Of a DNA stretch of 64,000 nt, positions 1 through 64,000 are shown one piece after another. The position numbers were made by a program, and so were the translations under genes. The stretch is from contig CAJINV010000004.1 in assembly GCA_905178155.1 (NCBI GenBank), forward strand, positions 8,832,411 through 8,896,410. Direction: 5' to 3'. How positions within the stretch are numbered: position 1 is the first letter of the stretch; the number at the start of each line of letters is the position of its first letter. The DNA comes from Amoebophrya sp. A120. Taxonomy: Eukaryota; Protista; Dinoflagellata. Under the pieces are notes generated by a model, which saw only the letters and a program-made list of their open reading frames with translations, did no database searches and was not told the origin of the DNA.

Positions 1-520
1 GGATGAATTTCGCGAGGGGGCTTCCGGGGGAATTCGCACGGTGTCCGGGGGGGGAACTTGAATAGGGGAATGCCGGGGGGGATCGCGCCGCGCGCCGGGG
101 GGGGAGGAAACTTTGGTGGGGGGATGCCGGGGGGGATCGCGCCGCGCCCTCGACGGGTTGGGGGGCTGGGATTCGCGCTGCGCCCGGGGAGGGGAAAACT
201 AGGGGAATGCCGGGGGGGACCGCGCCGCGCCCACAACGCGTTGGGGGGGCTGGGGTTCGCGCCGCGCTAAGGGGGGGCTATTTAATTTCGCGACGCGGCT
301 TCCGGGGGGGGATCGAGCCGCGCCCATGACGGGGTGGGGGGCGGGGATGCGCGCTGCGCCCAGGGGATGTATTTCGCGAGGGGGGCTGTCGGGGGGATTC
401 GCGCCGCGCCCGGGGGTCGGGCGGGGTATGGGAGGTGGGCTGGTAGGAGAATGGCCACGGGCTGCGCAAAATCCGCGCCGCGCCCGAAGTGGGGGGCCCA
501 GGGGGCGGGGGCAGGGAGGA
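1..520. repeat. G-run-rich degenerate satellite (GGGGATGCCGGGGGGGATCGCGCCGCGCC-like units)
   Basis: Many G5-G7 runs and recurring CGCGCCGCGC and ATTTCGCGAGGGGG motifs; no credible ORF. Confidence 0.6.
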
Positions 521-2511
521 ATCTCTGCCCCGAACTTTTTCCGTTGTCGGGACGGTTTGCAGATGGTGCGCAGCCTGCCCTCAACTTTGTATACTTCCTT
601 TGCGCCCGGGGACCTACATTCATTACTGCCGTCTCCGTTTCATGTGCTTGGCCGCCGCGGCTTCTATTCTCCTGGCGCTTCGCCGTGTGTAGTTACCCAC
701 ATGTTAATTGTTCTGCAAGAAAGCTAAAGTCTCAAACCGCAAGCAGAGCTGGAGGTAAGACCTCCACGAGAGATTCATTCTTCAGGCAGGCCAAGGAGTA
801 GCACCATTTCCGCGTGCAAGGCTTCACTTTTAGACGAAGCGTCGTCGCCTCAGTCGAGCGCCCCCCTATTACTAGATAATGAGGCTCCTGTTGAGCGGCC
901 TGAGTGAATCCTATCAATCTCGTCTTCAGAGCTTATATTCGTAAGTCCGATCATGATCATCCTCTCGTAGATGGAGACCTATAATTCAAAGGCAAGAGAT
1001 AAATGGGGGCTGTCTGCGAATATTATGTTGCGGAGCTTCATCACCCAGCCAGCGGGCGCCAGTCCTTCCGGTCAGCTGGCGCCAACCCATTTCCAACGGG
1101 GGGCTGTGCGCCTGGTCCTCCCTCCGGTGTCGCCTCGGGAGCAGGATTGTTTGGAACGCGGAAGGGCGACGGGACTGCCGGCACTCGCCCTGCGACAGGC
1201 AACTCGAGTGGCGGACTATACCTTCTGCCAACGCTTCCGCGCAGCCATATACGTCCGGCACACAAGGCGGGCCGCGATACCGAAGCCGCCACGCGATTTT
1301 TTCTGCGGGCCCTAAGCGGCCCCCGCCCCGTTTCCCTCCCGGGCCCCTCCAGGCCTGCGACCTTGGCCGCGCGCCCCCTCCTTCGAAGGGCCAACCACCG
1401 GCCGGCCCGCGACGGATTTTGCAAAGCACGGCAGCCGCGCGCGCGCCGCCGGGCGGTGGGCGACGGCCGGGGCCATTGGTATACCTGCGGCGCCCACTGT
1501 AGCGCCGCGCGTTTGTGTTCCCATTGGCCCGCGCGCATCCATTTTGGGCGCGGGCACGGCCAGGGCGCCGTTTCAGAGCGCTGCTTTCGCGCGCCGCCAC
1601 TCTGGGCAGCCACTTCTTCGCCAGGGCGACGCCGAGTTGCGTGTTGGTCGCATGGCCTTCCACCGCGATTGCCGGTGAAGAAAATAAGCTCGCGCGCGCC
1701 TTTCCAGTCATCACGCGGTGTGTCATTTAGATGTTGCTGCCCACAGAATCTGTTCTGCACCTGCAGGAGAGAGCGTTCCAGTAAAGGAGGTCTTCGTGGT
1801 AGATTGAGCCAAGAAACGTGGCTGCATTTGCTCGCAGGCCGGGCCGAGTGAAAAATCTGCGTCCTGCCAGAGGCTTGTCAAGAATTTATATGCTTGGCTA
1901 CGCTCCTGGCTGCGCAGTGACTCTAGATACATTCTAGATGTCATACAATACGGCCACTTCTGTAGCTTCTTTCGCGGGTCTGAGAGACGCAACGCGGCCG
2001 TGCGCGCTTCTCTGCAGCGCGCAAGGACAGTGGTCGCCCTCTGTGCGAAGTGCCGGACGCGACTGCGAGTTGCTTGGGCGGCCCTTTTACTGGGCATGGC
2101 GCCTCAGATGCGCGATACGTCAATACGTGCAGCCGACGCTTTGTCTTCCAGCGCGGTCGCCGGTGCCGCATTGCTGCTTCGCGCGACTTTTCAGTCACAA
2201 CGGAATGCAGGCGGCCAGATGCTGCCGCCCAGAGAGACTTCTGTGTGAGAGAACGCAATCTAGCCGAGTGCGTGTCCGCACTAGATTCAGTGCGGAACAA
2301 ACGAGGTTGCATTTCGGGGAATAGTAGAAAAGTCTGGAAGGTTGTGGTTGGTGGTTTGTCAAAAATTCCCACGAGCGACGCTGTGCAGTACATGCAACAT
2401 TGTCTACACCATTATTTTTTCTACTTTCAACAGTACTCAGTCAGCGCACGAACCCCGCTGCGGCCCGGCTGACAACGACATGTAAGGCCCTACGCTGCAG
2501 CCGGCACCAGC

Positions 2512-5500
2512 ATGCCCGTGACCGTCTCGGGGGAAGTGGGCGGCAGCCTCCAAAGCGAGCTGCAGGAGATATTCGAGCACCTGGCGTCCTCCCTCCCCTA
2601 TTCTGAGTAAAAACGGGCCCACCCCAGAGTTGTCATGCAAAATCTGCATGCCAAAAAATAGAAATTTTCTCATGCAGACCCCATGAGAAGCATTGTCTAA
2701 TCATGTTTTGGAGTTTGTGATACTAGAATGAGCATGATGTGCGGGATCTGTGATGCTGCTGCACTAAGAAAAAAGGACTACACTATTGGGGCAAACTTGT
2801 CATGCGAAACAACCACAGCTGGTTGACTTGTCTAGCAGATTTCCCATCTTGATGACCCTGGTGTGGGGACAGTTTTCCCCACGATACCCCCGATGACTTC
2901 CACACCACGACCGCCCAACAGGCGCTGGCCGCAGCCAAGGGGGACGAGGACGAAGCGGGTTCGGTGGAGGAGCACCGGCGACGGCTGGTCGAGAAGGAGA
3001 TTTTTCTGCAGCTCGGCAAAAAACTGGTCGTCAACTCGGGTTACAGCTGCTACGACCTCGTGGGCCCGCTGTTTCAGGTGGAGCTGCACCAGGAATTTCA
3101 ACGCGAAGTCGCCATCACGACCAGCAACATCGAGCAAAACGCCCCCGTGGAGGAGGAAAACACGGAGGAAGGGGAAGAAACTGCCGGCGCGGCGGAGAAC
3201 GCAGACGTAGATGCCGCGGCGGGAGAGCAGGAGGTGGCCGTGGCCGGGACGGAACAAACGTCCACCCAGATCTGCATGCGGACCAAGATGCAGAGCATTT
3301 TCCAAGAGCCGAAATACGCAGCCATGATGCGAAATGACGACCTCCGACCCTTCTACTGCAGTGGCGCCAAGCAGTCGAAACGACAACAGTACGTCTGAGA
3401 ATTTCGGGTTGATGAGGTTTGTCTCTCGCCTGCGAAATTCACTTCGATGAACTTGTGTTTTCCGCATCACAATTTCTCATTCACTGTGGTTATAGAGAAA
3501 TATCTTCAACTGATGATGTTCCAGGCGCCAAAGGGAAGAATACGCGGGCGTCGGTTTGAAGCGACTGACGGGGAACATGGCAAGTATCAAGAAGGAGTTC
3601 TACCGGCTGTTCTCGCACTTTGCGATTGAGTCAAAAGCGATCCATTATCCTGAGTAAAAACGTCCCCACCCCATAGTTGTCATGCAGATTTGCGACCACA
3701 GGAAGATTTGTAATGCGCATCCCCATGTGAAGCATTTTCAATCGTGTTTTGGAATTTGTAATGCTGGAAACAGGATGAGACAATGGATTTCTGATGCGGC
3801 TTCCCTTGCCAACCAGCACTACACTGCAGAGGGAAAGTTGTCATGCACAGCTCCCAAAACTTGGAGATTTGTGTCCCTAGATTCCCAACTTGACTATGGG
3901 GTGGGGATGTTTTTGCACAGGATATCCATCCAGAGCTGTTCATGTTTCAGGACGAGTCGGAATTGGACGCGAAAACGGTACTTGTTAATTTTGGGGTTTT
4001 TATTTGTCATGCTGGGTCGGAAAGAGAGTTTTTTTGTCATGCTGGATGGGAAAGTAAGAGGGATTGAATTTGATTTTGAATCGTTTCAAAATTTATTCCA
4101 GATACAACCCATCAACCAAGTTTTGACGCAAACGATGCTGCGGTATGAAAGTGCACAACTCCCCCTCCCCCTCATTTGGATGGCATCCGCAGCAACACAA
4201 GTCCTGGCAGCACACATGCAGCTTTTGCATGACAAATTTACGACTGATTGTAGTGCTGTTTCGGCTTCGGGAATCTGTCATGCATAGTAGTGGCACAAGG
4301 CAGAAGGTGGAGTTGGTGTTATGCATGAGAAATGAGAACGAGGGGGAGTTGTGCACTGTCATATGCGGTTCCGCGGTGACGTGACGCGCGTGAACGACCC
4401 GGCGAGCGGTGTGCTGGTGTATGAGGATGAGTTTGCCCTGTACTCCGCGCTGGACATTCTTGTGACCAAAACCCCGGCCCTGCGCAAAGCGGACTGCTAC
4501 CTCGTGCGGATCGACGACCCCAACAGCAAAATCGTAACCAGTTCGAGGCACCGCGGGCACGGGGGCAGCGTGGACGGCGGATCCTCCACTTTCGGCGGTA
4601 CCACGACAACGAACTCCCTATCCCTGGCGCACAACCCGATGCACCAAACGTCAACGGAAAATCTCGCACAGCAGCGCAGCCCCGGGGGACGGGAGGAGGA
4701 GAGTTCCATGCTGTTCGACGCGTCGAAGCAAGAGACCATGGGAACAAGCAAAACGCTGGCGGGGGGGAACTCCTACGGTACGCTGGCGAAGATGCAGAAG
4801 CAGAAGGGGCTGATAAGGAACCCCGTGCACAAAACCGCGCCCGGGCTGGGGTTGACGCAGGAACCACAACCGACGAGGAGTCAGCTGGACTCGACGTACC
4901 AAAATATGGACCCCGCAGAGCTGGACTCACCCGGAGACGAAGGCTTTGAAGTAGCGGGGTTGGGAGGTAATAAATAAGAGTGGATTTTTGTATTGCATAC
5001 CATGTGAAAGTGAAAGGAGAATATAGAACTCGTGGTGCAAAACGACAAACTGCAACTAGAACTTTGCGTGTCCTGGTCATGCATGGCCATATTCCAAACT
5101 ACAGGCGACTCCCCGACAAATCTCAACCGGCTTTACGAGCCCGCAGCGCATTTTTCCTTTCCCGCCAGCGGCACCAACACCGCTTCCGGCGCGTCTTCTG
5201 CCAGCGCCAGCAACTCAGCAGCCGGCGGGCAGGGCGGCAAGCAGGACATTGTGCAGCCGGTGTCGGTGTACCTCTGTCTCTCCGCGCACGTGTGCAAAAT
5301 CACGTTGTACACGGAGCAAGCCTACCTTCTGTACCAGAAGCAGGAGCAGAAGAAAAAATTTGAAGATTTGATGATCCTCGCCGGAACGATGAACGACGAA
5401 GTGCTCGTTTCGCAGGCGTTGGAAGTGATCCACAACGTGTTATGCACTGCAAATATGTCTGAGTCTGGAACATGGAAACTTGTCATGCCAGATCTGGATC

Positions 5501-8500
5501 ATGCAAAAATCTGTGTTGCAGGATTACCAAAAGCTGGCCACTTTTGACCAAGTTGACAGGGGATTTCTCATGCAGAATAGGCAACATGACAGAGGTCTGA
5601 TAGTATCTGTCCTGCAAGGTTCTGCATTCCAGACCTCATGCGTCATGTACCACATGCATCACAAGTTTGCATTTTTCCAGACCCAGACATTTTTGAAATA
5701 GATACGTGTGGCCGCACGACAAATCCTCCGCCAGCGGGAGCAGTCTGTCGCCAACATATGAGCTGCAAAAGTATCGTACTAGTATAGATTGCATTACAAA
5801 TTTCCTGTGCGTGAGAAATGCAAATAAAATCTGTAATGCGGATTTATCTTGACAGAGAAATTTGTAATGCGTGGGTGCAATTACGACGAGTAGTACGATA
5901 CTTTTGCAATGCATACAACAGTGGTGCACCAAATTGCCGCGAACGGGAACGCAAGCTTACTGTCCAAGATGTTCAAGCAGTACCCGCAGTTCATGAGGTA
6001 GTACGAGGAGATGGTGATCATGAAATTTGTGATCATGCTCCATGTACATCTGTGTTTGATCCACTTCTAGTTGTCATGCGAGATGCCGTACAAAACCTGA
6101 AACAACATTCAACAGCGCGATGCTCGTGACCCCGGACAACGGCGGCGCGCTCCCACTGATGGTGGCGGTGTACCAACAGCAACTGAAAACAGCGGTGCTC
6201 CTGCTCCGTGCCTTGGTAGAACTAGTGAAGCACCACGCGAAGGAGAAGATGGACTACGCGCAGATGCTGCGGGAGGATCCGGAGGCAACCGTAACGCCCG
6301 CGCAGTTGCCGCCGGTTCTGGAAACGCTCGTCGCGTTCTACCTGAAAGCGCAGCAGATCGCCAACCCGCTAGCAGGTGTGTCCGCGTCGAAACGCGCATC
6401 GCCAAAAGCGGCGAGGAACAGCGCAAATCAATCCGGAACGAGTACTTCTCTGAACACCAGCTCCATGAACAGTGTGCAGGAAGACGGCAGTATCCTCGAT
6501 CCCTGTGCAGTTTTACCAGAATTTTGGTACTGCAGCGATTTTGTTTTGGACAAGTTGGCGCAGGGCACGTACCCATTGGTACCGCTGGAAGAGGACGAGC
6601 AGATACACGCGACAAGGTTGAGCCAATTGCAGGAATTGTGGACGCTCTTTGGGGCGCTGGGATTCGGTATTGTTTGATAGATGAACTGTAAGTATGATTT
6701 ATTTGATTTGTCATGCAATTTGTAGTGCAAGATCAAGAAGGATTTGATCTTTATTTGGTATTTGTATTGCACACACTCACACTCCGGCGCACCACGCGAC
6801 CAAAGGTACCGCCAACAACGACCGCGTTACCCGCGCCGTGCAGCTCGAGCTGCTGCAGCTCGCCACCTATCAAATGCAAATATGTCTGGGTCGGAGAGGT
6901 TGCAAGACTTGTCATGCAGGTTTTCCATGACGCGCGAGGTCTGTCATCCACGACCTAGCATGACAGATTCTGTGCGACCTCTATCATGCCTGTCCTGCAT
7001 GAGAAACTGCCTCTCGGTTAGGTCAGAAGTGGAAAGCTTTTGGCACTCATGCAACACAGATTTTTGCATGATTCGGATTTAGCATGACAAGTTGCAATCT
7101 TCCAGACCCAGACATTTTTGCAACCCATACCACCTTCCTCGCGCTGATCAAAGCCAGAGACAGTTCGAAACGGACGGTATTGATGCTGGCGTGCAGGATG
7201 AAAAACCCGGTGCACGAGGGAATGGTAAAGTTCATCCTGGAAAAAGTACCCGACTGCGAGCTGAACGCACTGGACCAGTGGAACAAGTCCGCGGTCGACT
7301 ACGTGATGGAATCCAGCAGCACAAGTTCGGCGAAACTGTTGTTAGACTACGGTGCGAAAGACGCGATGGGCCAGGATGTGCTGCTCAGAGCAACATTGGA
7401 CAACAACGCGCACGTGATTCAGTTTCTCTTGAGCTACGTGCAGACCACCGGGGCGGCCGGAGGTAGTAATACTGGATCGATGTGATCTGTGTAGCGTGAT
7501 TGTTTGGTTGAAGGTTTCGTTCATTGAATAAAACTGAATCTCAATTCTGTCCGTACGCATAAGTATATTATCGAAGCATACTTAAAATGGAAAGAATCAA
7601 CCATCTCCCAGATTCGGACGCCGCTGGTTGGAGCGCGGGCAACGCGTTGTGGCTCCTTCGCCGTGGCGCACAAGCGACGGGCACGTTTTGCACCTGTTTC
7701 ATCCCGGCGAATTGTCAGGAGCTGCGGGTTCGCTACCCGTTGGTGTTCGGCAGAACCTTCCCGAGAATCAAGTCCCTCGTCCGAGACAGCAACGCGGGCA
7801 AGGTGTTAGAGGACTACCGGAATCTCAACGAAAGGTTAGAACAGGAGCAGAAGGAGCGGGAAGGGAAAAACATAGGGCTCATCCCCGTGCCGAAGAACCC
7901 GAAGGGGGAGTCTCTCGGTGCATTAACCGGTCTGGACGGGTTGGACATCTTCGTTATCAATTGCAAAAATGTCTGGGTCTGGAAAAATGCAACTTGTAAT
8001 GCTGTCTGCGGGTTCTAAAAATTAAAATATCTGTGTTGCATGAGTAGCAAGAGGACTCAATTCTTGGCACGCGAAGAGGGCATTTGTCATGCGTAGTTAG
8101 CATCAAGAAGCTCTCAAAAAATCTGTGATGCTAGCACCAGCATCACAGACCTGACGGGTCATGCAAAATGTGCATGACAGGCCCCGACTCTTCCAGACCC
8201 AGACAATTTTGCATTTGATATTCGTCGGCCGGGTGCAGTGCTGGATCTGCAAGAAAACGCACACCGGGTCGGAATCCTGGGTGGGGCCGGTCGCGTTGCA
8301 GCTGAAGTTCGAGGCGAAGAACGACGAGAAGGGCGACGACCTGCTCGCGCAGGCGGACGCCGCGAGGACGGGGACAAGGCCCGCCAGTCGGGGGAACAGT
8401 CCGCAGAAAGGGAACAAGCCGGGCACCGCAGAGTCGAACTCACCAAGTCCGAGGAGAAGTACGTCCTTATTTTGTGCTACAAATTATATGCTTTTCCTGC

Positions 8501-9147
8501 TTTTGCATCCATTTTCGTATGACAAATGTTTCCTCGGACCACCCACCCCTCCGGGCTTTAGTTGCACAGTTTGTTTTTAAGCATGACAAATGTTTCCACT
8601 GATACAGTTTTCATCATCCGCATGGCAAAATGAAATGAAAACGATCACATGAAAAGGTAAATCCCCCGGAGCAGCAGACGATGGTAGTGACGCTGCACCC
8701 ACGTTACGGCTTTTCATGCACCACGCCTGCTGTGTCGGCTTGGAAAACTACCTCAACGAGGAAGCTGCCAGAAGGGAGGCACAGATACCGAAGGTACTTT
8801 ATGTACTTAAGGCTGTTTTTTTATCAGGAGATAATGTGCAGGACCACAAACACAGTGTTTTTCTCGCACTTCTGCCGGACTCGTGATGTGTATAGAAGCT
8901 GCAACCACAAGTTCTAAAAAAAAATTCATCACAGCGTTCCCAAGGCGGTATCCCGAAAGCCCGCGCGCGGCAGCTGCTCAAGGACGCAAAGTCATTTGAG
9001 CACGAGTTTCGGGAGGTACCAGCGACGGCAACACGGACGTGGAAAACCTCCCGTGGGTTCGAGAACGTCGGGTTAAAGCCGCCGAGCTACGCCGGGGCAT
9101 CGGACAACCTTGGGTCGCTCAAGAAGGGGGAGTACACGATCCGGTGA
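2512..9147 (+). CDS. Multi-exon ankyrin-repeat protein (5' end uncertain)
   Basis: Removing 7 elements and GT-AG introns (3389-3524, 3978-4101, 4967-5026, 5998-6115, 6667-~6805, 7463-7611, 8459-~8677, 8794-8934) gives one open frame with ankyrin motifs TVVHQIAANGNASLL, KRTVLMLAC, NALDQWNKSAVDY and AKLLLDYGA; TGA ends at 9147. Confidence 0.72.
2599..2886. mobile_element. Introner-like element, family B
   Basis: TATTCTGAGTAAAAACGGGCCCAC...GTGGGGACAGTTTTCCCCACGATA; DR tcccc/ccccc; removal gives SLPDDF. Confidence 0.8.
3646..3924. mobile_element. Introner-like element, family B
   Basis: TATCCTGAGTAAAAACGTCCCCAC TIR; DR tccat; frame restored (AIHPELF). Confidence 0.9.
4144..4363. mobile_element. 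Introner-like element, family D
   Basis: TATGAAAGTGCACAACTCCCCCT...AGGGGGAGTTGTGCACTGTCATA; DR tgcgg. Confidence 0.9.
5441..5704. mobile_element. Introner-like element, family A
   Basis: ATGTCTGAGTCTGGAA...TTCCAGACCCAGACAT core; DR cgtgt. Confidence 0.9.
5757..5915. mobile_element. Introner-like element, family C
   Basis: TGCAAAAGTATCGTACT...AGTACGATACTTTTGCA; DR caaca. Confidence 0.9.
6868..7129. mobile_element. Introner-like element, family A (opposite orientation to 5441)
   Basis: Family A TIR; DR ccacc. Confidence 0.9.
7955..8220. mobile_element. Introner-like element, family A
   Basis: Family A TIR; DR ttcgt. Confidence 0.9.
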
Positions 9148-10159
9148 GCTGCTGTGCTGGGAAGGGATGGGAAGGCAAGGTACTGTTTTTTTCTGCAATA
9201 AATGATTCGAAATCTTCACAATTGCTGATATTACAACTGTTGCAAGAACCGATACAACATCACAACCCAATTATTTCTTTCAATCAGATACGAATTCCAA
9301 TTCGTTCACAACATCTAACGATTTGTCAAGAAACCAAAAGAAAACAATAGCAACCCTTTTTCGTCGTTGAGAAAGTTTCAGTTAAAGTTGATTTTCCAAT
9401 AGCAGCACCAAATAAAAGGCTCAGTGAGTGGTCTCGGTTATAAAAGCAAGAATAGGCGAACTTCGTTTCACAAATGACCAAAAAAATAAATCCGTTTCTC
9501 TAGGACCAGTGTAACACAAAGGTGTTGATGTATGAAAAGTGAAGTTTGTTGCACTAGGAAATGACCATCAAGTTACGGTATTCACGCCGCGCCAAGAACG
9601 ACGACAAGCTAGAACTGGAGCAGGCACCGACGGCCTGCGTGCCATGTGTGACCGCCGTAATTTGTTTTTCGGATGTAAGTACTTAGTTTACTACTGTCTG
9701 AGGGTCGTGCAGCGTTGATGCCCCCCTCTTGCCGGCCGCCCTCACTCATTTGCCCTTTATTCGCAGCTTCCTTCCTTCAAGATCTGCAGATTTTTTTGCC
9801 GATGCCGATCCTGTGTATTTCTTTCCGATCTTTCGTTCGCTTAGTGTCAGAAGATCCTAAAAGTTGCAGTAGATCTCTTTGTTGCCTTTTTCCCCAGCAC
9901 ACGCGGTCCGAAAGATCTTGATTCGCTGTGAACTACGCTTTAGTAAAGAACTACAGACCGCTTGTATGAATATCAAGTATGCGTCGATTTTTGTTGGCGC
10001 CGCGATATAATTTTTTGCACGACTTGCTTCTTAGCACACACAATCACAAACACAAAAAGCAAGCTGCGTGTATTGTCAGGCTAGGACGATAATGTCGATG
10101 CAGCTGATCGTGCAGTGAGACGAACTCCCGGGAGGTCGTAGACGTTCACAGCACTCACC

Positions 10160-13100
10160 ATGGCGGCTGCAGCTTCATCTCTCCTCGCTGTACATCCCTT
10201 ATGCCAGTACACAACTCCCCCTCCCCCCCATCTGTGTAACATGAGCGGCAATACAAGCAGCACCCAGACTGCCGGTTTTGCATGACAAATTGGCACTGGA
10301 TTATAGTGCTATTTGGGCTACCAGAACTTGTCATGCAAATAGTGCCAAGGGGCACAGCCCGGATTAGGGATTTTGCATTACAAATGAGGGGGAGGGGGAG
10401 TTGTGGTTGTGCACTCTCATATCCCTCAACATCCAGCGTCTTCTCGGGTTCCCGGCGCGTCGCTTCGGATTTCCTGACCGCCGCGCAAAATGCGAGCGCA
10501 CTCTCCTGGTACCGGGAGTGGTCCCCGCACGCGTTTTTCAAGACGAAACCCACCAACGCGGATGTAAAGCGGTACTGCGACTTGTGGGTCGGCAGCCTGC
10601 TGTCTACTTCCGCGGCACCTTCTGGAGCAAGTGGACATACGGGAGGACGAGGCGGGGACGAGGAGGACCACACTATTGGTTCCACCCCTGGTGGTTCTAC
10701 TTCACGGCTTAATTCTGCTCTCGGAGGTGGAGTACCTGCGTTACCCACGACCAGTGCAATTGCACTTCCGCGGAATTATCAGAAGCCGGGAAGTAGATCT
10801 CCACTACAGGCTCCACCTTCGATCGACGGCACGAAGGCGCCCCAACTGCTCCACGCCGGCGAGGAGCTCGGCTGCTACTACCACCTGTCCCGCCTCATTC
10901 TCACCGCGACTCACGCTCCTGCGGCCGGGGTTCTCCTCCAGCGGGTGACGGAGGAGAAATTTGTGGAGAGGCAATGCGAGAATGACAGTGGGGGGAAGGA
11001 CATCTACCAACTGATCCGGATCTACGAAAACTGCTCCACGGCGATTATTGCGGCGAAAGCGAAAGAAAAGGGCGGTGGTCATCTTCCCGGAAGGAGTGGA
11101 GCTGGTAATGCTCCCTGTGCATCATCAACCAGCAGCGGAGGTTCTTCTTCTTCCCCAAGTAGAACATCGACTACAACTTGGGCATCCGAAATCGTCGTTG
11201 CGATCCAACGTTTTCTTCTACCCCGCGTAAGCGTATCGCAGTTCTCTGCGCAAAGTCTGGCGCTGGTGCTGCAGCATCTGAGTAAGCTCTGCGAAGTCCA
11301 CGACTTGCAGAATGTGGACATTTTTCAACATCTGATGTTGAAGGGAGACAGTTCTACTTCAGGAGGAAAAATAACTCGGGCGTCCGCGTCGTCGTCTCCA
11401 CCGTACTATCGTGGTAAAAATGATATTGTTCACCGCGCCGTCAACTCGTCTGACGTAGTAGAAGATTTCAGCAACAATTTCCATTTTATGCGACAGTGGT
11501 GCACGGCCGCCAGCTCCTGCCTGGACTCCTTCGCCACACGAGAGCTTGCGCACGGTGGATTCGCGTTCGCGAGGGTTTTGCAAACGACCATCGATGAGAA
11601 GCAACAGCGACGGAAAAAAACGCTGCTTTTCCAGGTGGATCTGGACCAGCATTCCCGGAAATTTGCAAAAAAGTGGTGCTCGGAGCTGCTGTTGCGATGC
11701 AGATCGGATAATTGGATGACGACGACAGCGTCAGATACTAGTAGTTCTAGTTGCACTTCTGTCTCGCATATGAACCATTCCGACCTGAACTCCCAAGCGG
11801 TCGCTGTGAGCTTGCAGACTTTGGGTCTGTTTGCCAGCTATCAGGTCTTCGTTCCGCAATCCGAAAGTAGTAGTACACGACCAGGGGGTAGTACTCGCAC
11901 TGACTCGCACGACGTCGGCGATGAGCAGAATCTTCGCGTCGCCCCTAGCACATCCGCAGCGGTGAAGGAGCTCTCTTTGCTCCTGGCTGAGAAATTTTTC
12001 CTCGCCAATTCCGATACCAAGGAAGACCCGCTTGGCCCGACGCATTTCATCGGCGCTCTGCACGCGCTGAGCCGGCTGTCTTTCGCGGAGTTTCTGTCGC
12101 CGGAAAAGAGCGGCGAATTCGCGTTAAGGTGGATTGCTGCGTACTTGGGCCGGGAGAGCGAGAAGTTCTCTTTGCAAAATTTGTCGAACGCGGGATATGG
12201 GATAGGGAGATTGCTGTCGACGAGCAGGTTTGGAGGAATACCATCACATGATGTGCAAGAAACACGACGATCTGGATCATCAGCGACAAGTGGCAAAAAT
12301 CTACTGAGTGTCGCAAATCACCCGCTTCAGCAGCAGCCGATCCTGCAGCCCGAGTTCCTGATTCGTGAGTTTCTAGCCAAGTGGCAAAGAGAGGTGGCAG
12401 AGAAGAATCTGAACCCGCTAAACATCCGGGACCTGACCAACATGATGGCAGGTGTTGGGAAGTGCGCGGAGATTCTGCACACGTTCACCTCGATGGGAGC
12501 AAACAAGGAGGGCGGCTGTCCTAGTGGCGCGGCGTCCGATGATTGCCCTCTCGAGGGCGTTGAGGATATTTTGGAGGACGACCACGCACCTGCGCAAATG
12601 AAAGAAGTCGATGCGCGTGAGTCACAGCAGTCCTGTTCACGACTGCTGCGCAAGACGATGAAGCTGTCCGGCCGTGGAGTGCTACGCCCACCGACGACGA
12701 CAAAGCCGAAGCCGCTGCTCGACCCAGACTTCCTAAAAAACTGGCGAACAACCGCTACGGAGAAAATATCTAGTTTCACCCCGCAAGCCCTGGCGCACAG
12801 TCTCAGCGGGTTGGCGAGCAGTGTGTGCGAGGACGTTTCTTCTACAGAAGATGATTATGACGGAGCTAAAGCTACTACTTCTGGAGGTACTAGAAGTTGT
12901 TCTGCGATTGGTGAAGAAGCTGCTGGTGTACTATCATCGTCATCATCGTCATCATCGCCCAACAACAAGGACATTGTTGCAGAAATCCAAACTTACCTTT
13001 CCGATTGGCACTCGCAGCTTTTGAAAACCAAACATACCTTCAACGACCAAGCGGTAAATGTGAGCCTCGTAGCAATACTGAAATTCCTGCAAGGAGCTTC

Positions 13101-14511
13101 ATCTACAACGCATCAACAGTCTTCTGATGTCGATATTCATCCTCCACCACCCTCTCAGGTGTTGCATGAAGCGGTTTGGACTCACGCGTACCGGCCTTTG
13201 GAAGCGGTGGTCACGGAGAAGCTGACATCGCAAGATCCGAAAGTGCTGACCGACCGCGGGCTGCTGCAGATTCTGCACAACGTCAGCAAAGTTCAGGAGC
13301 GGAGGACGCAGCTTGGGCTCTTGGCGAAATGTTCTAGTGCCGATGCATTGCCATTTTTCGAGGCCTGGGAGGGCTGCGCCGCGGCGTACATCGGACGCAA
13401 GACATCAGATACAGACAGTGCGCACTCAAGTTGTGGAAGAAATTCGCGGAGCCGGAGCAGCGGCATGTCGCCCGAATGGCTGGGGTCCGTGATGCGTCCG
13501 TATGTCCGACTGCTAGACCAGATTCCGCCGGAGGAATTGCGGGTTTCGTCAAGAAAAGTGTTCCACAACGGACCTTTTCTCCCCGCCTGGAGTCACGCGT
13601 GGAAGCAGACGCAAAACACAGAAAATATTAAACCAGCATCTACTTCCAGTGCCAGGTATAGAAGTAGTACAACGGCAAATGCACTATCCCCCCGTGCTAT
13701 GCTCTGCGCAGTGTGGAGCGTCGCGCGGCTGCTTGGGCATCCGAGCTTGATACAGCGGGTGCAATCGGTGTCGGACTTCGTTTCGGAGCTGTATGGGGAG
13801 GAGATGAAAAACGAAGCCTCTAGCTCTACCGCAGCGGCTGCGGACTCGGAGATGAACTACCACGACCTGTGTGAATCGAACACACGACGATCATCCCCGG
13901 AACTACAAGCGCGCGCGGACAACCCGCAGTCGTCGCGAGAAGATCACCATGATGAGCTCTCGTCCACTTCACAACAAGCTCACGACCACCTCCCTGCGGC
14001 TCCGGCTCCCGCACAGCACGACAACTCTGCCATCCCTGCCTTTTGGTCTGCCGACGATCTCGTCGCCGACTTTTTGCCCGCGTGGGTCTCGTTTCTGGAG
14101 GAGTACAGAAAACAGCAGAAAACGATCCCGACAAAGTACCTCGTGGCGCTGCTTTTTTCCTTAAAAAGACTTGCGGTTTTTCAAACGAATAAAGCACGGA
14201 GGACTAGTTTGTTTTTTGCCACAGGAGAACGTCGAATAGAAAAACAGTTTCCATCACCTCTCACCTCCGAAGCCTTCCTCCAATCGAACCTCCTCAACCT
14301 CGTCCGTTTTTCCCAGCTACGAAGCGGCAATCTCGCCGTGCTGGTCCAAAGCGTGGCCGAGCTGGAGTGCTCGTTGGGGGGGAACGCCGCGTTTTGGTCC
14401 AGGGTGATCGAGCGGGCCTTGCAGCTGAAGTTTAATTCCTTAGAGATCGGAACGGTGGTTTTGGCCTTTGCACGCACGCTCGACCGCTGCGAGTGTGACT
14501 TCGGTTCTTGA
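10160..14511 (+). CDS. Helical-repeat (HPR/OPR/FASTK-like) putative organellar RNA-binding protein
   Basis: Removing element 10200-10421 joins ATG10160 (MAAAASSLLAVHPSTSSVFSGSRRV) to the long ORF; about 14 dispersed repeats such as FSAQSLALVLQHLSKL, FSLQNLSNAGYGIGRL, FTPQALAHSLSGLAS and FNSLEIGTVVLAFART. Confidence 0.65.
10200..10421. mobile_element. Introner-like element, family D
   Basis: Family D TIR; DR tccct. Confidence 0.88.
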
Positions 14512-15153
14512 CGAAATAATAGAAGCTGCGGGTGGACCACGACGACCACGCTCTTGTTCATCTGGTTTCTACGGCCGCTCCGGCCGGTTGATGTAGCAGG
14601 CAGCAGCGAAGATGATGGAGGGGCTGTCGTGCTTGCGCGGTAGTACTTCCGATGGCGGCTCACGCCCGTTTGCGAAAATAAGCACCGCAGTGCTGTGTGT
14701 GGTGTTCGCCTCAACGAGTTACACACGGCAAGTGGCGCGCGGCACGAGACGAGAGAACATTTCAAAAGCAGAGACTACTTCTTGAGAGGAACTTCACTGA
14801 GGGCACAGCGGGCTCTACACATGGCACGTTTTATTGAACAATGTTCCACCACGAACTACAGCAACTGCTAAGCTTAATAGGACCACAGCCAATCAATGCA
14901 ATAAACAAAAGATTCCGGCGCCCGCTTTGCCAACTGTACCTCCCCGGCTCTCCTGCGCCGGGGAAAATGCAGCGTCGGCGGAAATGGAATCTCTATCGCG
15001 CGTTGTTCCAAGTAGACCACGCAGTGCAATGCAACCAGGAAAAATAAAACTACCGATTTAGAAGGCAGTGCATAGGCCACACGACCACAGGGAACACCTC
15101 CTTCTTCACCACCACCTCTGCCACCTAAAAAGCCCCGTCGCACCAGCTGCCAT

Positions 15154-18100
15154 ATGGGTCGCGCGGCCCGTGAATCCGAGGTCCGCAGGAGGACGGGCGG
15201 CGGGCCGGCGACCACAATTCAGATCGGGAAGAAGAAGCAACCGGAGCCCGAGGAGGAAAAGCCCGAAGAATCTTCGTCAGAGGATAGTTCCCAGTACGAT
15301 GACCTCCCCGGCTTCATTTCCGCCGGCATGCGGCAAAGGAGTAAGCCGCAGCTGGATCCGGACGAAGAGAAGCGAAAAGAGGAAGAGAGCGCCGCCTACA
15401 TGCAGAAGATGATGGACATGAGCAAGGACATGATCGCGCAGCGGGACGCGGAAGACTCGAAGAAGATCCAGGAATCCAGCAAGGCGTTGAGCGGCGCCGC
15501 GCGGCAGCGGGAGACGGAGATGCAGACGTTTTTGCAGGAAAAAACTGACGACGTCGATTTGCAGCACCGACAGAAAGTCTTGGAGTCCCTGACGGCGGAG
15601 GCGCACGTGGACAAGAAAGTGGTAGAATTCGACAGCGAATCGGATCAGGAGATGGTGGACGCGGCGGAGATCGTCAAGGAAGCGCAGCGCAAGATGGGGA
15701 TCGAAGTGTCCGAAGTGCGGGTATGCAGTGCAAAAGCATCGCACTAGTAGGAATAGCATGACAAATATTTCCAAGAAGAAAAATAGAATTTGTATTGCTG
15801 ATTCACCTAAGATAGGAGATTTGTCATGCATCACAGCAATTGCTACGAGTGCAATTATACTTTTGCAATGCATAGTGGGAAACGGTGGACATTTTACGGG
15901 ACAAGCTGATGGTGAAGAACACGTTTTGGGGCCGGTTGATGTATCCTGTGCAAAAGTATCGTGCTCGTACTACTTGCGTTTATGCATTACAAATCTTTTT
16001 CTTTAGGCAAATCCGCATTACAAATTTGATTTGTAATGCTAAGGCAATTTGTAATGCAATTTATATTAGTACGATGCTTTTGCTTTTGCAATTCATATGA
16101 TGTTCCAAAAAGCGATGGAGGAGAAGAGGCGGAAGCACCCTGATTTCGTCCACCCCTTCCCCAAAACCTACGAACGGGTGAACGACTTGAAGTTCGAGGG
16201 CTGCGTCGCCTTTTTCATGGTCTTCAACGGCGTGACCCTGGCGCTGGGGGCGGAGCGACACCCGGACGTATCAAATGCAAATATGTCTGGGTCTGGAAAC
16301 TTGTAATGCTGCGTTGGGAATAGTGAATGCCCTGTGAAGATGCACAGCCAAGCATGAGAAATATCTGCGCTTCTTCCTGGTGCGTTTTTCGCATGACAAA
16401 CTGCGTTTTTGCATGACAGGCAAAAGGATCTCTTCTTGGACACGCATCACAAACTTTTTGGTCATGCCAGACAAGCATGACAAATCTCGCTATCTTCCAG
16501 ACCCAGACATTTTTGCATTTGTTAGGACGGGTACCCGGTGTATTTGACCGTTTTGGTATCCAAAGGAAAAAACCGCCCTTCCCATATCAAAACGAAATTT
16601 CTGATGCTGGAATTGTGTACACAAATCCGAGCTGTCTTGCTGGAAAGCACTGCAGGCCCATACTAAGTGTGAGGAGAGAGGTTTTGGCCTAGGCACTTAG
16701 CATGAAAAACGTCCGCGCCGTAGGCCCAACAGCATGACAGGCCGCCTGCGCAATGCCGCGGAGCCTGCGGAGTTGCCTTCTTGCAAGACAGACGCCATTT
16801 GTGGCCACAAATCAGCATCACAAAGATTATACTCTTGCAGCATGGGGAGGGGGGATGTTTCCTTTTGATATTTGGAGCACATTTTCACCTTCGTCTTCGT
16901 GGTCGAGGCGACGATGCGGTATCTGGCGTTCGGGTGGCCGTGGCTGTTGGAATTCTACAACGCCGCGGATGTGTTTCTCATCTTCTTCACCGGCGTCCTT
17001 GTGATGTGGATCCTGGAGCCGATGGGCATTGAGTCCGAGTTCATGCGCAACTTTTCCATCCTTCGGTTACTCCGCTTACTGAAACTGATGCGGACGGTAT
17101 CCAAGAAAAAAACTTTGTTCGTGTAACTTTCGTTGGCTGACAGCATCACAAATTTGCTCTACATAATAGAGAAAGCCTGTCATGCGTGGCTTGTGAGGGA
17201 AAACACACACGAAAAGAGGACTTCGTGACTGTCTGGCATGACAGGCGTAACTCTGTTGCATGTTCTGCATCACAGAGTTAAGTACACTTACGCAGTTTTT
17301 TTCTCGCGATAGACGGTCCGCGCGGTGCCGGAATTCGAGCTCGTCTGGCGGTTGATTCGCGTGGGCGTAAAGTCCGGGAAGCTGCTCATGTGGGCGATCT
17401 ATGCATTGCAAATATGTCTGGGTCTGGAAAAATGGAGCTTGTATTGCGTGTCGAGGATTCCAGAAAAATCTGTATTCCATAAAAGCAACAAAAGCGCCGT
17501 GATGAAAAAACGCAGTTTGTATTATGCGAACTAAGGATGAGAAAGGGTCCAAAAGAAATTTGTTATGCTGCACTGCTCTTGCAGGCGTGGTCACTCACGG
17601 CCATTCAGCATCACAAATTTCCAGACCCAGACACTTTTGCACTTGATACGATCATCGACACGACCTTCATCATGTTCCTCTTCGGGATTTTCTTCACCGT
17701 ATCCACTGCAAAAGTATCGTATTCGTATTGCAATCATGCATTACAAATCTTTTTCTCAATGTAAATCCGCATTATTTTATTTCTCATCATGCTGAGGAAA
17801 TTTGGAATGCATTCATACGAGTGCGATGCATACTTTTGCAGTTCATATACCGTCTTGGTCGGAAAGGCGGACGCGTTTGTGCACGACGACACCATCTTAT
17901 CCAAGAAAAAAATTGTGTAAGTGTAAATCTGTGATGCAGAACATGCAACAGAGTTACGCCTGTCATGCCAGACAGCCATGCAGTCCTCTTTTCATGTTTG
18001 TTTTCCCTTACAAACCGCGCCTGACAGGTTTTCTCTGTCATGTAGAGCAAATTTGTGATGCTGTCAGCCACAGAAAGTTACACTAACACAGTTTTTTCCT

Positions 18101-19348
18101 TGGATACATCCTGGATCTCTTCGGCGACGTCCCCCGGTCCGCCTTCACCGCGTTTCAGGTCGGCACCCGGAACCACTGGACGGACATCGTGCGGCACGCG
18201 CGGGACCGGTCCTCCTGGGCCTGGCCGTTGTCCATGCTCTGCATCACGAGCCTGAACCTGGTCATGTTTAATTTAGTGACGGCCTCGATGATTATGTCGG
18301 TGTTTGACGAAACCAGTTCCGACAAGGAGATCAGAAGGAAAGCGGCCGAAGCGAAGAAGGCCATGCACTGGAAGATTCTGGTGAACATCTTCAAAGCGAT
18401 GGACGAGGACGATTCCGGCGAGGTTTCGGCCCAGGAACTGGACCTATGCATAGGAAAAATCGATCTGGGTCTGGAACAGTGCAAGTTGTGATGCTAAGAC
18501 TGGAGAAGACAAAAATCTGTGTTGCATAGACGGCAAAAGATAAGTACCCACTTCTTAGAACCACGCAGAGGGCGGGATTTCTCATGCGGAATAGGGATTA
18601 AGGCGCTCTTGCGCAAGCTGGGATGCTTGTGGGCGCATGACGGGCCAACTTTGTGTTCCACGAGATGCGACGACAAACTTTGCTTTCGTCCCGACCCAGA
18701 CAGATTTGCACTTGATATGGCCATGCCATGAACAACAATCCAGCGCTGCAAAGAAGGTTGAACGACATCAACTTGCATCGGGTACTATACACTTTTCGTA
18801 TTTTTTCAGTGGAGTTCTTGTAATATTTCATGGTTTGTATGCAGAGTCACTGTTTTCCGCTTGAGATGCTGCTGATCTTTGAAAAGTCATTTCAGTTTTT
18901 TTCGACGCAAAATATAGATTCTGAAAACAAAACCACTTCCCAGGCCGCCATGGGAGATCTGTGGAGCATCCTCGACGTGAACGGCGACGGGGTGCTCGAC
19001 ATGGAAGAGTTTCTCGAGGGTATGCGGCAGATGGAGGGTCCCGCGAAGTCCTACGACCTGATCAAGATGAATGTGAAGTGTTCCGGGCTGCAAAAACGGA
19101 TTCATAAACTGGGTCACTGGTTCATGGCCACCATCCCGGAAGCCAAGCGACTCGCCATGCTGGTCGACAACACGCACGGCAACATGATGTCGCTGTTCGG
19201 GCTGTTGCGGCCGCTCGAACGGGACGTGTTGCGGATCGTCCGCCACATGGCGGAGGAAAACGAGCTGAAGACTGACGAGTTTGGCATGCCCACCATCGAC
19301 GATATCAGCTTCGGGGAAAAGATAACGATCGAGATGCCAGCGGGCTGA
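15154..19348 (+). CDS. Single-domain voltage-gated cation channel (Ion_trans) with C-terminal EF-hands
   Basis: After removing 9 elements and intron 18782-18943: S1 FEGCVAFFMVFNGVTLAL, S4 RLLRLLKLMRTVR, pore FQVGTRNHW, S6 NLVMFNLVTASM, EF-hands DEDDSGEVSAQE and DVNGDGVLDMEE. Start codon uncertain. Confidence 0.85.
15722..15874. mobile_element. Introner-like element, family C
   Basis: Family C TIR; DR gcggg/gtggg. Confidence 0.85.
15942..16097. mobile_element. Introner-like element, family C
   Basis: Family C TIR; DR tgatg. Confidence 0.9.
16269..16524. mobile_element. Introner-like element, family A
   Basis: Family A TIR with right end TTA; DR ggacg. Confidence 0.9.
16557..16870. mobile_element. 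Introner-like element, family F
   Basis: TATCCAAAGGAAAAAACCGCCCTTCCCAT...ATGGGGAGGGGGATGTTTCCTTTTGATA; DR tttgg. Confidence 0.88.
17098..17311. mobile_element. Introner-like element, family E
   Basis: TATCCAAGAAAAAAAC...GTTTTTTTCTCGCGATA; DR gacgg. Confidence 0.88.
17400..17648. mobile_element. Introner-like element, family A
   Basis: Family A TIR; DR cgatc. Confidence 0.9.
17700..17847. mobile_element. Introner-like element, family C
   Basis: Family C TIR; DR caccg/taccg. Confidence 0.87.
17898..18106. mobile_element. Introner-like element, family E (inverted relative to 17098)
   Basis: Family E TIR; DR catct/catcc. Confidence 0.88.
18445..18717. mobile_element. Introner-like element, family A (diverged)
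   Basis: TCTGGGTC/GACCCAGA core; DR ggacc/tggcc; removal gives ELDHAMNN. Confidence 0.8.
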
Positions 19349-19841
19349 GGAAAAAGCCGCGTTGCGTTGGGAGCACGTGCAACAGGTCCTCGTGGAGGCA
19401 CGATGCTTGTCGCTGTTTCATGGTTTCAGGTTTCCAGATGAAATAACCGACAGTCGTATTGACGCCCAATGTACATACAGCTACAGTGGAGGTTCCAAGA
19501 ACAAAATTAGTGATTAGAGAAGTTGATGCAAAAAAGATTCGAATATTTCTGGCTGCCCATCAGTATCAGTACCGCAACAAAAACAGCGTGTCTTGTGATT
19601 GGTCCAGCTTTCTCGTCGGCGAGCTGGAGAGAACAACTAGCTCGTAGGAGCGGAGTGTGGGTGAATCCTTACCTTGTGTCGAAAAGAAGCTTAAGGAAAG
19701 GAGAGTCCCGAGCAAGCGTGATGAAAATCTTCAAACTAAGCCGTGGTGAAAATCAAACCTAGGTTGCAGCTCGGTGACATTAAGTATTGATTCTTCATTT
19801 CTCTTCAGTATCTGTTAGAAAAAGTCAAAGCTTGTGCGACC

Positions 19842-21278
19842 ATGACGCGGCCGTTCGTCCGCCACGTCAGCTGCGGGGGCGGGATATTAAGATGGCTCTA
19901 CTACATCATTCTCTCCGGGATCGAGTTCGGCTTTCTGAAACCTCTCTCCGCACTGCTGGACCTCCAAAAAGACCAGGACGAGATGGCGGGAATCTTTCTC
20001 GAAGAAAATACCCGGATTACTAGCAGGCAAGAATCGCCGTCAGGTGCAAGCACTAGCACGTCGGGTAGTAGTAGTAGTACCAGCGCCAGTTCCAATCAGC
20101 AATCCCGGTTGGAAGCCATGCATTTGGACATCGGCTCTGCGATTCGGAATTTGGAGCGACAGGTAAACCAGGCCGGAATCGACATGGCGACCGTGCAAGA
20201 GGGGTTGAGTATTTCGGAGAACCAGTTGCTGCAAGAAATGCTGATCGACGACGTGGAGCAAATTCACGGGATTCGGCAAGAGACGAAGCGGAGATTCAGG
20301 AGTTTTTTCCTGGACCATCCGGTGGGATTACTACCCGAGAATAAAGCAGTGGAGGTGACCAGTAGTGGTAGTGCGACTACGAAAGAAGGAGATGTTGTAG
20401 CAGGAGAAGAAGGTCGTGGTGGTCTTTCTTCTACTTCTAGTGGCAGTGTTGAAACAAGCAGTACGAAGGCGGTGAATGAAGAACACGAAGACGAATTTGA
20501 CAAGGAGCTGGCTGCGGAGAGAAAGGAGAAGGAGGAAAAGAAAGACGAAAAAGAGAAGACGGTAGAGGAGAAGGAAACGGCGGAAGAGGCACCGGTAAAG
20601 GAAGGGAAGCCGGCGGAGGAAGAGGCCAAGCCGGCGGAGGAAGAGAGCAAGCCGGCGGACGAAGAGGCCAAGCCGAAAGAGGAAGAAGCCAAGCCGGCGG
20701 ACGAAGAGGCCAAGCCGAAAGAGGAAGAAGCCAAGCCGGCGGAGGAAGAGGCCAAGCCGGAAGAGGAAGGGGGCAAGCCGGCGGAGGAGGAGGCCAAGCC
20801 GGCGGACGAAGAGGCCAAGCCGAAAGAGGAAGAGGCCAAGCCGGCGGAGGGAGAAGCCAAGCCAACGGAGGAAGAGGCAAAACCAACGGAGGAAGAAGCC
20901 AAGCCGGCGGAGGAAGAGGCCAAGCCGGCGGAGGAAGAGAACAAGCCGAAGGGGGAAGAAGCCAAGCCGGCGGAGGAAGAGGCCAAGCCGAAAGAGGAAG
21001 AGGCCAAGCCGAAAGAGGAAGAGGGCAAGCCGAAAGAGGAAGAGGCCAAGCCGAAAGAGGAAGAGGCAAAACCAGAAGAAGAGGCCAGGCCGGCGGATGA
21101 AACCAAGCCGGAGGCGGACCAAGCTGAGTCCACCAGTGCGCCTTCGCCGGCGAAGGGCGACGCGGGTGACGCGGACAACAAAAGTGCATCAGAAGAGAAC
21201 GGGAAGGAAGGTACGGATACCTCAAAAGCTGCGGCAGAAAAGAATGATGCAGGGGCGAAGGAGAAGGGCGCGAGTTGA
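19842..21278 (+). CDS. Acidic repetitive protein with N-terminal hydrophobic segment (EEEAKP[AK] heptad repeats)
   Basis: Uninterrupted 478-aa ORF; hydrophobic WLYYIILSGIEFGFL segment. Confidence 0.7.
   Translation: MTRPFVRHVSCGGGILRWLYYIILSGIEFGFLKPLSALLDLQKDQDEMAGIFLEENTRITSRQESPSGASTSTSGSSSSTSASSNQQSRLEAMHLDIGSAIRNLERQVNQAGIDMATVQEGLSISENQLLQEMLIDDVEQIHGIRQETKRRFRSFFLDHPVGLLPENKAVEVTSSGSATTKEGDVVAGEEGRGGLSSTSSGSVETSSTKAVNEEHEDEFDKELAAERKEKEEKKDEKEKTVEEKETAEEAPVKEGKPAEEEAKPAEEESKPADEEAKPKEEEAKPADEEAKPKEEEAKPAEEEAKPEEEGGKPAEEEAKPADEEAKPKEEEAKPAEGEAKPTEEEAKPTEEEAKPAEEEAKPAEEENKPKGEEAKPAEEEAKPKEEEAKPKEEEGKPKEEEAKPKEEEAKPEEEARPADETKPEADQAESTSAPSPAKGDAGDADNKSASEENGKEGTDTSKAAAEKNDAGAKEKGAS
20600..21110 (+). 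repeat. Coding 21-bp tandem repeat (GAGGAAGAGGCCAAGCCGGCG variants), more than 20 copies
   Basis: Directly visible tandem array. Confidence 0.95.
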
Positions 21279-22184
21279 GAGGAGAAGAAAGGAAGGTGAA
21301 GGCAAGACGAAGAAGACCGGGGGCGGGGGTGGAGCGGGCGAACCAGCCAAGAATCCGTGCCGGGAGCAGCTGGGCGACACCGAAAGGGAAGTAGACGTGA
21401 GGTACTTACAACGACCAACCTGTTCAGTACAGCATCAACCAACGGACCACGGTGTGACGGAGGGTGGGGCAGAAGCAGAGAAGCAGCGTCCGGGGGAAAG
21501 GCATCTACGACCGAGAACACGAAAGCTGACAAAGCCGTGGAAGCGGAGACGAAGAGAGATGCAGGGCTTTAGAGTGGCGTCAGACAAGAATTCTAGTAAA
21601 CGCTGGTTGAGCAGTGGATTGTCGCAACGCGCACGCTTAGCGAAGAGAACAAGCTCAAGAGAAGTGCATCTTTTTAAATCGCGGATAACAGATTGGGCGC
21701 GCATTTAGTTTTGCAGAAGACTAAAAATGCAGCTTGCTTCAAAGAACCACGGCGACGCGAAAAGTAAATTCAAAACTCGGTAAAATTATCCGATCTTTTT
21801 GTTGGAGGAAGGTGCGATCATGAGGGATGTCTCCGATCTATATTTCGTGACGAGTGCACAGGTTCAAAACACGATCTAAATCTTGAAATAATCCGGCAAC
21901 GAAAAGACGAAACAAAAATGATCTGATCCACCGGCTGGCTACTTAGGCGACATGGATGGGATCTTCTCGAAGGTGGATATGAATAAAACTTGAGCTTGCG
22001 TTCCATTAAGAAAACGATCCTGCACGAACCGCTCGACCCAATTTGCGTGGTCCCCTTACCTCAGTTAAAACTAAATACCGAACGTTTTTCGGAGTAAAAA
22101 GTAAACTAAACCCTGAAGCCTCGCTTCTGCCTCTAAAGAAACTTTTGTTCATCTTCCCACCTTTTTATCCAAGCCTTATCGAAA

Positions 22185-25100
22185 ATGGCGGCTGCAGCTC
22201 CCAACAAGCGCGTCCGCAATGGTCCGGTCCCGGTGACCGTGTTGACCGGGTTCCTCGGGTCCGGTAAGACCACCTTGATGAACCACATTCTGAACGACCA
22301 GAACCACGGCATGAAGTTCGCGATCATCGAGAATGAGTTCGGTGAAGTGGGCGTCGACGAGAAGATTTTGCACCAGACCGAGGCGGTCGACGAGGAGGTC
22401 ATCGAGGTGATGAACGGCTGCATCTGCTGCACGGTGCGCGGCGATTTGGTCGAGGCGCTGAAGAAATTGTACAAGATATCCTGAGTAAAAACGTACCCAC
22501 ACCGGAGTCAGGATGGGGATTTTGCAACACAAGCCTAGGAGTTTTAGGAGTCACGCATGACAAGTTGCAGTCCGTAAGGTAGTGCAAGTTAGCAAGGAAA
22601 GCCGCATCACAAATCGACCTTCTGATCCTGTTTACAGCATTACAAGTTCCCAAACACGATTGAAAATGCCTGTCATGGGGTTGCGCATCACAAATGTTCC
22701 TGTCATGGAAAATCTGCATGACAACTCAGGGGTGGGTACGTTTTTACTCAGGATACAAGAAGGTCGAGAAGTTTGACGGGGTCATCATCGAGACCACCGG
22801 GTTGGCCGACCCGGCCCCGGTCGCCCAGACCTTCTTCTATGCAATGCAAAAGTATCGTACTAGTATAAATTGCATTACAAATTCCCCCAGCATTACAAAT
22901 TGACTTTGTGATGCTGATTTACCTTGAGGAAGAGATTTGTAATGCATAAATGCAATTGCTACGAGTACGATTCTTTTGCACAGGATATCTTCGTCGACGA
23001 GACCATCTCCATGCTGTACAAGCTCGACTCCATCGTCACGGTGGTCGACTCCCAGCACATTCTGCAGCACCTGGACGAGGAGAAGCCGGAGGGTGTGGAG
23101 AACGAGTCGGTCGAGCAGGTCGCGTTCGCGGATGTCATCCTGCTGAACAAGACCGACTTGGTCGAAAAGGAGGAGGACTTGGCCAACTTGGAAAAGCGCA
23201 TCAAGTCCATCAACTCCCAGGTATCCACTTATTTTGTACGTGGTTTTATTTTATTCCCATGCTGTATTCAAAATTTTACTAGAACTGCTGCTGTTTAGTT
23301 TTATGCATGCCCGCATATAATTAGTTGTACTAGGACAGTTTATGTGTGCATGTTTTTCGTGCTTCTCCTCTTCCTGAATGTGCTATATGATCATGCTAGA
23401 CAAACGTCAAACCACTACAACCTCTCTCAGGCCCCGATCCACCGCTGCCAGCACTCCAAGGTCGAGCCGCAGAAGCTGTTGAATGTGGGCGCTTTTGACC
23501 TGATATCAAATGTAAAAATGTCTGGGTCTGGAAACTTGTGAGGCTGTGTGGCGTATCATGAGGAGGCGACAATTGCTGGCTCAGCATGACAAGTTTCTGA
23601 GCTTCTAGGTGTTGCCTATTCTGCATGACAAACTACGTTTCTGCATGGCAGAAAAGTGGGGCTCTTTGGTAATGTGCATGACAGATTTAAGATTCATGCC
23701 AAACAAGCATGACAAACTTGCATTCTTCCAGACCCAGACATTTTTACTTTTGATACCTGAAGCGTGTCTTGGAAATGGACCCGGAATTTTTGAACACCGA
23801 CGGCGAACACGCCCACGACTCCGCCGTGTCCTCCCACAGCGTCAGGTATAATAGAGAATTCGGTTGTTTGTCATATGCTGGAATTTCAAGACAATGACAA
23901 TATGCATTCGGAATCCTACCTACGCGAACCTGGTTTGTTCGCGATTTAGACAATCAGTCATATTATTAGTACTTCTTCCCCATCTTCCCTCGATGTGACG
24001 TTATTCTATTCATCGTCCTTCGAGGTCTCCAACGGGAACATAAGAAACTGTGGTACTCGCAACGTGCGCGGCTGTCTATTTAATCAGGCGTAGCATCTTT
24101 TCTGTGCCATACAGTTAACACGACTCATAGAAACTTTGATCTAGCACCAGAAGACACAACTTCCAAGAAATGTATTTTCTAGAATCAGATCAGGATCAGT
24201 TCTTCACACCACGCCCGCTTAATGTTGCGCTAAGTTTCATCAGAACTTTGAGAAAGTGACTATGCTGTCGCCGGTATGACATGACAATAGTATAGTACCA
24301 TTGAATCTCCAAAATCCTAAAACCTGAAATGCAAATGCAACAAACTTCCGATTGTAAGCCTGTTTGGGGTTATAGCTCGAGCTGCTAAAGCAGCATGAGA
24401 GAATCAGTCTTCTTTGCCTAAACAGCATTAGAAACTGGGTTCGAGCTGGAACCCATTTTACGCATGACAAATCATTTCGATTTTGTCCAGGTTCGAGGGC
24501 GACTTGAACGCGAACCGCCTGCAGCGAGGAAATGCTATACATTTGCAAAAGTGCTAACTTGCTCAGTGAATTTGTGGAAATCTCCCAGCACAGGGCGCGA
24601 AGTTGGAAGTAGTACGTGGTGGCTTGGTGGGTCATCCCATCCCAAGTTGCATCAAAAGGGGATCTCCATAAACAAACTAACTAGGTCTCTCGCGCAGTCG
24701 GAGGCTGCGGGTATGCGCCAGGGAGGTATGGCGCAGGGGGGCGCCCGGCAATGCAAGCATCGAAAACGCCTACGCCATAATCCCGGCAAAACCACAGCCC
24801 ACCGGTATGGTGCGGCGGGCTTTGTTCTAGGCTAGATTTCTTTCTTTCAAGGCAGGCGGAAGCCTAAGCAACCAGCCTGCGCTTTCGTCCCCACTGAAAA
24901 TCAGGCCGGCGACATCAAAAGGAAAGGCTCCCTCCCCATATGCATCAAGACGCAACTTCTGCCGGTGGGGGGATCTCCATAAACAAACTAACTAGTACTA
25001 GGTCTCTCGCGCAGTCGGAGGCTAGTACGGGTATGCGCCAGGGAGGTATGGCGCAGGGGGGCGCCCGGCATAGCAAGCATCGAAAACGCCTACGCCATAA

Positions 25101-25896
25101 TCCGGGCAAAACCACATCCCAAGTTGCAGCCATCCCATCCCGCGACAAATGGCGAGTTAGTCGTCCGTGCGGCCGGACGGACGACTAACTCGCCGATGCT
25201 AGTTAGTTGAGTCAATTGTTACCCCGCTCCAATAAACTTCAGGTTCGAGGGCGACTTGAACGCCAACCGCCTGCAGCGCTGGTTGGACAAGTTGATCACG
25301 GAGAAGTCCAACGACCTCTTCCGGTACAAGGGCGTGCTGTCCGTGAAGAACATGCGCAAGAAGTTCGTCTTCCAGGGCGTGCACATGCTGATGGCAGCCG
25401 GGTTCTCGGAGGACTTGCAGTGGAAGGACGACGAAAAGCGTGAGTGCCGCCTGGTCTTCATCGGCCGCTTGTCCCCGGAGGACAAGAAGTTTTTGACCGA
25501 AAAGGTCCAGGACTGCAAGGCCGAGGACAACCTGCGCTTCAAAATCGGCGACAAGGTGCAGGCCAAGACGGGTATAATTCTGGAATTTCGATCTGCCACG
25601 TGCTGCTTTTGTGATTTTCGTTTTGTTTTCGGTTATGCACACCTTGTTTGGCGAGGTTCAGTTTTTATTTGATTCGCATTCAACGTGCGACGGATATTAT
25701 GTGTTGCTGTGAAGAGTACCAGAAGTTCAATCCCTACAAATATGAAACTTTTTCAGGTGCCCAGAAATGGGAAGTCGGGACTGTTATCAAGACCTGGGAC
25801 CAGGGTAACCCGTACCGTATCGAGATTGACGGCAGCGGCAAGAACGTGTGGGGTCCGGAGGACCGCGACATCTGCGTGCGCGCTGCTGAGGCGTAA
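22185..25896 (+). CDS. CobW/COG0523 (ZNG1-like) metal-chaperone GTPase with extra C-terminal beta domain
   Basis: Motifs TGFLGSGKTT, IENEFG, GCICCTVRGD, ETTGLADP, EQVAFAD, LNKTD and RYKG...FQGVH; 3 elements plus GT-AG introns 23221-23430, 23846-25242 and 25572-25756. Confidence 0.95.
22477..22755. mobile_element. Introner-like element, family B
   Basis: Near-perfect TIR; DR caaga; removal gives LYKKVEKFDG. Confidence 0.95.
22838..22987. mobile_element. Introner-like element, family C
   Basis: DR tcttc; removal gives QTFFVDE. Confidence 0.93.
23504..23755. mobile_element. Introner-like element, family A (close to the 62390 copy)
   Basis: DR cctga; removal gives FDLKRVLEMDPEF. Confidence 0.95.
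24345..24490. mobile_element. Decayed relic of a family H element inside a CobW canonical intron
   Basis: CCGATTGTAAGCCTGTTTGGGGTTATA...GTCTTCTTTGCCTAAAC matches the reverse complement of the interior of element 48016-48326. Confidence 0.6.
24527..25239. mobile_element. 713-bp insertion flanked by a 39-bp direct repeat; internal ~140-bp duplication and 18-bp hairpin
   Basis: DR 24488-24526 / 25240-25278 (1 mismatch); internal repeats 24658-24796 and 24969-25116; stem 25151-25168 / 25177-25194. Confidence 0.65.
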
Positions 25897-27457
25897 GTAA
25901 GCCGGGCAGTTTTATTTCCGGTGGAAGTTCATGTCAGGACATCTTTCACGTCGTCGTGAATCGTCTTTGCAGCCCCTGCGGGCATGTTCACGACGATCTC
26001 TGTTGGTTTTTTAAAGCAGCGCTTGCGCTACTGGAAAATTCATTGGCTGTTGTGACACACGGCGAGGGCACTTTGCTGACTGCGGTGATGCTGCATTTTG
26101 GCAGAGCCAGCTGTAGAAAGCTCGGTTCGGTCGTGTGACATCCGAGTCAGTGACATTGTCTGACTCGCGGCGTTTTGTATGCTCTACGAAAAAAAATTGT
26201 TCGAGAATAAAGTAAATTTTCAAGAAAAGTGGTTTGAAATCTCTTCTTACGGAAAGGATGCACTGAAGTAGACAGAATTGAGAACATCGACAGCTATTGG
26301 TAATAATGAACAGGAAAGCACAATTGTAAACAGCTTTTTAATCATCACCTGTAACGAACAAACGTTACAAAATCGAGTGGCTTTTTTATCATCTGATCTT
26401 CCAAAAAATTCCCGAATACTTACTTATTTTATTGCCATTTTCCGCGATGCCGCAGCGGGGCACGCTAGAAGAAGCTACCGCTTCTTTTAAGAATCTAAGG
26501 AGAGACGTCGCACGGTGAAGGTAAGTACACGCACCATCCTTGCTTCCAAGAAGCAGGCGGGATCCGCAACTGCCGACTGTGCAGGATGACGGTTTGTTGC
26601 TCAGGCCACGTTGGAAACCGAGGCTACGGCGACATGTCATACGATTTTTTTAGTGAAGGGACTTTCATTCTGGTGCACCCTCTGTGGACACATTGCTCGT
26701 CACACCGAAGAAAACCCGACCCAACAGTCGACAAAAACGTAAAAGCAAACTTTCACAAATTCCGAATTGGTAATCCATACAAGAGTGGCTATTTTGAATC
26801 TATAAATCATAATTTCTTTCCTCGATAAAGGGAAAAACATCGTGGTCCAACAGCGACGAACCGCTGTTGCGGGTCGTTGTGCTTCAATTCTTGAGACCAG
26901 CAAGCTGCTGGTTACCTACGACAATGTTCTGCGTCGTGTCTGTACTTGTCTATCGGGACAAAAAGCGGTCGCTAAACAGTTGATCATCTTCGTCACTTGG
27001 GGATATTATTCGTCTCAAGAGAGAAGGTAATGTTCTTGGACTTCATATAGCGTCTCTGGGCGGGGCCTCGTAGCGGTCACCTTCGTTCTCGTTTCTCGCC
27101 TTCTGCCGTGGACACGCGCTGTAACCGAAAATTTTCTGATTCTGATTCTGATTCTTGAAAAGAGTTGCGATTTCTCGCGAGAGAATTGTGCTGCTCTTTT
27201 TATTCTGTCATACCAGAGAGAAAGCGCTTGGGGGAAAAAGAAAGCCACAGCGTAAATTCCTGGCTGCACAAAATTGTAGCATCCTGTTCCGCAGGTATTT
27301 TTTTTCGAACTGGTCTCTTTGTAGTTGCACGCATTGGACGAGGTAGGAAGCAAGAGAAGCGGTCCAAGAAGCAATGGCAACAATAGAACAGCACTGACTG
27401 CCATATAGTACAACGGATGTAATAATTTCAAACAAGCCGAAAACCTAGACAAAAACC

Positions 27458-29931
27458 ATGCCGGAAGACGCGGAGGGCCTCGGGAATTACAAGGGCGTTA
27501 TGCTCTGCAACCGCCCTGGCGCAGAACAGGTTGCCGAATCCAGTTCAAAACCCTTTGTTCCCGTCGGCCATCACGAGCCCGTCGGCGTCCCACCCCCGTA
27601 CAACAAGGGCGCAACCATCGTAGACAGGCAGTGGGCGAGTTCGCCGAGAGCAGCCAAGCCGAAAAACAAGATATACGAGAACCATAAAGATTGGTTGAAA
27701 AGTTTAGAGAAGCGTGGAAAAGAGGTGGAGGAGGAAAGGATAAGTAACGAGCTTAGTGCGGAAGAAAAAAAAGTGCGGTTGAAGGTAACTAAGCACTTCG
27801 TAATGATTTGTGTTGCAGGATACACCATGGAGTAGCTTTTATCAAGGGAACGCTTGTTGAAACGGGTTGTCAATGTCATGTGTCAGCGCATGTACGGTAT
27901 TACAATGAATATAACATCAAGAACCAGTGCAAAAAAAAAATCCCATGTCGTCAACATGAATGTTACTATCACCCAGGCCCTCGCGGATAAGTACCGAACC
28001 GACGTGCGAGCCATGATGAACCAAGCAACCGACGAGAAAAAGAAGAGTGCAAAGAAGAGGTCAATACCACTGTGGGTGAAGGAGCGATGGGACAAGCGAA
28101 TCTGTATAGCAAAAATTAAAATTGCTCTGTGATAGTGATTTACGCATGACAGAGTTCTTCCTGTGCTTTCTTCTTCAAGATAAGTAATCTTCTACTAGCG
28201 TAAAAATGCGTAAATGAATCAAATGATCGTGATCCTCCACAACAGTTGAGGAAGCAGTGAACCTGACCCGCACCACGCAGCAAACGGAGGGGGATTCGAA
28301 GGACGAACCTGGAAATAAAGTTCCTCCAATAGAACCGGCTGAAGACCCGGAGGAGCTACTCGACTTTGCGTCCTCGCTGGATTTTGAGCAGTTTGTGGAC
28401 GATTTGGAATTTCGGGAAGCGTTGTCCGTCCTGCGCGACCGGGCGAAAAAGCTGGAGCGGGAGGAGAAATTGTTCCAAATGAACGTGTATGCACTGCAAA
28501 TCTGTCTGGGTCTGAAAAGAAGGGGACTTGTGATGCAAATGTTCCATCATAGAACAAAAACCTGTCTTGCATGAGCAGCAAAATGTACCAAGGTTTTTGT
28601 CACCGGGAGACGGAAACGGAATTTCTTATGCAGGATAGGCATGGGTGGACTGGGCAAGCCTCCGCGAAAGCTGTGATGTGAGGGCATGCATGACAGGCAT
28701 CGCGGGTCATGTACAACTTGCGTGAGAAACTCCCTCAATCCTCCAGACTCAGACATAGTTGCAGTGCATAACGTGGCCGAAATGTTGGCAGAGGAGGGCT
28801 ACACGGGGGATCGCGCGCCAAACCTGTTTTTCTCCGAGGAGCCCAACGCGGTGCTGAGCAAGGAAGACCGGGTATCCTCAGCAACAACGTGCCCACCCCA
28901 TAGTCAAGATGGGGAATCTGCTACATACATCAATAAGCTTTGCCTGTTGCGCATGACAGCCTCGCAATCAGATCTCGCATTAATCATGCTGATACGAGCA
29001 TCACAGATTATCTCAAAACAACACTAGAAAATTCGTCTTATGGGTCTACTTCGCATGAGAAGGATTGTCATCATGCAGGTTTGCATTACAACTCTAGGGT
29101 GGGGGCGATTTTTCACAGGATGCCGGAGGTTGATGAAGATTTTGGCGAAAAAGGAGAAGTTATCCTCAGCAAAAACGTCTCCACCCCATAGTCAAGTTGA
29201 AAAATCTGCAATGCAAGTCTCCAAGTTTTAGGAGTTGCGCATGACAAGTTTCCATCTGCAGCGTAGTGCTGGTTAGCAAGGGAGGCCGCGTGAGAAGGTC
29301 GCTTTCTCTTCCTGTTCACAGCATTACAAATGCCAACACTGGATTGGAAATGCCTGTCATGGAGATGGGCATTACAAATCTTCCTGTCATGGCGGATTTG
29401 TATGGCAATTGTAGGGTGGGGACGTTTTTACACAGGATAGAAGTACCGGGCCCGCATGCCCGCCGGGCTGGTGGAGAAGTACTGGGGCGAGGTAGTGCCG
29501 GATGAGGAGCAGGTATGCATTGCAAATTACTTTCTCTGGGTCTACTGGACATACTGTTGCTGGTAGTTGAATCGCAGAGGAGGAGCTGCTTGTCCGGCGC
29601 AACACCAGCATGGGAAAATGTGCGATTCTTATTGCAGACTCACTCGTAACCGTAAGCCGCATGACTAGCTGATTTAGTATTTCACGGCATGACAAAAACA
29701 TTGGCCAATCGCATTCCAGGCATCATAAATCCTTGTTGTCCTTCTGCTTCAACTCTTGCATCACAAATCCAGACCCAGATCGATAATTGCAACGCATAGG
29801 ACGAGGATGAGGTAGAAACGGCCACCGACGTCTCACAGCTTGTGGACGATGTGATGCCCAAACTCAAAGCCATCCACTCCAAGGCCAGCGCAACCAAGGC
29901 GGTCACCACCGCGGTTGAGGGCAAGGAGTGA
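27458..29931 (+). CDS. Conserved-looking hypothetical coiled-coil protein (YKGVMLCNRP...LDFEQFVDDLE...LKAIHSKAS)
   Basis: Open frame after removing 4 elements and two GT-AG introns. Confidence 0.7.
28488..28770. mobile_element. Introner-like element, family A
   Basis: DR acgtg. Confidence 0.87.
28873..29122. mobile_element. Introner-like element, family B
   Basis: DR ccggg/ccgga; right end ATG variant. Confidence 0.82.
29161..29439. mobile_element. Introner-like element, family B
   Basis: DR gaagt. Confidence 0.9.
29514..29798. mobile_element. Degenerate family A element, also a valid GT-AG intron (29513-29799)
   Basis: TATGCATTGCAA..TCTGGGTCT / AGACCCAGA..TTGCAACGCATA; DR gcagg/ggacg. 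Confidence 0.75.
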
Positions 29932-31174
29932 GAAGCTGAAAAAGTGCACCAGGACGACGAGGAGCTGCGATGCACGGGACCTGCGAGACGAGCTGGCTCA
30001 AGCTGTGCAGCTGATGAAGTGTGTGCACAACTATCTTGCTTAGCAAGAACCGTTTTAGTATCCTCGTTTTGAATCAATTCATCAAATCCAAACGTCTATT
30101 TCCTCAACATCGTAATTGATGTAGTGCGGAAAAATAACTAATACACAAAAAACCGTTTTCATCATCAAAGCTATTTGCGATCAGGTCTGAATCTGGTTCA
30201 GATCTTGCGAGTACAAGACCCGTTTTCATCAAGTTTATTCACCGATCACACACGACGACAATGTTGTTTATCTAACTAAAAATCTGAACGGAGTCTATGG
30301 CGAAATGAATGTTGTAAATGCAATTAGATGGTGGAGAACAAGACGTGCTGCTGTACAAAAAGTGTTTCAATGGCCACCGCAAATGAACGCGAAACCAAAT
30401 AAAGTACTAGATCGTGCTGCCAAAATCAAGCGGAGCAGAATCAAGCTGTGCTGGGAGCGGCAAAGCCCGACGGGGGGCACAACACTCGAGGAGTTTTCAA
30501 TTTGTGATCACCCGTCGGTCTTAATGTGATTTGAATGTCAGATTAGCACCTATGAAATGAAATGAGACTACACCTTCTGAGTCGAGCCGATCCTTCGGAA
30601 TCAAGACATTTCAGCGAGGACAAGAAGGAGGTCATTGTCATGAGCGTGGAAATTTGAATTTCAGATCTGGCGCGGCTCTTCCCGTGATAGCAAAATGTTG
30701 ATCCCCTTCGGTGGTTCGTTCGCGAGTTTTCTGTTGCAATAGAATCTTTACCGATCATAAATCGTGAGAAATTCATTTTTCCGACTTCTACCGCTGACAC
30801 CTAGCAGCAGGTTCTTATTATTCCTTTTCTATTGGATTTGGCATTGCCTTTGGGCGAAAGTAAGATTCTTATATAATGCAAGAGCAAGAAGACGCGCCGT
30901 TTTTCTTCTGAGTGTGGGCCTCAGTAAAAAACTTCAAGTGAGTATAAAACTTCCCCCCGCATATTGACTTTTTTCTTTCGAAGCTACGGTTCGTAAATTG
31001 CTCCGCTTTATTTTTTCCAACTCATCGGGATATCAGTACCTTCCTCAATTTCTATTTCTTGAATTCGAGAAGTAGTAAAATTCAAGTATTAGTATTAGTT
31101 CTTCGTGTTGCAAGTTGGTCACTCCTTCTGTCAACAAAAACTATTATCACACATCACCCCACAGAACGAGAAGT

Positions 31175-32428
31175 ATGCTGCTGTTCTTGCGAACGAGCAC
31201 AGCCGGCTGGCTTGCCTGCTGTTTGCTTCGCTGTCCGTTCTCTGCCGCTGCCAGGGTTCTTTCCGGCGAAACAACATCTGCATCAAGTACAAGTGGGAGC
31301 ACCTCGGAAACCGCGCCCGCGCGTGCTGGGAAGGACAGTGCTGGTGCTCGTGTTTTGCGCAGTGTCAATATCGTGTCGAACATCCTTTCGTATGCAGATG
31401 GTGTGGTATCACGGGACCAGCTGCTGTTGCGGGACCGAGCACAAAAAAGGCTCAAGGATTATAGACAGCGAGGAGGATTCCCACTACGCCTGCTGGCCCA
31501 ATTTCTGAAAGGCGTGCTGAATATTTATAAAGGGCCCCAGCCGATGCCGAGTGGCGGCAAGAAGTTGGCGCACCGGAAGAAGTTGGCGCAGCACCGGGAG
31601 AAGTTGTCGCACCGGAAGAAGTTGGCGCAGTTGAACCGCAATACACGTGCCATCATCCGCCCGCCCAAAGCGCTGGACGCAGAGTAGACGTATGCTTGCC
31701 GCCGTTGGGGCAAGCACGCGCCAACGGAGGCCTTACTGAAAAATACCTGGGTGACTGAAGATTCTGAAGGTTTGGATGGTATGGTTCTCTATCCGGAGGA
31801 GTACTTCGTGAAAGGCAAAGGGCCAGCGAACGAGGGGCATCAGCACTGGGAGTTTACGGGAGATTTGAGCCATCTCGGAGACTCGATCCACAGAGACGCC
31901 TTTCCCCTGATTTTCGCGGCGGAGAATGAGCTGAGAGAGTCCTCGACTACCCGGGTCGGGTTCCGAGGCTTATCGGAAAAGGAGCTAGCGGCTGCTTATC
32001 TGCGGCATCAAACCCCCCTTCCCAGTGACCATGTAGTTCCTGCTTCGCTGCTGACGGAGGAGCCGTACTTTGAGGCGCGCGGGCTGAATTATTATCCCTC
32101 GGAATATCCACGACGGATACCGCCTCATGATACGGTTGATGAAGACCTTGTGTTGAAGTTCTCCGCTACACCCTTCAGCAGCGCCGCTCTGAAGCGCCTT
32201 CTGGATCCGCAGAAAAATCGTTCCCGGGGGCGATACTACTTCCCGAAAAATTGGCTCATTGCAGAGGGAGAAGGGGTGTTCACCTTCATCCGTTGCGGAG
32301 AGCCTTCAGACTACATCAAAAAGAGGGACTACTTCGACACTCCTGGTTGCGAAGCGACCGTCTGCTTGCCCGCGGGAGCGGAAGAAGAACTTGTCGCGGC
32401 GCGCCCGCCAAACACAGACGAGGATTAA
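31175..32428 (+). pseudogene. Secreted-protein paralog 1, intronless, with in-frame TAG at 31685-31687
   Basis: Signal-like MLLFLRTSTAGWLACCLLRCPFSAAA; same frame continues after the TAG; both paralogs have CAG at this position. Confidence 0.7.
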
Positions 32429-33523
32429 GCGCCGTAGTTAAAAACTACCTGCGAGGAGTACCTTATCAACGTATTTTAAGGTCTAGATTTATTAAGATGG
32501 TGCTCGTGCTGGCGGCCGCTGGTGTGCACCTAGGTTTGTTGTTCAGAGCTATTTATACGAGTCTTGTGGGAATACTAACTAACTAACTTATTTATGTGCT
32601 TTCGTCGTGTATGAAGATTTAGGTCCTTATGAACACGAAGAAGACCTCCACCTCCACCTCCTGGAATGTGATTGTCAGCAAAGTGCCCAATTGCTGTAGC
32701 GTCTTTCATACGCCTTCTGAAGTCAATGGGAACTACTACACCGCTGAAAGGGAGCAGCACGATGAACTAGACTGCTGAAAGGGCAGGGAGATGACGGAAA
32801 ATAAAAACTTCTTCAACTACGCCTACACCTTGAAGGTCTGTGCTACAAAGATCATCGTCTAGTTTTTGCTCCTCGTGCTGCTGTTCGTTGCTCAACCTAA
32901 TCTCGATGAACAACGACAAACAAGCCTGGCTTTAAATTACAGATCGAAGCGATCTATGCGGAATCTAAATTTCACTGAGGAGATCATCGTCGTGAGCATG
33001 GAAAGTTCAGATCGATATCGCGGTTCTCGCCGTAAAGAAAAGATCTTTGACAAAGCAGCAAAAATGTCGATCCTTTCGCTCCAATGGGTCGGTCGTGAAT
33101 TTTCTCTTGCAATATGTAGAATTTCTACCGATCATACTGAGATATTCACTCCGACTAGCGATCACACACACAGCAGCAGGTTTTTTTCTTTATCAACTCG
33201 AGAAAGTATTCTGTAAGATAATTGTATAAAGCAAAAGCATCGTAATTGTTTTCCTTCAGTCCGGGCCTGATTAAAATACTTCAAGTGAGTATAAAACTTC
33301 GCGCATAGTTAGTAACTTTTTTCGTTCGAAGTTGTAGTTTGTATACCTGCTCCTGTTCATCTTTGCTACACTGCTCACCGGGATATCAGTATCTTCGTCA
33401 ATTTCTATTTCTTGAATTCGAGAAGTAGTAGTAAAATTCAATTATTAGTTTCTCGTGTTCAGCACGTGCTTACTCATTGCTTCAAAAAATATTTTATCAC
33501 ACACCTCCAGATCATCGAGAAGT

Positions 33524-35110
33524 ATGTTGCTGTTGCGAACGAGCATCAAAGCCGGCTTGCTTGCCTGCTGTTTCCTGCTTCGTTGTCCGTTCTCCGCCGC
33601 TGCGGGGGTAGGTTTTTCCGGCGGAAAAGCGTCTGCATCAAGTAGAAGTGGTAGCACTAGCACTAGCCCGCGCGCGCGTGCTACGGACGAGGGCACTTCT
33701 AGCAGTACTGCTGTTTTTGACGACGCTAACATCGCGTCGAACATCCTTTCTTTTCCGGTCGGAGAAGCGGAAGATCCTTCGCGGGAGCAGTTGCGGGCCC
33801 GAGCACAAAAAAGGCTCGACGATTTTCGACGCGTGGCTGCGAAAAATCTGAGCCAGCAAGAAGTCTCACAGAGCGGCGGTGTACTGCAGCAGTTGGCCCA
33901 GTTTTTGGTTGGCGCGCTGAACGAAAAGTCCTCGCCGGGCGGCCGGAAGAAGGTGGCGTGGCTGAACAAGGACACTTCGCGCCTCGTTCCCGCGTCCACC
34001 GGCGCCGCCGGGAAACAAGCGCTGGACGCAGACCAGACGCATGTTGCTTGCCGCCCTTGGGGGAGTCACAATACAGATGAGATTTTCCTCCTCGAGACAC
34101 CGTGGCCGTCCGACGGCCCCCAGAAGTTGTTCACCGATAAACGGACGGTTCTAAATGGGATGGTTCTCGATTCGGCGGAATACAAAAAAAAGCTACCGGA
34201 AATGCAACACTGGGTCTTCGAGTTATCCTGAGTAGAAACGCCTCCACGAGGTGCGTGGACCACCCCATAGTTAAGATGGGAACTTGGCAACACAATAAAT
34301 CCAGAAGCTCTTCGAGTCACCACGCATGACAAGCTTCTCTCTGTAGTGTAGAAGTGCAGGATAGCTGCGAGGAGGACAGCCGCGGCGTTGCAAATGCATC
34401 TGCTTCGTCTCCTGTTTACAGCATTACAAATTTTTACAAAAGAAGAGGACAACGAGAAATGCCTCTCATGGGGATCATGCGCATCCCAAGCGTTGCTCCG
34501 TATGCAAATGTGCATCACATCAACTATGGGTTGGGGACGTTTATTTTCCTTAGGATACACAGGCGATGTAGACCAACTCGAAGCGTCGTCATCTTCGGGG
34601 TTCCACAAAGACAGGTTTCCGCTGATTTTTGCCTCGGTCGAGACGGAGATGCCGGAGGAGTTTCGACGCAGCGCGGATCTCCCGGAGGAGTTTCGGCGCA
34701 GAGCGGAGGCGTTTCGGCGCAGAGCGGCTGGGTATGTATATCCGTTCTTCGAGGCGCGCGGGCTAGGGTATTATGTTCACGGCGCCCGCGAAGGCGAACG
34801 CGAAGATCTGGTGCTGAAGTTTTCCGCGTCCCCCCTCAGCTTGGATTCGTTGCAGAGTCTTGCTACCCCGGAACGAAGTTTTTTTCTTGGTCGGTGGAGC
34901 TACCCGCGCAATTGGCTCCTTGCGGAAGGAGACGGGGTTTTTACCTTTATCCGCTGTGCAAGTCCTGCAATTCCGCGTCGGGATTCTCGAATTCCATTTC
35001 CTACTTCTCGACCCAACGGTTCCACTTCCGAGGAACGCACCTTTTCATACTTTTCATATCTTTACTCTAGCAGTCCTGGGTGCGAGGCGACTGTCTGCTC
35101 GCCCGCCTAA
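33524..35110 (+). CDS. Secreted-protein paralog 2 (1 element)
   Basis: Signal peptide; shared motifs REQLRARAQKRLDD, CRPWG, FEARGL, DLVLKFSA, NWLLAEGDGVFTFIRC and GCEATVC. Confidence 0.8.
34224..34557. mobile_element. Introner-like element, family B (diverged)
   Basis: Family B TIR; flanks cgagt/cacag are a decayed DR; removing 5 nt gives WVFTGD, matching paralog WEFTGD. Confidence 0.8.
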
Positions 35111-36665
35111 GGGGGGGAAAAATTGCTCCTCGGGGCTGCACGTCCGTCAGCTGGGGACGAGGATGAAGTAATATCGGAAGTAACAAAGTAATATACTTCG
35201 AGGACCACGTCGCACCTTGGCAAAGTATTCTAAGTATGTAGACTTTAAATTCAAGGTCGCAATTTGTTCTTCATCGAGGTAGTTCTTAATACACAACAAA
35301 ACAGCTGCACTATACGGCTTGCAACTGTCGATCTTATTTTTTACGCGGCTTGTTTGTCGCGATAGGCCTTGTCCGTCGTATCATATTCGTAAATCGTCAA
35401 CGTGGATGAAGCCGAAACATATTACATGCCGTGAAATCATTATTGCGAGAGCGGAAATACAGAAGACAACTAAGAACTACCGGAAAAATGGTCCATATGG
35501 GCGGCAGGACCTGGCGCAAGGTGAAACTAAGTAAAGTAGGTATGTGGATGAAATCAGCATTTTCAATGGCTTGCTTTTGTCAGGCACTGGGACTAAGACT
35601 ATCAGTAATGTCGGGGGGAGGCTGGCAGGTACTACAATGTCATTGAAGCTGGTTCAATGACAATGAAGCTGGCAAGAGGTACATCAAGCATTTATTAGTG
35701 GACACGTTTTGGTTTATCTTTATTTGCTTTCGTCGTGTATGATTTAAGTTCCGTATGAACACGAAGAAGACCTCCACCACCTCGCGGAGTGTGATTCTTT
35801 ACAGACCAAGTAGAGGAGGTGTCCGTCAGCTAAGTGCCCAATTGCTATAGCGTCTTTCATGATACGCCTTCTGAAGTAAATGGGATTTTGACCAAGATGG
35901 ACACCGTTGCAAGGGCGAGGACATGAAAGAAAATAAAAACATCTTCAGCGTCTACACCTTGAAGGTCTGTGCTACAAAGATCATCGTGTAGTTTTTACTC
36001 CCCGGCGTGCTGCTGTTCGTTGCTCAACCTAAGTAATCTCGATGAACGACGACGGCAAACAAGCCTGGCTTTAAATTACAGATCGAAGCGATCTATACGG
36101 AATCTAGTGAATCAATTTCGCCGAGGACAAGATCTCCGTCGTGAGCATGGAAAGTTCATATCGATATCGCGGCGCAAACTTGCCGTAAAGATCTTTGTTG
36201 GTAAAGCCGCAAAAATGTCGATCCTCTCCAACGGATCGGTCAGGAATTTTGGCGATCAAATTATTTTCATCGATGATCATGAGATGATGAGAAATTCATT
36301 CCGACTAGCGAACACACGGAGCAGCAGCCGGTTTCGCTTCTTTGTCCTTGGTTACAGTATTCATTTGAGAGATTGTATATTATGCAAGAGCCCATGCTTT
36401 TCTACTTCTGAATCAGGCTTTGAGTACAAAACTTCAAGTGAGTACTTTAGAATTCACAATAAAAATTTGCGCATACTCATACTTTTTTGTTTTTCCGTTC
36501 GAAGCTGCTGTAGTTTGTGAGCTGCTCTCGTCTGCTAACGCATCGGGATATCAGTATCTTCGTCAATTTTGAATTCCTGAATTCGAGTAGTGGCTTTCTT
36601 GAATTTTTCCACTCGTAGCGCAAGTGCTTACTGCATCAAAAAAAATTCACACACCTCCAGAAAGT

Positions 36666-39600
36666 ATGTTGCGTTTGCGAACGAGTAAAGCCGGCTTGCT
36701 TGCCTGTGGGTTCCTGCATGGCTGTCCTTTCTCTGTCGCCGCGGGGAGTTCTTCTGGCGGAGCCTCCAGTAGAAGTTCGAGCGCAGGCAGCGCATCATCG
36801 TCGTATGTTGACTTTCTTCCGGACGATAGCATTCTGCGCTCGGCGGCGGCTCTTTCTGATGACCATCCGACCAAGGTGGCGTCTTTGCGCGAGATTGTTG
36901 GCAACGAGGTTTGTGATGAGGCAATTAAAAGCGCGCTACGGCTTACACGTGGGAACGAAGAAGATGCGGCGCATATGCGAGTGCACGACTCCACGACCCT
37001 CCCCTCATTTACAGAGCATGAACAGCAATACAAGCGTCGACAAGATGAATGCGGAGGGTCTGCAGGACAAATTCACACAGATTTGTAGTGCTGTGTGGAG
37101 GGCCGGCGTTGAAAGAACCTGTCTGTCATGCAGAAAGTATGCCAAGAACAAAAGCAAAGATAAAGACGGGACGCGAAAAGAAAATTTTGCGTGACTAATT
37201 ATTTGGGGAAGTAGGGGAGTCCTCGTGCACTCTCATAGCGCAGATTCTGCTACTCGCAGGCGACCAGGGCGGGGACGATGACGGAACCGAAAGTAGTGGG
37301 ACAGATGAAGAAAGAACGGACCACGGTGCTACTACACCTCCAGGCAGCTCTGCTGCTCTTCCCACATCCAGAGCGAGGTCCTCGACCTCGCGCGGGCGGC
37401 GCTCGCCGCGGAGCCGGTCCGGCAGTGCGGTTTCGCGAATTTTTCAGTCACCAACGTCCCGTCGTACCAAAGAAGTCTCGGGGGCTCCTGCCAAGGACAG
37501 GGAAGACGCAAGAGGACGCGGCCAGGGGGACGTAGCGGAGCTAGCGGCGAAGCTCGGAGCGCTCGAAGTGAGCGAAGTTGTAGACCCCGTAGAGCAGAAC
37601 ATCGTAGAAACGACCATGGGCGGCGCAGGTAAAAGTGGGAGCTGCACGTCCGGGCCCGCGTCCGCTTGTAGTTCCCGTACTTCTCGAGAAATTTGGGGCC
37701 GCGGTAAAATCGTCGCCAATATCGTCCCTTTCGCCGCCGGAGTAGCGGATCTGCCGCGGGAGCAGCTGCGGGCCCGAGCACAAAAAAGGCTCGACGATTA
37801 TGTGGGCACGATTCCGAGCAAGCACGTGAGACTGAGACAGGAAAATGGGGTATTGCGCCAGCTGGGCCGCGATTTTTTGGCTGGCGTGCTGCAGGAAGGG
37901 CTGGCGCGGGAAGAGAGCCGGCGGACGGTGGCGCAGCTGAACAGGGTCAGTAAACGCACCGCGGTCCCCCGACCGTTGGGTACGGAAAACAAGGCTCTAC
38001 TGAATGCACAGCAGACCTATTCCTGCCGCCCTTGGGGGAGTCGTCCCGAAAGTGAACCGGTTCTCCTGCGGTCGCCGGGCCAGACGTCTCACACCATGGT
38101 GTTGCACGAAAAAGAGTATTTCAAAAAGTTACCGGAGATGCAAGAATGGACCTTTATCCTGAGTGAAAACGTCCCGCCCACGATTCATAGACGTCAAGAT
38201 AATTACATGGCAGTTTATTACACAAGCCAAGAACTACATGTTTTGACTGTTTTGCGTGAAAACCTTGCCTCTCTGGTTGTGTAGAAGTCTCAGTCAGCTG
38301 GAGCAGTTGCGTCACAAATCGACCCTGAATGAGGTTGACAATAGCTTGCCGGATAGTTAAAAAAAAAAGTTAGCATCAGAAAATGCTTCCTGTTCTCATG
38401 GAGTTTGCTGCGCATGAGACACAATGTGGACCTGTTGCAGATTCACACGACAAAGAACATGGGGCGGTGCAAAAATTCCTTCAGCATGACAAATATGGGG
38501 TGGGGGCGTTTTTGCGCGTGATCACCATCACGGGAGATTTAAGCCGTCTCGAAGGCTGGTCTACCTCCCGTTTTCGCTTGCCGTACCATATTGAAAAGTG
38601 CCCGCGCGACCCCAAATGTCGAAGTGCTTGTATTGCAAAATTTTTCAATGCTGGAAACATATCCGACCTTGCATGTATCAGCATGACAGGTTTTCAAGCC
38701 AGAGGAGCGGAAGTCTGTGTGGCACAGCGCCAGGTAGTATGTAAGCAGTAATCGTCTTATTGAAGTCGTATAAATGGCTTTAGGAGATTCTAAAGCAAAG
38801 CGCGTCGCGTTCCGTTTATCATCCCCCTGGCATTTGTTTTCCATAGCATTGCAAAAAGTTTCCCTGGGGACGATGAAAATTTGCAATTCAAACTGTTCGG
38901 TCACGTCTGGTGGTGGGGCGGTATTTTTCATTTTGATGCGCCTCTGCTTTTCTATGCGGAAGAAACAATGTTGGAACACTCGATTGGCAACCCGGTCGGG
39001 TTTCGCGGATGGCAGAAAGGAGCAATCCTTTCCCGTAGTTCCCAGCCGGGCCCGGCTCCGGAGGAACCATTTTTCGAGGCGCGCGGTATCCTGAGTAAAA
39101 ACGTACCCACACCAGAGTCAGGATGGGGATTTTGCAACACAAACCTAGGAGTTTTGTGAGTCACGCATGACAAGTTGCGCTCTGCAGTGTAGTGCAGGTT
39201 AGCAAGTGCAGCCGCATCACAGATTCCTCCGCTCATCCTGTTCACAGCATCACAAATTCCAAAACACGCTTGGAAATGACTCTCATGGGCATGCGCATTA
39301 CAAGTCTTCCTGTCTTTGCAAATCTGCATTACAACTCTGGTGTGGGTACGTTTTTACTCAGGATACGCGGATTGAGATATTCTCGACACGAACGCGGAAT
39401 GCATGATCTGGTGCTGAAGTTTTCCGCAATCCTATCAAAAGGAAAAATCCCCCCTCCCCATATCGAAAACGAAATTTGTGATGCTGTATTTGAGTACACA
39501 AATCGACTTGTAATGCTAGAAGGCCAAGAGACGCAGCTGTGGCCTCGTTTGAAGGCAATTTGTCATGCTGTTCCCCACTTCCAGCTGCCCCCTGTCATGC

Positions 39601-40552
39601 TGAAGATGCAAGGCTTTCCCACGCCAACCAGCACTACAGTCCGCATCTTTTCCCTTCTAGCATGACAAAGCTGATTTGTGGCCACAAATCTGCATCACAA
39701 ATCTCTAGTGTGAGTATGGGGTGGGTGGATTTTTCACTTTCATAAATCCCCGTAAGCAGGGACACGCTGGAGGAGCTGTTAGATTTCAAGAGAGGTATTA
39801 CACAGCGCTCGCTATGAAATGTAAAAATGTCTGGGTCTGGAAGAATGCAACTTGTCATGCTAAATCTGAAGCATGCAAAAATCTGTGTTGCGTGTTTACC
39901 AAAAGCTGTCCACTTTTGACCTAATCGAGAGGCAGTTTCTCATGCAGGATAGGCATGAGAAAGGTCTCGCAGAATCTGTCATGCTATGTCCCACATACCA
40001 GACGAGACCTCGTGGGTCATGGAAAACCTGCATGACAAAATCTGGCAATCGTCTAGACCCAGACATTTTTACAGTTGATAATCGCAGTTTCCGACCAATT
40101 GGCTCCTTGCGGAGGGAGACGGGGTTTTCACGTTCATCCGCTGCAGGGAAAACCCGGGAGGCGCCATGGCAGGGGCTCGCTTATCAAATGTAAAAATGTC
40201 TGGGTCTGGAAGAATGCAAGATTTGTCATGCAGCTTTTCCATGACCCATGCGGTCTGGAATGCAGGACCTAGCATGACAGATTCTGTGCGATCTCTCTCA
40301 TGCCTATCCTGCATGAGAAACTCCCTCCCGATTTGGTCAAATAAACTGGACGACTTTTGGTAATCATGCAACACAGATTTTTGCATGCTTCAGATTTAGC
40401 ATGACAAGTTGCATTCTTCCAGACCCAGACACTTTTACATTTGATATCCCTTTGCGGATTCTGATTTCCGCAAATACGGCGACCCCACGAACAAGTATTA
40501 TCACAGTGTGGGCTGCGAAGCGGCCGTCTGCAGCTTGCCCATGCCCGCTTAA
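36666..40552 (+). CDS. Secreted-protein paralog 3 with UBA-like insert (7 elements)
   Basis: Frame restored through 7 elements to GCEAAVCSLPMPA*; same family motifs as paralogs 1 and 2. Confidence 0.8.
36974..37237. mobile_element. Introner-like element, family D (diverged)
   Basis: DR gcgca. Confidence 0.85.
38155..38523. mobile_element. Introner-like element, family B (diverged)
   Basis: DR acctt/accat; removal gives WTFTGDLSRL. Confidence 0.8.
38584..38938. mobile_element. Introner-like element, family F-like (strongly diverged)
   Basis: Weak TIR; DR tgccg/cgcct; absent from both paralogs; removal gives RLPLLFY. Confidence 0.65.
39087..39365. mobile_element. Introner-like element, family B (young, perfect 32-bp TIR)
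   Basis: TATCCTGAGTAAAAACGTACCCACACCAGAGT exact inverted pair; DR cgcgg; site is empty in both paralogs. Confidence 0.97.
39433..39744. mobile_element. Introner-like element, family F
   Basis: DR aatcc. Confidence 0.9.
39813..40080. mobile_element. Introner-like element, family A
   Basis: DR ctcgc/atcgc. Confidence 0.9.
40182..40446. mobile_element. Introner-like element, family A (inverted sister of 39813)
   Basis: DR tcgct/tccct. Confidence 0.9.
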
Positions 40553-41912
40553 ATGACGAAGGATAAGAAATCACTTCTCTTCACAGGAGACCGGGGAGGA
40601 AGCATTTGTTCAACCTAAGTTTTTTACTATCGAGCTCCTTGCACTTAATAAGCACTGCAAATCTATAAATTATTTCTATTTATTGAGTACTACTGCTTTC
40701 GTCGTGTATAATTAATTTGAGCAAAAGGAGTAACTTTGAATCTTATAGTGATGACAAGGTTAAAAAAACAAAAACAAAACGATCAAAGAATCGCAATCTA
40801 CATCTTTCGCACGACATTTTTTCACGAGGTTCGTTACAACTGTAGTCAGATGTGTTTTTTTTCAACAGAGTTAGTGCATTTTTATAGTTTTGAAGCGAGT
40901 ACGCTACCAGCAGCTAGTTATTTTTGTCAAGATTCTTTTCGCTGAGGTATTTTTATTGAAATAGCGCTAAAGGAAAAAGGTGACGGTGAGTAATCGCGTT
41001 TCCACCACAAACAAATAAACAAAAACAAGAACATGACTATGAAGATCTCGAACCCTGGTATTATAATTGAAGCATTTATTCCATTTGAAATAACGCCTGC
41101 TGAAATGAATTCAGGCAACAGGCGCAGCAGCACATTGGGGATGAAGACCGTGGAACATTTACCGCCGGCAGCAACACGCACAGTAGCACTATCACCAGTC
41201 CAGTTACTGCGTTGCATCGAACGAGAAAAATATTAGACCACGTTGGGATCATAATATTATAAGTGCCGCAAATGCGATGACGCAAACAGCTGCTGAGTTA
41301 CTGCAAGCCGGTAAATAGGGAAGTGAAGAAAACGAAGACGTTGAAGCGCGAGAAGTAGAAGCGCGAAGGAAAACAAAATCGCTTTCCCACCAGGTGAAAA
41401 GAGTGTCAACGTAGCACGCCTTTATTTCGCCTGAATTAAATAAAGAGAGTGAAATGAAAGTAAAATACCCCATCTAGGGTGTTGAGTAAGTCATTCACTC
41501 ACGAGTCAAAAAGAAACACTTCTACCGTCGAAGAAGCATCAAAGTGCAGAATTTTTGTTTACCAGCGTAGATAAGTACTGCGCCACATTTTGGGAACAAT
41601 CACACCAGGAATGAACGCCGCTGTAAAAAGGGGACGGGGACAGTGAGCCTGCCTTTCACTACATTGTGAAGTTCGCTACGATCATCGTCGTTTTTTGATT
41701 GGTCATGTAAGAAATTACTACGGTTAATGAATTAATTTCAGGAGTACACGAAGTTCTTGCGCCGGGATCTCATTTTTATTTTTTGTAGAGCTGGAGTACT
41801 TGTCTTCCGCAGTCGCATTTCGGTAAGTCAAGGTCTTGTACAGTCGTGAAGTCGAGCGAGGTGGAATTGGTTTAGCACACATTCGAAATGATCCTTCGGA
41901 GTAAAAACGGGC

Positions 41913-44257
41913 ATGAAGATCTCTGCGAGGAACATCAAACGTTTTAATTGCTCGTGGAAAAAGGGACAAAGGCGTTCCTCGCTTCTCCAAAGATGGTTCA
42001 TCTTTCTGCGCGTCGCGCAGTTTCTGGTGCGCAGCACCTTCGGCGCAATGAGCGGGGCCGGGCGAGAAGAGGATCATCGGGGGGTGGAGGGGGCACGACA
42101 GCATGGTGTGAAGAAAACAAAACCGTTGTTCCGCACTCCGACCCCCTGTCTCCGCACCGGATCCGGCGACCTAGAGTACGGCATTAACCCGTTGGAAAGC
42201 GCGCTTGATGGGTCGAGAGTGTTCAAACACCACGAAATTTTCTGCCACTTTCCCCCCTTCGTCGCGCCAGCGAACCGCACTATTCTGTACGAGTTCAGCG
42301 GCCTCAAGGTCCCCGTCCGCTTCGACTGCGCGAACCAGCGGCAGTGGCACGTCTGGGGCACGTTCGATTTGGGCGTGAAGGCGTATAGAACCTCTGATGG
42401 GGTGTTGCTCACGGAGCAGCAAGCGCGGAGCCGGCACTTTGAGAACTTCCGGGACGTGCCCGGGTTGACCAACATGTTTGCTTCCGGGGACAGCACTACA
42501 AGCAGTCTCACGTTCGCCGAGATGTTCCCCCCCTACACCTACTACGCGCAGAGCATGGACCGGCGGTACCAGTGTCACGTGCACGCGGCCATGCTCCAGG
42601 CGTTCATGCCAGTCTACCAAGTGCCGCTGCCGGTGATGGACGAGGAGTACGACGAGCATGTGCAGGTGTACCAAAGCGTCTGGGAATACTGGAAGTCGCA
42701 TGCGGACGGGATCATAAGAACGACCAAGGTGTGGAACTACAAGAACGGGAGGTTTAGACGTGGGAAAGATGTTGAATCAAAATCTCTTCAAAATCCTAAA
42801 CCTGTACCTGCTTCTTCAGCCTCCACTGCGGCCGCGAAGCCAGTCCCCCACCGTCCCTTCGTCTTCGTCGAGGCTGGCGGGCGCTGGGGCACGTGGGGGT
42901 TCCGCGCGTTGCAGGCCTTGCGGCAATTTGCGCTGACTCAGGACGATCAGGCCCCCGCCGGTGGCGGTGGCTGGACCACAGACGAGAGAACAAGAAGCGA
43001 AGCAGTTGTTCCTGCAAATAAAATTCCATACCACATAACGGATAAAAACGCGTTTCTTCATTTCTTCGAGATGAACCCGATTTTCTGCGACGGGATCCGG
43101 GAGATGGCGAGAGTGAACCACTTCCCACTGTCCACCCACAGGCTCCGCATCTACTGCCGCCCCTTCAATCTGGAGTTGTTTGGCTCGATTCTGGCGGATC
43201 GGCGGCATACGCCGGTCATCGACGTTCTGGACATGGATATTCAGGGCGGGGAGTCCATCCTCTCGGATGTGGACAAAACGTACCCCCTGTTGTGGGACCT
43301 GATGTGCACAAAGGTGAAAAAAGTCATCATCGGGACGCACAACAAATTCACACACGAGGCAATCGTCGAAACCTTCCTCGGGCGGAAGCGGAAAAGTTAT
43401 GAAGTGGGTGCACCAGCAGCTCCTGTGTGGGAGTTGGTCGCCGAGATGCCGCACCGCCACGCCGTGCAAGCAAACATATGGATTGCAAAAATGTCTGGGT
43501 CTGGAAGATTAGAACTTGTCATGCTAAAACCAAATCATGGAAAAATCTGTGTTGCATGACTGCCAAAAGCTGTCCTCTTTCGACCAAGTTGGGAGGGGGT
43601 TTCTCATGCAGGATAGGCATGACAGAGACCTCACAGACTCTGTCATGCTAGGTCCTGCATTCCAAACCTCGTGGGGCATGGAAGATATGCATGAGAAGTT
43701 TGCATTCTTCCAGACCCAGCCATATCTGCATTTGATAAAACAGCACGTTCAGCAACTGGAACTTCACGATGGTGGCAAAAGCGATGGTACCAAAATGAAA
43801 AATCCCCCCTCCCCATATCGAAAGGGAAGTCTGTGATGCTGTATTTGCGTACACAAATCAGCTTTGTCTTGCAGTAGAGCACCCCAGGCAGATACAAAGC
43901 CCGGAAAGGGGTGGCTTGAGGTAGGCACTTAGCATGGCAGACGTCTGCCCCATTGGCGCATCAGCATTACAAATCTCCTGCGAAATGCGGCGGAAGCTCT
44001 GGCTTTGCTCTCTTGCAAGACAAACTCGATTTGTGACCACAAACCAGCAGCGCAAATTTTCGAAAGTACGCCTTTTCGATATGGGGAGGGGGGATTTTTC
44101 CTTACGATAGATGGCGAGGGAACGACGTCGTAATACGGGCAGTTATATCGCTGGTGGTGAAACAGAAACAAGTCGTGAGGATGAGGAACAATTTGGCATG
44201 ATCGCGAATCAGGATGGAGAACTAGTTTTCAGGAACTTAAACCTCATCGGGAAGTGA
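41913..44257 (+). CDS. FkbM-like SAM-dependent methyltransferase
   Basis: FVEAGGRWGTWG (motif I), FEMNP, IDVLDMDIQGGE, VKKVIIGTH; C-terminal QDGELVFRN after removing 2 elements; start uncertain. Confidence 0.75.
43477..43737. mobile_element. Introner-like element, family A
   Basis: DR aaaca. Confidence 0.9.
43788..44109. mobile_element. Introner-like element, family F
   Basis: GAAAAATCCCCCTCCCCATATCGAAA / TTTCGATATGGGGAGGGGGATTTTTC; DR gatgg. Confidence 0.9.
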
Positions 44258-44702
44258 GACGAGCACGAGAAATAAAACGAAAGGTGCAATAAAGCATGGG
44301 ACTGCCACTGTGCGGGCAAAGAATTCATCATCTGCAGAACAGGTCTAAGCTTCTACTTCGCAAGGAACTCCGGCTAATATTCCGCTCATGGATGATCTGA
44401 TTCTTCTCACAAGACTGACACAGTTCTTCAACGAACAATGTCATCTACCTATGCGAACTTTGTAGTTGTGTTTTTCTTTTTCCGAGATACATAGAGAGTT
44501 CGGGTCGTTTGCCTCTATATTTTTCCAGGAGCAGCCGGACGTTGGTTGAAATGCTACTGTATATTTACCCTTCAGAAGTTTATTATATATAAATATGTTT
44601 TGATGAAGAGCCAAAACCATCATGAAGGCGCACGAAGGACATGTCGTACTACTACGCGGCCCACGCAATCGAGTAGTAAGAGGACGACCTACGGGTGGAA
44701 AA

Positions 44703-47281
44703 ATGGCAAGGCACTCTATTCCCGTTCGCCTTGTCACCTTGTTTTCCTTCTTTTCTTTGTACCTCCAGAACGTTCGCGCTCTGAAGTTGTGGAGCTGGAT
44801 CACCGACGGGTGGCTGCCCCGAGTAGTGTGAGCAAAAACGTCCCCACCCCATAGTTGTCATGCTAATCTACACGCTTAAAATCTGTCTCATGCGGAGCCC
44901 CACGAGAAGCATTTTCTAGCCGCTTTTTGGACTTTGTGATGCTCGAATCAGCATGAGCTGCTAGACCTGTGATGCTGCTCCGCTGGCTAAACAGGACTGC
45001 GCTACGTGGCCAAACTTGTCATGCCCAACAGCCAAAGCTTGTTGATTTGTCTAGCAGATTTGCCATCTTGACTACGGGGTGGGGACGTTTTTGCATAGGA
45101 TACCGAGCGGAATTTGTTCTAACGCGAGACTTGTTCGACCCGGTGCGAGACCGCGTGGCCCTCTACCCTCGCGCGTCGCGGGACCTGCAGCTGCGAAACG
45201 CATTGACTGCGGGGGTGGCAGCTGCTGCGCAGGATGACCTTGTTCACGTGCAGCCCCTGGGACGGGCGACCTCCGAGGAGGCACCGAGTCCGACGGGAAC
45301 TGCGATCAATTATGCGGGAACTTCTTCACAAGAAGTACTAGCACCAACTGGTGGAGCAGCTGCTGCTAGAAGGGCTGCTGCTGCTACTGCTGCTCAAGAG
45401 GCGGGTGCTGCTAGTGGAGGTGGTCGTCGTACTGCAGGAGAACACCGAACAAGCGAAACAACTGAGGGGCGCAGCAGTGACGAGAATTCTGGAAGTATTA
45501 ACACGAATCATGCAGAAGCCAGTGCGCCGTCGATGGCCGCCAGCGGGATGATAGTACAACAGGAACAACTACAAGCACAGCCACAGCACGAGTCCGACAA
45601 TAACGATAACCGCAATGACAAGTCGCTCATTCCGCACTGGTTTGATTTCCTGCGTTGCCTCCCCGTGTTCGGGCCCATTTTTCACTCGGGCATGAATCCC
45701 GACGACTTTTCGGATTTCGTGGTGGATCCGAGCTGGGACGTAGCCAGGAAAAAACACTCATCCCCATCCATTTTTTGCATGACAAACACTGCAACGTATG
45801 CACGTTTTGCATGACAAATTGGATGGGGCTGGGTGTTTTTTCCTGGATAGAATGTGCAACACGGGCATTATTCCAGGTGGTTTCCCTGCTTTAACACGGT
45901 AGAGGACCCGGACGAGGGATCCGGGCCCCTGTGCACCGAGCTGACCAACCTGCGCGAGCTTCAGAAAAACTGTCTCTGTTGCTCCGCGACGCTGCTCACC
46001 TGCGGTACGGGCGGCATGCTCGGCACCTTCCCCGACCCGCGCATGATCGGCGTAATTTGGGCGGCCCACGTGGGCGGCTGCGCGGCCTGTCACCTCATGG
46101 TGATCAGTGCGCAGAAGCTGCACGAAAAGTTTCAGCCCGCCGAAGAGAACGACGACGCGGAAACCCGGCCTTGCTGTCTCGGAGTCTGCCGCCTGCGGCA
46201 GCGCCGCCGGCAGCAGGTTCTTGCTGGGGAAGAGGGAGCAGAGGGAGATCTAGAGGCGGATCAGGCCGTTGCTGAGCGTGGTGGCCTTGGACGAGTACAG
46301 CTGCATGCGTGCCGCCGCTGCAGTTCCTTCCTCCGTTCCCACCTGCCGCAAGTCGCCGGTCTGAGTAAGGAATTCAAGCGCCTTCCCCGAAGTAGAGCAG
46401 AGCTTATCAACCGGCGGTTGCCCGAGGGCATCTACCTGCCGGAGGCCGACGACAGCACATTCACCTCACCCCGTCAAGCAGGCGCGCCGGGCACAAGACC
46501 TCTCGTTGCTGGGTTGTGGTGCCTGCAGCTCAGCCCTGCTGACGCCCGCGGTGTGTTCCGCGGCACGGAGGGGGGCGAGGCAGATCCCAATGTTCCGTGC
46601 CCTGTTTGTGCGGAGATGATGGAGCTCCACGGACGAAGATCTCATGAACAGCAATACCGGCCCGGTAAAAATGTTGCTGGGGCTTCATCATCTGCGGTGG
46701 ACACGAGGAGCCGTGGCGGGGAAGGCTCCTCTAGTACTGCAGGTTCAACATCCACTTCTTCATTTCCTTCCCGTTCCAGTATCGGAATTTTGCAGTGCCC
46801 GGGTGAACACGCGATCTGCCGCGGCTGCGCGGAGAATCTCTCCGTCCGCCACATGTGGGAATGCCCCACCTGCCGTGGCTTTGTGGGGGCGCGAACGACG
46901 GTGTGTAGCTCTTTCTCTCGCAGCTGTTCAGTTGACGAAAGACAAGAGCAGCTTCGTGCAAGAGCTGGTCGTGCCGCTGGTGCTGCCTTCAGCGGCCCGC
47001 TCGAGAGGGTGGACGCTGCCGACCCAAGCGAGACGACAGAAGCAGCAGGAAGTGCTGGAGGTACTAGTGCCACGTCGGTGGCGAATGGACGACGCCCATC
47101 TTCGAGGGCCTCGAGGCACTTTGTAGGTTGGGTGCTAGCCGCAGCGCCGGCAGCGGACTCAGCTGCGGCATCGCAGGAGGCGGATCTGTTTTCTCCTCCT
47201 TCATATTGTTCCGGGGCAGCAGGAGCTTTTCAACACGTTCTCGGAGAAGCGAAGCCGGTGCAACAAACCATGACTTTATGA
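44703..47281 (+). CDS. Signal-peptide and transmembrane RING-finger (C3HC4) protein, putative E3 ligase
   Basis: CPVC...CPGEHAICRGC...CPTCR; hydrophobic N-terminus and mid-region; 2 elements. Confidence 0.7.
44824..45102. mobile_element. Introner-like element, family B
   Basis: DR ccgag; left end TAG variant. Confidence 0.87.
45741..45849. mobile_element. Short 109-bp element (family G), also a GT-AG intron 45740-45850
   Basis: CCAGGAAAAAACAC..CCCCATCCA / TGGATGGGG..GTGTTTTTTCCTGG; DR ggacg/gaatg. Confidence 0.8.
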
Positions 47282-47935
47282 AAGAAAAACAGTCTGTTTC
47301 TTTTGACTTCTCCATCAAAAGTCTGTTCAAACGAAAACTGAAGCGATTTATATATGATCCCGCGCATGATTCCCAGATGGTGGTGCAGTTGATCGATGCA
47401 CTTTGCGTAGTTTCAAGCCCATCGCCATATGTAAATAGTATAACAATCGGGTAAATAGTAGCTGGAGAAAAGTACTGACTATCTCCTTTTTGTATCTGAT
47501 CTGCAATGTTGATTTCTCTGTGTGATTCCAATTTGATTTTCGATTTTCGGTTTGTTTACTTGAACGTCAAAAATGTCCTTTCATCTGTGTCGTGGGTGGA
47601 AGAATTATATAAGGGGGCATTTTGTCGTGGCTTTCGGTTTCGTCGGGATCATCTAACTAACTAACTATCTGCAAAGGGCACCTATTCGTCCTGGTGGTCC
47701 ATAATGTCGTTCTTAAACGAATGGGTCAGCACTCAACAGCTGCAGCTCTCTGATGGACGTACTCGTCTTCACGACCGTGTTATTCCGCGAAGCAACAATT
47801 CTGTAAATGCATTCCACAGCTTCATCTCTGCAGACCACTTTATCGCGTGGTTTTCTTCTGCGTTTTTTTCAATCGTGAAAAAATAATAACTCTGTTCTTT
47901 TACGCACAAGCTTATACCGTTTTATTTACCACAAA

Positions 47936-48597
47936 ATGTCGGCAAACTTGACGCAGACGGTTCTGACTCTGAATAAGGAGTTCGACAAGGCTCAGGACAA
48001 CCTGCACTCGATTGCTATGGAAGTGTCAGAATCGAAATTGACAAAATCGAAAAATTTGTGATGCACAAAATCGATGTCAGTTGGAGCCTCAGTCTCCAAG
48101 TGGCGCATGACAAATTTCGGGAGCACCCAAATCCAGTTTGTCATGCAGTTTGGGCGAAGAAGACTCCTCCTGTCATGCTACCCTGGCAGCACATTTTATA
48201 ACCCTAAACAGGCTCACAATCGGTCTCATTTGCCTGCTCCCCAATACAGGCCTTCAGTGCCCTACATTTTACGCATCACAGATCATTTCGATTTTCTTTG
48301 TTGATTTCGATCCTGACAGTTCCATAATTGCCCAGCTCTGCAGCCAAGCGGAAGAGCGGATCCGCAAGTCGCAGTCGCTGCAAAATGACTTTGCACGGTA
48401 CAGGATATTGGTCTGGTGTTTGTCAACTACATACGAGATGAGTACACATGCATGGCAGTATTTGATGTCATGCAAGTAACTAAAGCTATAGCTCTGTCAA
48501 AAATTCTCTCAGGCAATTCCACCGGCTCTCTGAGCAGACGCGGCAGATCATCACCGCTGCAGAGTCGCTGCAAGACACGGATCCGACACTGAAGTGA
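47936..48597 (+). CDS. Small (~76 aa) coiled-coil protein, missed by the ORF track
   Basis: MSANLTQTVLTLNKEFDKAQDNLHSIAQLCSQAEERIRKSQSLQNDFARQFHRLSEQTRQ..., after removing one element and a GT-AG intron. Confidence 0.7.
48016..48326. mobile_element. Introner-like element, family H
   Basis: TATGGAAGTGTCAGAATCGAAAT / ATTTCGATCCTGACAGTTCCATA; DR attgc. Confidence 0.88.
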
Positions 48598-49622
48598 AAA
48601 TTTGGTGGTAGCTTGGTTGATCAGGATGACAAATTTGGCTCTGGTGATGTACAAAGAGGTTTTTCTTCAGGGATACTTACTTGTATGATGTGATCGCTCT
48701 ATCGCAACTTAAATTTCGACGTTGTCACACTGTACGGCTGGCAATTAGCAGTAGTTCAGGACTGGGAGAATGAAAGAGAAAATATAAGAATTGGACCGCA
48801 GATTCAGATACTAGTACCCGCTAGTTACTTTGCAGATGAAATAAAATCGTTGTACTTGATCGTGCTAGAGGGCGTTCACCACCAGCGTTTCTTTGTTCAT
48901 CGTTTGTCGTGTTCGTCTTCGTTCTACCGTCGTTCAAAGAAGTCGCTCGCAATCGGTATCGCATTTTTTTTTCGTTCTTAGACGACGTGGTGTGTTTATC
49001 GAGGAAAACAAAATCGTACAGTCGTGCAGGGCCATCAAAATCCCAAGAAAAGTGAGTGCGGTAGTACTTCTCTAGCAAGAAAGTGGTATCAGATTTCAGA
49101 CGAGTCGGTTGCATCTTTTCCACGACATAGGAAATGACGGCTTCGTATTATCATACCTGGTTTTTTCCCAACTCGAATCATTGAACAGGACCTCATTCAG
49201 GACTAGACATTCGTAGCTTAAGTACGTAGAGTAGACCTCCGTTTTTATTCTCAGTCAGAACAGTCGTCTACGTCTTCCTCTTCTTCAGGGTGTTGCTTGA
49301 TTATTTTTACTGGGTGTTGCTACTCCCTTTGCTGATAGACCTCATCGTACGGGTATGTGACTAGGCGTATGTATTTGTATTCTAAAGAGGAATCGAATGC
49401 AGATAATGCGCTTCTAGGATAGGCACGTCACACAACTGTACGTCGACCCCGGTTGGGGGTTTTGCGTCACCTGCTGTGCGGCAACCGCGGTTTCAGTTTC
49501 TGGTGTCCTCGTCTGCGGCAATCATGCACGCGACAAAAACGCGCGTAGCCGTAGGTCATCGAGTGTAGTAACTCGGCAAGGAAGTAGTAGTGCTGAAGAA
49601 GAAGCAGCCAACGCACCACAAA

Positions 49623-52600
49623 ATGGCGTGCTGTGGTTGTTTCCGCGGGGGAGCTGCAAAAAAATCCCAGCAAGAAGTCGAGGAAGAGAACCAGTGGAAA
49701 GAACAACTTTTCTACGAACTGCAGCAGTCCACTGAAAACGCCCGGGAATCGCAAAAACAGCTGCAGCAAGTGGCGAACGAGGTGCAAGCGCTGAGCCAGC
49801 GGGTCAGCAGTGGAGGTGGTTCTCAAGGAGCAGGGGAGAATCATGGTGGCGTTGACGATTTATTTTCCGGCAGACCGACGGGTCATGGTGATGGTGGACA
49901 ACTCTCGTCGTCGTCCGCACCAGGTGGTACCACAACTCGACTCGCAGCAGATTCTGTCGCTGAGGCGAGACTGGAGGACATGCTTGGCGAGCTGTTGAAG
50001 AGATTGTCGTCCTCGAAGGGCCGGAGCCGTGTTTCTGATGGGGACAGAGCTACGAAAAGATCCAAAGCGGGCACCACGACGAGCGGGCCCTCTAAAGAGG
50101 ATGTAGTGGGGAACAAGCAAGATGGGAATGATGACGCGGTAGAGATAATAGACGAAACGTCCCTGAGCAAGGCAAGCAGCAGTTCTACTTCCAGCTCCGC
50201 GACAGATGACAAGAAGGGCCTCAAACAAGCCGGTAGTCTTCAAAATGCTGGTGACAACATTAAGAAGGAAAAGAAGATAAAAACGGTACAACAGAGAGTC
50301 AAGGCGCTCTTCTCGGCGGCCGGGAGATTGAAGAAAGGAACACAGGACAAACGAAAGTCGGCGGTTCAAGCTGAGATTGAAAGGGGAAAAGTGAAAGAGA
50401 ACGTGGGGAAGTTTGAGGACAAAATCGTGGGAGCTGCTGCGAAGAAGAAAGGAGATGGAAAAGTGGGTACTAGTACTACTGTGGTTCCAACTGCTAGTAC
50501 AATAACCCCAAGAACACAAGTAGAGAAAGCAGAAGAAGCAGACGATGACGTCGAAGCAAGTGGAGGAGCTCTTGCAGAATTAGCGGAAGTAGACACCAAA
50601 ACCGCCGTGCCAGTAGGGCCCAAAGGCAAGGTCAGAGAACACATCGGGCTATTTCAGGACAAAATCGCAGAACAGCAATTAAGCCCAAGAGGAGATCCAA
50701 TCGAGAAAAGGTCCTCTCCTCGCAAGAATATCAAACCCAAGCCATTCCTTTCTCGCCAATCTGCTACCATCGTCGACGTGCAGTCGAAAAACCTCAGCCA
50801 TGCGCCGTTGGTCGACGAGCTCCAGCGACTGCTGAAGCGAAGGCAGGAGAAGATGACGCGAGAGAAACTTCGGCTCTCTTCAGTCGATATCAAAGGGGAC
50901 GAGGCGGTTAGCACTACTATCGAGGTGAAAAGCCGCGACTACGGGACCAGACACAGCAGTCAAAGGCACAGCAGTGCAGTCGTTTGCGACGTCAGCTTCG
51001 GGCAGGGTCAGTTCGACATTGAGCCAGATCAGGAGATGTACCGACGGATTATAGCTGCTGGTGGTGCAGCACACGGGACAAGCAAGCACGTTCCGATTCA
51101 CCTGCATCTACCGCATTCTTCGCATAAGCAAGTGGAGAAGAAAAGCGTGGAGCAGGAGCCGGTTGAAGACGTGACATTATCAAGCGACGAGAAGCTGCCA
51201 TCTGTGAGAAAAACAGCAAGCGCGGTCGTCGCTAGCGGTGTTGTGCCGGAAACGGTTGCGGGTGCACAAAAAGAAGTTGTGAAACAGATGCGGAACACGT
51301 TGGAAAGAGGAAGTCCTCGTGCAGGAGGAGCTCCAGGCGCAGCGATCATATCTTCTACCCCGCAGGAGGATAGTATCAGTCCCAGGTCACCGGACACTCA
51401 CTTACCCGTTTCGGCAAGGCAAGCACCACACGAAAAGCCTGCTGCAACATTATCGCCCAGAGTGGTGGTTCGGAATAAAAAGGATGGGTTTTTATCTCCG
51501 CGCGACTTCGTTGACGCGAAAGTTATCACGACCGCAAGGACCTCTACCTCACCTAGATCCGCCACCTCCGCCGAAACGCCGAAAACCAACATAGAAACGA
51601 CGGAATCGTCCCCGGCCGAGTCGTCCACGGATTCGGATGTTGTGCTTGACTTGACGACTGGCATGGGCCAGATTGACGCAGTACAGCAGGAGCATTTCTA
51701 CGACGTCGATGATGACGATTTGAATTGCGACATTGACGCCACAAAGTCCAGACCGAAGTTTTTACCCGAACTCGGAGATAAACTGCGTGCTTCTTCGGTT
51801 GTTTCTATAGAGAGCCCGCGGGTCAGCATGGTGTTGGGGGAAGTGGTTTTGCCCGGCGGAAGAGCAGAAGATGATCCGCCTGCGGCGGAGGTTTTCGAAG
51901 GTACGCCGCGGACCATGTCGTTGGATCTAGATTTGTTTACGACCAAATCCGATATCATTCAGGCGGCGAGAAAGAACCAAACGCTCGCGACCGCGGGGAG
52001 GTATGGTGGTATCAAACCACCAGTGAGTGCGTTATCGTCTCCTAAGCGACCAGGTGGCTTGACGTCAACAACGCCCAGAACAACTGGTGCAGCAGCTCCG
52101 GGTCGTGGCGTTGTTGCTGGCATCAAGCTGCGCTTGACGAAACAGCCCAAGGTGGCTGCGGGGATGAAACAGCCCAACACAGGTGTGGAGGTTTTTTCCG
52201 TGTCGGAGCAGGAACGTCGGCTACAGGCAGTTCCGAAAAGTGGCAAGTCCGTCCGAGAAATGGCAGCTTCGCTTGCGGATCGGATGAGAATGTCGGACGA
52301 AGTTAATAGCGTGTCGTCGACGGGATCGACACATCAACCAAAGACCACCGCGACCCAAATAAAACCAGCGGGTTCGAAAGCGAAGCCTTTTATCAGTCCA
52401 AAGCGTCCTTCAGCTGTTAGTACACGAAAGCCTTCTACGGCGAAAGTCACAGCTGCACCAGTGAAACCGCCACCGGTAGTCCAGGCGATAGACGCAGATA
52501 AAGAACAAGCAGATGAAATTCTGTCTTTACAGGCACCGGAATCCTCAATCGATACACAATCAGAACTCGCTGGACCTCCGGCAGATAATTACAGTGCGTC

Positions 52601-53441
52601 CGTCTTTGCCAAAAGGCCGAAACACCAAGCTCCGGCTCCTGAAAAGGCAATACGAGAAGAAGTGGACAAGGACAACAAGTCCGGCTCTACTTCCTCAGGA
52701 AGCGAAACTATAGCCATGGCCCAACTGGCAGAGAAGCTTACGAAAGAAGATGAAAACAGATTTGACGTGGATTTTCACGTTGAGCACGACGTGGCCACGT
52801 TGAGCACGACACGCTTGCCTCTGGCAGCCGGCCGAGCCGGTCAAGACGCTGACAACGCCTCCTCTGCCTCGTCCGTCGGAGAAAAATTGCGAAAATTGCT
52901 GCATCAGGGTGCGGAAGATCTTCCGGAAGGCGGGACTACCGAGGAGGACATCGGTTCAGACGCGGAGGTGCAGAGCGTGCAGGTGGACCTGGATCCGGAT
53001 TATGACCAGCACGAAGAAGCACTAGCGCCAAGAGGGAAGCAGGCGATGGAAACTACACGACGTAGCAGTACTACTGGTAGAAGTAGAAGAAGCGAACAAG
53101 AAAATAAGCGAGGGAAGAAATCTACACGAGAAGGTACTTCTAGCGGCCCCGCACCAGCACAGCCGCCCAATCATGAAATGGTTCTCCAAATGAATCTGGA
53201 CGCCTTCGCCTTGCGCAGCAGTATGGCGACCACGCATGTTGGTATTACCACCGACGACGCTACTTCTGAGGGAAATGGTATGGAAACGCCACCGGAAAGC
53301 GCTAGAGGTGAGGTGGACTTTTTCTCCCCGCGGGCAGGAGACGGGGGCTTCCTGTTCGGGCCAGATCTGCTTTCGGACATCGTGGATCGGAAAACATTGG
53401 AACAGATCGAGCACGGGCATAGACCTCGTACTCGGAACTGA
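49623..53441 (+). CDS. Large intronless low-complexity protein with Cys-rich N-terminus (MACCGCF) and many SPR/TPR sites
   Basis: Uninterrupted ORF of about 1270 aa; N-terminal coiled coil. Confidence 0.8.
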   Translation: MACCGCFRGGAAKKSQQEVEEENQWKEQLFYELQQSTENARESQKQLQQVANEVQALSQRVSSGGGSQGAGENHGGVDDLFSGRPTGHGDGGQLSSSSAPGGTTTRLAADSVAEARLEDMLGELLKRLSSSKGRSRVSDGDRATKRSKAGTTTSGPSKEDVVGNKQDGNDDAVEIIDETSLSKASSSSTSSSATDDKKGLKQAGSLQNAGDNIKKEKKIKTVQQRVKALFSAAGRLKKGTQDKRKSAVQAEIERGKVKENVGKFEDKIVGAAAKKKGDGKVGTSTTVVPTASTITPRTQVEKAEEADDDVEASGGALAELAEVDTKTAVPVGPKGKVREHIGLFQDKIAEQQLSPRGDPIEKRSSPRKNIKPKPFLSRQSATIVDVQSKNLSHAPLVDELQRLLKRRQEKMTREKLRLSSVDIKGDEAVSTTIEVKSRDYGTRHSSQRHSSAVVCDVSFGQGQFDIEPDQEMYRRIIAAGGAAHGTSKHVPIHLHLPHSSHKQVEKKSVEQEPVEDVTLSSDEKLPSVRKTASAVVASGVVPETVAGAQKEVVKQMRNTLERGSPRAGGAPGAAIISSTPQEDSISPRSPDTHLPVSARQAPHEKPAATLSPRVVVRNKKDGFLSPRDFVDAKVITTARTSTSPRSATSAETPKTNIETTESSPAESSTDSDVVLDLTTGMGQIDAVQQEHFYDVDDDDLNCDIDATKSRPKFLPELGDKLRASSVVSIESPRVSMVLGEVVLPGGRAEDDPPAAEVFEGTPRTMSLDLDLFTTKSDIIQAARKNQTLATAGRYGGIKPPVSALSSPKRPGGLTSTTPRTTGAAAPGRGVVAGIKLRLTKQPKVAAGMKQPNTGVEVFSVSEQERRLQAVPKSGKSVREMAASLADRMRMSDEVNSVSSTGSTHQPKTTATQIKPAGSKAKPFISPKRPSAVSTRKPSTAKVTAAPVKPPPVVQAIDADKEQADEILSLQAPESSIDTQSELAGPPADNYSASVFAKRPKHQAPAPEKAIREEVDKDNKSGSTSSGSETIAMAQLAEKLTKEDENRFDVDFHVEHDVATLSTTRLPLAAGRAGQDADNASSASSVGEKLRKLLHQGAEDLPEGGTTEEDIGSDAEVQSVQVDLDPDYDQHEEALAPRGKQAMETTRRSSTTGRSRRSEQENKRGKKSTREGTSSGPAPAQPPNHEMVLQMNLDAFALRSSMATTHVGITTDDATSEGNGMETPPESARGEVDFFSPRAGDGGFLFGPDLLSDIVDRKTLEQIEHGHRPRTRN

Positions 53442-54127
53442 GTTCTTCGGGATGTTGGTGCTCATTTTGATAGTAGCAGTAAGCTGAAATTTTTTAGGAC
53501 AATTGGTGTCTGCTTTACTTCAATATAGGACAATCTGAAGACTTAGACTGCGCGACAGACTGTGAGTCTTGTTTGGCGCAAAAAACAACGCGGCAAAGCA
53601 CGAGAAGTGACGTCATCGTGTTCTTTAGTCTCATTACATTTTCGGTATAAGTCTTTGTATGTTGCAACAGGAAAGCAACGCCGCGCTCCTTGTTCTGGTC
53701 ACCACGAGGATCGTCAGTAGAATGCACCACTGGTTAGAAGTATTTCTACCGCAAAAGAAAAGGCTCATGCTGATGACAGACGATCATGCACCAGGTCTAG
53801 ATTTTGATGTTGTGACGCTCGAACCAAGGATCCTTCACTTGCAGCATTTGCAAGCTTTTTTTTTTCTAGGATGCAAGTAGTTGGAAATCTTCATGAGCAG
53901 CGATGAACAACACATCATTTTTCGGCAACAAAAAGTACTAAGTAGAACACACCAGCATAGGCGTGCTGGGAGTATTTTCCTCGCCAGAGTAAACTTTTTT
54001 TGTCCACCGACTAGAACCCCTCCTGGCAGTGGGACTCCAAAAAAACCTTTTTGTGATTCGTATAACCCATAATTTGGCCGATTGACATTGAAGCAGCTGA
54101 TCTGAAACTAGCTACCTTTCCTACAAA

Positions 54128-56028
54128 ATGGTCGTGACCCGTTCCCCCCTCCACCCCCGAACGCTCGCGAAGGCGCTGACTGTCCTCGCACTCACGACTA
54201 CTCAGCACCTGGTAGATGCGAAGAAGAAGGGGAACAAGAAGAAAAATGCGAAACCCAGCTACTCAGAAGATAACATACCACCCGGCGGCGCGAACTACGA
54301 CGACATTCTTGGCGGTGGGGGAAAGGGAGGACTTGGGGGCCTCGGCGGACTCGGCGGAGACGACGGGTATGGGGATTTGTTCAAGCCAGAAACCAACTGC
54401 CCAGTTTTCACGTGCCCAAAAGGACAGAAGCCGGTGCAGAAGGGTGGGAGTAAAAAGAAGGACTTCCCGGTGGTTTACGGTTGCGACGCGAGTTCCTTTG
54501 ACATGATGATGATGCTGGATCCGAGTAATCTAAACGGCGCGAAAAAGGGGGGAACCAGGGAAAAATTGTGGAAGGTATAATAAAGTAGAGCTGCTGCAAA
54601 TTGTTAGTGCAATTGGAGGTTGCGATCATGCATGATTGACAAAACACAACTCATACTATGCCTGATGCTTTTTCCGCATCGCGATCTCATACACTACGAA
54701 AAATTATCAGTGTTGTGTCGGGCGGGACATCGGACAGCAAACTTGCGTATCAAATGCAAAAATGTCTGGGTCTGGAAGAATGCAAGTTTGTCATGCTTGT
54801 CTGGCATGACTCGAGAATCTGTGTTGCATAGCCACGAAGAGGCCCTCTTACCTGTCATGCAAAAACGCAGTTTGCCATGCGGAATACGTAAGACATGGCA
54901 GCCAAAAAATTCGTCATGCGTAGCTGCGTATTGCAGTGCGTTTATCATTCACTTTCAGCATTACAAGTTTCCAGACCGAGACATATTTGCAATCCATATT
55001 GCGGCAGAACGAAGAAAGAGATAGAGGACGACTTTGGCACATGTACAAACAAGAAATGCAAGGGAGATAAGAACTGCAAAATGAACGCACAATTCGGTTC
55101 CATGATGTCCGGGGGAATCAGTGGCGACAAATGCGACGAGTATAGGGATATTTAAACAACTACGTGAATTTAAATTTTTTTCTATTTTGTCATGCGGTGC
55201 ATGCACGAGCACGAATCTTCTGAGCAGTGTGTCAATCAATCTGTGTAGCTGCATCATGTTTAATACATATACAACATTATCATCCAGGTACAACAAATCC
55301 CAAGCAGCGAACTGCGAGTGCGTTCCGGAGGATGACACGCAAGACTCCTTCAAAAAAGCTTTGAAGGGTTTCTACGGGATTTTTGCAAAAGAGAAACTGC
55401 CGAAGGACGGCGGCGAAATCGACGACCAGTGGATGTCCGAAACGGTGTACAAAAGCTTCAAGAAGGGACAAGAGCCGAAGATCTGGTAATTTTTGATTAA
55501 AAACTTGACAAAATTGACACGAATGGAAACGAAGTAGTACCACAGCATGACAAAGAATAAGAAAAACACTTCTTTTGGGTGGAAAAATTTCTGCATTTGA
55601 CAAAAAACTCCTTAAAAACAGGAACGCTCTGTTCACAAAATACTCCTCCAATCTCCGGCACGAGGACAAGCCGAAGCCAAAATACGACTACCCGCCCCCC
55701 ATGGACGAGGACCTGCCGGATATGAAAACCTCCAGTAGTTCTGCGGATGCGAAGAAAAACACAGAAAAACCGGCAAAAACCTCCAGCACATATGAACTGC
55801 AAAAGTATCGTACTCGTAGAAATGCATGACAAATTCCCTCAGCGTGAGAAATATAATTTGTCATGCGGATTTAGCTTGAGACGAAAATTTGTAATGCATG
55901 ATTGCGATTACTACGAGTGCGATACTTTTGCACAGGATAGCACAACCACCACCACGATGCCCGGGGATGACGACTTTGGGGCGACGCTTGGGGGGGACGA
56001 AGAACTAGTCGAAGATGTGGAGTTGTAA
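54128..56028 (+). CDS. Secreted group XII phospholipase A2-like protein (probably inactive)
   Basis: Signal peptide; CPVFTCPKG..VYGC..KCCVGRDIGQQTCGRTK..F..C...C..YNKSQAANCEC pattern; GT-AG introns 54575-54710, 55140-55287 and ~55487-55621; ends EDVEL. Confidence 0.75.
54748..54998. mobile_element. Introner-like element, family A
   Basis: DR ttgcg. Confidence 0.9.
55791..55939. mobile_element. Introner-like element, family C
   Basis: DR gcaca. Confidence 0.9.
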
Positions 56029-56719
56029 AACCGCGCGGGAGAGGTTTACGTATCAAGAAATCGCACTGGGACGAGTTATAAAGCGATCTTCTTCTCTTTG
56101 AGGGTGATGAGCTCGAAAAATCCTATAACGACTTTACACTTACATCTAAAAGATGAGCGAAGTAGAACTTACATCAACATAGATACGGGACAAAAGCTAC
56201 TACATCTAGTGACACACAGATACAATTACCGAAGATCTCTTTCGTTTTGAGATCTGCGACGCGAGCGGTAATTTTGTTTTTGACCGGTTATAATCTCGAC
56301 ACAGACCTGCTTTGACATCAAAAATGCGACATCAATTATAAGCCTGTGGGCATTTTTCCTCGGCGCATAAGATGGAGAAAGTGTCAGACTTGTTCCCAGC
56401 TACGGACAAAAAGTATTTTCCTAGGAAAGACTACCGAGGCCGCCCCCATTGATGTTCCAAGAATGCTGTATGTTTACTTTCTAGCAAGCGAGTTGTCTGT
56501 AGCTGCACTGAGTCGCTTTCATCGCGTTCTAGCGTCTGCTTCGTACAACTGAAAGTCACACCAACGATCAGCATTTTTCTTGAGTGGAGGCAGCGAACGA
56601 AAGAATATGCTTATTTCTCTGTTTTCTTCTTGTGATAGCATTTTGTACCGTAGGTCCTATTTTAGGTATGCCCTTACTACACGACCAGGTCGGTTATATC
56701 TAGCCGAACAAAATCAAAG

Positions 56720-59700
56720 ATGGAGCCCTCCAGAAACACCCCCTCCTCCACCTCCTCCTCCGCCGCCGCGCCACCGCCTCCGGAGCCAAAATGGGTCGTA
56801 TCAAGTGCAAAAATGTCTGGGTCTGGAAGATTTCTAGATTTGCCATGCATATTTTCCATGAGCAATGATGTCTGTAATACATGCCGCAGCATCACAAATT
56901 TTTAGAGGGCTTTGTGATACCTCTACCGCATGAGAAATGCCGTCTCCGCGTAGGACAAACCCGACCCCTATCCTTGCTGGTCATGCAATACAAATTTTTT
57001 TTAGAATCCACAGACAGCATCACAAGTTGTGACCTTCCAGACCCAGACATTTTTGCAGTTGATAGGTCGCGAAGATGAGCAATTTTGCGATCCAATACAA
57101 CCTCACCTGTGCCTCTGCCGCACTCGCTGTGATAAGAGATGCAAACGCTAATATCAATCCGAGCGAGACTCCACCGCCCGGGGCGATTCCCGCAGAGCCC
57201 GCCTGGGCGTCCCAATTCCTTCTCGCCGCTGTCTTCGCCGGGACGCTGGTCGGGATGCTCACGATGGGCTACCTAGGCGACAAACTCGGAATCCAGACGG
57301 CTATGATCTTGACCCAGGGCATCACCGTGCTCGCCGCCTTTTGCAACGTCTTTGTTGCGCCGTTGTGGCTCGGGAATGGGGGCGGGGAAGGACCGGTGGT
57401 GGAAAGGAGCGGAACACCAGCAACATCAAGTTTTGACCCGGTACTACAAACGCATCCTCAAGCCGGCGCGGAGGGATTCTATTCCGGTTTCGTTTTCGCG
57501 AGGTTCTTCCTAGGCGTCGGTGTTGGCGGGATGTACCCACTCTCCGCTGCGAGTTCCGTTGCTTCGATGAGCACAACTACCGCCTCAAATAACGAAATAA
57601 ACCCTCCTGATGAACCGCGCACCAACTACCCCTCCGCGATTGCGAAGCAGGCCGGGAAAGCGTTTCTGTGGCAGACGCCGGGCGTGATTGCGCCGTACCT
57701 GGTGACGTTGCTGGTCTGCGATAGCGCGATCGACAGCAGCGGGGGTGCAGCGATTAGTACTTCGAAGAACTGTATCAAAGAAAAAAAGTTCGTCACGATC
57801 ACTCATGCGCATTCTTGCAATACAAAATTGTTTGTCATGCGTAAAAATGCATCACAGCCAAACTTTATTAGGGATCTCCCTAGTGTTTCTGCAATACAAG
57901 GAAAGTTTGTGATGCTGAGAAAACTTCTAATGCAAAACCTGCAAGTTAGTGACTGTGACAAACTTTTTTCTCTCCATAAACTGGTCTGTTCTGTCCCAGT
58001 TCCAGACTATTGTCGGACTGGGGATGGTGCCCTGCTGTCTGGTGCTCGGGAGGCACTGCTACGCGGTTTGGGCCGTCGGTGGGAGAAGAGGGAATACTGC
58101 AACAGGGAGCGTGAGGACGGTGGGTACTGCAACTGCTGGTGCAGCGCAGCAAGTGCAACCACGACCAGCGGGCCTCGAGATAGCACGCGATGTGGAGCTC
58201 GGGCATTCAAACTTATGGAAGTGAAGAAAAAGTAGTATGTTGACAGGGTTTTTGTCATGCTGAAGCTGAGTGAACTGTTGTGTCGAGGAAAATAGAGGAG
58301 CGAAAACGCCAGATACACTGAGGAACAAAAATAATCATGACGCATTATAAATATATCCTGTTACAACGCTACACGTTCACTAGCATATGGCACGCTTTCA
58401 GCATCTTCAGCAGCTGCAAACGCGCGAGGACGTGATCAGCAGCGCCAACAAGGAGCAGTGTACAATCCGAATCTGCGGGAGGAGCTGTTGTCCACAAGTG
58501 CAGCGGGGGCCCATGCACACCAGTCGCAGTCGGGTAGTAGATCGGTTCTTCAGTCACCTTCAGGCAGTTCCTCGTCCAGCAGCATGGACAAAAGGCTTCT
58601 CCTTCTCCTGATCGGCAGCGGCGGCACCTGGTTTCTGTTCGACGTTAGCTTTTTATGAGAGTGCACAACCTGCCCCCTCATTTGTATGGCATGAAAAGCA
58701 ATACAAACAGCACCATACGTGGAGCCTGTGCATGACAAACTCATGTGCCGAATGTAGTACTGTTTGGGCTCCCAGAATCTGTCATGCAAACAGTACCACA
58801 GGGATGCACTTGAATTTGGGATTTTGCATGACAAACGAGGGGGAGGGAGAGTTGTGCACTGTTATACTTTTACGGCACATCCGTCTTCGCTCCGTTCATC
58901 ATCGTATGAAAGTGCACAACCCCGCCCCCTCCCCCTCATTTGTATTGCATGAACAGCAATACAAGCGTCAGCAAGAATACAGGTTTTGCATGACAAATTT
59001 GCACTGGATTGTGGTGCTCTTTGGGCTTCCAGGATTTGTCATGCAAACAGTGCTACAAGGCAGCAGCTGGATTTGGAATTTTGCATGACAAATGAGGGGG
59101 AGGGGGAGTTGTGCACTGTCATACATCGAAAAGATTCTCCCACAGGCATCCCTTCAAGCGGTCTGCTGGCAAACGGTGTTGTCGAATCTGGTCGGCGTGG
59201 TTGGTTCCCTCCTCTCGGTCGCGCACGTAAGCAGTACCAGCTGCCGACAGGGACTGAGGCTCGGGTTTGTGCTTTTAGCGACGGCTTTTTTTCTCTTCTC
59301 CGTCGTTGAGCATTTCAAGATCGAGCTGCCGCCACTTGTTTCTGGGGATCCGAAGAAAACGGAGGGGTTACTGGCGCTGATCCTCTATTACGTGCTGCTT
59401 GTTTGCTGCAACTTCGGCCCGAACGTCGCAACCTACGTCTTGCCCATGGTGTGCTTCCCGAAAGAGTCGCGCGTGACGTACCACGGCCGGTCAGCCGCGT
59501 GCGGGAAAGCGGGGGCCTTTCTGGGGACGCTGGTCTACCCGTTGTGTTTGCCGGTCGTGGGTGTGCCGGGGATCATGGGGATTCAAGCGGTTGTGAGCTT
59601 CCTGGGGTACGTTATTGCGGAACTGTTTGTGGGCGAAGGGGAGGGAGGTGGTGAACAGACCGGGAGTGGTGCTCCTGCGCGAGATGTAGCACTTGTATCA

Positions 59701-59979
59701 CGAGACAGCCGTGGTGGACAACAGCGGGCGCAGCTTCCGCTTTCTACGACGGCGCATAGTGCGACGGCTGCTGGCTCGGCAGCCGCGGGATCAATTTCTT
59801 CTACTCCCGCCTCCAGCACCGGTGTGCAGCATCTCGGTTCTGACTCAGGTGTTAGCCTGACCGCGAGTCTCATGGCGGACGGGAAGGATCAGCCACTGTC
59901 GACAACTGGGAGTGTCATCAGCCCGGACGATGACAGCACGTCGCTGGCGTCGTTTGCGAGCGGGTCGAACTCGCGGTGA
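56720..59979 (+). CDS. MFS inorganic phosphate:H+ symporter (PHO84/PHT1-like)
   Basis: GYLGDKLG, RFFLGVGVGGMYPLSA, WFLFDVSFYG, NFGPN..FP..RVTYHGRSAACGKAGA; 4 elements and one GT-AG intron. Confidence 0.88.
56799..57064. mobile_element. Introner-like element, family A
   Basis: DR ggtcg. Confidence 0.9.
57773..57978. mobile_element. Introner-like element, family E-like
   Basis: TATCAAAGAAAAAAAGTT / AACTTTTTTCTCTCCATA; DR aactg. Confidence 0.85.
58654..58866. mobile_element. Introner-like element, family D
   Basis: DR ctttt; removal gives DVSFYG. Confidence 0.92.
58905..59123. mobile_element. Introner-like element, family D
   Basis: DR catcg. Confidence 0.92.
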
Positions 59980-60937
59980 ATCGGCGGTGATGGTGCAGCT
60001 TGCGTGTTGCGGCGAGTCTCGGGTAGTACACTAGCTACAACGCCCAAATTGTGACGATACAGTACAAAATTATGATTTTTTGGTAGTTTTTGGTCTTACA
60101 TGAACTTTCACACGAGATCGCCTCTTGTCCTATATTATAAGAAGGCTGATTAGAAAGAAACACAACTGTAGTTGAAAGCTACATAACACGCTGCAGAAAG
60201 TACTCGAACCAGCATGAACGCGGAAAGCGACAGTCATATTCTTGTGTCGATACGCACTGTGGTGCGCGGCAGGGGCAGCGCAATCTAGGACTACAAGTTT
60301 GAGTGGAAACTGTTGTAGCCGACATGTGTGTGCAGCTATTTCGTTTTCGAAAATGCTGAAAGAAATACAATCGGTGCAAAAGCCTGGGGTGCTGTTCGTG
60401 ATACAGCGAATGCAAGTTCGGTTTGTACTTGTAACTGCTCCTATTCCGTGTTTTTTTCGCTTCTGCTTGCCAAAACAGAAATTGCAATCGGTCGAAACCC
60501 GAACTCAAAATTGTGCTGTAATTATTTCGGGCATTACGTGTCGCAACAGCTGCTGTGCCGCATTCGTCAATTTCGGTCAAAAAGTCATCATCGGTCCTAG
60601 GCACGACGTGTCGTGGATTACTAACTTATGTCTACCACTTTTTTCGTGAACAAAATTTTACGTCAGATCCTCATGTTCCCAAGCCATACCCCGATTATGT
60701 TTTCATTACGTTGATGCCCATTTCGTCTTTTTCTACCCCATATCCACTGCAGAACCCGACTCTATTATGTTTTTCTGCATTAACGTTTCAAACAGCTTTT
60801 TTTTTCGTACGAATGCGTGCAACTAAACCTCTCGGTTGCACAATGACCTGCATGACGGGGCGGCCTCGCTAGGGTCTGATAGCGAGCGAGCCCCGATAGG
60901 CTATTTCTTGCGATCAAGAAAAAGAACCACATCAACC

Positions 60938-63900
60938 ATGACGGGAGACGAACGCGGGAGCGGGTCCCGCCAGAGGAAGAGAATGTGCGGGTTCTGCAAT
61001 GTTTTTACGACCCTGGTCGTTTCCCTCCACCTCCTCCTCGCCCCCACCTCACCAGTCTCTGCCCGGTCCTGCCCCGGTCGCACCTACACGGTGAACGACT
61101 ACATTGAGGCGGACTGTGTCACCTACGAGGGCCAACTCCGGTTCGAGGGGATCTGGGGCTTGAAGGAGATCAACATGCCGCGGCTAAAGCGCGTCCGCGG
61201 GGGGCTGTTCATCGAAGACAACCCGGATCTGGAGTCCATCTACATGCCACTTTTGGAGCGAGTGGACCACCGGTTGGAACGGTCCATCATCATCCGGAAC
61301 AACGGGCTGGGATACATATTGACCACGACGCCCCCGCCGCAAGTCTACAAGACGACCACCGCGGCGCCCAGTACCACTTCAACCACCAGTACGTCGACAA
61401 CGACGACGAGTCTGACGCTCTTCCCCATGTTCCGGTCCCTCGGGCAGGTGTTCGGCGGCAAAAACGCGGAGAAACATGCGAGGATGTTGAGCGAGGAACA
61501 GAAAACTTCACCAGCAAGAACCAGTACGGGAAGTGAAAGAGAGACAAGTGAACAACAAGCGGGGCATGCGCATGAAGATATTGATCCAACGCACTACCCA
61601 GATGAAAAGAACAATAAACCTGCAGACGGTGCTGGTCTTCAGCCTGGTCGTGAACAACAAGCTTCTTCCTCTCCTCGTGCTCTCACAACTACACAGATGG
61701 GTTTCACCACGGCGGAAAATCCGCTCGGGCAGTATACCTACAGCACCCGGCGGTGGATCACGCGGTCGAACCCGATCGCGAACAGCATGAATTTTCCCCG
61801 AGTCACGTACATCAGCAACAACATCGAGATCACGAACAACATGAAGCTCCAGTACTTGTTAATGGCGTATGGGAATTCCTTAAACCCGCTAGCAAACTAC
61901 TTCAACACGCCACGAACCGGTCCGCCGATCGACTGGCCGAGAGTCGGGGAGCGAGACGGAGACGGGAACTTGTTGACAACCGAAACGGCGGTTGTCGCCG
62001 GCCCCGGGCAAGTTCTGCTCGCGACGGCGGGGCCACCAACCCTTTCCGGTCCGAGTTTGGTGGTGTTTGAGTCGAATTCCGATGATGGGAGCACAACGTT
62101 ACCCCCGACAACGACCACGACCACCACCACAACGTTGGAGTTCGCTTTTATCGGGGTCACCGCGCAGGACCGGACGTCGATTATTTTGCACAGCAATCCC
62201 GATTTAGTCTTCATGAACATTGGCGGGAATGTCCGGGGGGAGGTGCATATTCGGGAAAACCCGGCGCTCCGCTCCATGTCGATGGACATGATGAACTCCA
62301 TCCGGATGACGGTGTTCATTCACGACAATCCGGTACTGAACGGCATCAATTTCCCGGCTTTGACCGAAGTTTTGTCGACCGGGCTGCACTATCAAATGCA
62401 AAAATGTCTGGGTCTGGAAACTTGTGATGCTGGGTGGCGTATCATGAGGAGGCCACAAGTGCTCGCTCAGCATGACAAGTTTCTGAGCTTCTAGATGTTG
62501 CCTATTCTGCATGACAAACTGCGTTTCTACATGACAGAAAAATGGCGCTCTTGGGTAACGTGCATGACAGATTTGAGAGTCATGCCAGACAAGCATGACA
62601 AACATGCACTCTTCCAGACCCAGACATTTTTACACTTGATATGCACTCTTTGGTCTTGCGGGATAACGGAATTGCCTGTACCTACTCCGGCTTCATGCGG
62701 TTCCCGTCGTTGCAACGGATTTCCGGGATGGTGACGATCACGGGGAACCGGTGGTTTGGGGTCATCGAATTCCCCTCCCTGGTCGAAACGGGGCCCGTCC
62801 CGTCGGACGGATACAGGCGGTTAGAGGATGGACATCAAAAAGCAGCGGTGGGGTCCGCAACTGAAACCATCAGTGAGCGGAGACAAGAACAGCACACGAC
62901 GCCACCCAAGAGCAAAAACAAATCTTCGACCTCCAAGGTTGTAACTACTACCCGTGGTAGCAAAAATGTTGACCGACATAACCATCCCAACTCCCTCGAC
63001 AATCGTCGTGGCGGGCAGAAGGTGCCGGATTTGCTTTCTCCACCGGATTGGCGGTCCGGTTTGATGTCAGAGGGGGAAAAGGAGCAGCGCAGACTGATGT
63101 TTTCCGAAAGAGAAGAGCTGGAGCTGGAAAAACACGCTGCACTAGAACGCGAAAAGTGGGACGCAGAAATTGAAATAGCGGAAAATAATGAGAAACAGTT
63201 ATTTGGTGGTCGTGTCAGGCAACTCACCACCGGCACGCCCTACACCACCGGGAAAGTGTCCGTCAATTCCGTCACTATCACGGATAACCAGCGGTTGTAC
63301 TACGTGAAATACTCCGGGATTCTCTACGGCAGCATGCAGGTCTCCGCCCAGTCGGACTTGGTGAACATCGATTCGCCGGATCTGCGCGAAATCCGGGGCA
63401 TGCTGTGGATCGAGAACAACGCGCAACTCGCGAGGGTTTCTCTAGCGAATTTGCAAACGCTCGGCGACACCTTCGACTACAGCTTGAAATTTGTCAGTAA
63501 CGGGCAAGGCGCGCAGGAGCGGACCGGGTTTTTTCAAGCACATGTTTTACGGTCGACAACCCGTGGGATTGTGTTCGCGGAGAACCAAAACTTTGCGAGA
63601 TTGCAATTTCCGCAAATGCAATCGACGGGGGAGACTTTGGGCTCATCCGTTTTCGTTCAGAACAACAAGGACCTTTCCCTATTGGATTTCAACGGCGAGA
63701 TGGAGGGCAACGTGGTGATTCATAACAACCCAGATGTCGAATCCATCCGGTTGGAGGGTCTTGCGAAGGTCAAGAACGACGGGAATCTGTACTTCACGGA
63801 CAACCAAGCGCTTCACACGGCGAATTTGGTGCAGTTAGTGGAATTGACCGGTGATTTAGTCCTGGGTCGGAACGGCTTGCTCGCCCGCGCGCACGGATCG

Positions 63901-64000
63901 GTCACCGCGCCGTTGTTGAAATTAGTCGGAGGAAGGATTCGGATAGAACAAAATTTCAATTTGGGCAATTTAGTTTTTCCGCAATTAGATTCCATCGGGC
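60938..64000 (+). CDS. Receptor L-domain (ECM33/SPS2-like) surface protein with Thr-rich linkers; runs off the window
   Basis: Repeats such as MPRLKRVRGGLFIEDNPDLESI, PDLREIRGMLWIENN and LVELTGDLVLGRN; signal-like segment; 1 element. Confidence 0.8.
62390..62641. mobile_element. Introner-like element, family A
   Basis: DR tgcac; near-copy of 23504. Confidence 0.92.

Follow-up and report, generated by a model that had tools for sequence, protein, structure and literature searches.

We consider it rather probable that the introner elements of Amoebophrya sp. A120, a dinoflagellate that lives as a parasite, are about eight families of short, non-coding transposons with TAT...ATA ends that insert with a 5-bp duplication, are likely spread by one transposase, and would be removed from RNA in a hairpin-guided manner that does not depend on GT-AG borders. 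The phenomenon as such has been published (Farhat 2021; Gozashti 2025), and the present work refines a known system. We analyzed a stretch of 64,000 nucleotides, here called the window. Translations of its exons were 100% identical to three annotated A120 proteins (P0001, P0003, P0004); the window is hence A120 nuclear DNA, and the elements sit inside A120 nuclear genes.

The window was scanned blind to element ends, i.e., for any sequence with a perfect 5-nt direct repeat (DR) adjoining a terminal inverted repeat (TIR) that scored at least 12 of 30. All 27 matches started with TAT and ended with ATA. With other DR lengths k, the same scan gave 206 (k=2), 41 (k=3), 38 (k=4), 4 (k=6), 0 (k=7) and 1 (k=8) matches, and no single end type dominated at any of these lengths. 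Three shuffles of the window at k=5 gave 0, 0 and 1 matches. A relaxed scan (TA ends, at most one DR mismatch, TIR of at least 9) produced 43 matches, of which 37 were kept; the six discarded (15754, 15844, 22486, 39096, 39190 and 45003) were inner sub-palindromes of counted elements. Protein mapping and homology contributed five extra elements (18445–18717, 28873–29122, 29514–29798, 45741–45849 and 58214–58387). The window total was 42 TIR elements of about 149–322 nt, together with a truncated copy (34260–34557) and two fragments. Clustering of 38 elements resulted in eight groups of 14, 6, 6, 5, 3, 2, 1 and 1 members. A preliminary description of this DNA had listed 44 elements in about eight families, all with a 5-nt DR and TAT...ATA ends. 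Its counts were essentially recovered, and its end rule held at k=5 only, with imperfect DRs in 11 of 38 elements and variants at the third base of some ends (TAC at 43788, TAG at 44824 and 45741, TTA at 16269, ATG at 28873).

Mapping of P0001, P0003 and P0004 gave 30 introns, nine of them plain GT-AG and 21 non-GT-AG. Twenty of the 21 corresponded to a TIR element, and the excised length was that of the element (L) plus 5. Plain introns in these genes started with GTA and ended with AG (11/11). Evidence for removal came from published gene models and from homology; that the element and one DR copy are missing from the annotated proteins supports a role of the elements as introns. When all 42 elements were removed in silico, + strand frames were open for at least 90 nt on either side of 40 junctions. 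Among verified copies, both orientations were removed, all in + strand genes, where the two orientations were represented by 9 versus 6 copies in family A, 3 versus 4 in family B and 4 versus 2 in family D.

In P0001, a family B element (2599–2886, DR TCCCC/CCCCC) was removed as L+5 with the left DR base kept (cut offset t of at least 1). Another family B element (3646–3924, TCCAT), found in the end-blind scan, left no gap at its P0001 junction compared with the A25 ortholog. End-blind scan, P0001 mapping and homologue alignment located elements of family C (4144–4363, TGCGG), family A (5441–5704, CGTGT; 6868–7129, CCACC, inverted relative to 5441; 7955–8220, TTCGT) and family D (5757–5915, CAACA). 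For the family C element at 10200–10421 (TCCCT), the end-blind scan was accompanied only by an open frame over the junction. Within P0003, end-blind scan and mapping identified elements of families E (16557–16870, TTTGG), F (17098–17311, GACGG) and A (17400–17648, CGATC). Inverted elements of families D (15942–16097, TGATG; 17700–17847, CACCG/TACCG), A (16269–16524, GGACG, right end TTA) and F (17898–18106, CATCT/CATCC, inverted relative to 17098) came from the relaxed scan and mapping. A family D element (15722–15874, GCGGG/GTGGG) was removed as L+5 with the left DR copy kept (t of at least 2). The family A element at 18445–18717, which the related genome shares (L001), has a decayed DR (GGACC/TGGCC) and was still removed as L+5, again with the left copy kept (t of at least 3).

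The claim that excision restores conserved motifs was borne out in two genes. Exon pieces of the CobW gene matched positions 1–78, 83–104 and 107–174 of the Pfam cobW profile, which ran unbroken over the junctions of an inverted family B element (22477–22755, CAAGA) and a family D element (22838–22987, TCTTC; junction ...ETTGLADPAPVAQTFF|VDE...). An inverted family A element of the same gene (23504–23755, CCTGA; end-blind scan) had an open frame over its junction. In P0004, the family C element at 58654–58866 (CTTTT; end-blind scan) has its junction in the DVS[F]YG motif of the PHO84-like transporter, which aligned without gaps in ten homologues. An inverted family A element (56799–57064, GGTCG) was removed as L+5 from P0004 at a junction kept in ten homologues; it offers the sole GT-AG option among 38 elements. 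Further P0004 elements from the end-blind scan and mapping were an F-like single-copy element (57773–57978, AACTG) and a family C element (58905–59123, CATCG), the latter also covered by homologue alignment. The exception was a TAT...ATA hairpin element without DR at 58214–58387: the annotated intron (58214–58386, 173 nt) has length L−1, not L+5, and lies in a lineage-specific insert where homologue alignment does not cover the junction.

This intron, which fits no rule and lies where homology cannot check it, is what one would expect if the gene models were wrong, i.e., if the elements were retained and the frames "restored" by an annotation pipeline forcing open frames. We regard such an error as extremely improbable. 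Junctions lie within motifs that remote homologues conserve, as seen in the cobW profile, in Symbiodinium PHT1 (DVSFYG) and in the A25 orthologs. Window exon 18108–18443 is the unoccupied counterpart, at 96–98% identity, of three insertions in a relative, and none of these genes would stay intact with its elements retained.

Homology also covered a group of elements between 28 and 30 kb. The junctions of a family A element (28488–28770, ACGTG; LFQMNV|AEML) and an inverted family B element (29161–29439, GAAGT; KKEK|YRARMPAGL) were colinear with ortholog P0027. An inverted family B element with right end ATG (28873–29122, CCGGG/CCGGA) was assigned by homology, and the frame agreed with L+5. For a family A element with flanks GCAGG/GGACG (29514–29798), identified by homology and frame, reading the borders as G|TAT...ATA|G would alternatively give a GT-AG intron of length L+2, which leaves the frame as L+5 does. 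The truncated copy at 34260–34557, identified by clustering and homology, is a decayed family B copy without left terminus.

Elements with an open frame over the junction as evidence came partly from the end-blind scan, i.e., family B (39087–39365, inverted, CGCGG, with a perfect 30-nt TIR), family E (39433–39744, AATCC), family A (43477–43737, AAACA; 62390–62641, inverted, TGCAC) and family G (48016–48326, ATTGC). Removal of 62390–62641 fuses open frames of 1563 and 1353 nt with Recep_L_domain matches in both. Others came from the relaxed scan, i.e., two family A elements forming a 634-nt palindrome (39813–40080, CTCGC/ATCGC; 40182–40446, inverted, TCGCT/TCCCT), a family E element starting with TAC (43788–44109, GATGG) and a family B element starting with TAG (44824–45102, CCGAG). 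A short, 109-nt palindromic TAG...ATA element with flanks GGACG/GAATG (45741–45849) was found by homology. Three matches of the end-blind scan are described by their open flanks: family C at 36974–37237 (GCGCA; 369 and 1041 nt), and, with short flanks, family A at 54748–54998 (TTGCG; 81 and 150 nt) and family D at 55791–55939 (GCACA; 240 and 81 nt).

A related genome, represented by 619 kb of metagenome contigs, was used to check the DR length, since random variation would speak against the rule. The TAT...ATA rule applied to 305 of 340 TIR elements with a perfect 5-nt DR and so is not local. Matches formed 24 clusters, and 14 of these were multi-copy. All 35 non-TAT matches were inner palindromes or low complexity, as were the 14 inspected among 47 "AAT" matches at k=4. 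Like the eight window families, these clusters have TIRs, no coding capacity and lengths of mostly 100–350 nt, as expected of non-autonomous class II (TIR) DNA transposons, or MITEs.

Five pairs of filled and empty sites each showed exactly five duplicated bases. In L001 of the relative, three family A insertions (duplications GGTCG/GTTCG, GCGGG/GCGCG and GAACC/GAACC) interrupt the counterpart of the uninterrupted window exon 18108–18443, and in L009 two paralog pairs gave the duplications CGAGC and GGAGG. The 5-nt DR is a genuine target-site duplication (TSD) of fixed length. The two mismatched duplications in L001 each had the empty-site sequence as their left copy, and the gene models retained the left copy at the mismatched elements 2599, 15722 and 18445. 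The 5′ copy was hence the kept one in all five informative cases, two of them indirect.

Filled and empty sites between related genomes would also arise if the elements were cut precisely from DNA in transcribed nuclei, like ciliate internal eliminated sequences (IESs) or piggyBac, so that mRNA never contained them. Precise transposase excision would restore exactly the loss of the element plus one duplication, and the shared motif arrays (see below) look like DNA-level binding sites, since those of family B lie on one strand only, yet its elements are removed in both orientations. We nevertheless judge DNA excision very unlikely. Two independent DNA assemblies have the elements within exons, and separate germline and somatic nuclei are not known from dinoflagellates. 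Moreover, 18445 and 28873 are old copies with decayed ends and DR, on which a transposase would act poorly; even so, the protein lacks 18445, and Farhat 2021 (PMC7789003) treats the elements as RNA-seq-validated introns.

The families had been described as having unrelated inner TIRs. This does not hold, as TATS ends (T1 and A2 in 76/76 ends, T3 and S4 in 73/76 each), an A-run at +11 to +15 (A in 57–73 of 76 ends) and AAAYTTGTSATGC arrays are common to all; we therefore regard the families as related. Across 9.47 kb of elements, the 8-mer TGT[ACG]ATGC or its complement was counted 122 times, with every element holding it (38/38), against none in 7.99 kb of exons. Each of the 14 multi-copy families from the relative has it as well.

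From the shared TAT...ATA ends and 5-base rule, we propose that one enzyme likely spreads all families. This enzyme would be of DDE type, possibly integrase-like in line with the suggestion of Gozashti 2025 for long A120 elements; it would bind the AAAYTTGTSATGC arrays and, at the TAT ends, make cuts staggered by 5 bases. For the single mobiliser suggested in the preliminary description, the shared ends, A-run and arrays are favorable evidence, whereas the transposase itself did not turn up. Neither it nor long copies with the same TAT ends that would encode it were found among 150 + strand ORFs of the window, among 93 ORFs of at least 300 aa from the relative or by TIR scans over long range, which for 64 kb of window and 619 kb of relative is weak evidence. 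Transib and Ginger2-type transposons also make a 5-bp TSD, with termini CACWATG (Transib) and TGT...ACA (Ginger). Both were rejected as candidates, given TATS in 73/76 ends and no matching transposase found in the window or the 619 kb of the relative.

Most elements had been said to lack GT-AG borders, and we can put numbers to this: over six equivalent cuts, 38 elements offered GT-AG in one case, GC-AG in none and AT-AC in five, and 32 offered none of these. U2-type borders (GT-AG 1/38, GC-AG 0/38) were hence rejected. The intron features described by Farhat 2021, TIR and DR at the borders, were found in all 38 elements, 37 of them without a GT-AG option. Minimum-energy folds contained 18–42 end-to-end pairs in 39/39 cases, and the outermost pair joined the first U with the last A, U1-A(last), in 26 of 39. 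TIR mismatches in the sense RNA were G-U in 34 and A-C in 43 cases; without a G-U excess, nothing points to selection acting on the helix in the RNA.

For removal, we propose that the inverted ends pair in the transcript and would bring the exon ends together. The 5′ cut would fall at the first U or one base before it, while the last A would be followed by four to five bases before the 3′ cut; cuts at these predicted positions would leave the 5′ repeat copy in the mRNA. As catalyst we favor a U1-less spliceosome, which would read N|UAU in the way it reads the GUA donor of the local introns; this is the weakest step of the proposal. The missing transposase, the lack of a G-U excess, the 13 of 39 folds without an outer U1-A(last) pair and the intron at 58214–58386 that breaks the +5 rule are observations that run against our explanation.

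For the same transposons, a dedicated non-spliceosomal endonuclease and ligase might instead read the terminal hairpin and cut at fixed distances, as proposed for euglenids. We see this as a real, if not a probable, possibility. It would account for the 32 of 38 elements without known splice dinucleotides, removal in both orientations, end-to-end helices in 39/39 folds and L+5 removal of 18445 despite its decayed DR. Euglenid TIR introns exit as full-length circles, not lariats (PMC11282704), and Farhat 2021 (PMC7789003) too argues for a distinct mechanism. However, no candidate enzyme is known, the helices show no wobble asymmetry, the 58214 exception is cut elsewhere despite a perfect U1-A helix, and the N|TAT cut has TA at +2 and +3 like the local GTA donor. 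Further-reaching and rather unlikely is that the TAT-ended families form one unclassified superfamily, with strict 5-bp duplication and multi-copy putative AAAYTTGTSATGC binding sites, coupled to an RNA activity that reads the hairpin, works like a ruler and, irrespective of sequence, cuts at the first U and five bases beyond the last A. If true, this would add a third kind to nuclear pre-mRNA splicing, perhaps one descended from the transposase itself.

Ciliate IESs and piggyBac are transposon-derived inserts in coding DNA with TA-type ends, lost together with one target copy; their removal occurs at the DNA level and their target is TA or TTAA. By contrast, the A120 elements use a target of 5 nt without sequence preference, and according to the literature their removal is at the RNA level. 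Nonconventional introns of euglenids (PMC11282704) are alike in their non-GT-AG borders, RNA-pairing TIRs, TSD-like border repeats and likely MITE origin, but belong to another lineage, carry CAG/CTG at +4 to +6 and were shown to be excised as circles. In Micromonas, Aureococcus, Polarella and elsewhere, canonical introners (Gozashti 2022, PMC9860276) are likewise intron-creating transposons with TSDs and often TIRs; they carry or co-opt GT and AG, in contrast to the 32 of 38 elements here without a known dinucleotide pair.

Closest are the non-canonical introner elements that Farhat 2021 (PMC7789003) describes in Amoebophrya sp. A120 and A25, with RNA-seq-based gene models and no U1 snRNA. 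Genome and objects are the same, as are end inverted repeats (IRs), direct repeats over the borders, the hairpin model, the lack of GT-AG and of an internal transposase, and one supplementary figure legend gives an example with 5-bp direct repeats. That account reports DRs of 3–5 nt with variable length and position, IRs 1–5 nt from the splice sites and, in the sections at hand, no family-specific IR; it takes the lack of transposases in A120 as an argument against transposase-driven spread. Here, in contrast, the DR next to TAT...ATA is always 5 nt, clear families share end and internal motifs, and insertion is shown by filled and empty sites. Gozashti 2025 (PMC12130899) treats the same families as intron-creating TIR DNA transposons, tens per gene, classed as "TIR DNA, superfamily unknown", and reports long A120 elements with TIRs and integrase-like ORFs, without Ginger termini and TSDs. 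One family is given a TSD of 5 by manual inspection there, whereas the automated calls put the TSD anywhere between 2 and 6 or give none (Dataset S2 parts 15–16); a common TAT end or internal motif was not found stated in the sections at hand, including these parts. The novelty first claimed for the elements was overstated, given what both papers contain. New here are the rule in a relative, five filled/empty pairs, the shared motifs, removal in both orientations and retention of the 5′ copy.

The translated exons of the window were 100% identical to three Amoebophrya sp. A120 database proteins, i.e., an ankyrin-repeat protein of 1239 aa (P0001), an EF-hand ion channel of 671 aa (P0003) and a PHO84-like MFS transporter of 720 aa (P0004), and orthologs from strain A25 shared 44–51% identity. 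Long open frames and every recognised gene were found on the forward strand, and no Rfam family matched in the window. We scanned the window for identical 5-mers flanking 60–1700 nt with inverted-repeat ends, leaving the end letters unconstrained. All 27 elements returned by this end-blind scan started with TAT and ended with ATA, as the preliminary description had proposed with its single end rule of TAT...ATA next to a 5-nt direct repeat (DR). Three shuffles of the window gave 0, 0 and 1 matches at this repeat length, and the same scan with repeats of 2, 3, 4, 6, 7 and 8 nt gave 206, 41, 38, 4, 0 and 1 matches, respectively, which were mixed and mostly of low complexity. A relaxed scan, allowing one DR mismatch and weaker terminal inverted repeats (TIRs), yielded 43 matches, of which 37 were kept and six were discarded as inner sub-palindromes. 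Together with five further elements obtained by protein mapping and homology, the total was 42 elements of 109–322 nt, about 16% of the window. Against the earlier count of 44, we thus recovered 42 elements and one truncated copy (34260–34557); the estimate of about eight families agreed with clustering of 38 of the 42 into eight groups of 14, 6, 6, 5, 3, 2, 1 and 1 members.

With respect to the genes, all five family C copies (4144–4363, 10200–10421, 36974–37237, 58654–58866 and 58905–59123) pointed the same way, in contrast to copies of families A, B, D and F. Two opposed family A copies, 101 nt apart, form a 634-nt palindrome at 39813–40446 with 93% complementary arms. The open frames 31079–31684, 33449–34228 and 36603–37085 have similar translations (...LLACC.LLRCPFSAAA...) and resemble tandem paralogs, with just one decayed element in the surrounding 7.5 kb. 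Window positions 1–2000 are 63% GC, carry no TAT elements and encode G/R/A-rich repeats in overlapping frames of both strands. At 20001–22000, strand skew is strong (GC skew 0.275, AT skew 0.448), with long overlapping open frames and K/R/E/S-rich repeats.

A 20-letter pattern of the family A inverted repeat, used as query against metagenome contigs, matched more than 150 stretches, and we fetched 153 loci totalling 619,262 bases for comparison. One of them, L001, matched the ion-channel gene of the window with 91% over 1079 nt; we therefore regard the loci as a related genome. Here, the end-blind scan for 5-nt repeats gave 340 distinct elements, 305 of them with a TAT start, and all 35 non-TAT matches were inner palindromes of family A ends or of low complexity. 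Repeats of 4 and 6 nt gave 317 and 43 matches, respectively, and TAT was absent from their common ends. A candidate second element class with 4-nt repeats and 'AAT' ends (47 matches) was rejected, as the 14 matches inspected belonged to the TGCA palindrome inside family A TIRs or were of low complexity. Clustering placed the 305 TAT elements in 24 clusters, of which 14 were multi-copy, and their starts were TATC, TATG or TATT throughout; the composition of their 5-nt repeats was close to even. DR length is hence not random, and the random variation that the preliminary description had considered as evidence against its rule was not seen in the related genome, where 305 of 340 elements follow the 5-nt TAT rule.

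L001 also carries three complete family A copies within the stretch that matches the uninterrupted window exon 18108–18443, and a fourth copy, interrupted by the contig end, near window position 19299. Its flanks are 96–98% identical to the window. The three copies lie between the duplications GGTCG/GTTCG, GCGGG/GCGCG and GAACC/GAACC, compared with single GGTCG, GCGGG and GAACC in the window. Locus L009 contains two tandem paralogs, each with a copy missing from the other, and with CGAGC and GGAGG duplicated. Exactly 5 bases were duplicated in each of these five filled/empty pairs, which are direct proof of insertion, and the window exon 18108–18443 consequently represents the form of its relative from which element plus one repeat have been removed. 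Two further loci were dropped as empty-site pairs, L022 because the match overlapped itself and L057 because its divergence was too great to read. The three insertions in L001 (reverse strand) lie within some 100 bp of a single exon, following window positions 18162, 18204 and 18259; this clustering suggests local hopping or a hot spot.

We mapped P0001, P0003 and P0004 to the window DNA and listed all cut pairs that reproduced the protein exactly. The 30 introns of these proteins comprised nine plain GT-AG introns without TIRs and 21 others. Twenty of these 21 were TAT...ATA elements, and the removed length was in all 20 the element length L plus one repeat (L+5), including 18445–18717, where the DR has decayed to GGACC/TGGCC. 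The exception, 58214–58386, has a TAT start and an end-to-end helix, lacks the repeat and is annotated as removed with L−1; it sits in an insert beyond check by homologues. According to excerpts of Farhat 2021 (PMC7789003), A120 gene models are the product of a transcript-based pipeline.

Removal is also supported by evidence independent of the A120 annotation, i.e., the cobW profile, ortholog junctions, reading frames and cut options. In the CobW gene, the Pfam cobW profile was continuous over two elements, with exon pieces covering profile positions 1–78, 83–104 and 107–174. Six of seven P0001 junctions were gap-free against the A25 ortholog, and three of five P0004 junctions lay within motifs that are conserved across ten homologues, Symbiodinium PHT1 among them. 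The continuous cobW profile and P0004 motifs bear out the earlier claim that excision of an element with one DR restores conserved motifs. For the gene at 28–30 kb, two junctions were colinear with the ortholog P0027; protein matches at 28.2–29.9 kb were this ortholog and P0026, a read-through ORF of a related strain, and did not include the A120 model. When all 42 elements were cut out as L+5 and 11 plain introns were cut out as well, 40 of the 42 junctions had 90 nt or more of open forward-strand frame on each side. Over the six equivalent cuts, a GT-AG option was present in just one of 38 elements, AT-AC in five and neither in 32, in line with the earlier statement that most elements have no GT-AG.

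Within the forward-strand genes, both orientations occurred in families A (9:6), B (3:4), D (4:2) and F (1:2), and both were represented among the copies verified as removed. Orientation is irrelevant to removal, and any signal must hence sit in the symmetric ends. Identity of the two repeats is dispensable as well, since the element at 18445 is removed with its decayed DR. Between their first 45 and last 45 nt, all 39 folded elements formed 18–42 pairs; U1 and the last A made the outermost pair in 26 of the 39 folds. Selection on the RNA helix, sought via arm mismatches in the sense strand, gave no signal: G-U mismatches were not in excess over A-C mismatches (34 vs 43), which counts against a strict need for the helix.

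Elements with mismatched repeats tell which copy stays in the exon. The protein retained the left (5') copy at 2599, 15722 and 18445, with at least 1, 2 and 3 left DR bases, respectively, preceding the 5' cut (offset t). The left copy was also identical to the empty site in the two mismatched duplications of L001, which is what an intronic right copy would predict. These five of five cases suggest that the 5' repeat copy is kept. Under one fixed rule, the 5' cut would fall 0–2 nt upstream of the first U, and the 3' cut 3–5 nt downstream of the last A. The 11 plain introns all started with GTA, so cutting one base upstream of the element would give N/UAU, with the usual U/A at +2/+3. The element at 28873, with a repeat mismatch at position 5, could separate cuts t=4 and t=5.

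The family A element 29514–29798 is flanked by G on either side (G/TAT...ATA/G) and can also be read as a GT-AG intron of L+2, in the same frame as L+5; it is a possible candidate for a route from element to ordinary intron. The long CobW intron 23846–25242 contains an insert of about 750 nt, bounded by a 39-nt direct repeat (24488–24526, 25240–25278) that duplicates the acceptor site and exon start, and with two copies of a unit of about 150 nt (24658–24801, 24969–25121).

In 76 element ends, T1 and A2 were invariant, T3 was present in 73, position 4 was C or G in 73, position 9 was G in 58, and positions 11–15 were A in 57–73; deeper inside, the arms were family-specific. All 38 elements analyzed contained one to six copies of TGT[ACG]ATGC or its complement, i.e., 122 copies in 9.47 kb of elements. 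Exons had none over 7.99 kb, and the 43.6 kb of the window outside elements, exons and plain introns had 17. The wider consensus of this internal motif is AAAYTTGTSATGC. It occurred in 14 of 14 multi-copy families of the related genome (12.1 per kb inside vs 1.47 per kb outside) and marked the most conserved inner blocks in an alignment of 152 family A copies. From the common ends and the common internal motif we conclude that the families are related to each other, although the preliminary description had called their inner TIRs unrelated. In family B, all motif copies are on one strand; as orientation is irrelevant to removal, they are unlikely to be RNA signals. We infer that the arrays are putative subterminal binding sites of one transposase. 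Plain GT-AG introns contained seven motif copies in 2.9 kb, with about 0.3 expected by chance (our own estimate), located in 3389–3524, 3978–4101, 5998–6115, 6667–6805, 8459–8656 and 23846–25242. Such introns may be old elements with a later gain of GT-AG; alternatively, the motif may serve a function linked to introns.

Pfam domains of transposases, integrases or reverse transcriptases were found neither in 150 forward-strand ORFs of the window nor in the 93 ORFs of the related contigs with a length of 300 aa or more. A scan of the window for long copies (TAT/ATA with 5-nt DR, 1.7–30 kb) gave three matches, all of them paired ends of separate elements. The same scan of the related contigs (0.7–12.5 kb) gave four matches and no transposase-bearing copy: L072:3554–9750 (6.2 kb) was rejected as an autonomous copy, being host DNA filled with family A copies, and the remaining matches of 834–1104 nt were non-coding. 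The long TAT-ended copies encoding a transposase, for which the preliminary description had proposed to search, were thus found neither in the window nor in 619 kb of related contigs. One common mobiliser for all families, as proposed there, is nevertheless well supported by the family-wide common ends and motifs. The single removal machinery of the same description is so far a hypothesis. LTR-type integrases typically yield 4–6 bp duplications. The consulted parts of Gozashti 2025 (PMC12130899) describe long introner families of A120 that have TIRs as well as ORFs resembling LTR-element integrases; these families, with fam38 and fam3 as first candidates, are the best lead to the mobiliser.

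In Amoebophrya, the introns to be removed that lack splice signals number in the thousands. A single, sharp substrate definition, i.e., a UAU...AUA hairpin with a 5-base repeat in either orientation and with the 5' copy kept, makes the manner of their removal testable; it tells where the cut sites may lie and that introns with mismatched repeats are the informative ones. The end rule moreover specifies the ends that the mobilising enzyme must match, and provides a simple means of finding such introns where standard gene finders fail, as in genomes of Syndiniales and in marine metagenomes.

The elements were already reported in A120 and A25 by Farhat 2021, who in the sections consulted argued against transposase-driven spread, and a passage of a 2024 review (PMC11282704) again gives the repeats as '3-5 nt, high variability'. 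Gozashti 2025 lists 58 A120 families and assigns most of them to TIR DNA transposons, superfamily unknown; within its Dataset S2 (parts 15 and 16 of 33), automated duplication lengths are 2 to 6 or missing, and one family duplication is given as 5 'by manual inspection'. In the portions consulted of Farhat 2021 and Gozashti 2025, we found no statement that every family combines TAT ends with a strict 5-bp duplication, and none on shared motif arrays, a kept 5' copy or filled/empty sites; Roy 2023 and the Gozashti 2025 SI appendix, outside this scope, may bear on the claim. Our literature search found no later mechanism paper on Amoebophrya introners or non-canonical hairpin splicing. The system itself is hence already known from the same genome; the one end rule genuinely and usefully sharpens its description, and the strict 5-nt repeat corrects the published variable repeats of 3–5 nt.

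Follow-up and report, generated by a model that had tools for sequence, protein, structure and literature searches.

A short motif, GCAT[GCT]ACA (GCATBACA), recurs on both strands of the DNA analyzed here, a stretch of 64,000 nucleotides from Amoebophrya sp. A120 that is referred to below as the window, and the question is what, if anything, reads it. The initial annotation offered two answers: an intron-definition signal allowing removal without GT-AG, or a transposase binding site, in which case most canonical introns would be decayed elements. In our analysis GCATnACA(A) is a conserved cis-element, which we think somewhat likelier than otherwise to be read on double-stranded DNA as a subterminal site for a putative transposase, or its cofactor, mobilizing all element families. 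No description of the motif was found in the literature searched.

Abundance and placement of the motif

The window contains 146 matches over both strands (83 + and 63 -), and 100 dinucleotide shuffles gave 6.28 +/- 2.18 with a maximum of 12. The matches fall in elements (133), in GT-AG introns (10) or in unclassified DNA (3), and none of the 146 lies in a confirmed exon. A sequence logo widens the motif to GCAT[G/C/T]ACA[A/G][A/G]T, and its central position in strict elements holds G in 429 copies, C in 215, T in 143 and A in nine. The motif does recur throughout the range first assigned to it (3978..62641), but further matches lie upstream of its start, at 2631-3846.

A wider sample of 592 kb was made up of the window and 61 related contigs. 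Over the 424 kb of it with a clear coding strand, the motif occurs at 11.95/kb in modelled non-canonical introns, 1.44/kb in high-confidence GT-AG introns, 0.06/kb in exons and 0.38/kb in other DNA, where the intron and exon classes outside 3900-23899 come from our own simple gene finder, which mis-set two of the eight RNA-known GT-AG intron boundaries in gene 1. The impression that the motif is rare in exons and intergenic DNA is thus borne out.

The elements belong to the introners already known from the Amoebophrya A120-type genome, which they fill as non-canonical introns. Each is a miniature hairpin transposon with TAT...ATA inverted repeats and a 5-bp target duplication, and all families have the same end design, TAT + 7 + AAA. 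In the window, 45 element-like intervals with a total of 9,887 b fall into nine BLAST families (Table 1), and these intervals carry 129 of the 146 matches. Every family except a 94-b fragment has the motif, in one to six copies per element, which agrees with the initial annotation that it is common to unrelated families. In the 592 kb it is present in 256 of 264 strict elements, about two to five copies in each, and in 15 of 16 BLAST families; the same seven fixed bases recur in these 15 families, with flanks that are unalignable between families.

Removal from RNA always takes the element and exactly one copy of the duplication. For example, the RNA contig over the element at 3646..3924 jumps from 3924/3925 to 3639/3640. 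Such non-canonical introns of Amoebophrya have been published (PMC7789003), so the splicing system suggested by the initial annotation is not an undescribed one. The elements also insert into DNA. Locus L001 holds a near-identical copy of the window exon 18090-18259 with three extra family 1 elements, each with a 5-bp duplication of a target sequence that occurs once in the window; one duplication is exact and the other two have a single mismatch. This insertion polymorphism is true DNA insertion.

Table 1. Elements, GT-AG introns and unclassified motif matches in the window. Motif entries give copy number or positions with strand.
Feature	Position	Strand	Motif	TSD	Remarks
Family 1 element	5441..5704	.	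41-, 216+ (relative)	CGTGT	TIR TATnnnnTGCAAAnATGTCTGGGTCTGGAA; removed from RNA
Family 1 element	6868..7129	.	43-, 91+, 215+ (relative)	CCACC	removed from RNA
Family 1 element	7955..8220	.	5	TTCGT	removed from RNA
Family 1 element	16269..16524	.	5
Family 1 element	17400..17648	.	1 strict	CGATC	degenerate copies also present
Family 1 partial copy	18445..18598	.	1
Family 1 element	23504..23755	.	4, all +	CCTGA	removed from RNA
Family 1 element	28488..28770	.	2	ACGTG
Family 1 element	39813..40080	.	3
Family 1 element	40182..40446	.	3
Family 1 element	43477..43737	.	3	AAACA
Family 1 element	54748..54998	.	3	TTGCG
Family 1 element	56799..57064	.	2	GGTCG
Family 1 element	62390..62641	.	5	TGCAC
Family 2 element (one-sided family)	2599..2886	.	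3, all -		TIR TATCCTGAGTAAAAACGT
Family 2 element	3646..3924	.	4, all -	TCCAT	removed from RNA
Family 2 element, opposite orientation	22477..22755	.	5, all +	CAAGA	removed from RNA; motif spacing 49, 33, 48, 31
Two family 2 fragments	28873..29121 (28873-28958, 28984-29121)	.	3
Family 2 element	29161..29439	.	3, all +	GAAGT
Family 2 copy	34260..34557	.	3, all +
Family 2 element	39087..39365	.	5, all +	CGCGG	TIR match 20/20
Family 2 copy	44829..45102	.	4, all -
Family 3 element (~150-b palindrome)	5757..5915	.	3	CAACA	TIR TATGnnnTGCAAAAGTATCGTACT; removed from RNA
Family 3 element	15722..15874	.	3
Family 3 element	15942..16097	.	4
Family 3 element	17700..17847	.	1 strict
Family 3 element	22838..22987	.	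4	TCTTC	removed from RNA
Family 3 element	55791..55939	.	3	GCACA
Family 4 element	4144..4363	.	2	TGCGG	TIR TATGAAAGTGCACAACTCCC; removed from RNA
Family 4 element	10200..10421	.	3	TCCCT
Family 4 element	36974..37237	.	1 strict	GCGCA
Family 4 element	58654..58866	.	3	CTTTT
Family 4 element	58905..59123	.	3	CATCG
Family 5 element	16557..16870	.	2	TTTGG	TIR TATCnAAAGGAAAAA
Family 5 element	39433..39744	.	6	AATCC
Family 5 copy	43788..44109	.	2
Family 6 element	17098..17304	.	4		TIR TATCCAAGAAAAAAA
Family 6 element	17898..18106	.	3
Family 7 element-like fragment, 94 b	24348..24441	.			strict motif absent, unlike all other family units
Family 8 element	48016..48326	.	5	ATTGC	TIR TATGGAAGTGTCAGAATCGA
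Family 9 element	57773..57978	.	3	AACTG
Diverged family-1-like TIR element	29514..29798	.	29687+, 29758+		TATGCATTGCAAAT...TTGCAACGCATA; also readable as GT...AG because of a G on either flank
Small TIR element, ~108 b	45741..45849	.	45777+, 45809+		TAGCCAGGAAAAAACAC...GTGTTTTTTCCTGGATA; copies 32 b apart
GT-AG intron	3977..4100	+	4005-, 4035-		RNA joint; copies 30 b apart; fold z 0.24, no hairpin
GT-AG intron	5996..6113	+	6072-		RNA joint
GT-AG intron	6666..6804	+	6709-		RNA joint
GT-AG intron	8459..8656	+	8581+		RNA joint; one-mismatch copy 80 b upstream
Predicted GT-AG intron	28104..28245	+	28144+		own gene model only
Predicted GT-AG intron	38116..38284	+	no strict motif		21-b family 2 TIR relic, 20/21 identical
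GT-AG intron of small three-exon gene	48399..48512	+	48466-		read by eye (GTACAGG...CTCAG)
Predicted GT-AG intron	55140..55287	+	55188-		own gene model only
Predicted GT-AG intron	55486..55621	+	55545+		own gene model only
Predicted GT-AG intron	58124..58452	+	58253-		own gene model only
Unclassified matches			3464, 29850, 38681

Conservation and geometry within elements

In family alignments, motif columns reach a pairwise identity of 0.75-0.92 (permutation p 0.014, 0.0006, 0.089 and 0.004), compared with 0.81-0.86 in the inverted repeats and 0.58-0.71 in the remaining internal columns; the motif is about as well conserved as the best-kept inverted-repeat positions. Within subfamilies of less than 12% distance, 57 of 2161 motif sites depart from the consensus, against 487 of 9264 other internal sites (Fisher p 6e-8). 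The divergence has a footprint: GCAT is low, the n position lies at background and ACA(A) is low again. The lower divergence within subfamilies could equally be due to host selection after insertion.

The placement of the motif is also regular. Among matches 25-60 b from an end of the 149 modelled elements, 154 are inward (TGTnATGC) and the other 44 of the 198 point outward, which speaks against a uniform end orientation; the ~150-b palindromic family has an arrangement opposite to that of the other families. In four families the median distance from the element end to the outermost copy is 42-45 b. Adjacent copies in the same orientation are 31-33 bp apart in 117 of 322 pairs, in seven families, a spacing that would correspond to about three turns of B-DNA. 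Many modules also alternate the motif with a degenerate anti-motif every 16-17 b.

Judged from sequence, the subterminal position, inward ends, phasing and conservation fit a transposase binding site. A protein would bind the motif, this protein would be a transposase, and a single machinery may mobilize all families. A search for transposase or integrase domains was negative for 12 ORFs of the window and for 78 of the 86 ORFs of at least 300 aa from the loci and, according to Farhat et al., the transposases of A25 are absent from A120; thus the proposed reader has no candidate here.

The motif in GT-AG introns and the case for an RNA signal

All nine GT-AG places named by the initial annotation are strict matches (Table 1); the match at 6072, in a further RNA-shown intron, had been missed. 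Enrichment in canonical introns holds, with 25 matches in GT-AG introns against 2.52 +/- 1.66 in shuffles, or about 10 times chance. However, the motif is present in no more than 21 of the 84 high-confidence GT-AG introns and is thus not a general mark of canonical introns.

Copies in GT-AG introns, which a quarter of such introns hold, may be partly leftovers of element insertions. The intron at 8459..8656 has a family 1 profile score of 10.6, above all 20 implanted-motif controls, and an element profile gives the predicted intron at 38116..38284 a score of 26 bits; the TIR relic in this intron shows that GT-AG introns do contain pieces of elements. With element profiles, 14 of 21 motif-bearing introns but only four of 63 motif-less ones exceed the 99th percentile of shuffles, and nine of the 21 outscore all 20 motif-only controls. 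Motif copies in ordinary introns are probably element remnants, at least in part. The stronger claim, that most canonical introns are decayed elements, finds no support here. First, 63 of the 84 have no motif. Secondly, by predicted folding GT-AG introns are not hairpins (mean z -0.5, against -7.4 for elements). Third, 12 of the 21 motif-bearing introns lack element similarity beyond the motif relative to the 20 motif-only controls. Lastly, according to Farhat et al., 98.6% of position-conserved introns are canonical.

If the copies were relics at the DNA level alone, the strand bias in GT-AG introns would not be expected: there the sense strand reads TGTnATGC in 19 cases against six (p 0.015), or 16 against three in the loci alone (p 0.004). 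This bias is consistent with an RNA-level intron-definition or splicing-enhancer signal, in which the motif would be recognized in pre-mRNA by a host factor that helps to remove the hairpin elements and some GT-AG introns; elements would then carry the motif because they need splicing. The confinement of the motif to removed sequence, its slower divergence (half that of other sites in young subfamilies) and its presence in introns that are neither hairpins nor otherwise similar to elements point the same way. In addition, eight of the 19 '-' matches have the 5' splice site at a distance of 25-48 b, and the 7-mers that best tell GT-AG introns from exons are GTCATGC and TGTCATG (7 occurrences vs 0 in 19.4 kb). 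No U1 snRNA is reported by Farhat et al., which leaves room for another reader of the 5' end.

We nevertheless regard such a signal as unlikely, and a single-stranded RNA code that permits removal without GT-AG, as first proposed, is disfavored. The most one-sided family has one '+' motif and 80 '-', yet it sits in genes both ways round (11 sense, 8 antisense), and its copies at 3646-3924 (all '-') and 22477-22755 (all '+') are both removed from RNA. Of the 149 modelled non-canonical introns, 55 carry a single strand form (33 only '-', 22 only '+') and four have no motif, and the ~150-b family is arranged oppositely relative to the 5' end. In predicted folds the motif is mostly paired, at 78% of its bases against 62% of other internal bases. 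The motif is missing from most GT-AG introns, and its position within them shows no significant preference (KS p 0.33). Strand indifference, inward ends, phasing and conservation together favor a reader of double-stranded DNA over a single-stranded RNA code.

Readings without a transposase

The reader could be a host factor other than a transposase that recognizes double-stranded DNA or the hairpin, with the motif marking insertions; such a factor might act in silencing or in chromatin, or be a nuclease or recombinase that was domesticated and guides GT-AG-independent removal. The strand-independent, phased and conserved anatomy suits such a factor as it does a transposase, the ORF searches and the reported content of A120 are in keeping with it, and removal of the element with one duplication copy is expected of precise excision and structure-guided splicing alike. 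We find this quite improbable. It has no candidate protein, and a silencing mark would leave retention of the motif by active lineages unexplained. Furthermore, nothing indicates removal at the DNA level, since the assembled DNA contains the elements and it is only RNA-type contigs that lack them.

Least probable is that the motif has no sequence-specific reader and is a building block from one ancestral element, either retained because motif/anti-motif pairs zip the hairpin arms or spread between families by recombination: the common ends make common descent plausible, the 16-17 b alternation agrees with it, and among 787 motif copies in predicted folds, 286 are paired to a second motif copy and 366 to other sequence. 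Against this, any complementary pair would serve, whereas the same seven bases recur in 15 families; the central base, which looks unpaired, is seldom A (9 of 796); one-sided families offer no anti-motif for pairing; and the clean footprint around a free central base suggests contact with a reader.

Distribution of the motif

The motif was searched strictly as GCAT[GCT]ACA, called the '+' form here, and as its reverse complement TGTnATGC, called the '-' form. The window contains 146 matches (83 '+' and 63 '-'), against 6.28 +/- 2.18 in shuffled sequences, and the logo of the sites extends to GCATnACA[A/G][A/G]T. The observation itself is real and strong. The motif carriers are known elements, namely the TAT...ATA hairpin introner elements with terminal inverted repeats (TIRs) and a 5-bp target duplication. 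BLAST with the clear elements as the library delimited 45 intervals (9,887 b) in nine families with mutually unalignable interiors. These intervals hold 129 of the 146 matches, and the 17 found elsewhere are listed in the table.

The element set was enlarged by scanning a metagenome collection for a 19-base segment of the inverted repeat of family 1, one of the window families, which gave 144 loci. Removal of overlaps and of one unrelated contig left 61 loci, which together with the window comprise 592,425 b. Motif density in 62 non-redundant loci, with the unrelated contig still included, is 2.43/kb and equals that of the window. Since the loci belong to the same or a very close genome, this indicates a genome-wide property and not evidence from independent species; since they were picked through family 1, that family is over-represented. 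An RPB1 fragment on a related contig has its nearest named proteins in Toxoplasma (64%) and Chromera (61%), which places the source among the myzozoan alveolates; it is probably an A120-type Amoebophrya. When an exact 5-bp duplication and a terminal match of at least 14/20 are required, the enlarged set contains 264 elements in 16 BLAST families, and 256 of the 264 carry the motif. The initial annotation had described the motif in otherwise unrelated families, and it is indeed present in 15 of the 16, whose interiors are unalignable, at 1-3.6 copies per element; the lone family without it is a singleton. The commonest one-base variants in the enlarged-set elements are GCAAnACA (190), GCATnAGA (137) and GCATnGCA (79), the first of which is also seen in GT-AG introns of the window, for example as TTTGTATTGCA at about 4987 and 6760.

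Genes were modelled on both strands with codon log-odds, GT-AG introns and element-type introns. A dynamic-programming gene model was used because a sliding codon score gave poor discrimination between exons and introns; this model placed two GT-AG boundaries of gene 1 wrongly and overlooked the 5' part of gene 1 and a small gene at 47.9-48.6 kb. Density classes were taken from the window and the 31 loci that have one clearly dominant coding strand (32 sequences in all, 424 kb). The motif occurs at 11.95/kb in modelled element introns, 11.42/kb in elements outside gene models, 1.44/kb in high-confidence GT-AG introns (25 matches in 21 of 84 introns), 0.38/kb in the remaining DNA and 0.06/kb in exons. 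Thus, the earlier impression, formed by eye, that the motif is rare in exons and intergenic DNA is confirmed. The exons hold 22 matches, including element pieces mis-modelled as exon, against 14.2 +/- 3.7 in shuffles. The 25 matches in GT-AG introns compare with 2.52 +/- 1.66 in dinucleotide-type shuffles, so canonical introns are enriched, and each of the nine GT-AG intron positions named in the initial annotation does hold a match. In addition, the 7-mers that best tell GT-AG introns from exons in the window are GTCATGC and TGTCATG (7 vs 0 in 19.4 kb). Among modelled non-canonical introns 145 of 149 carry the strict motif.

Elements as introns and as DNA insertions

The window has a G+C content of about 50%, and its coding potential lies almost wholly on the + strand (gene model score 945 on + vs 7 on -). 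RNA evidence consists of contigs of runs X3 and X6, which are RNA-like in behaviour; the raw RNA runs X9 and X10, of the same species label, contributed just 6 and 2 reads, all of them partial, and were uninformative. Within 3900-23899 at least 15 stretches are skipped by such contigs, and those listed are given in the table; introns beyond this interval rest on our own gene finder or on by-eye reading. The ends at the non-GT-AG joints are TG..TA, AC..AT, CA..TA, CT..AC, TT..TA, TA..GA and TC..TA. Every non-GT-AG stretch comprises an element, which begins with TAT and finishes with ATA, together with a single copy of a 5-bp direct repeat, and the terminal bases of the element are complementary at 14-20 of 20 positions. 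The element at 3646-3924 is also removed, as an RNA-type contig jumps exactly across it. The spliced exons of the first gene form a 988-codon open frame, and therefore both GT-AG and non-GT-AG removal are exact.

Stretches skipped by RNA-type contigs, among those listed, and motif matches outside the BLAST-defined element intervals
Feature	Position	Evidence
GT-AG intron	3977-4100	RNA joint
GT-AG intron	4965-5102	RNA joint
GT-AG intron	5996-6113	RNA joint
GT-AG intron	6666-6804	RNA joint
GT-AG intron	7461-7609	RNA joint
GT-AG intron	8459-8656	RNA joint
GT-AG intron	23218-23427	RNA joint
Non-GT-AG stretch	4139-4363	RNA joint
Non-GT-AG stretch	5435-5703	RNA joint
Non-GT-AG stretch	5752-5915	RNA joint
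Non-GT-AG stretch	6863-7129	RNA joint
Non-GT-AG stretch	7950-8220	RNA joint
Non-GT-AG stretch	22470-22753	RNA joint
Non-GT-AG stretch	22833-22987	RNA joint
Non-GT-AG stretch	23498-23754	RNA joint
Match in GT-AG intron	4005	RNA
Match in GT-AG intron	4035	RNA
Match in GT-AG intron	6072	RNA
Match in GT-AG intron	6709	RNA
Match in GT-AG intron	8581	RNA
Match in GT-AG intron	28144	gene model
Match in GT-AG intron	55188	gene model
Match in GT-AG intron	55545	gene model
Match in GT-AG intron	58253	gene model
Match in intron of small gene	48466	by eye
Match in further inverted-repeat element	29687	
Match in further inverted-repeat element	29758	
Match in further inverted-repeat element	45777	
Match in further inverted-repeat element	45809	
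Match, unclassified	3464	
Match, unclassified	29850	
Match, unclassified	38681	

Several other features of the window were recorded. A tandem array at 20607-21101 comprises 23.7 copies of the 21-b unit AAGCCGGCGGAGGAAGAGGCC (81% matches); as it lies within the long + strand ORF 19791-21275, it specifies a protein repeat of seven residues. The 1,423-codon ORF at 10240-14508 gave no Pfam match and has near-zero RNA-type contig depth (0-2.7 over 10570-14571) against 60-140 in its neighbours. Pfam recognised a sugar/MFS transporter gene split by elements (57066-58232, 59089-59976) and receptor L domains in two ORFs, 60827-62491 and 62599-63999. The Rfam search of the window returned no match. The 5' consensus of U12-type introns is RTATCCTT, and element ends of the form TATCCT after a purine resemble it (22477, 3646, 39087 and 29161, TATCCTGAG...; right ends of this type at 22838 and 55791, TATCCTGTG...). 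The available text of Farhat (PMC7789003) reports minor-spliceosome RNAs as absent, and thus the likeness is possibly chance.

The inverted-repeat signature in the window matches strain A120 and not A25. According to the sections of PMC7789003 drawn on here, the non-canonical introns of A120 are introner elements with TIRs of 8-20 nt, made of TAT, seven less conserved bases and AAA, and with boundary direct repeats of 3-5 nt. The elements described here share with these the RNA-shown non-GT-AG boundaries, the TAT/~7/AAA inverted repeats, the boundary direct repeats, the hairpin folds, a share of about 15-19% of the DNA, the large number of families and the co-oriented genes. In the window 32 candidates pass TIR/TSD thresholds of at least 13/20 TIR matches with an exact 5-bp target duplication, at least 15/20 with 4/5, or at least 17/20 with 3/5, and 26 elements have an exact 5-bp duplication. 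The TIR profile, in which TAT is fixed by the search itself, also agrees with the A120 description, positions 4-10 being variable and 11-13 nearly fixed.

The elements are genuine insertions into the DNA. The first related locus (L001:1-2128) matches window 18090-19299 at 91-98% identity and contains three additional family-1 elements, all inside a stretch of about 100 b of an exon that is uninterrupted in the window. Each of the three is flanked by a duplication of 5 bp, exact in one case and with one mismatch in the other two, and the window has the duplicated sequence once, as an empty site; each holds 4-5 motif copies. This locus may represent a paralogue, another allele or a sister strain. 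A further locus (L061:350-13050) has about 30 elements in 13 kb, separated by spacers of just 35-70 b, with 75 motif matches and no long ORF; it is probably a gene that insertions have divided into micro-exons, and it lies beyond what the gene finder can model.

A transposase, integrase or DDE family was sought in 12 window ORFs and, out of 86 locus ORFs with at least 300 aa, in 78 (the other eight, overlapping longer ORFs, were omitted), and none was found in the roughly 656 kb. No autonomous element combining the same ends, the motif and a transposase was found in these sequences either. Copia/Gypsy-type integrases typically give 4-6 bp duplications. The portion of PMC12130899 available describes an A120 "family 38" of TIR-flanked elements with integrase-like ORFs related to those integrases. 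Family 38 comes from the same type of organism and has DNA-transposon-like inverted repeats, and the duplication size of an integrase would fit the 5 bp seen here; no such integrase-like ORF was found in the roughly 656 kb. As reported in the part of PMC7789003 at hand, A120 lacks the transposases seen in A25.

Constraint and geometry of the motif

On balance, we consider it somewhat probable that the motif is a duplex-DNA cis-element, the putative subterminal site bound by a machinery that mobilises all TAT...ATA families. Several copies are present at both element ends, distinct from the TIR, in mirror-image orientation and with conservation above that of the flanking internal sequence, as is characteristic of subterminal repeats. 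Among matches 25-60 b from an element end, 154 of 198 point inward (TGTnATGC) and 44 outward, and in one family the arrangement is reversed. Four families have their outermost copy at a median distance of 42-45 b from the end. Adjacent pairs in the same orientation are spaced 31-33 bp in 117 of 322 cases, in seven families, a distance that would correspond to about three turns of B-DNA. Similarly spaced pairs also occur outside the BLAST-defined families, at 4005/4035 in an RNA-shown GT-AG intron and at 45777/45809 in a small inverted-repeat element (45741-45849).

When the four largest window families are aligned, conservation in the motif columns equals that of the inverted repeats and exceeds that of the other internal columns. 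Comparison with subfamily consensus sequences (subfamilies below 12% mean distance, CpG sites excluded) gave a mismatch of 2.6% at motif sites and 5.3% at other internal sites (p 6e-8). Per position, mismatch is 1-4% over GCAT, at background for the central base, 2-5% over ACA, intermediate for the next A and at background beyond it. The central base is nevertheless A in only 9 of 796 cases. This conservation is compatible with selection for transposition before insertion and with host selection after insertion, and does not tell one from the other.

In the TIR, positions 11-13 and 16 onward are fixed and positions 4-10, right after TAT, are hypervariable, with mismatch of up to 27-32% at position 7 against a background of 5-10%. 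Neutral evolution of the TIR within subfamilies was considered and discarded, as the TIR average is inflated by positions 4-10. The hypervariability is seen even within tight subfamilies (window examples 5441-5460, 6868-6887 and 7955-7974), and these positions are often non-complementary between the two ends of one copy, for example CAAA vs GGGT at 6868/7129. It may reflect end cutting or repair.

Subterminal transposase-binding repeats are known from plants: the 12-bp TNPA motif of En/Spm (CACTA) and the AAACGG hexamers of Ac/Ds, with target duplications of 3 bp for CACTA and 8 bp for hAT elements. As in those TIR transposons, a short motif separate from the TIR is repeated in both subterminal regions, direct and inverted, and is conserved among non-autonomous derivatives. 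However, the duplication here is 5 bp, no cognate transposase is known here, and the elements are only 110-320 bp long, so that "subterminal" sites occupy most of the element. In addition, the motif here spans families with unalignable interiors and occurs in GT-AG introns. A second comparison is with Fritillaria, where work by Henriet et al. of 2019 is said to describe MITE-derived non-canonical introns that are removed without GT-AG. Removal there is reportedly by an adapted U2-type spliceosome that prefers AG-AC-type ends. The likeness lies in miniature inverted-repeat elements within genes being removed as introns without GT-AG; the difference lies in the adapted U2-type removal with AG-AC-type ends there and in the shared internal motif here, and we know of no such motif in the Fritillaria introns.

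A single insertion machinery acting at the DNA level is favoured by the motif common to the families and by the filled and empty sites with their 5-bp duplications. Farhat, in the text of PMC7789003 available, found no family-specific inverted-repeat motif and argued against general mobilisation by a transposase, and our data differ on the latter point. The initial annotation had proposed an undescribed splicing system; its carriers are introner elements already described, but the shared internal motif itself was not found described. The available main and supplementary text of Farhat 2021 (PMC7789003) makes no mention of an internal motif common to families, nor was one found in the accessible part of Gozashti 2022 or in the other literature searched. 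In the main text of Gozashti 2025 (PMC12130899) the terms "subterminal" and "binding site" have zero occurrences, and among the matches listed for the literal motif string there are only unrelated primer and vector contexts.

How Amoebophrya removes tens of thousands of signal-less introns, and what moves their elements, are left open in the available text of PMC7789003 and PMC12130899. One conserved word across unalignable families offers a bait, as duplex DNA vs RNA, for its reader, a means of searching for the missing autonomous element, and a marker to date or classify elements. With a transposase as the reader, thousands of "strain-specific families" would reduce to one mobilisation system; with a splicing or marking factor as the reader, this non-canonical removal would have in the motif its first cis-code.

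RNA-level readings and the GT-AG introns

Modelled elements carry 205 '+' and 244 '-' motifs, and the 149 modelled element introns include 90 with both forms, 33 with '-' only, 22 with '+' only and four with none. The most one-sided family (window family 2, family 5 of the enlarged set) has 1 '+' vs 80 '-' motifs and, in loci with a clear gene strand, lies 11 times in sense and eight times in antisense orientation. It is removed from RNA both ways round, at 22477-22755 (joint) and at 3646-3924 (contig jump). Thus, neither RNA form of the motif is needed for element removal, which suggests that the motif either is read on duplex DNA or has no reader. Predicted single-strand folds pair 78% of motif bases, against 62% of other internal bases.

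An RNA intron code is unlikely. The initial annotation had suggested an intron-definition signal shared by elements and GT-AG introns; as a sense-strand RNA code this is disfavoured, both orientations being removed, but GT-AG introns do show a sense bias and keep such a code alive. On their sense strand TGTnATGC outnumbers the '+' form 19 to 6 (p 0.015), and in the loci alone 16 to 3 (p 0.004); thus, strand bias is present in GT-AG introns and not in the elements at large. The G variant accounts for 19 of the 25 matches. Neither this bias nor the G-variant excess agrees with a model of neutral relics at the DNA level. Relative position along the introns is indistinguishable from uniform (KS p 0.33), and eight of the 19 '-' matches lie 25-48 b from the 5' end.

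It is distinctly improbable that the motif is the recognition word of GT-AG-independent removal, with a host or domesticated reader that marks hairpins and also assists some GT-AG introns. Such a reader would act on duplex DNA during transcription or on folded RNA, the element would be removed exactly with one target duplication, and selection would keep sense-strand UGUCAUGC in a subset of GT-AG introns. Branch sites follow yUnAy, which AUnAC resembles, Pumilio-type RNA words read UGUnAU, and (U)GCAUG is the intronic splicing enhancer of RBFOX, an animal family, read on one RNA strand in a position-dependent manner. A branch site was rejected, as '+' matches lie 1-156 b from the 3' end of GT-AG introns and '-' matches dominate, and Pumilio-like and RBFOX readings are ruled out by strand independence; the motif does include GCATG and is intron-enriched, but both strand forms occur and the C and T variants lack CATG. 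U1 snRNA is reported absent from the A120 lineage in the part of PMC7789003 consulted.

The GT-AG introns were also examined as element remnants. As hairpin relics they were ruled out, since their fold z-scores (mean -0.5) are like those of exon pieces (-0.6), against a mean of -7.4 for elements and -4.8 to -10.2 for nine RNA-validated elements. BLAST and k-mer tests gave weak signals (mean best score 23.2 vs 20.6 bits; shared 10-mers 3.2% vs 1.1-1.2%), and because the window library contains only a small part of the reported ~1,954 families, relics may escape these tests. Element family profiles score above the 99th percentile of shuffles in 14 of 21 motif-bearing and 4 of 63 motif-less GT-AG introns, and nine of the 21 beat all 20 controls, which retain only the motif and three flanking bases. 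One motif-less GT-AG intron contains a 21-b inverted-repeat relic. Thus, part of the motif signal in GT-AG introns is probably element debris. The remaining 12 may be debris as well, because interiors vary strongly between subfamilies and the library covers 16 of the reported ~1,954 families.

Motif-bearing GT-AG introns may also record the conversion of hairpin introns into ordinary ones. A GTAT start is found in 13 of 21 motif-bearing and 24 of 63 motif-less GT-AG introns (p 0.077), only a trend, which would fit an origin from G|TAT element ends; the TAT + N + AAA signature is absent. The element within 29513-29799 has a G on each side and can be read as GTAT...ATAG. GT-AG removal would take the element plus 2 b and hairpin-type removal the element plus 5 b, so that the former would leave one extra codon in frame, and from its sequence this G-flanked element represents a possible route from a hairpin intron to an ordinary one.

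Follow-up and report, generated by a model that had tools for sequence, protein, structure and literature searches.

The closest described systems are the introners of Amoebophrya sp. A120 itself. In the available part of Farhat et al. 2021 (PMC7789003), Amoebophrya is reported to excise, apparently with no U1, introns that number in the tens of thousands and lack GT-AG ends, and the A120 introner ends are given as 'TAT, seven less-conserved nucleotides, three As'. In the 22 of 58 rows covered, Gozashti et al. 2025 (PMC12130899) class the A120 entries as TIR DNA of unknown superfamily and list TIR families of 148-160, 208-227, 252-261, 278-279 and 305-322 bp. Euglenid nonconventional introns follow the code N3-CDG ... 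CHG-N5-6|R and have been reported as circles after excision (available parts of PMC12501133 and PMC11282704). Among transposable elements, IS2 has bipartite, unequal ends with an outer cleavage and an inner binding domain (PMC3299598, available part). Our literature search found nothing joining Amoebophrya and RtcB, and no title dealing with how A120 removes its introns.

We analyzed a stretch of 64,000 nucleotides of the A120 genome, called the window below, and catalogued in it 41 TAT...ATA elements spanning 2599..62641. They belong to families A (15 elements), B (8), C (6), D (5), E (3), F (3) and G (1); the letters are labels of this analysis, A and C being meant as in the prediction from which we started. 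The elements at 18445, 28873 and 38155 were added by eye, the candidate at 21787-21914 was dropped as chance and the candidate at 34224-34557 was excluded because it has no TSD. TAT stands at 77 of the 82 window ends and A at positions 11-15 in 61-79 of them. The 5-bp TSD is perfect in 31/41 window elements and in 62/81 metagenome copies among the matches listed, TSD similarity being part of the element search rule; window elements with an imperfect TSD include those at 17700, 17898, 18445, 28873, 29514, 38155, 39813 and 40182. In their TIRs, constant TSD and lack of coding capacity the elements resemble MITEs of DDE transposons. Searches of Rfam and of viral contigs gave 0 matches each, and a protein search with the frame 60827-62389 gave no homologue.

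As far as the available part of PMC7789003 goes, the window elements agree with the A120 introners in having TAT, less-conserved bases and three or more As, direct repeats at the junction (3-5 nt as a defining feature, 5 bp in the Fig. S19 legend), a hairpin and no dinucleotide signature, and in lying alongside GT-AG introns in one-strand gene clusters. Their size classes resemble the A120 TIR families in the rows covered of PMC12130899; seven repeated families of similar length occur in the window, and 81 more family C copies are among the metagenome matches listed. The four nucleotides studied here refine the published consensus of these introners. End classes, transcript independence, fully paired cases and the bias at position 21 described below are not reported for A120 in the available parts of these two papers.

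The euglenid introns (PMC12501133; PMC11282704, available parts) share with the window elements non-GT-AG ends, a TIR stem, TSD-like repeats, slidable junctions and a spacer of free sequence and fixed length adjoining a paired motif. In Euglena, however, the spacer lies outside the paired motif and is unequal between the ends (3 vs 5-6 nt), whereas the window elements carry four relaxed nucleotides inside the TIR at both ends, capped by an invariant TAT. IS2 (PMC3299598, available part) and the MITEs of DDE transposons also have an outer cleavage and an inner binding part, unequal ends, a constant TSD and subterminal repeats; unlike them, the window elements have no cognate transposase that we could find. 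With the substrates of tRNA endonuclease (BHB) and IRE1/RtcB (PMC13149111) they share an intron defined by structure and not by GT-AG, but nearly all copies lack a BHB helix or IRE1 junction motifs.

Mismatch between the two ends at positions 4-7

In the original prediction, a hypervariable stretch of 4 nt separates the terminal TAT from the conserved TIR core. All ten terminal 7-mers that it quoted are present at the coordinates given, with TGCAAAAG after each. Family C elements are flanked by a 5-bp duplication, and the window holds six of them, including one at 15722..15874 that had been overlooked:

5757..5915, no strand assigned: family C element, 159 bp, TSD CAACA, positions 4-7 at 5760-5763/5909-5912, 3 mismatches, an intron of gene 1
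15722..15874, no strand assigned: family C element, 153 bp, imperfect TSD GCGGG/GTGGG, positions 4-7 at 15725-15728/15868-15871, 1 mismatch
15942..16097, no strand assigned: family C element, 156 bp, inverted relative to 5757, TSD TGATG, positions 4-7 at 15945-15948/16091-16094, 4 mismatches
17700..17847, no strand assigned: family C element, 148 bp, inverted, TSD CACCG/TACCG, positions 4-7 at 17703-17706/17841-17844, 2 mismatches
22838..22987, no strand assigned: family C element, 150 bp, inside a gene for a CobW-family GTPase, TSD TCTTC, positions 4-7 at 22841-22844/22981-22984
55791..55939, no strand assigned: family C element, 149 bp, TSD GCACA, positions 4-7 at 55794-55797/55933-55936

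RNA offsets are among the evidence for the element at 5757, while that at 22838, outside the RNA coverage here, restores the frame when removed; the element at 55791 has a G at TIR position 21 of its 3' arm (55919).

Comparison of the left and right ends of these six copies gave 17 mismatches out of 24 at positions 4-7 against 0/48 at positions 8-15 (Fisher p 3e-11). Over all 41 window elements the counts were 68/164 and 48/328. The predicted excess over the inner TIR was thus recovered in family C and also in families A (25/60 vs 21/120) and D (7/20 vs 1/40), but family B stayed at the inner-TIR level (9/32 vs 15/64). Nine of the 41 elements are fully paired at 4-7, and those at 22477 and 39087 are predicted to pair without a break over positions 1-22.

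We extended the comparison to a metagenome scan that returned at least 139 loci (L004 and L041 being a single site counted twice). Among these, 65 of the matches listed lacked a TSD-defined partner; they were mostly chance hits on unrelated contigs, with a few broken or TSD-less copies. The 6 window and 81 metagenome copies among the matches listed make 87 family C copies, which mismatch in 252/348 cases at 4-7, 24/696 at 8-15 and 6/261 at 1-3, the search pattern having selected one end of each metagenome copy. The 54 unselected partner ends among the matches listed agree at positions 1-3 in 51-53 cases and at positions 8-15 in 47-54. Of the 87 copies, 85 mismatch at one or more of positions 4-7. 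Shuffling partners within families reproduced the observed mismatch of the 41 window elements (68 vs 66±5), and mismatch in the 87 listed copies of family C exceeded that of randomly paired pooled ends (252 vs 184±12).

End classes and polarity

The description of the four positions as hypervariable was not confirmed, family C ends falling instead into two classes. Among the matches listed, the 174 family C ends read G[AC]AN in 87 cases, CCTG in 57 and otherwise in 30, and the 87 copies combine CCTG with G[AC]AN in 49 cases, two G[AC]AN ends in 9 and two CCTG ends in 1. At 4-7, column identity (0.60, 0.63) is the same as in the lower quartile of the interior columns (0.61). The proposed consensus TAT[GC][AC]NN held at position 4 (G/C at 79 of 82 window ends) and position 5 (A/C at 71/82), but position 6 is A/T at 69/82 and not N. 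Window mismatches at position 4 are C/G in 13 of 16 cases. Family A, said to vary in the same way, does show the mismatch excess but varies less than family C, with CAAA as its main 4-mer. The first 14 nt of the CCTG end of family C recur in a family B end, as do 13 nt of the GCAT end in family A ends, and 15 of the 30 minor 4-mers among the matches listed are mosaics of the two parental versions.

In nine pairs of window family C elements, ends homologous by descent matched at 47 of 72 positions within 4-7 and opposite ends at 17/72. The element-frame test was not significant for the six window family C copies taken alone (p 0.09) or for families A and B (p 0.09, 0.19). Conservation between the closest pairs is lower at 4-7 (0.65) than in the interior (0.84). 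The two end classes of family C track the interior of the element, and the family inserts in either orientation: the A end lies 5' relative to the inferred transcript in 39 of 75 copies among the matches listed, and CCTG lies 27 times at the 5' and 25 times at the 3' end. Transcript strand was called from the flanks alone, a procedure that returned + in 21 of 23 held-out window elements. No transcript polarity was detected at 4-7 (paired tests, p 0.43-0.87, n=81 among the matches listed); the same paired test detects position 21 (p 0.0005) and so has power for 4-7. The asymmetry of the ends follows the orientation of the element DNA rather than that of the RNA, which makes a tolerated transposase spacer likely, and not a loop needed for splicing.

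With the A and B ends fixed and partners shuffled, an excess of mismatch remained (252 vs 234±6, p 0.005; 87 copies among the matches listed); it vanished (237 vs 235±4.5, n=82 listed) only after post-hoc removal of five copies with both ends swapped relative to the interior. We found no selection on pairing at 4-7 in the 75 metagenome copies among the matches listed, in which 206 of 218 mismatches are transversions and G·U occurs 5 times against 7 for A·C.

TIR position 21 is polarized relative to the transcript, with 20 copies of U·G type and 0 of C·A type (p 0.0005; copies among the matches listed), and is the only sequence feature found to depend on transcript direction. General selection for G·U in the inner stem (47 vs 29 in the metagenome copies listed, p 0.026; window 16 vs 19) was rejected, the signal being driven by position 21, and arm covariation at 21-25 did not rise above expectation.

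RNA support and predicted folds

Two host genes and three fully paired elements bear on the removal of the elements from RNA:

2512..9146, + strand: host gene 1, a 1239-aa frame once 7 elements (+5 nt each) and 8 GT-AG introns are removed, one exon with ankyrin repeats
15154..19348, + strand: host gene 3, a 671-aa ion-transport protein once 9 elements (+5 nt each) and 1 GT-AG intron are removed, PF00520 in two exons
3646..3924, no strand assigned: family B element, positions 1-7 all paired, excised from RNA with +5 nt
16269..16524, no strand assigned: family A element, positions 4-7 all paired, right end TAA and not TAT, excised from RNA with +5 nt
17898..18106, no strand assigned: family F element, positions 1-8 all paired, excised from RNA with +5 nt

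For 15 elements, in both orientations and over four sums, offsets in RNA contigs fit loss of the element together with 5 nt. This support consists of summed offsets in contigs from a single run, for which GT-AG introns were placed by visual inspection, and not of junction reads. Removal of +5 nt fits the records; +4, +6 and 0 do not. Raw RNA runs X8 and X9, which carry the same species label, gave repeat pieces only; of 30 bins, 2 had depth in X8 and 3 in X9. The 15 supported elements have 0, 0, 0, 1, 1, 1, 1, 2, 3, 3, 3, 3, 3, 4 and 4 mismatches at 4-7. Since removal is supported whatever the pairing at 4-7, and contigs of the host genes fit exact removal of the three fully paired elements, a loop is not required. 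The cut lies inside the TSD. At 15722, where the left-copy base at TSD position 2 is retained in the mRNA and the RNA piece ends at 15718, it falls 2 nt or more into the left copy, and at 2599 it falls 1 nt or more in. Placing the cut by protein frame at imperfect TSDs was uninformative.

A GT/GC-AG register is available in 1 of the 41 window elements and a GT-AG register in 7 of 162 strand cases (metagenome copies among the matches listed), and hairpin z-scores are -6.3, so structure-dependent splicing without GT-AG stands. We also rejected the CAG of CCTG ends as a canonical acceptor because the element at 3646 is consistent with exact removal and CCTG shows no preference for the 3' end (20/43). 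In 162 predicted folds of the matches listed, pair probability was 0.78-0.93 at 8-15 and 0.11-0.32 at 4-7, and TAT/ATA pairs closed the family C loop in about half. Predicted junctions of the window elements range from closed stems to frayed ends, the fold at 5757 having a 3x3 loop beneath a short closing stem. BHB geometry at the two cuts and a CNG|CNG-type motif in a stem-loop at each cut characterize the substrates of tRNA endonuclease and IRE1, respectively, and splicing of this kind with RtcB leaves 2',3'-cyclic phosphate ends and no lariat. A BHB 4-bp central helix, in any register, was possible in 8/116 cases and a CNG|CNG-type motif at both cuts was present in 1/116.

Explanations for the relaxed stretch

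We favor, at a probability of about 0.6, the reading that positions 4-7, in the ends of non-autonomous DNA transposons that leave the RNA as introns, form a relaxed stretch of fixed length inward of the terminal TAT and outward of the TIR core. The stretch would likely space the site where the transposase cleaves from the one where it binds, and the two end versions of family C were likely inherited from its founder. A DDE-type transposase would read TAT at the cut, together with the core and the repeated GCATNACAAA motifs further inward. Minor-groove recognition tolerates a flipped base pair, and G/C at position 4 with A/T at position 6 may reflect such a double-strand read-out. The splicing machine would use the long inner stem and, as it would tolerate any state of 4-7, the RNA loop of family C would be a by-product. 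The founder of family C would have passed on two different end versions. Length is fixed in that TAT is in register in 143 of 149 core matches listed, and a mutated TAT in 4 more, a count biased by the search pattern and the partner finder. The spacer, which the original prediction had offered as its second option, agrees with this constant length, with a polarity linked to the element and with degeneracy as G/C and as A/T. No transposase domain was found in the 13 window frames scanned, and Farhat et al. (PMC7789003, available part) found no transposase in A120, so the protein is assumed; moreover, the fixed length fits a splicing ruler equally well.

Such a ruler, by which a non-spliceosomal, orientation-blind machine would bind the paired core at 8-25 and from there count a fixed distance across 4-7, the TAT and some of the TSD to its cut, leaves 4-7 constrained in length and free in sequence and pairing, as in the spacers of Euglena nonconventional introns. 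It draws on the near absence of a GT-AG register, splicing in both orientations, the strong inner stem, the reading of the stem in transcript direction at position 21 and the need in Euglena for random spacers of set length beside a paired motif (PMC12501133, available part). We nevertheless hold it unlikely: transposition already accounts for the conserved length, the cut within the TSD is bracketed and not pinned to a base, and the Euglena code is asymmetric and carries a CAG/CTG motif. Its fuller form, in which a spliceosome-independent machine grips the TIR core, prefers U·G 21 bp into the stem and uses the four nucleotides as a ruler to a fixed TSD cut, is rather improbable. Descent alone might also explain family C, as a chimera of family B-type and family A-type ends in which 4-7 drifts neutrally as a relic. 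The shared 14 and 13 nt and the mosaic minor 4-mers speak for such an origin, which is compatible with the spacer. As a complete account it is quite doubtful, leaving unexplained why 1-3 and 8-15 became identical at both ends and 4-7 did not, why families A and D are relaxed at 4-7 and why position 4 retains G/C.

The original prediction of an internal loop beside the junction, cut by a tRNA-endonuclease or IRE1-like nuclease and sealed by RtcB, is largely refuted as a requirement and in our view highly improbable. The mismatches in nearly all family C copies, the loop folded at 5757 and the tRNA-type machinery proposed for euglenozoan introns (PMC12621601, available part) favor it. Against it stand the nine elements without mismatch, three of them RNA-supported, the lack of excess in family B, the frequently open TAT/ATA closure, a cut in the TSD outside TAT and not within the loop, 4-mers that ignore transcript direction and the near absence of BHB and IRE1 motifs.

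Were the ruler real, one DNA end would serve both a transposase and a new mRNA splicing enzyme. The question of intron removal in A120 is narrowed, the terminal loop being dispensable, orientation irrelevant and BHB/IRE1 signals nearly absent. This directs attention to the length of the spacer, to the inner stem and to the exact place of the cut within the TSD, and the bias at position 21 offers a concrete site to test.

Hairpin introns and their removal from RNA

Scanning the window for TAT...ATA sequences with flanking duplications gave 39 candidates, of which one was removed as a chance hit, and three more were added by eye. The resulting catalogue of 41 elements comprises seven families, and family C has six members. 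Each TSD spans 5 bp, with perfect copies in 31 of the 41. One TAT base is altered in the elements starting at 16269, 28873, 38155, 43788 and 44824. The system is already known: in its features it corresponds to the introner elements that Farhat et al. (PMC7789003) described in Amoebophrya sp. A120, and A120 TIR families of corresponding size are among those tabulated by Gozashti et al. (PMC12130899). Other features of the window are as follows.

17098-17311 and 17898-18106: inverted family F copies in one gene, about 90% alike and 0.6 kb apart; we read these as local hopping.
34224-34557 and 38155-38523: B-type elements in two paralogous genes at sites about 5 nt apart, the first with no TSD and the second with GAT rather than TAT at its end; the offset possibly arose by sliding of an intron or by separate insertions.
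20607-21101: 21-bp tandem repeat of about 24 copies within a long + strand frame.
9147-9598: AT-rich sequence through which the gene 1 RNA contig continues for about 450 nt after the stop codon, with a GT...AG stretch that is retained.

The elements break up coding sequence on the + strand, and removing them (with 5 nt each) together with nine GT-AG introns leaves one frame of 1239 aa with an ankyrin domain and another of 671 aa with an ion-transport domain. The piece offsets of spliced contigs from run X1 agree with the element+5 nt model at 10 of 10 positions checked, and +4, +6 and 0 fail; the check is one of sums (15 elements in four sums, backed by open frames), with the GT-AG introns set by eye and partly from the remainder. 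Among these 15, families A, C and F are each represented in both orientations. Just 1 of the 41 elements offers a GT/GC-AG register at any point of its TSD. Judged from RNA piece ends, the mRNA at 15722 retains position 2 of the left TSD copy, and that at 2599 retains position 1 if left-shifted joints are assumed, which places the donor cut within the duplication, outside TAT. Element 16269 has TAA in place of TAT, yet its RNA fits exact removal, indicating that TAT is not strictly required at both ends for splicing.

Mismatch between the two ends at positions 4-7

The original prediction described a hypervariable 4-nt stretch (positions 4-7) between the terminal TAT and the TIR core. The pattern is real: all ten 7-mers given for five family C copies are exactly as stated, and mismatch at 4-7 exceeds that of the inner TIR rather than equalling it. 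Left and right ends of family C in the window differ at 17/24 sites at 4-7 vs 0/48 at 8-15, and those of all window families at 68/164 vs 48/328. Families A and D share the excess in the window; family B has none there (9/32 vs 15/64). Pattern-scanning metagenome contigs with N at 4-7 gave at least 139 loci, and those listed supplied at least 81 family C elements whose partner end could be set by a TSD. The flanks of these 81 copies have no match in the window, and two copies represent the same site. Among the matches listed, the 87 window and metagenome copies mismatch at 252/348 sites at 4-7, 24/696 at 8-15 and 6/261 at 1-3. Two further loci (L039:401-550 and L068:401-554) hold complete family C elements without a recognisable 5-bp TSD, and L068 has GGATAC repeats beyond its right end.

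When the 87 copies among the matches listed were oriented by interior sequence alone, their ends fell into two classes, one chiefly CCTG (52/87) and the other GCAT, GAAC, GCAC or GAAT (63/87). Most of the mismatch therefore reflects a constant difference of one end of the element from the other. Column identity at 4-7 (0.60 and 0.63) is close to that of the loosest quarter of interior columns; the stretch is relaxed, not hypermutable. In five copies (L004, L041, L048, L070 and L086) both terminal 4-mers are swapped relative to the interior, a state that inversion between the shared TIR cores would give. These five carry the residual mismatch excess (p 0.005 with them, p 0.35 after their post-hoc removal).

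RNA pairing and transcript polarity

The main interpretation originally offered was that positions 4-7 would form an internal loop for a tRNA-endonuclease or IRE1/RtcB-like cut. The hairpins are strong (z -6.3), but the fold predicted near the junction differs among elements: closed stems, 1x1 and 3x3 loops and frayed ends all occur; the mean TAT/ATA pair probability is 0.50-0.55 over 162 family C folds. Positions 4-7 are fully paired in 9 of the 41 window elements, among them the RNA-supported 3646, 16269 and 17898. By the usual definitions of the two motifs, 8/116 elements could form the central helix of a BHB, and 1/116 carries an IRE1-like motif at both cuts. The splicing context of such motifs is described in PMC13149111. 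Because of the fully paired elements, the variable shapes and the scarcity of these motifs, the loop is not supported as a requirement for splicing.

Transcribed strands were inferred from the flanking codon pattern only, which called + in 21 of 23 held-out window elements, all window genes being assumed +. On these strands the A end, defined by the element's own DNA orientation, comes first in 39 of 75 family C copies; CCTG forms the 5' end of 27 copies and the 3' end of 25, and no 4-7 position differs between the donor (5') and acceptor (3') arms (p 0.43-0.87). Transversions make up 206 of the 218 mismatches at 4-7, and G·U pairs are not in excess. At position 4, 79/82 window ends carry G or C and 13 of the 16 mismatches are C/G; such a mismatch puts G·G or C·C into the RNA, where the DNA has only a flipped base pair. 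Window pairs in opposite orientation match at 28/40 sites when compared by descent-homologous ends vs 8/40 by the same transcript side, although these pairs are not independent and an exact test on six copies gives p 0.09.

The only transcript-polarised site found is TIR position 21 of family C, which is C in 9/81 donor arms and 34/81 acceptor arms (paired p 0.0005) in one metagenome set with inferred strands. Under the strict motif there are 20 U·G-type vs 0 C·A-type cases (12 and 8 by element orientation). Whichever arm lies 3' in the transcript shows A-to-G on its sense strand, which makes a U·G pair, as at window 55919. Of the 135 columns tested, mirror columns 21 and 129 rank first and second (uncorrected p 0.002 and 0.005); once both are left out, the A>G strand bias loses significance (183/3695 vs 158/3668). 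C·A is tolerated at position 16 (8 vs 8), and position 23 tends the opposite way, so the signal is not one of general pairing selection. Possible causes are preference for a wobble pair, removal of a cryptic GTACG donor and a mutation hotspot with strand bias. A search of the open-access literature turned up no title that deals with the asymmetry of the ends or with the bias at position 21.

Organisation of the element ends

The alternative in the original prediction, a transposase spacer, is favoured over the loop. The end is most likely built of three segments: TAT, where a transposase would cut; a 4-bp spacer whose length is fixed but whose sequence is loose; and the core with subterminal GCATNACAAA repeats, which would serve for binding. 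GCATNACAAA occurs 98 times across 10.2 kb of elements, 4 times across 1.3 kb of canonical introns and not once across 5.8 kb of exons. The count covers window elements and the GT-AG introns in 3389-18943; decay of elements may have given rise to some of the canonical introns. The ends of IS2 are likewise bipartite and unequal (PMC3299598). The transposase itself is putative: none was found in the window frames examined, and Farhat et al. (PMC7789003) report none in A120.

In the main competing reading, which the data fit as well, the constant length of 4-7 would also give the splicing machine a ruler. The nonconventional introns of Euglena have analogous set-length spacers, which act as a ruler (PMC12501133, PMC11282704). 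With 4-7 as a transposase spacer, splicing would rely on the inner stem, ignore the orientation of the element and tolerate whatever state of 4-7 it meets.

Follow-up and report, generated by a model that had tools for sequence, protein, structure and literature searches.

Three tandem copies of a gene in a 64,000-nt stretch (the window) of the genome of the marine algal parasite Amoebophrya sp. A120 contain zero, one and seven inserted elements. This raises the question of when the elements arrived, and how genes interrupted in this way are still expressed. The counts, and the sequence shared by the paralogs upstream and downstream, had been noted in a previous sequence-only reading, and a sequence search of the window reproduced both. 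A conserved upstream block and a 16-nt downstream motif were found once per gene copy (Table 1), and GAGGCGCGCGG at 32072, 34751 and 39076. The 16-nt motif was invariant across all five gene copies and was located within RNA-like contigs, so it is probably a 3' UTR element. The upstream block contains a CAG that could serve as acceptor for a putative canonical intron in the 5' UTR, with a donor-like GTGAGT ~95 nt upstream. An Rfam search of 29800-42000 gave 0 matches at E<=0.5.

Table 1 Features of the triplicated locus, in window positions. "Repeat" gives the match between the 5-nt direct repeats flanking each element.
Feature	Positions	Strand	Element	Repeat	Remarks
Conserved upstream block	31027..31043	+			also at 33380 and 36545
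Copy 1	31175..32428	+			0 elements; 417-codon frame split by in-frame TAG
16-nt downstream motif	32597..32612	+			also at 35725 and 40694
Copy 2	33524..35110	+			415-aa ORF once one introner is removed; identical to protein P0002
Copy-2 intron	34223..34561	+	34224-34557	1/5 (decayed)
Copy 3	36666..40552	+			579-aa ORF once seven introners are removed
E1	36973..37241	+	36974-37237	perfect	common to L001
E2	38154..38527	+	38155-38523	4/5	common to L001
E3	38583..38942	+	38584-38938	3/5	common to L001
E4	39086..39369	+	39087-39365	perfect	perfect terminal inverted repeat
E5	39432..39748	+	39433-39744	perfect	common to L001/L002
E6	39812..40084	+	39813-40080	4/5	empty in L002
E7	40181..40450	+	40182-40446	4/5	empty in L002

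The three units are real and not assembly artefacts, because they are divergent (paralog proteins ~50% identical, synonymous divergence dS 0.9-1.3), because the DNA-like run X5 covers them at an even depth of ~41-49x, with pieces showing no differences, and because the locus recurs in a second, related genome (L001/L002). It is highly probable that the triplication is old and tandem, that the elements entered after the duplication, and that they are spliced exactly, likely from 1 nt before to 4 nt after each element (the -1/+4 register).

The elements belong to the published A120-type introners. That they are spliced introns of a known class had been overlooked in the sequence-only reading. 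In the cited parts of Farhat et al. 2021 (PMC7789003), A120 introners are described as ~240 nt long, with TAT-starting inverted repeats that carry an A run ~8-10 nt in, with direct repeats of 3-5 nt where exon and intron meet, and with non-canonical spliced ends; they form many families, make up ~17% of the DNA, and no cognate transposase was found in A120. The window elements are alike in TAT ends, repeats, spliced non-canonical ends, families and DNA fraction. Their terminal inverted repeats (TIRs) start with TAT, followed by an A run after ~7 variable bases, and they occupy 16.6% of the window. The window contained 28 TAT…ATA elements whose 5-nt repeat is perfect, compared with 0-2 per shuffle in 50 dinucleotide shuffles. 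Repeated families were evident from thousands of partial element matches in X5. E4, E6, E7 and several flanking-gene sites were polymorphic for presence or absence of the element, and the empty sites had one copy of the target. Another gene of the window has 8 elements in 558 codons. The element at ~45742 was added by hand to this 8-element count, and the element at 29514 to the 41/42-element statistics and to the TIR, sibling and target-matrix comparisons below. The finder matches at 33223, 47277 and 55068 were false (repeat match 2/5, poor ends) and were excluded before counting. Elements of the TATG..GTGCAC family, E1 among them, have a shorter A run.

All seven copy-3 elements were skipped in RNA-like contigs (X1-X4), as was the copy-2 element (X1), while pieces of the DNA-like X5 traversed the copy-2 element and E1-E3 unspliced; the spliced contigs all come from one sample, with RNA status guessed by a tool and minor isoforms hidden. 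The removed length was the element plus 5 nt at 8/8 junctions, and removal restores the reading frames of copies 2 and 3. The raw RNA run X8, which carries the same species label, matched element repeats only and no exon, giving evidence neither way. Contig starts at 31048 and 33401 were rejected as transcription starts: DNA-like X5 breaks at the same positions, which marks them as graph breaks.

Only one placement was common to all eight junctions: a cut 1 nt before TAT and another 4 nt after ATA. Five junctions were informative on the register, and a single one, that of copy 2, was unambiguous. There the direct repeat has decayed to 1/5, while the L001 counterpart of the site has a perfect 5-nt repeat. 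Since the register was kept where the duplication had decayed, the data point to a splice rule anchored on the TIR, whatever the target sequence. The same rule opened ORFs of 392 aa and 590 aa in the relative, and one of 558 aa over the 8 elements of the other window gene. The first T was invariant in 42/42 elements, its 3' mirror base varied in 3/42, and GT-AG ends occurred in 0/41 window elements in this register.

Alternatively, the cut may fall anywhere within the 5-nt repeat, and the agreement would be due to chance. The published position is variable (1-5 nt), three of the eight junctions are uninformative, and the other four informative junctions would agree with the unambiguous one by chance in ~9% of cases (hand calculation). 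We consider this unlikely, as the copy-2 element is spliced exactly despite its 1/5 repeat. Moreover, in Table S4 of PMC7789003, 9/9 predominant non-canonical A120 boundaries begin with N-T and have varied ends, as the -1/+4 rule predicts, and 0/9 begin or end with TA, although aligner preference for GT, CT or AT starts may have biased these boundaries. In the cited parts of that paper, splice sites are variable relative to the hairpin, and their position relative to the repeats is variable or unknown, whereas here one register fits all junctions. The decayed duplications would thus fix a register left open there, and give a sharp genome-wide prediction on the splicing mechanism. The register and the near-coincident insertions described below go beyond the literature examined; Roy et al. 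2023 (Curr Biol) may already treat the register.

For a TIR-anchored rule, the following mechanism is proposed. Each element would bring its own donor-like N|TAT(C/G); a 3' signal, expected by symmetry, would stand at a set spacing from the acceptor. The U2/U6 spliceosome is favoured, with the terminal stem and the end motifs replacing GT/AG recognition. As the two spacers, 1 and 4 nt, sum to the length of the duplication, the original mRNA would be restored after every insertion, whichever way round the element lies, so that insertions would be nearly neutral and could accumulate unevenly among genes. E2, whose fold does not exceed that of shuffles (z -0.54), is nevertheless spliced. A strong terminal stem is thus unnecessary, which weakens a pure stem-ruler model.

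A possible but doubtful alternative is a non-spliceosomal, structure-guided endonuclease/ligase that recognises the terminal stem, in line with proposals for the nonconventional introns of euglenids. It would agree with the lack of GT-AG at all 41 sites in the -1/+4 register, with the strong fold of a young element (z -7.6), with U1 snRNA being undetected in A120 in the cited parts of PMC7789003, and with the stem and fixed spacers of Euglena introns (PMC12501133, cited parts). However, weakly folding old elements are still spliced (z -2.9, -0.5), the T that never varies at intron +2, followed by A at +3, resembles a donor site, and A120 has a nearly complete set of spliceosomal proteins (PMC7789003, cited parts).

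As far as the cited parts of PMC12501133 and PMC11282704 go, the Euglena introns resemble the A120 elements in having terminal complementary motifs that lie at fixed, unequal distances from the splice sites, in lacking GT-AG, and in their TSD-like repeats and probable MITE origin. The lineages are unrelated, and Euglena has CAG/CTG motifs with N3 and N5-6 spacers, A120 TAT/ATA with 1 and 4. The purine preference at the Euglena exon start was not evident in A120 (23/41 at repeat position 5). Introners of Micromonas and Aureococcus are likewise MITE-like DNA transposons, and splicing removes the element plus one duplication (PMC11282704, PMC9860276, cited parts). These co-opt one target splice dinucleotide and have canonical or GC-AG ends; the A120 elements, in contrast, need no target dinucleotide.

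We give about even chances to the wider proposal: that neither GT/AG nor the duplication but the ends of the transposon set the splice code N|TAT…ATA-NNNN, that insertion at any site and in either orientation leaves the mRNA intact, and that insertions recur beyond what the local 21-nt sequence explains. If true, this code makes the splicing of tens of thousands of non-canonical introns without detectable U1 directly testable.

The sequence-only reading had described E4 as a perfect-TIR element with duplicated CGCGG in copy 3 and an empty site in copies 1 and 2. Indeed, 25/25 terminal bases matched, CGCGG flanked both sides, and no element occupied the site in copy 1, in copy 2 or in the L001 ortholog. 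The idea that the paralogs serve as built-in empty-site controls held at the nucleotide level for this site (39087), which is identical, but not for the other seven of the eight. The copy-2 site, E2, E3 and E5 could be aligned between paralogs at the protein level only, and E1, E6 and E7 sit in segments with poor paralog alignment. Among the eight 5-nt repeats, three were perfect, three matched at 4/5, one at 3/5 and one at 1/5.

Single-copy empty sites in L001/L002 were found for three of the seven copy-3 elements: E4, E6 and E7. Ortholog dS was 0.056, compared with 0.9-1.3 between paralogs. Because the orthologous sites are empty, these three elements are, as judged from sequence comparison, gains long after duplication. 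Of the two options in the sequence-only reading, insertion with a 5-nt TSD after duplication is therefore supported, and precise loss is disfavoured, as three genes have the 39087 site unoccupied: copies 1 and 2 and the relative's copy 3. The three private elements also had the best TIRs (23-25/25, shared elements 14-20/25) and 85-88% siblings. Within the window, siblings of E4, E6 and E7 elsewhere were 84-88% identical; E7 and E6 share 88% identity in opposite orientation. In the cited parts of PMC7789003, gain and loss are indistinguishable between A25 and A120, whereas here a close relative polarises the gains.

Over the ~17 kb shared locus, the two genomes had 10 elements in common; 5 more occurred in the window alone and 8 in the relative alone, and at 1 site each genome carried a different element. 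The relative's copy 2 has three extra elements, so the 0/1/7 asymmetry, although true in the window, is not stable: the relative has 3 coding elements (+1 in the 3' UTR) in copy 2 versus 4 in copy 3, and high counts also occur in the 558-codon gene. It is extremely unlikely that the ancestral gene was rich in elements and that copies 1 and 2 lost them precisely by cDNA recombination. Copy 1 is element-free, and a 0/1/7 distribution has a multinomial P of 0.036 when weighted by length, as this scenario would have it. However, each site would have had to lose its element precisely and independently at least three times, an ortholog at dS 0.056 has three of the sites empty, the private elements look youngest and the relative acquired its own set. 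Copy 1 also retains the shared upstream and downstream non-coding DNA, unlike a retrocopy. Single old elements may have been lost. The close relative thus reveals ongoing introner gain at this locus.

Paralogs carry independent insertions at distances of 1, 5 and 9 nt from each other, and in a neighbouring gene one such coincidence was exact to the base (post hoc P ~0.005-0.017). E4 lies 1 nt from an unrelated element of L001 copy 2, and the E2 site 5 nt from the homologous copy-2 site. For the latter pair, intron sliding was rejected: the duplication of each element matches its own position. Target sites held little sequence information, 0.75 bits across 21 positions. A matrix built from the target sequences of 34 other window sites failed to explain the near-coincident insertions. 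Intron gains that arose independently at identical or neighbouring positions are also described for fungi (within 15 bp), Micromonas and Daphnia (PMC4457414, PMC4540971, cited parts). The A120 recurrences differ in that they are found between paralogs and between closely related strains; the duplications involved are distinct, and two recurrences combine different element families. Repeated insertion at almost the same position is relevant to the question of whether a shared intron position is evidence of common descent.

Copy 1, although free of elements, has an in-frame TAG at 31685-31687, which was overlooked in the sequence-only reading. An RNA-like contig (X1 record 1, 31048-32797) covers it unspliced with 0 differences, and the related genome has no copy 1. 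Its private changes 3' of the TAG were mostly synonymous (13 vs 7), so the stop is either recent or read through. Most likely, copy 1 is recently broken, yet still transcribed. Full translation by stop-codon read-through or Gln reassignment, as in Amoebophrya ex Karlodinium, is improbable. In its favour, the paralogs have Gln in the alignment column of the TAG, divergence 3' of it is of the purifying type (dN/dS 0.25-0.43) and the copy is transcribed. On the other hand, Gln in long window ORFs is encoded by CAA/CAG only, no suppressor tRNA is reported in A120 (PMC12005148), and copy 1 is wholly missing from the related genome. A ciliate-type code was rejected, as the window ORFs of 1380 and 1289 codons, with 64 and 67 Gln, contain no TAA/TAG.

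The sequence-only reading had suggested a lineage-specific parasite effector. Within the searches made, the family was confined to Amoebophrya, in agreement with the lineage-specific part of that suggestion. Protein searches of Pfam, PHROGs, NCBIfam and PDB sequences gave nothing near threshold. AlphaFold2 models were of low confidence (pLDDT 31 and 40), and Foldseek on the latter gave no match at E<=0.001. Four gene ids (one sourced, three guessed neighbours) were absent from the supplementary files of expression papers, and the contigs give no expression ranking.

An ADP-ribosyltransferase (ART)-like effector is very unlikely. A language-model feature search with the C-terminal frame of copy 1 returned two ART-labelled clusters (0.90 and 0.88), but these shared just 101-112 of 256 features, the Pfam label covers 20% of one cluster, and the search repeated with copy 2 gave no match. 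The R-S-E motif scheme of ARTs comprises a conserved Arg, Ser-x-Ser/Thr and a catalytic Glu. F-R-G, F-S-A-T and E-G-E/D occur in an ART-like order in copies 1 and 3, the second acidic position being Asp in copies 2 and 3. In the distant fourth paralog P0008, however, the Ser and the second acidic residue are missing and the Arg region fails to align, and the sequence searches above found no ART.

Four Cys and several motifs are kept in P0008, which has a hydrophobic N-terminus. One source lists P0002, P0003 and P0008 among the proteins of A120. By hydropathy only, the N-terminal 9-residue core of the family is short, with a mean of 2.1-2.7, and no 19-residue window after residue 40 exceeds 1.1. 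A signal-peptide-like start, and hence secretion, is plausible. Ortholog dN/dS was 0.73 and 0.85, compared with 0.00 and 0.40 in two neighbouring genes; the 0.40 control may contain a mis-spliced stretch, and high values are also compatible with relaxed constraint. The protein probably works outside the cell, possibly as a disulfide-held, fast-evolving host-interaction or surface protein, and the gene family is a reasonable candidate for a putative host-interaction protein.

Three tandem gene copies lie on the forward strand, at the positions listed in the table. The motifs quoted for them in the sequence-only reading were found where it had placed them, and its element counts of 0, 1 and 7 hold. 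Judged by sequence divergence, the three units are old paralogs, with protein identities of ~50%. Dating by synonymous divergence, as had been proposed, gave dS 0.9-1.3, with copies 1 and 2 the closest pair (dS 0.89). That the units might be assembly artefacts was contradicted by the DNA-like run X5, in which depth was even across all three, without differences. Copy 1 has an in-frame TAG (31685-31687), seen alike in contigs of X5 and of the RNA-like run X1. The part downstream of this TAG still shows a purifying-type divergence. The standard code is used in the window, and no suppressor tRNA is reported for A120 (PMC12005148). Most likely, copy 1 lost its intact frame only recently. In-frame short tandem repeats were expanded in copy 1 (31555-31636, 18-21 nt) and copy 2 (34660-34730, 21 nt).

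Gene copies and the GTGAGT … CAG pairs upstream of their start codons (window positions).
Feature	Position	Strand	Elements
Copy 1	31175-32428	+	0
Copy 2	33524-35110	+	1
Copy 3	36666-40552	+	7
GTGAGT … CAG pair, upstream of copy-1 ATG	30939-31036		
GTGAGT … CAG pair, upstream of copy-2 ATG	33286-33389		
GTGAGT … CAG pair, upstream of copy-3 ATG	36438-36554		

The elements start with TAT, finish with ATA and are flanked by 5-nt direct repeats. The window contains 28 perfect cases, where 50 shuffles gave 0-2 apiece, and a more sensitive search recovered 42 elements (16.6% of the window). The introner elements of A120 are described as inverted repeats starting with TAT, with direct repeats of 3-5 nt, in 29,850 copies making up 17% of the assembly (PMC7789003). 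The copy-2 and copy-3 proteins are named as Amoebophrya sp. A120 in the source record. Contigs from the RNA-like runs X1-X4, which represent a single sample and whose RNA status is a tool's guess, skip all seven copy-3 elements (E1-E7), and an X1 contig skips the copy-2 element. Pieces of X5 run unspliced through the copy-2 element and E1-E3. Joining at the skipped junctions gave stop-free ORFs of 415 aa (copy 2) and 579 aa (copy 3). Contig skipping and the restored ORFs together establish the elements as working introns of a known class. The locus is a real feature: a known intron-forming transposon class in an uncharacterised lineage-specific gene family. Element density was very uneven between genes, with eight in a 558-codon frame (15076-18488), one in 1380 codons and none in 1289. 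An element of ~110 nt with a TAG-type start (~45742-45851) was absent from L002, a contig of a related genome.

At all eight junctions, the skipped length equalled the element plus 5 nt. Perfect repeats at three of them allowed six placements each, and imperfect repeats at the other five allowed 1, 2, 4, 4 and 5. A single placement fits all eight: the cuts fall 1 nt ahead of TAT and 4 nt past ATA (-1/+4). The copy-2 element, with repeats matching at one of five positions, fixes this register uniquely. Since it is nevertheless spliced, splicing does not need an intact duplication; at the equivalent site in L001, the second contig of the related genome, the repeat is perfect. Agreement of the other four imperfect junctions by chance was estimated at ~9% (hand calculation), so that the eight junctions by themselves give a fixed register modest support. 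Independent support comes from the N-T starts of all nine predominant non-canonical A120 boundaries in Table S4 of PMC7789003, whose ends vary and to which aligner bias may contribute. The first T is constant in 42/42 elements and its 3'-end mirror base varies in 3/42; this difference, though small, suggests a constraint acting on the RNA. Under this register, none of 41 sites is GT-AG. Folding relative to shuffles was strong for a young element (z -7.6), moderate for the copy-2 element (-2.9) and not above shuffles for E2 (-0.5), and all three are spliced despite these differences. The cut would thus be set by the element end motifs, with the stem assisting. The splice position has been described as variable (PMC7789003), and the -1/+4 register is not stated in the accessible parts of the literature searched on Amoebophrya introner splicing. 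With moderate support, it is a testable and worthwhile addition to the known class.

One scan of metagenome_contigs yielded two relatives among 131 pattern matches. Between them, these contigs, L001 and L002, span the orthologous locus, with identities of 91-97% across the blocks that align. In the relative's copy 3, E1, E2, E3 and E5 are present, and the sites of E4, E6 and E7 are empty with a single target. Because these sites are empty and the copy-3 orthologs differ by dS 0.056, E4, E6 and E7 were gained long after the duplication, which bears out the insertion after duplication proposed earlier. In appearance, too, these three are the youngest (TIR 23-25/25, siblings 85-88%). The relative's copy 2 has the shared element and three of its own, one in the 3' UTR. 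That element (L001 7111-7361) lies just after the conserved stop, and this 3' UTR still resembles the coding tail of copy 1. Copy 1 itself is absent from the relative; ~340 nt of unrelated sequence (L001 4452-4787) lie where copy-1 upstream DNA joins a copy-2-like upstream region. Over the shared span, ten elements are shared, five are window-only, eight are relative-only, and one site carries different elements. The contrast of 0, 1 and 7 stands in the window but is not kept in the relative; it is mildly uneven (P 0.036) and falls inside the window's between-gene spread of element counts. Copy 2 (window 33150-36000 against L001 4750-8300) diverges by dS 0.22, with ~70% identity upstream, and copy 3 and the flanks by dS 0.04-0.10. 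This greater divergence of the relative's copy 2 would fit either an older allele or a sister paralog.

The codon alignment places all three coding insertions of the copy-2 lineage close to copy-3 insertions, at distances of 5, 1 and 9 nt, and every insertion carries a duplication of its own. The two elements 1 nt apart come from different families (54% identity, shuffled baseline 47-55%). Simulations confined to the 3' half put the chance of three such pairs at 0.005-0.007, or at ~0.015-0.017 if only the two best pairs are counted; simulating the whole gene gave 0.0003-0.0006 for the three. All of these figures are post hoc, and the 9-nt distance hinges on how a divergent loop is aligned. A target-sequence matrix left the chance unchanged. 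In the next gene, unrelated elements (42% identity) at 43477-43737 (261 nt) and L002 4043-4193 (151 nt) occupy the identical base with an identical 5-nt duplication (rough chance 0.005-0.013, likewise post hoc). Here the insertions may be parallel or one element could have replaced another, but replacement does not account for the offset pairs. Recurrent insertion has precedents: parallel intron gains have been described in fungi, Micromonas and Daphnia (PMC4457414, PMC4540971). For introners in general, a preference for nucleosome linkers has been reported (PMC9860276), and this is the likeliest candidate cause of recurrent sites. Such sites are a further testable, worthwhile addition with moderate support. 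Independent insertions in the two genomes, at sites 680 nt apart (43783-43787 and 43103-43107), share the same 9-nt context.

The suggestion of a lineage-specific family was upheld. Among the matches listed, word-based searches found nothing beyond the locus, its relative and P0008, a distant A120 paralog on another scaffold. A profile search of 1.84 billion representatives gave seven hits at E<=0.001, confined to these same three (P0008, E 3.5e-12). In profile and structure searches the protein matched neither a library family nor a solved structure, and no usable model was obtained. A hint of an ADP-ribosyltransferase did not recur with copy 2, and P0008 does not retain the motif positions on which it rests. 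A UBA-like Pfam match, weak and short of the curated cut-off (E 0.076), fell in the copy-3-specific N-terminal extension (36666-36968). All full-length members open on a short hydrophobic stretch and lack a membrane span further on, as computed for the three copies and judged by eye for P0008. The stretch is followed by a low-complexity linker, a helical block and a ~250-aa domain with four conserved cysteines. Ortholog dN/dS was 0.73 and 0.85, and the flanking genes gave 0.00 and 0.40. These features would suit a protein that is exported, held by disulfides and quick to change; the rates are explained just as well by relaxed constraint.

An Rfam search of the locus gave no match. The upstream block has a CAG, with a conserved GTGAGT ~95 nt before it, which suggests a putative canonical 5' UTR intron. 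Downstream, a 16-nt motif is invariant in five of five gene copies, and the copy-3 flanks diverge. Its invariance, its absence from the rest of the window at <=3 mismatches and its place within RNA-like contigs mark the motif as a candidate 3' UTR signal.

Follow-up and report, generated by a model that had tools for sequence, protein, structure and literature searches.

Removal of introners from transcripts in both orientations

The elements that interrupt the genes of the window (the whole 64-kb stretch of DNA that was analysed) are the published transposon-derived introns, or introners, of Amoebophrya sp. A120, and as such they are already known. Our results strongly support their removal at the RNA level irrespective of the orientation in which they lie. 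On balance, we favour the reading that these known introners are removed both ways via their inverted ends, likely at a fixed register and probably by the spliceosome. The orientation independence itself follows from the inverted ends and is ordinary as an observation, given that transposons with inverted ends insert in both orientations.

Searching the window for inverted ends bordered by repeats delimited 41 elements. A relaxed scan returned mostly chance pairs, but three of its candidates were confirmed by protein mapping and were added to the set. The resulting 44 elements with terminal inverted repeats are 109–369 nt long and occupy 11.0 kb of the 64-kb window. Their 5′ terminus is TA in all 44 cases (TAT in 40) and their 3′ terminus is TA in 41; A is found at positions 11–13 in 37, 42, and 38 of 44, respectively, giving the inverted-repeat motif TAT-N7-AAA. 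A perfect 5-nt target duplication flanks 31 of 44 elements (chance 0.0014 per pair), the two copies are unequal at 13, and direct repeats of 6–9 nt were found at the borders of none of the 44. The elements belong to repeated families, and their inverted-repeat ends, constant target duplication, and empty homologous sites are those of MITE/TIR transposons; the insertion sites are spanned, at the protein level, by an element-free paralog and by the A25 orthologue.

In terms of orientation, which was scored on the element interiors after 45 nt had been trimmed from each end, the families (labelled A–F for this analysis) were represented in the window as 8:6 (A), 3:5 (B), 4:2 (E), 1:1 (F), and 5:0 (C). 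One family of five members (4144, 10200, 36974, 58654, and 58905) is uniform in orientation, a sample too small to indicate bias. The initial annotation had singled out four pairs of related, inverted elements, and global alignment bore this out: the inverted arrangement gave 88% identity and the forward one 62% for 39813–40080/40182–40446, which are separated by a gap of 101 nt, and the corresponding values were 88% versus 62% for 17098/17898, 77% versus 66% for 5441/6868, and 79% versus 63% for 3646/22477. The motif GCATNACAA (≤1 mismatch) occurs in 247 copies in the window, 194 of them inside the 11 kb of elements, and forms one-way arrays in several families; these arrays are likely transposase-binding repeats. 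As a branch point, this internal motif was rejected.

Contigs of runs X3–X6 skip all 12 elements in 15000–24200. These runs represent one sample, and their RNA status was guessed from lost GT-AG introns and missing silent stretches: the contigs that skip elements also lose two GT-AG introns, and two silent bins of the same interval have zero depth. In X3, at least 3 of the 17 elements in 28300–48299 are skipped among the contigs listed. All 15 RNA-type skips equal the element length plus 5 nt, and the ion-channel gene has nine elements, every one of which is traversed by one X5 contig with a depth of 40. The same length plus 5 nt is removed at 17 of 17 elements within P0001–P0004, which are deposited Amoebophrya sp. 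A120 proteins with 100% identity; the deposited gene models are built on transcript alignments, and the sequencing runs are possibly the data underlying the assembly and the gene models. Both orientations are skipped in family F (17098 versus 17898), family E (15722 and 22838 versus 15942 and 17700), and family A (17400, 18445, and 43477 versus 16269 and 23504). Orientation-independent removal, as the initial annotation had proposed it, is thereby upheld in three families. With respect to their borders, the elements are non-GT-AG: 1 of the 44 is readable as GT-AG at any register. In the raw RNA run X13, coverage was present on element-derived sequence only, with none on exons.

Every element that was checked lies in a + strand gene. 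Removal of each element with 5 nt opens long + strand frames for an ankyrin protein, an ion channel, a CobW protein, and an MFS transporter (the ion-channel and MFS_1 domain matches are under curated cutoffs). The genes and elements are as follows, where c is the count of upstream repeat bases retained in the mRNA.

2512..9144, + strand, ankyrin-repeat gene (P0004) with 7 introners and 8 canonical introns
2599..2886, introner of family B in P0004; c 1–5
3646..3924, introner of family B, removed as length + 5 in P0004
4144..4363, introner in P0004
5441..5704, introner of family A, orientation a, removed as length + 5 in P0004
5757..5915, introner in P0004
6868..7129, introner of family A, orientation b, removed as length + 5 in P0004
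7955..8220, introner in P0004
15157..19557, + strand, ion-channel gene interrupted by 9 introners and a single GT-AG intron; PF00520 match on one exon, under the curated cutoff
15722..15874, introner of family E; RNA skip 158; c 2–5
15942..16097, introner of family E, opposite to 15722; RNA skip 161
16269..16524, introner of family A, orientation b; RNA skip 261
16557..16870, introner of family D; RNA skip 319
17098..17311, introner of family F, one orientation; skip of 219 nt (length + 5) in X3, X5, and X6
17400..17648, introner of family A, orientation a; RNA skip 254
17700..17847, introner of family E, opposite to 15722; RNA skip 153; c 1–6
17898..18106, introner of family F, opposite to 17098; skip of 214 nt in X3–X6; duplication mismatch giving c 0–4
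18445..18717, introner of family A, orientation a; RNA skip 278; c 3–5
22477..22755, introner of family B in the CobW gene (PF02492), opposite to 3646; RNA skip 284
22838..22987, introner of family E in the CobW gene; RNA skip 155
23504..23755, introner of family A, orientation b, in the CobW gene; RNA skip 257
28488..28770, introner in gene P0003
28873..29122, introner in gene P0003; c 0–4
29161..29439, introner in gene P0003
29514..29798, introner in gene P0003; c 4–5
43477..43737 and 43788..44109, introners of family A (orientation a) and family D; both skipped in X3 contig 12, which keeps 45 nt between them, an inner piece deduced from the coordinates of the record
45741..45849, short introner; X3 contig 14 joins 45739 to 45854; c 4–6
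10200..10421, 36974..37237, 44824..45102, 48016..48326, 54748..54998, and 55791..55939, further elements, from sequence only
56799..57064, 57773..57978, 58654..58866, 58905..59123, and 62390..62641, further elements, likewise

The elements of the four inverted pairs had been said to sit in + strand genes with intact frames, and this is what we found. Removing the length plus 5 nt gives deposited A120 proteins at 3646, 5441, and 6868 (P0004) and at 39813 (P0002), and the weakest case is 40182, for which the paralogs alone provide the frame; RNA-type contigs from which + strand GT-AG introns are missing also lack the elements at 17098, 17898, and 22477. The A25 orthologue P0005 aligns without gaps over six of the seven P0004 element sites at the protein level.

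Inverted sister elements at 39813 and 40182

The inverted sisters at 39813 and 40182 lie near the 3′ end of a gene with no Pfam family, which has two tandem paralogs; one paralog contains a single element and the other none, and the alignment spans the sites.

36666..40549, + strand, host gene, no Pfam family; 7 elements (36974, 38155, 38584, 39087, 39433, 39813, and 40182)
38155..38523, introner in P0002; c 4–5
38584..38938, introner in P0002; c 1–5
39087..39365, introner in P0002
39433..39744, introner in P0002
39813..40080, introner of family A, orientation a; duplication CTCGC/ATCGC; removed as length + 5 in deposited protein P0002
40081..40181, + strand, exon between the sisters, 96 nt once spliced; NWLLAEGDGVFTFIRC conserved in two paralogs
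40182..40446, introner of family A, orientation b; duplication TCGCT/TCCCT; frame from the paralogs
34224..34557, introner of family B in a paralog; direct repeat 1/5; P0001 reads FEGD; c 3–4

P0002 is partial and ends at 40171, short of the element at 40182. The exon downstream of 40182 matches the C-terminal GCEA motif of the two paralogs, which is the sole support for the frame there, and 36666–37489 and 40447–40549 are putatively part of the host gene, as judged from the paralogs. The absence of 39813 from the transcript is accordingly read from a deposited protein and that of 40182 from paralogs; the RNA contigs listed showed no junction at either element and no exon of this gene.

The tandem paralogs, which have no Pfam family, lie at 31178–32425 (0 introners), 33524–35107 (1), and 36666–40549 (7), which makes them a natural, if small, series in which to follow insertion into duplicated copies. 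The elements at 34224–34557 and 38155–38523 have related ends, and in the two paralogs concerned their sites are homologous but offset by 5 nt. The repeat loss at 34224 looks as if the downstream copy had been deleted and compensated by five new upstream bases.

Position of the cut

The RNA junctions restrict c to 2–5 (15722), 1–6 (17700), 0–4 (17898), 3–5 (18445), and 4–6 (45741), and c = 4 is the sole value that fits all five. The protein junctions give 0–4 (28873), 4–5 (29514), 3–4 (34224), 4–5 (38155), 1–5 (38584), and 1–5 (2599); thus c = 4 is compatible with all 11 informative junctions, which are those with imperfect duplications, and the junction at 39813 is silent on c. Assuming independent uniform cuts, the probability that all five protein junctions checked after the RNA result would include c = 4 is 0.026, and the probability of any shared c among ten junctions is 0.008. 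Between c = 4 and its mirror, c = 1, all six discriminating junctions fall on the side of c = 4, with both polarities of the internal motif included; two of these six may represent one ancestral insertion, each bound of the register comes from three junctions, and four of the six derive from deposited gene models rather than reads. At 34224, where the repeat has decayed to 1/5, P0001 reads FEGD and both paralogs read FTGD, indicating that the excised length is counted off from the element and that the ancestral sequence is not rebuilt. A fixed register N/TA...TA NNNN, cutting 1 nt before and 4 nt after the element, is therefore quite probable.

Across the 11 junctions, the register tracks the direction of the transcript and not that of the element. 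It had been argued initially that directional spliceosomal signals are excluded by the two orientations of the sisters; this argument is not supported, because the inverted repeat shows the same 5′ and 3′ end both ways and the cut is polar with the transcript. The genes of the window are all on one strand, and transcript and chromosome polarity are separated by the environmental set alone, for which gene directions were predicted. This set came from a metagenome scan that yielded 151 loci (L001–L151) with 135 candidate family-A elements, 104 of which have a perfect 5-nt repeat. Seventeen of the 135 candidates were dropped as badly delimited, and direction was assigned to 89 of the remaining 118; the predicted gene directions were correct in 24 of 27 validation cases. 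Orientation relative to predicted gene direction was 47:41, with one ambiguous case (n = 89). In one environmental assembly, the same family was found with the same ends and the same 5-nt duplication.

Splice signals and the machinery of removal

In the mechanism that we propose, a trans-acting DNA transposase would have inserted the elements, and their inverted ends would offer the pre-mRNA an identical start and finish in both orientations, permitting removal either way. The intron would consist of one base, the element, and four bases, polar with the transcript, as the 11 junctions suggest. Its 5′ end would be read as a donor without the requirement for G at +1 (N-U-A versus canonical G-U-A). 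The 3′ cut would fall 4 nt past the point where the repeat ends and would need no AG; this distance would probably be measured from a hairpin that forms during transcription. The cutting itself would probably be performed by the resident spliceosome. Orientation independence is compatible with the spliceosome, which would be a better guess as the catalyst than the alternatives.

Standard spliceosome chemistry requires G at +1 and a final AG. Read at c = 4, 19 of the 44 introns start with GT, and none of the 44 combines a GT or GC donor with an AG acceptor (GY-AG). T at +2 and A at +3 are present in 44 of 44 elements at the same reading. Each of the 12 canonical donors found in the window begins with GTA, over which this register places the invariant TA. 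Among 133 elements, changes in the terminal TA numbered 0 at the 5′ end and 6 at the 3′ end (p = 0.03). Both the match to the GTA donors and the better-kept 5′ TA are consistent with the 5′ repeat being read like a donor.

A possible but clearly less probable explanation is that the same RNA-level removal, at the same register, is carried out by a nonspliceosomal nuclease and ligase that gauge the distance from the paired ends, a mode proposed for the nonconventional introns of Euglena. The introner borders have neither AG nor a fixed +1 base, the unequal spacers of 1 and 4 nt are akin to the 3 and 5–6 nt of Euglena, and positions 9–14 of the element ends are predicted to pair in 38 of 44 elements. 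Furthermore, U1 was not found in A120, according to the accessible text of Farhat et al. 2021 (PMC7789003); the presence of most spliceosomal proteins and of U2, U4, U5, and U6 speaks instead for the spliceosome. However, the register brings the invariant TA into exact alignment with the GTA of canonical donors, the asymmetry between the 5′ and 3′ TA is unexpected under pure pairing, and the element ends have no G.U bias: G.U versus A.C pairs at the first 15 positions numbered 17:27 in the 44 elements, with no sign of selection for an RNA stem. Sense and antisense folding did not differ (p = 0.22), and positions 4–8 of the ends pair in just 23–31 of 44 elements.

At equilibrium, inverted sisters are predicted to fold with each other and not with their own ends, the outer complementarity reaching 94/100 at the pair 39813/40182. 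The elements at 17098 and 17898 are nevertheless removed separately in RNA with the inner exon kept, so recognition must be local or cotranscriptional. At 39813–40446 and 17098–18106, the predicted 200-bp stem encloses the inner exons and could yield exon skipping or circular RNA. The initial annotation had placed recognition in symmetric features, namely the hairpin, the TAT ends, or the shared motif. For features present at both ends this view stands, whereas the shared internal motif drops out, being polar in several families and having no forward copy (≤1 mismatch) in the spliced elements 17898 and 18445. An excess of G at position 5 of the duplication (19 of 44) has its mirror image in an excess of C at position 1 (15 of 44) and was for that reason rejected as a splice signal. 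The first exon base is a purine in 25 of 44 cases in the window and in 61 of 89 in the environmental set, the latter figure being partly circular.

We consider it fairly likely that tens of thousands of A120 introns follow a second, orientation-blind splice code, N/TA ... TA NNNN/, with a donor lacking G and an acceptor set by distance without AG. If this is true, any element with such ends would be spliced out exactly, whatever its site and orientation, and the code would account for the genome-wide invasion of introners. It would imply either that the spliceosome is no longer bound by the two terminal rules or that a ruler mechanism like that of Euglena has arisen independently a second time. 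The fixed, transcript-polar register is a precise hypothesis, checkable on public reads, for the splicing question raised in the accessible text of PMC7789003, and it would permit intron borders to be re-annotated and the A120 and Euglena codes to be compared directly.

Direct repeats and excision from DNA

It is unlikely that the direct repeat guides RNA-level removal, in which case the cut could fall anywhere within it and the shared register would be a small-sample coincidence. Such a model would suit the 31 of 44 junctions that are unlocatable owing to a perfect repeat, as well as the variable splice sites, 1–5 nt from the repeat, given in PMC7789003; this published spread may be what aligners yield on a 5-nt repeat. 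It is opposed by the presence of c = 4 at every informative junction (p about 0.01–0.03) and by the persistence of length plus 5 nt where the repeat has decayed to 1/5 (34224) or 3/5 (18445, 29514, 38584, and 45741).

Ciliate IESs have boundaries with TA ends and short direct repeats, resembling the introner ends; they likewise interrupt coding sequences as short segments and are removed precisely with one repeat copy. They differ in that the A120 elements are retained in the DNA assemblies examined and have a polar cut. X1 contigs, which are DNA-like and have a depth of 41–48 over introns and spacers with no differences, span at least five elements whole and cross at least eight further element ends, including three elements skipped by X3. 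Absence from somatic DNA, by which IESs are defined, was thus not observed in these contigs, in which rare variants are invisible. To our knowledge, Amoebophrya has no separate germline nucleus, so excision from DNA would be inherited. The initial suggestion that the elements are excised from the genome ahead of transcription is therefore very improbable: although RNA by itself cannot separate DNA excision from splicing, and contigs drop rare variants so that rare excised forms would escape notice in X1, the X1 contigs run unbroken through element ends, even at elements skipped in X3, the RNA-type runs include contigs in which an element end runs into foreign flanks, like unspliced RNA elsewhere (or DNA traces), 118 environmental copies were assembled intact in DNA, and the polar cut needs no pointer repeat, removal at 34224 proceeding with a direct repeat of 1/5.

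Comparison with known systems

The A120 introners of Farhat et al. 2021 (PMC7789003) have inverted repeats in which an initial TAT is separated from AAA by seven variable bases, direct repeats of 5 bp, and a length of ~240 nt. The accessible text calls their splice sites 'variable' and the border position 'unknown', and states that >60% of A120 introns are removed without GT-AG, apparently without U1. The elements of the window share the organism, ends, repeats, noncanonical boundaries, and RNA-supported removal with these introners, and no difference in kind from that text was apparent; their 5-nt duplications fall within the 3–5 nt range of A120 introner border repeats. The present analysis adds two-way insertion and the −1/+4 register, the word 'orientation' being applied in that text to genes only. 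In the accessible literature (subscription papers and figures being outside its scope), no analysis of a fixed register or of orientation was found for Amoebophrya. The search method of Gozashti 2022 permits opposite-orientation insertion, Gozashti 2025 lists A120 introners as derived from diverse TIR transposons, and PMC11453091 is a further paper in the literature compared, each as far as its accessible text extends.

The closest analogue of the proposed register is the spacer code of the nonconventional introns of Euglena, N3CDG...CHG N5-6/R (Nomura et al. 2025, PMC12501133). Inverted-repeat ends, unequal spacers, a proposed MITE origin, and the presence of GT-AG introns alongside are common to both. 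The two systems differ in lineage and motif: the window elements have a TA repeat with apparent spacers of 1 and 4 nt and do not show the CDG/CHG repeat with spacers of 3 and 5–6 nt. In addition, the A120 elements form large multicopy families with intact 5-nt duplications, unlike the Euglena introns as described in the accessible text of PMC12501133. In Fritillaria borealis, introns derived from nonautonomous TIR DNA transposons are removed by the U2-type spliceosome (PMC11282704; bioRxiv 10.1101/2025.08.15.670264); in the accessible parts of these sources, the boundaries favour AG-AC/AG-AT, whereas in A120 the target duplication supplies all or part of both terminal dinucleotides, the 3′ one being free. 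Terminal inverted repeats, a constant target duplication, the lack of coding capacity, both orientations, and subterminal motif arrays are shared with MITEs, from which the A120 elements differ in occupying coding exons and being exactly spliced out.

Other features of the window

A 39-nt duplicate of the CobW exon start, with its own AG, is present at 24488–24526 and 25240–25278. The RNA-type contigs carry the 25240 variant at the single base that differs, and the duplicate copy seems to be skipped. This duplicate adjoins a decayed relative (24348–24484) of the element at 48016. A 21-nt tandem array at 20460–21194 lies in a coding frame that specifies many Lys and Glu residues. Small indels relative to high-identity X1 or X3 contigs were found at 34541, 40854, and 45372, representing assembly slips or strain variants.
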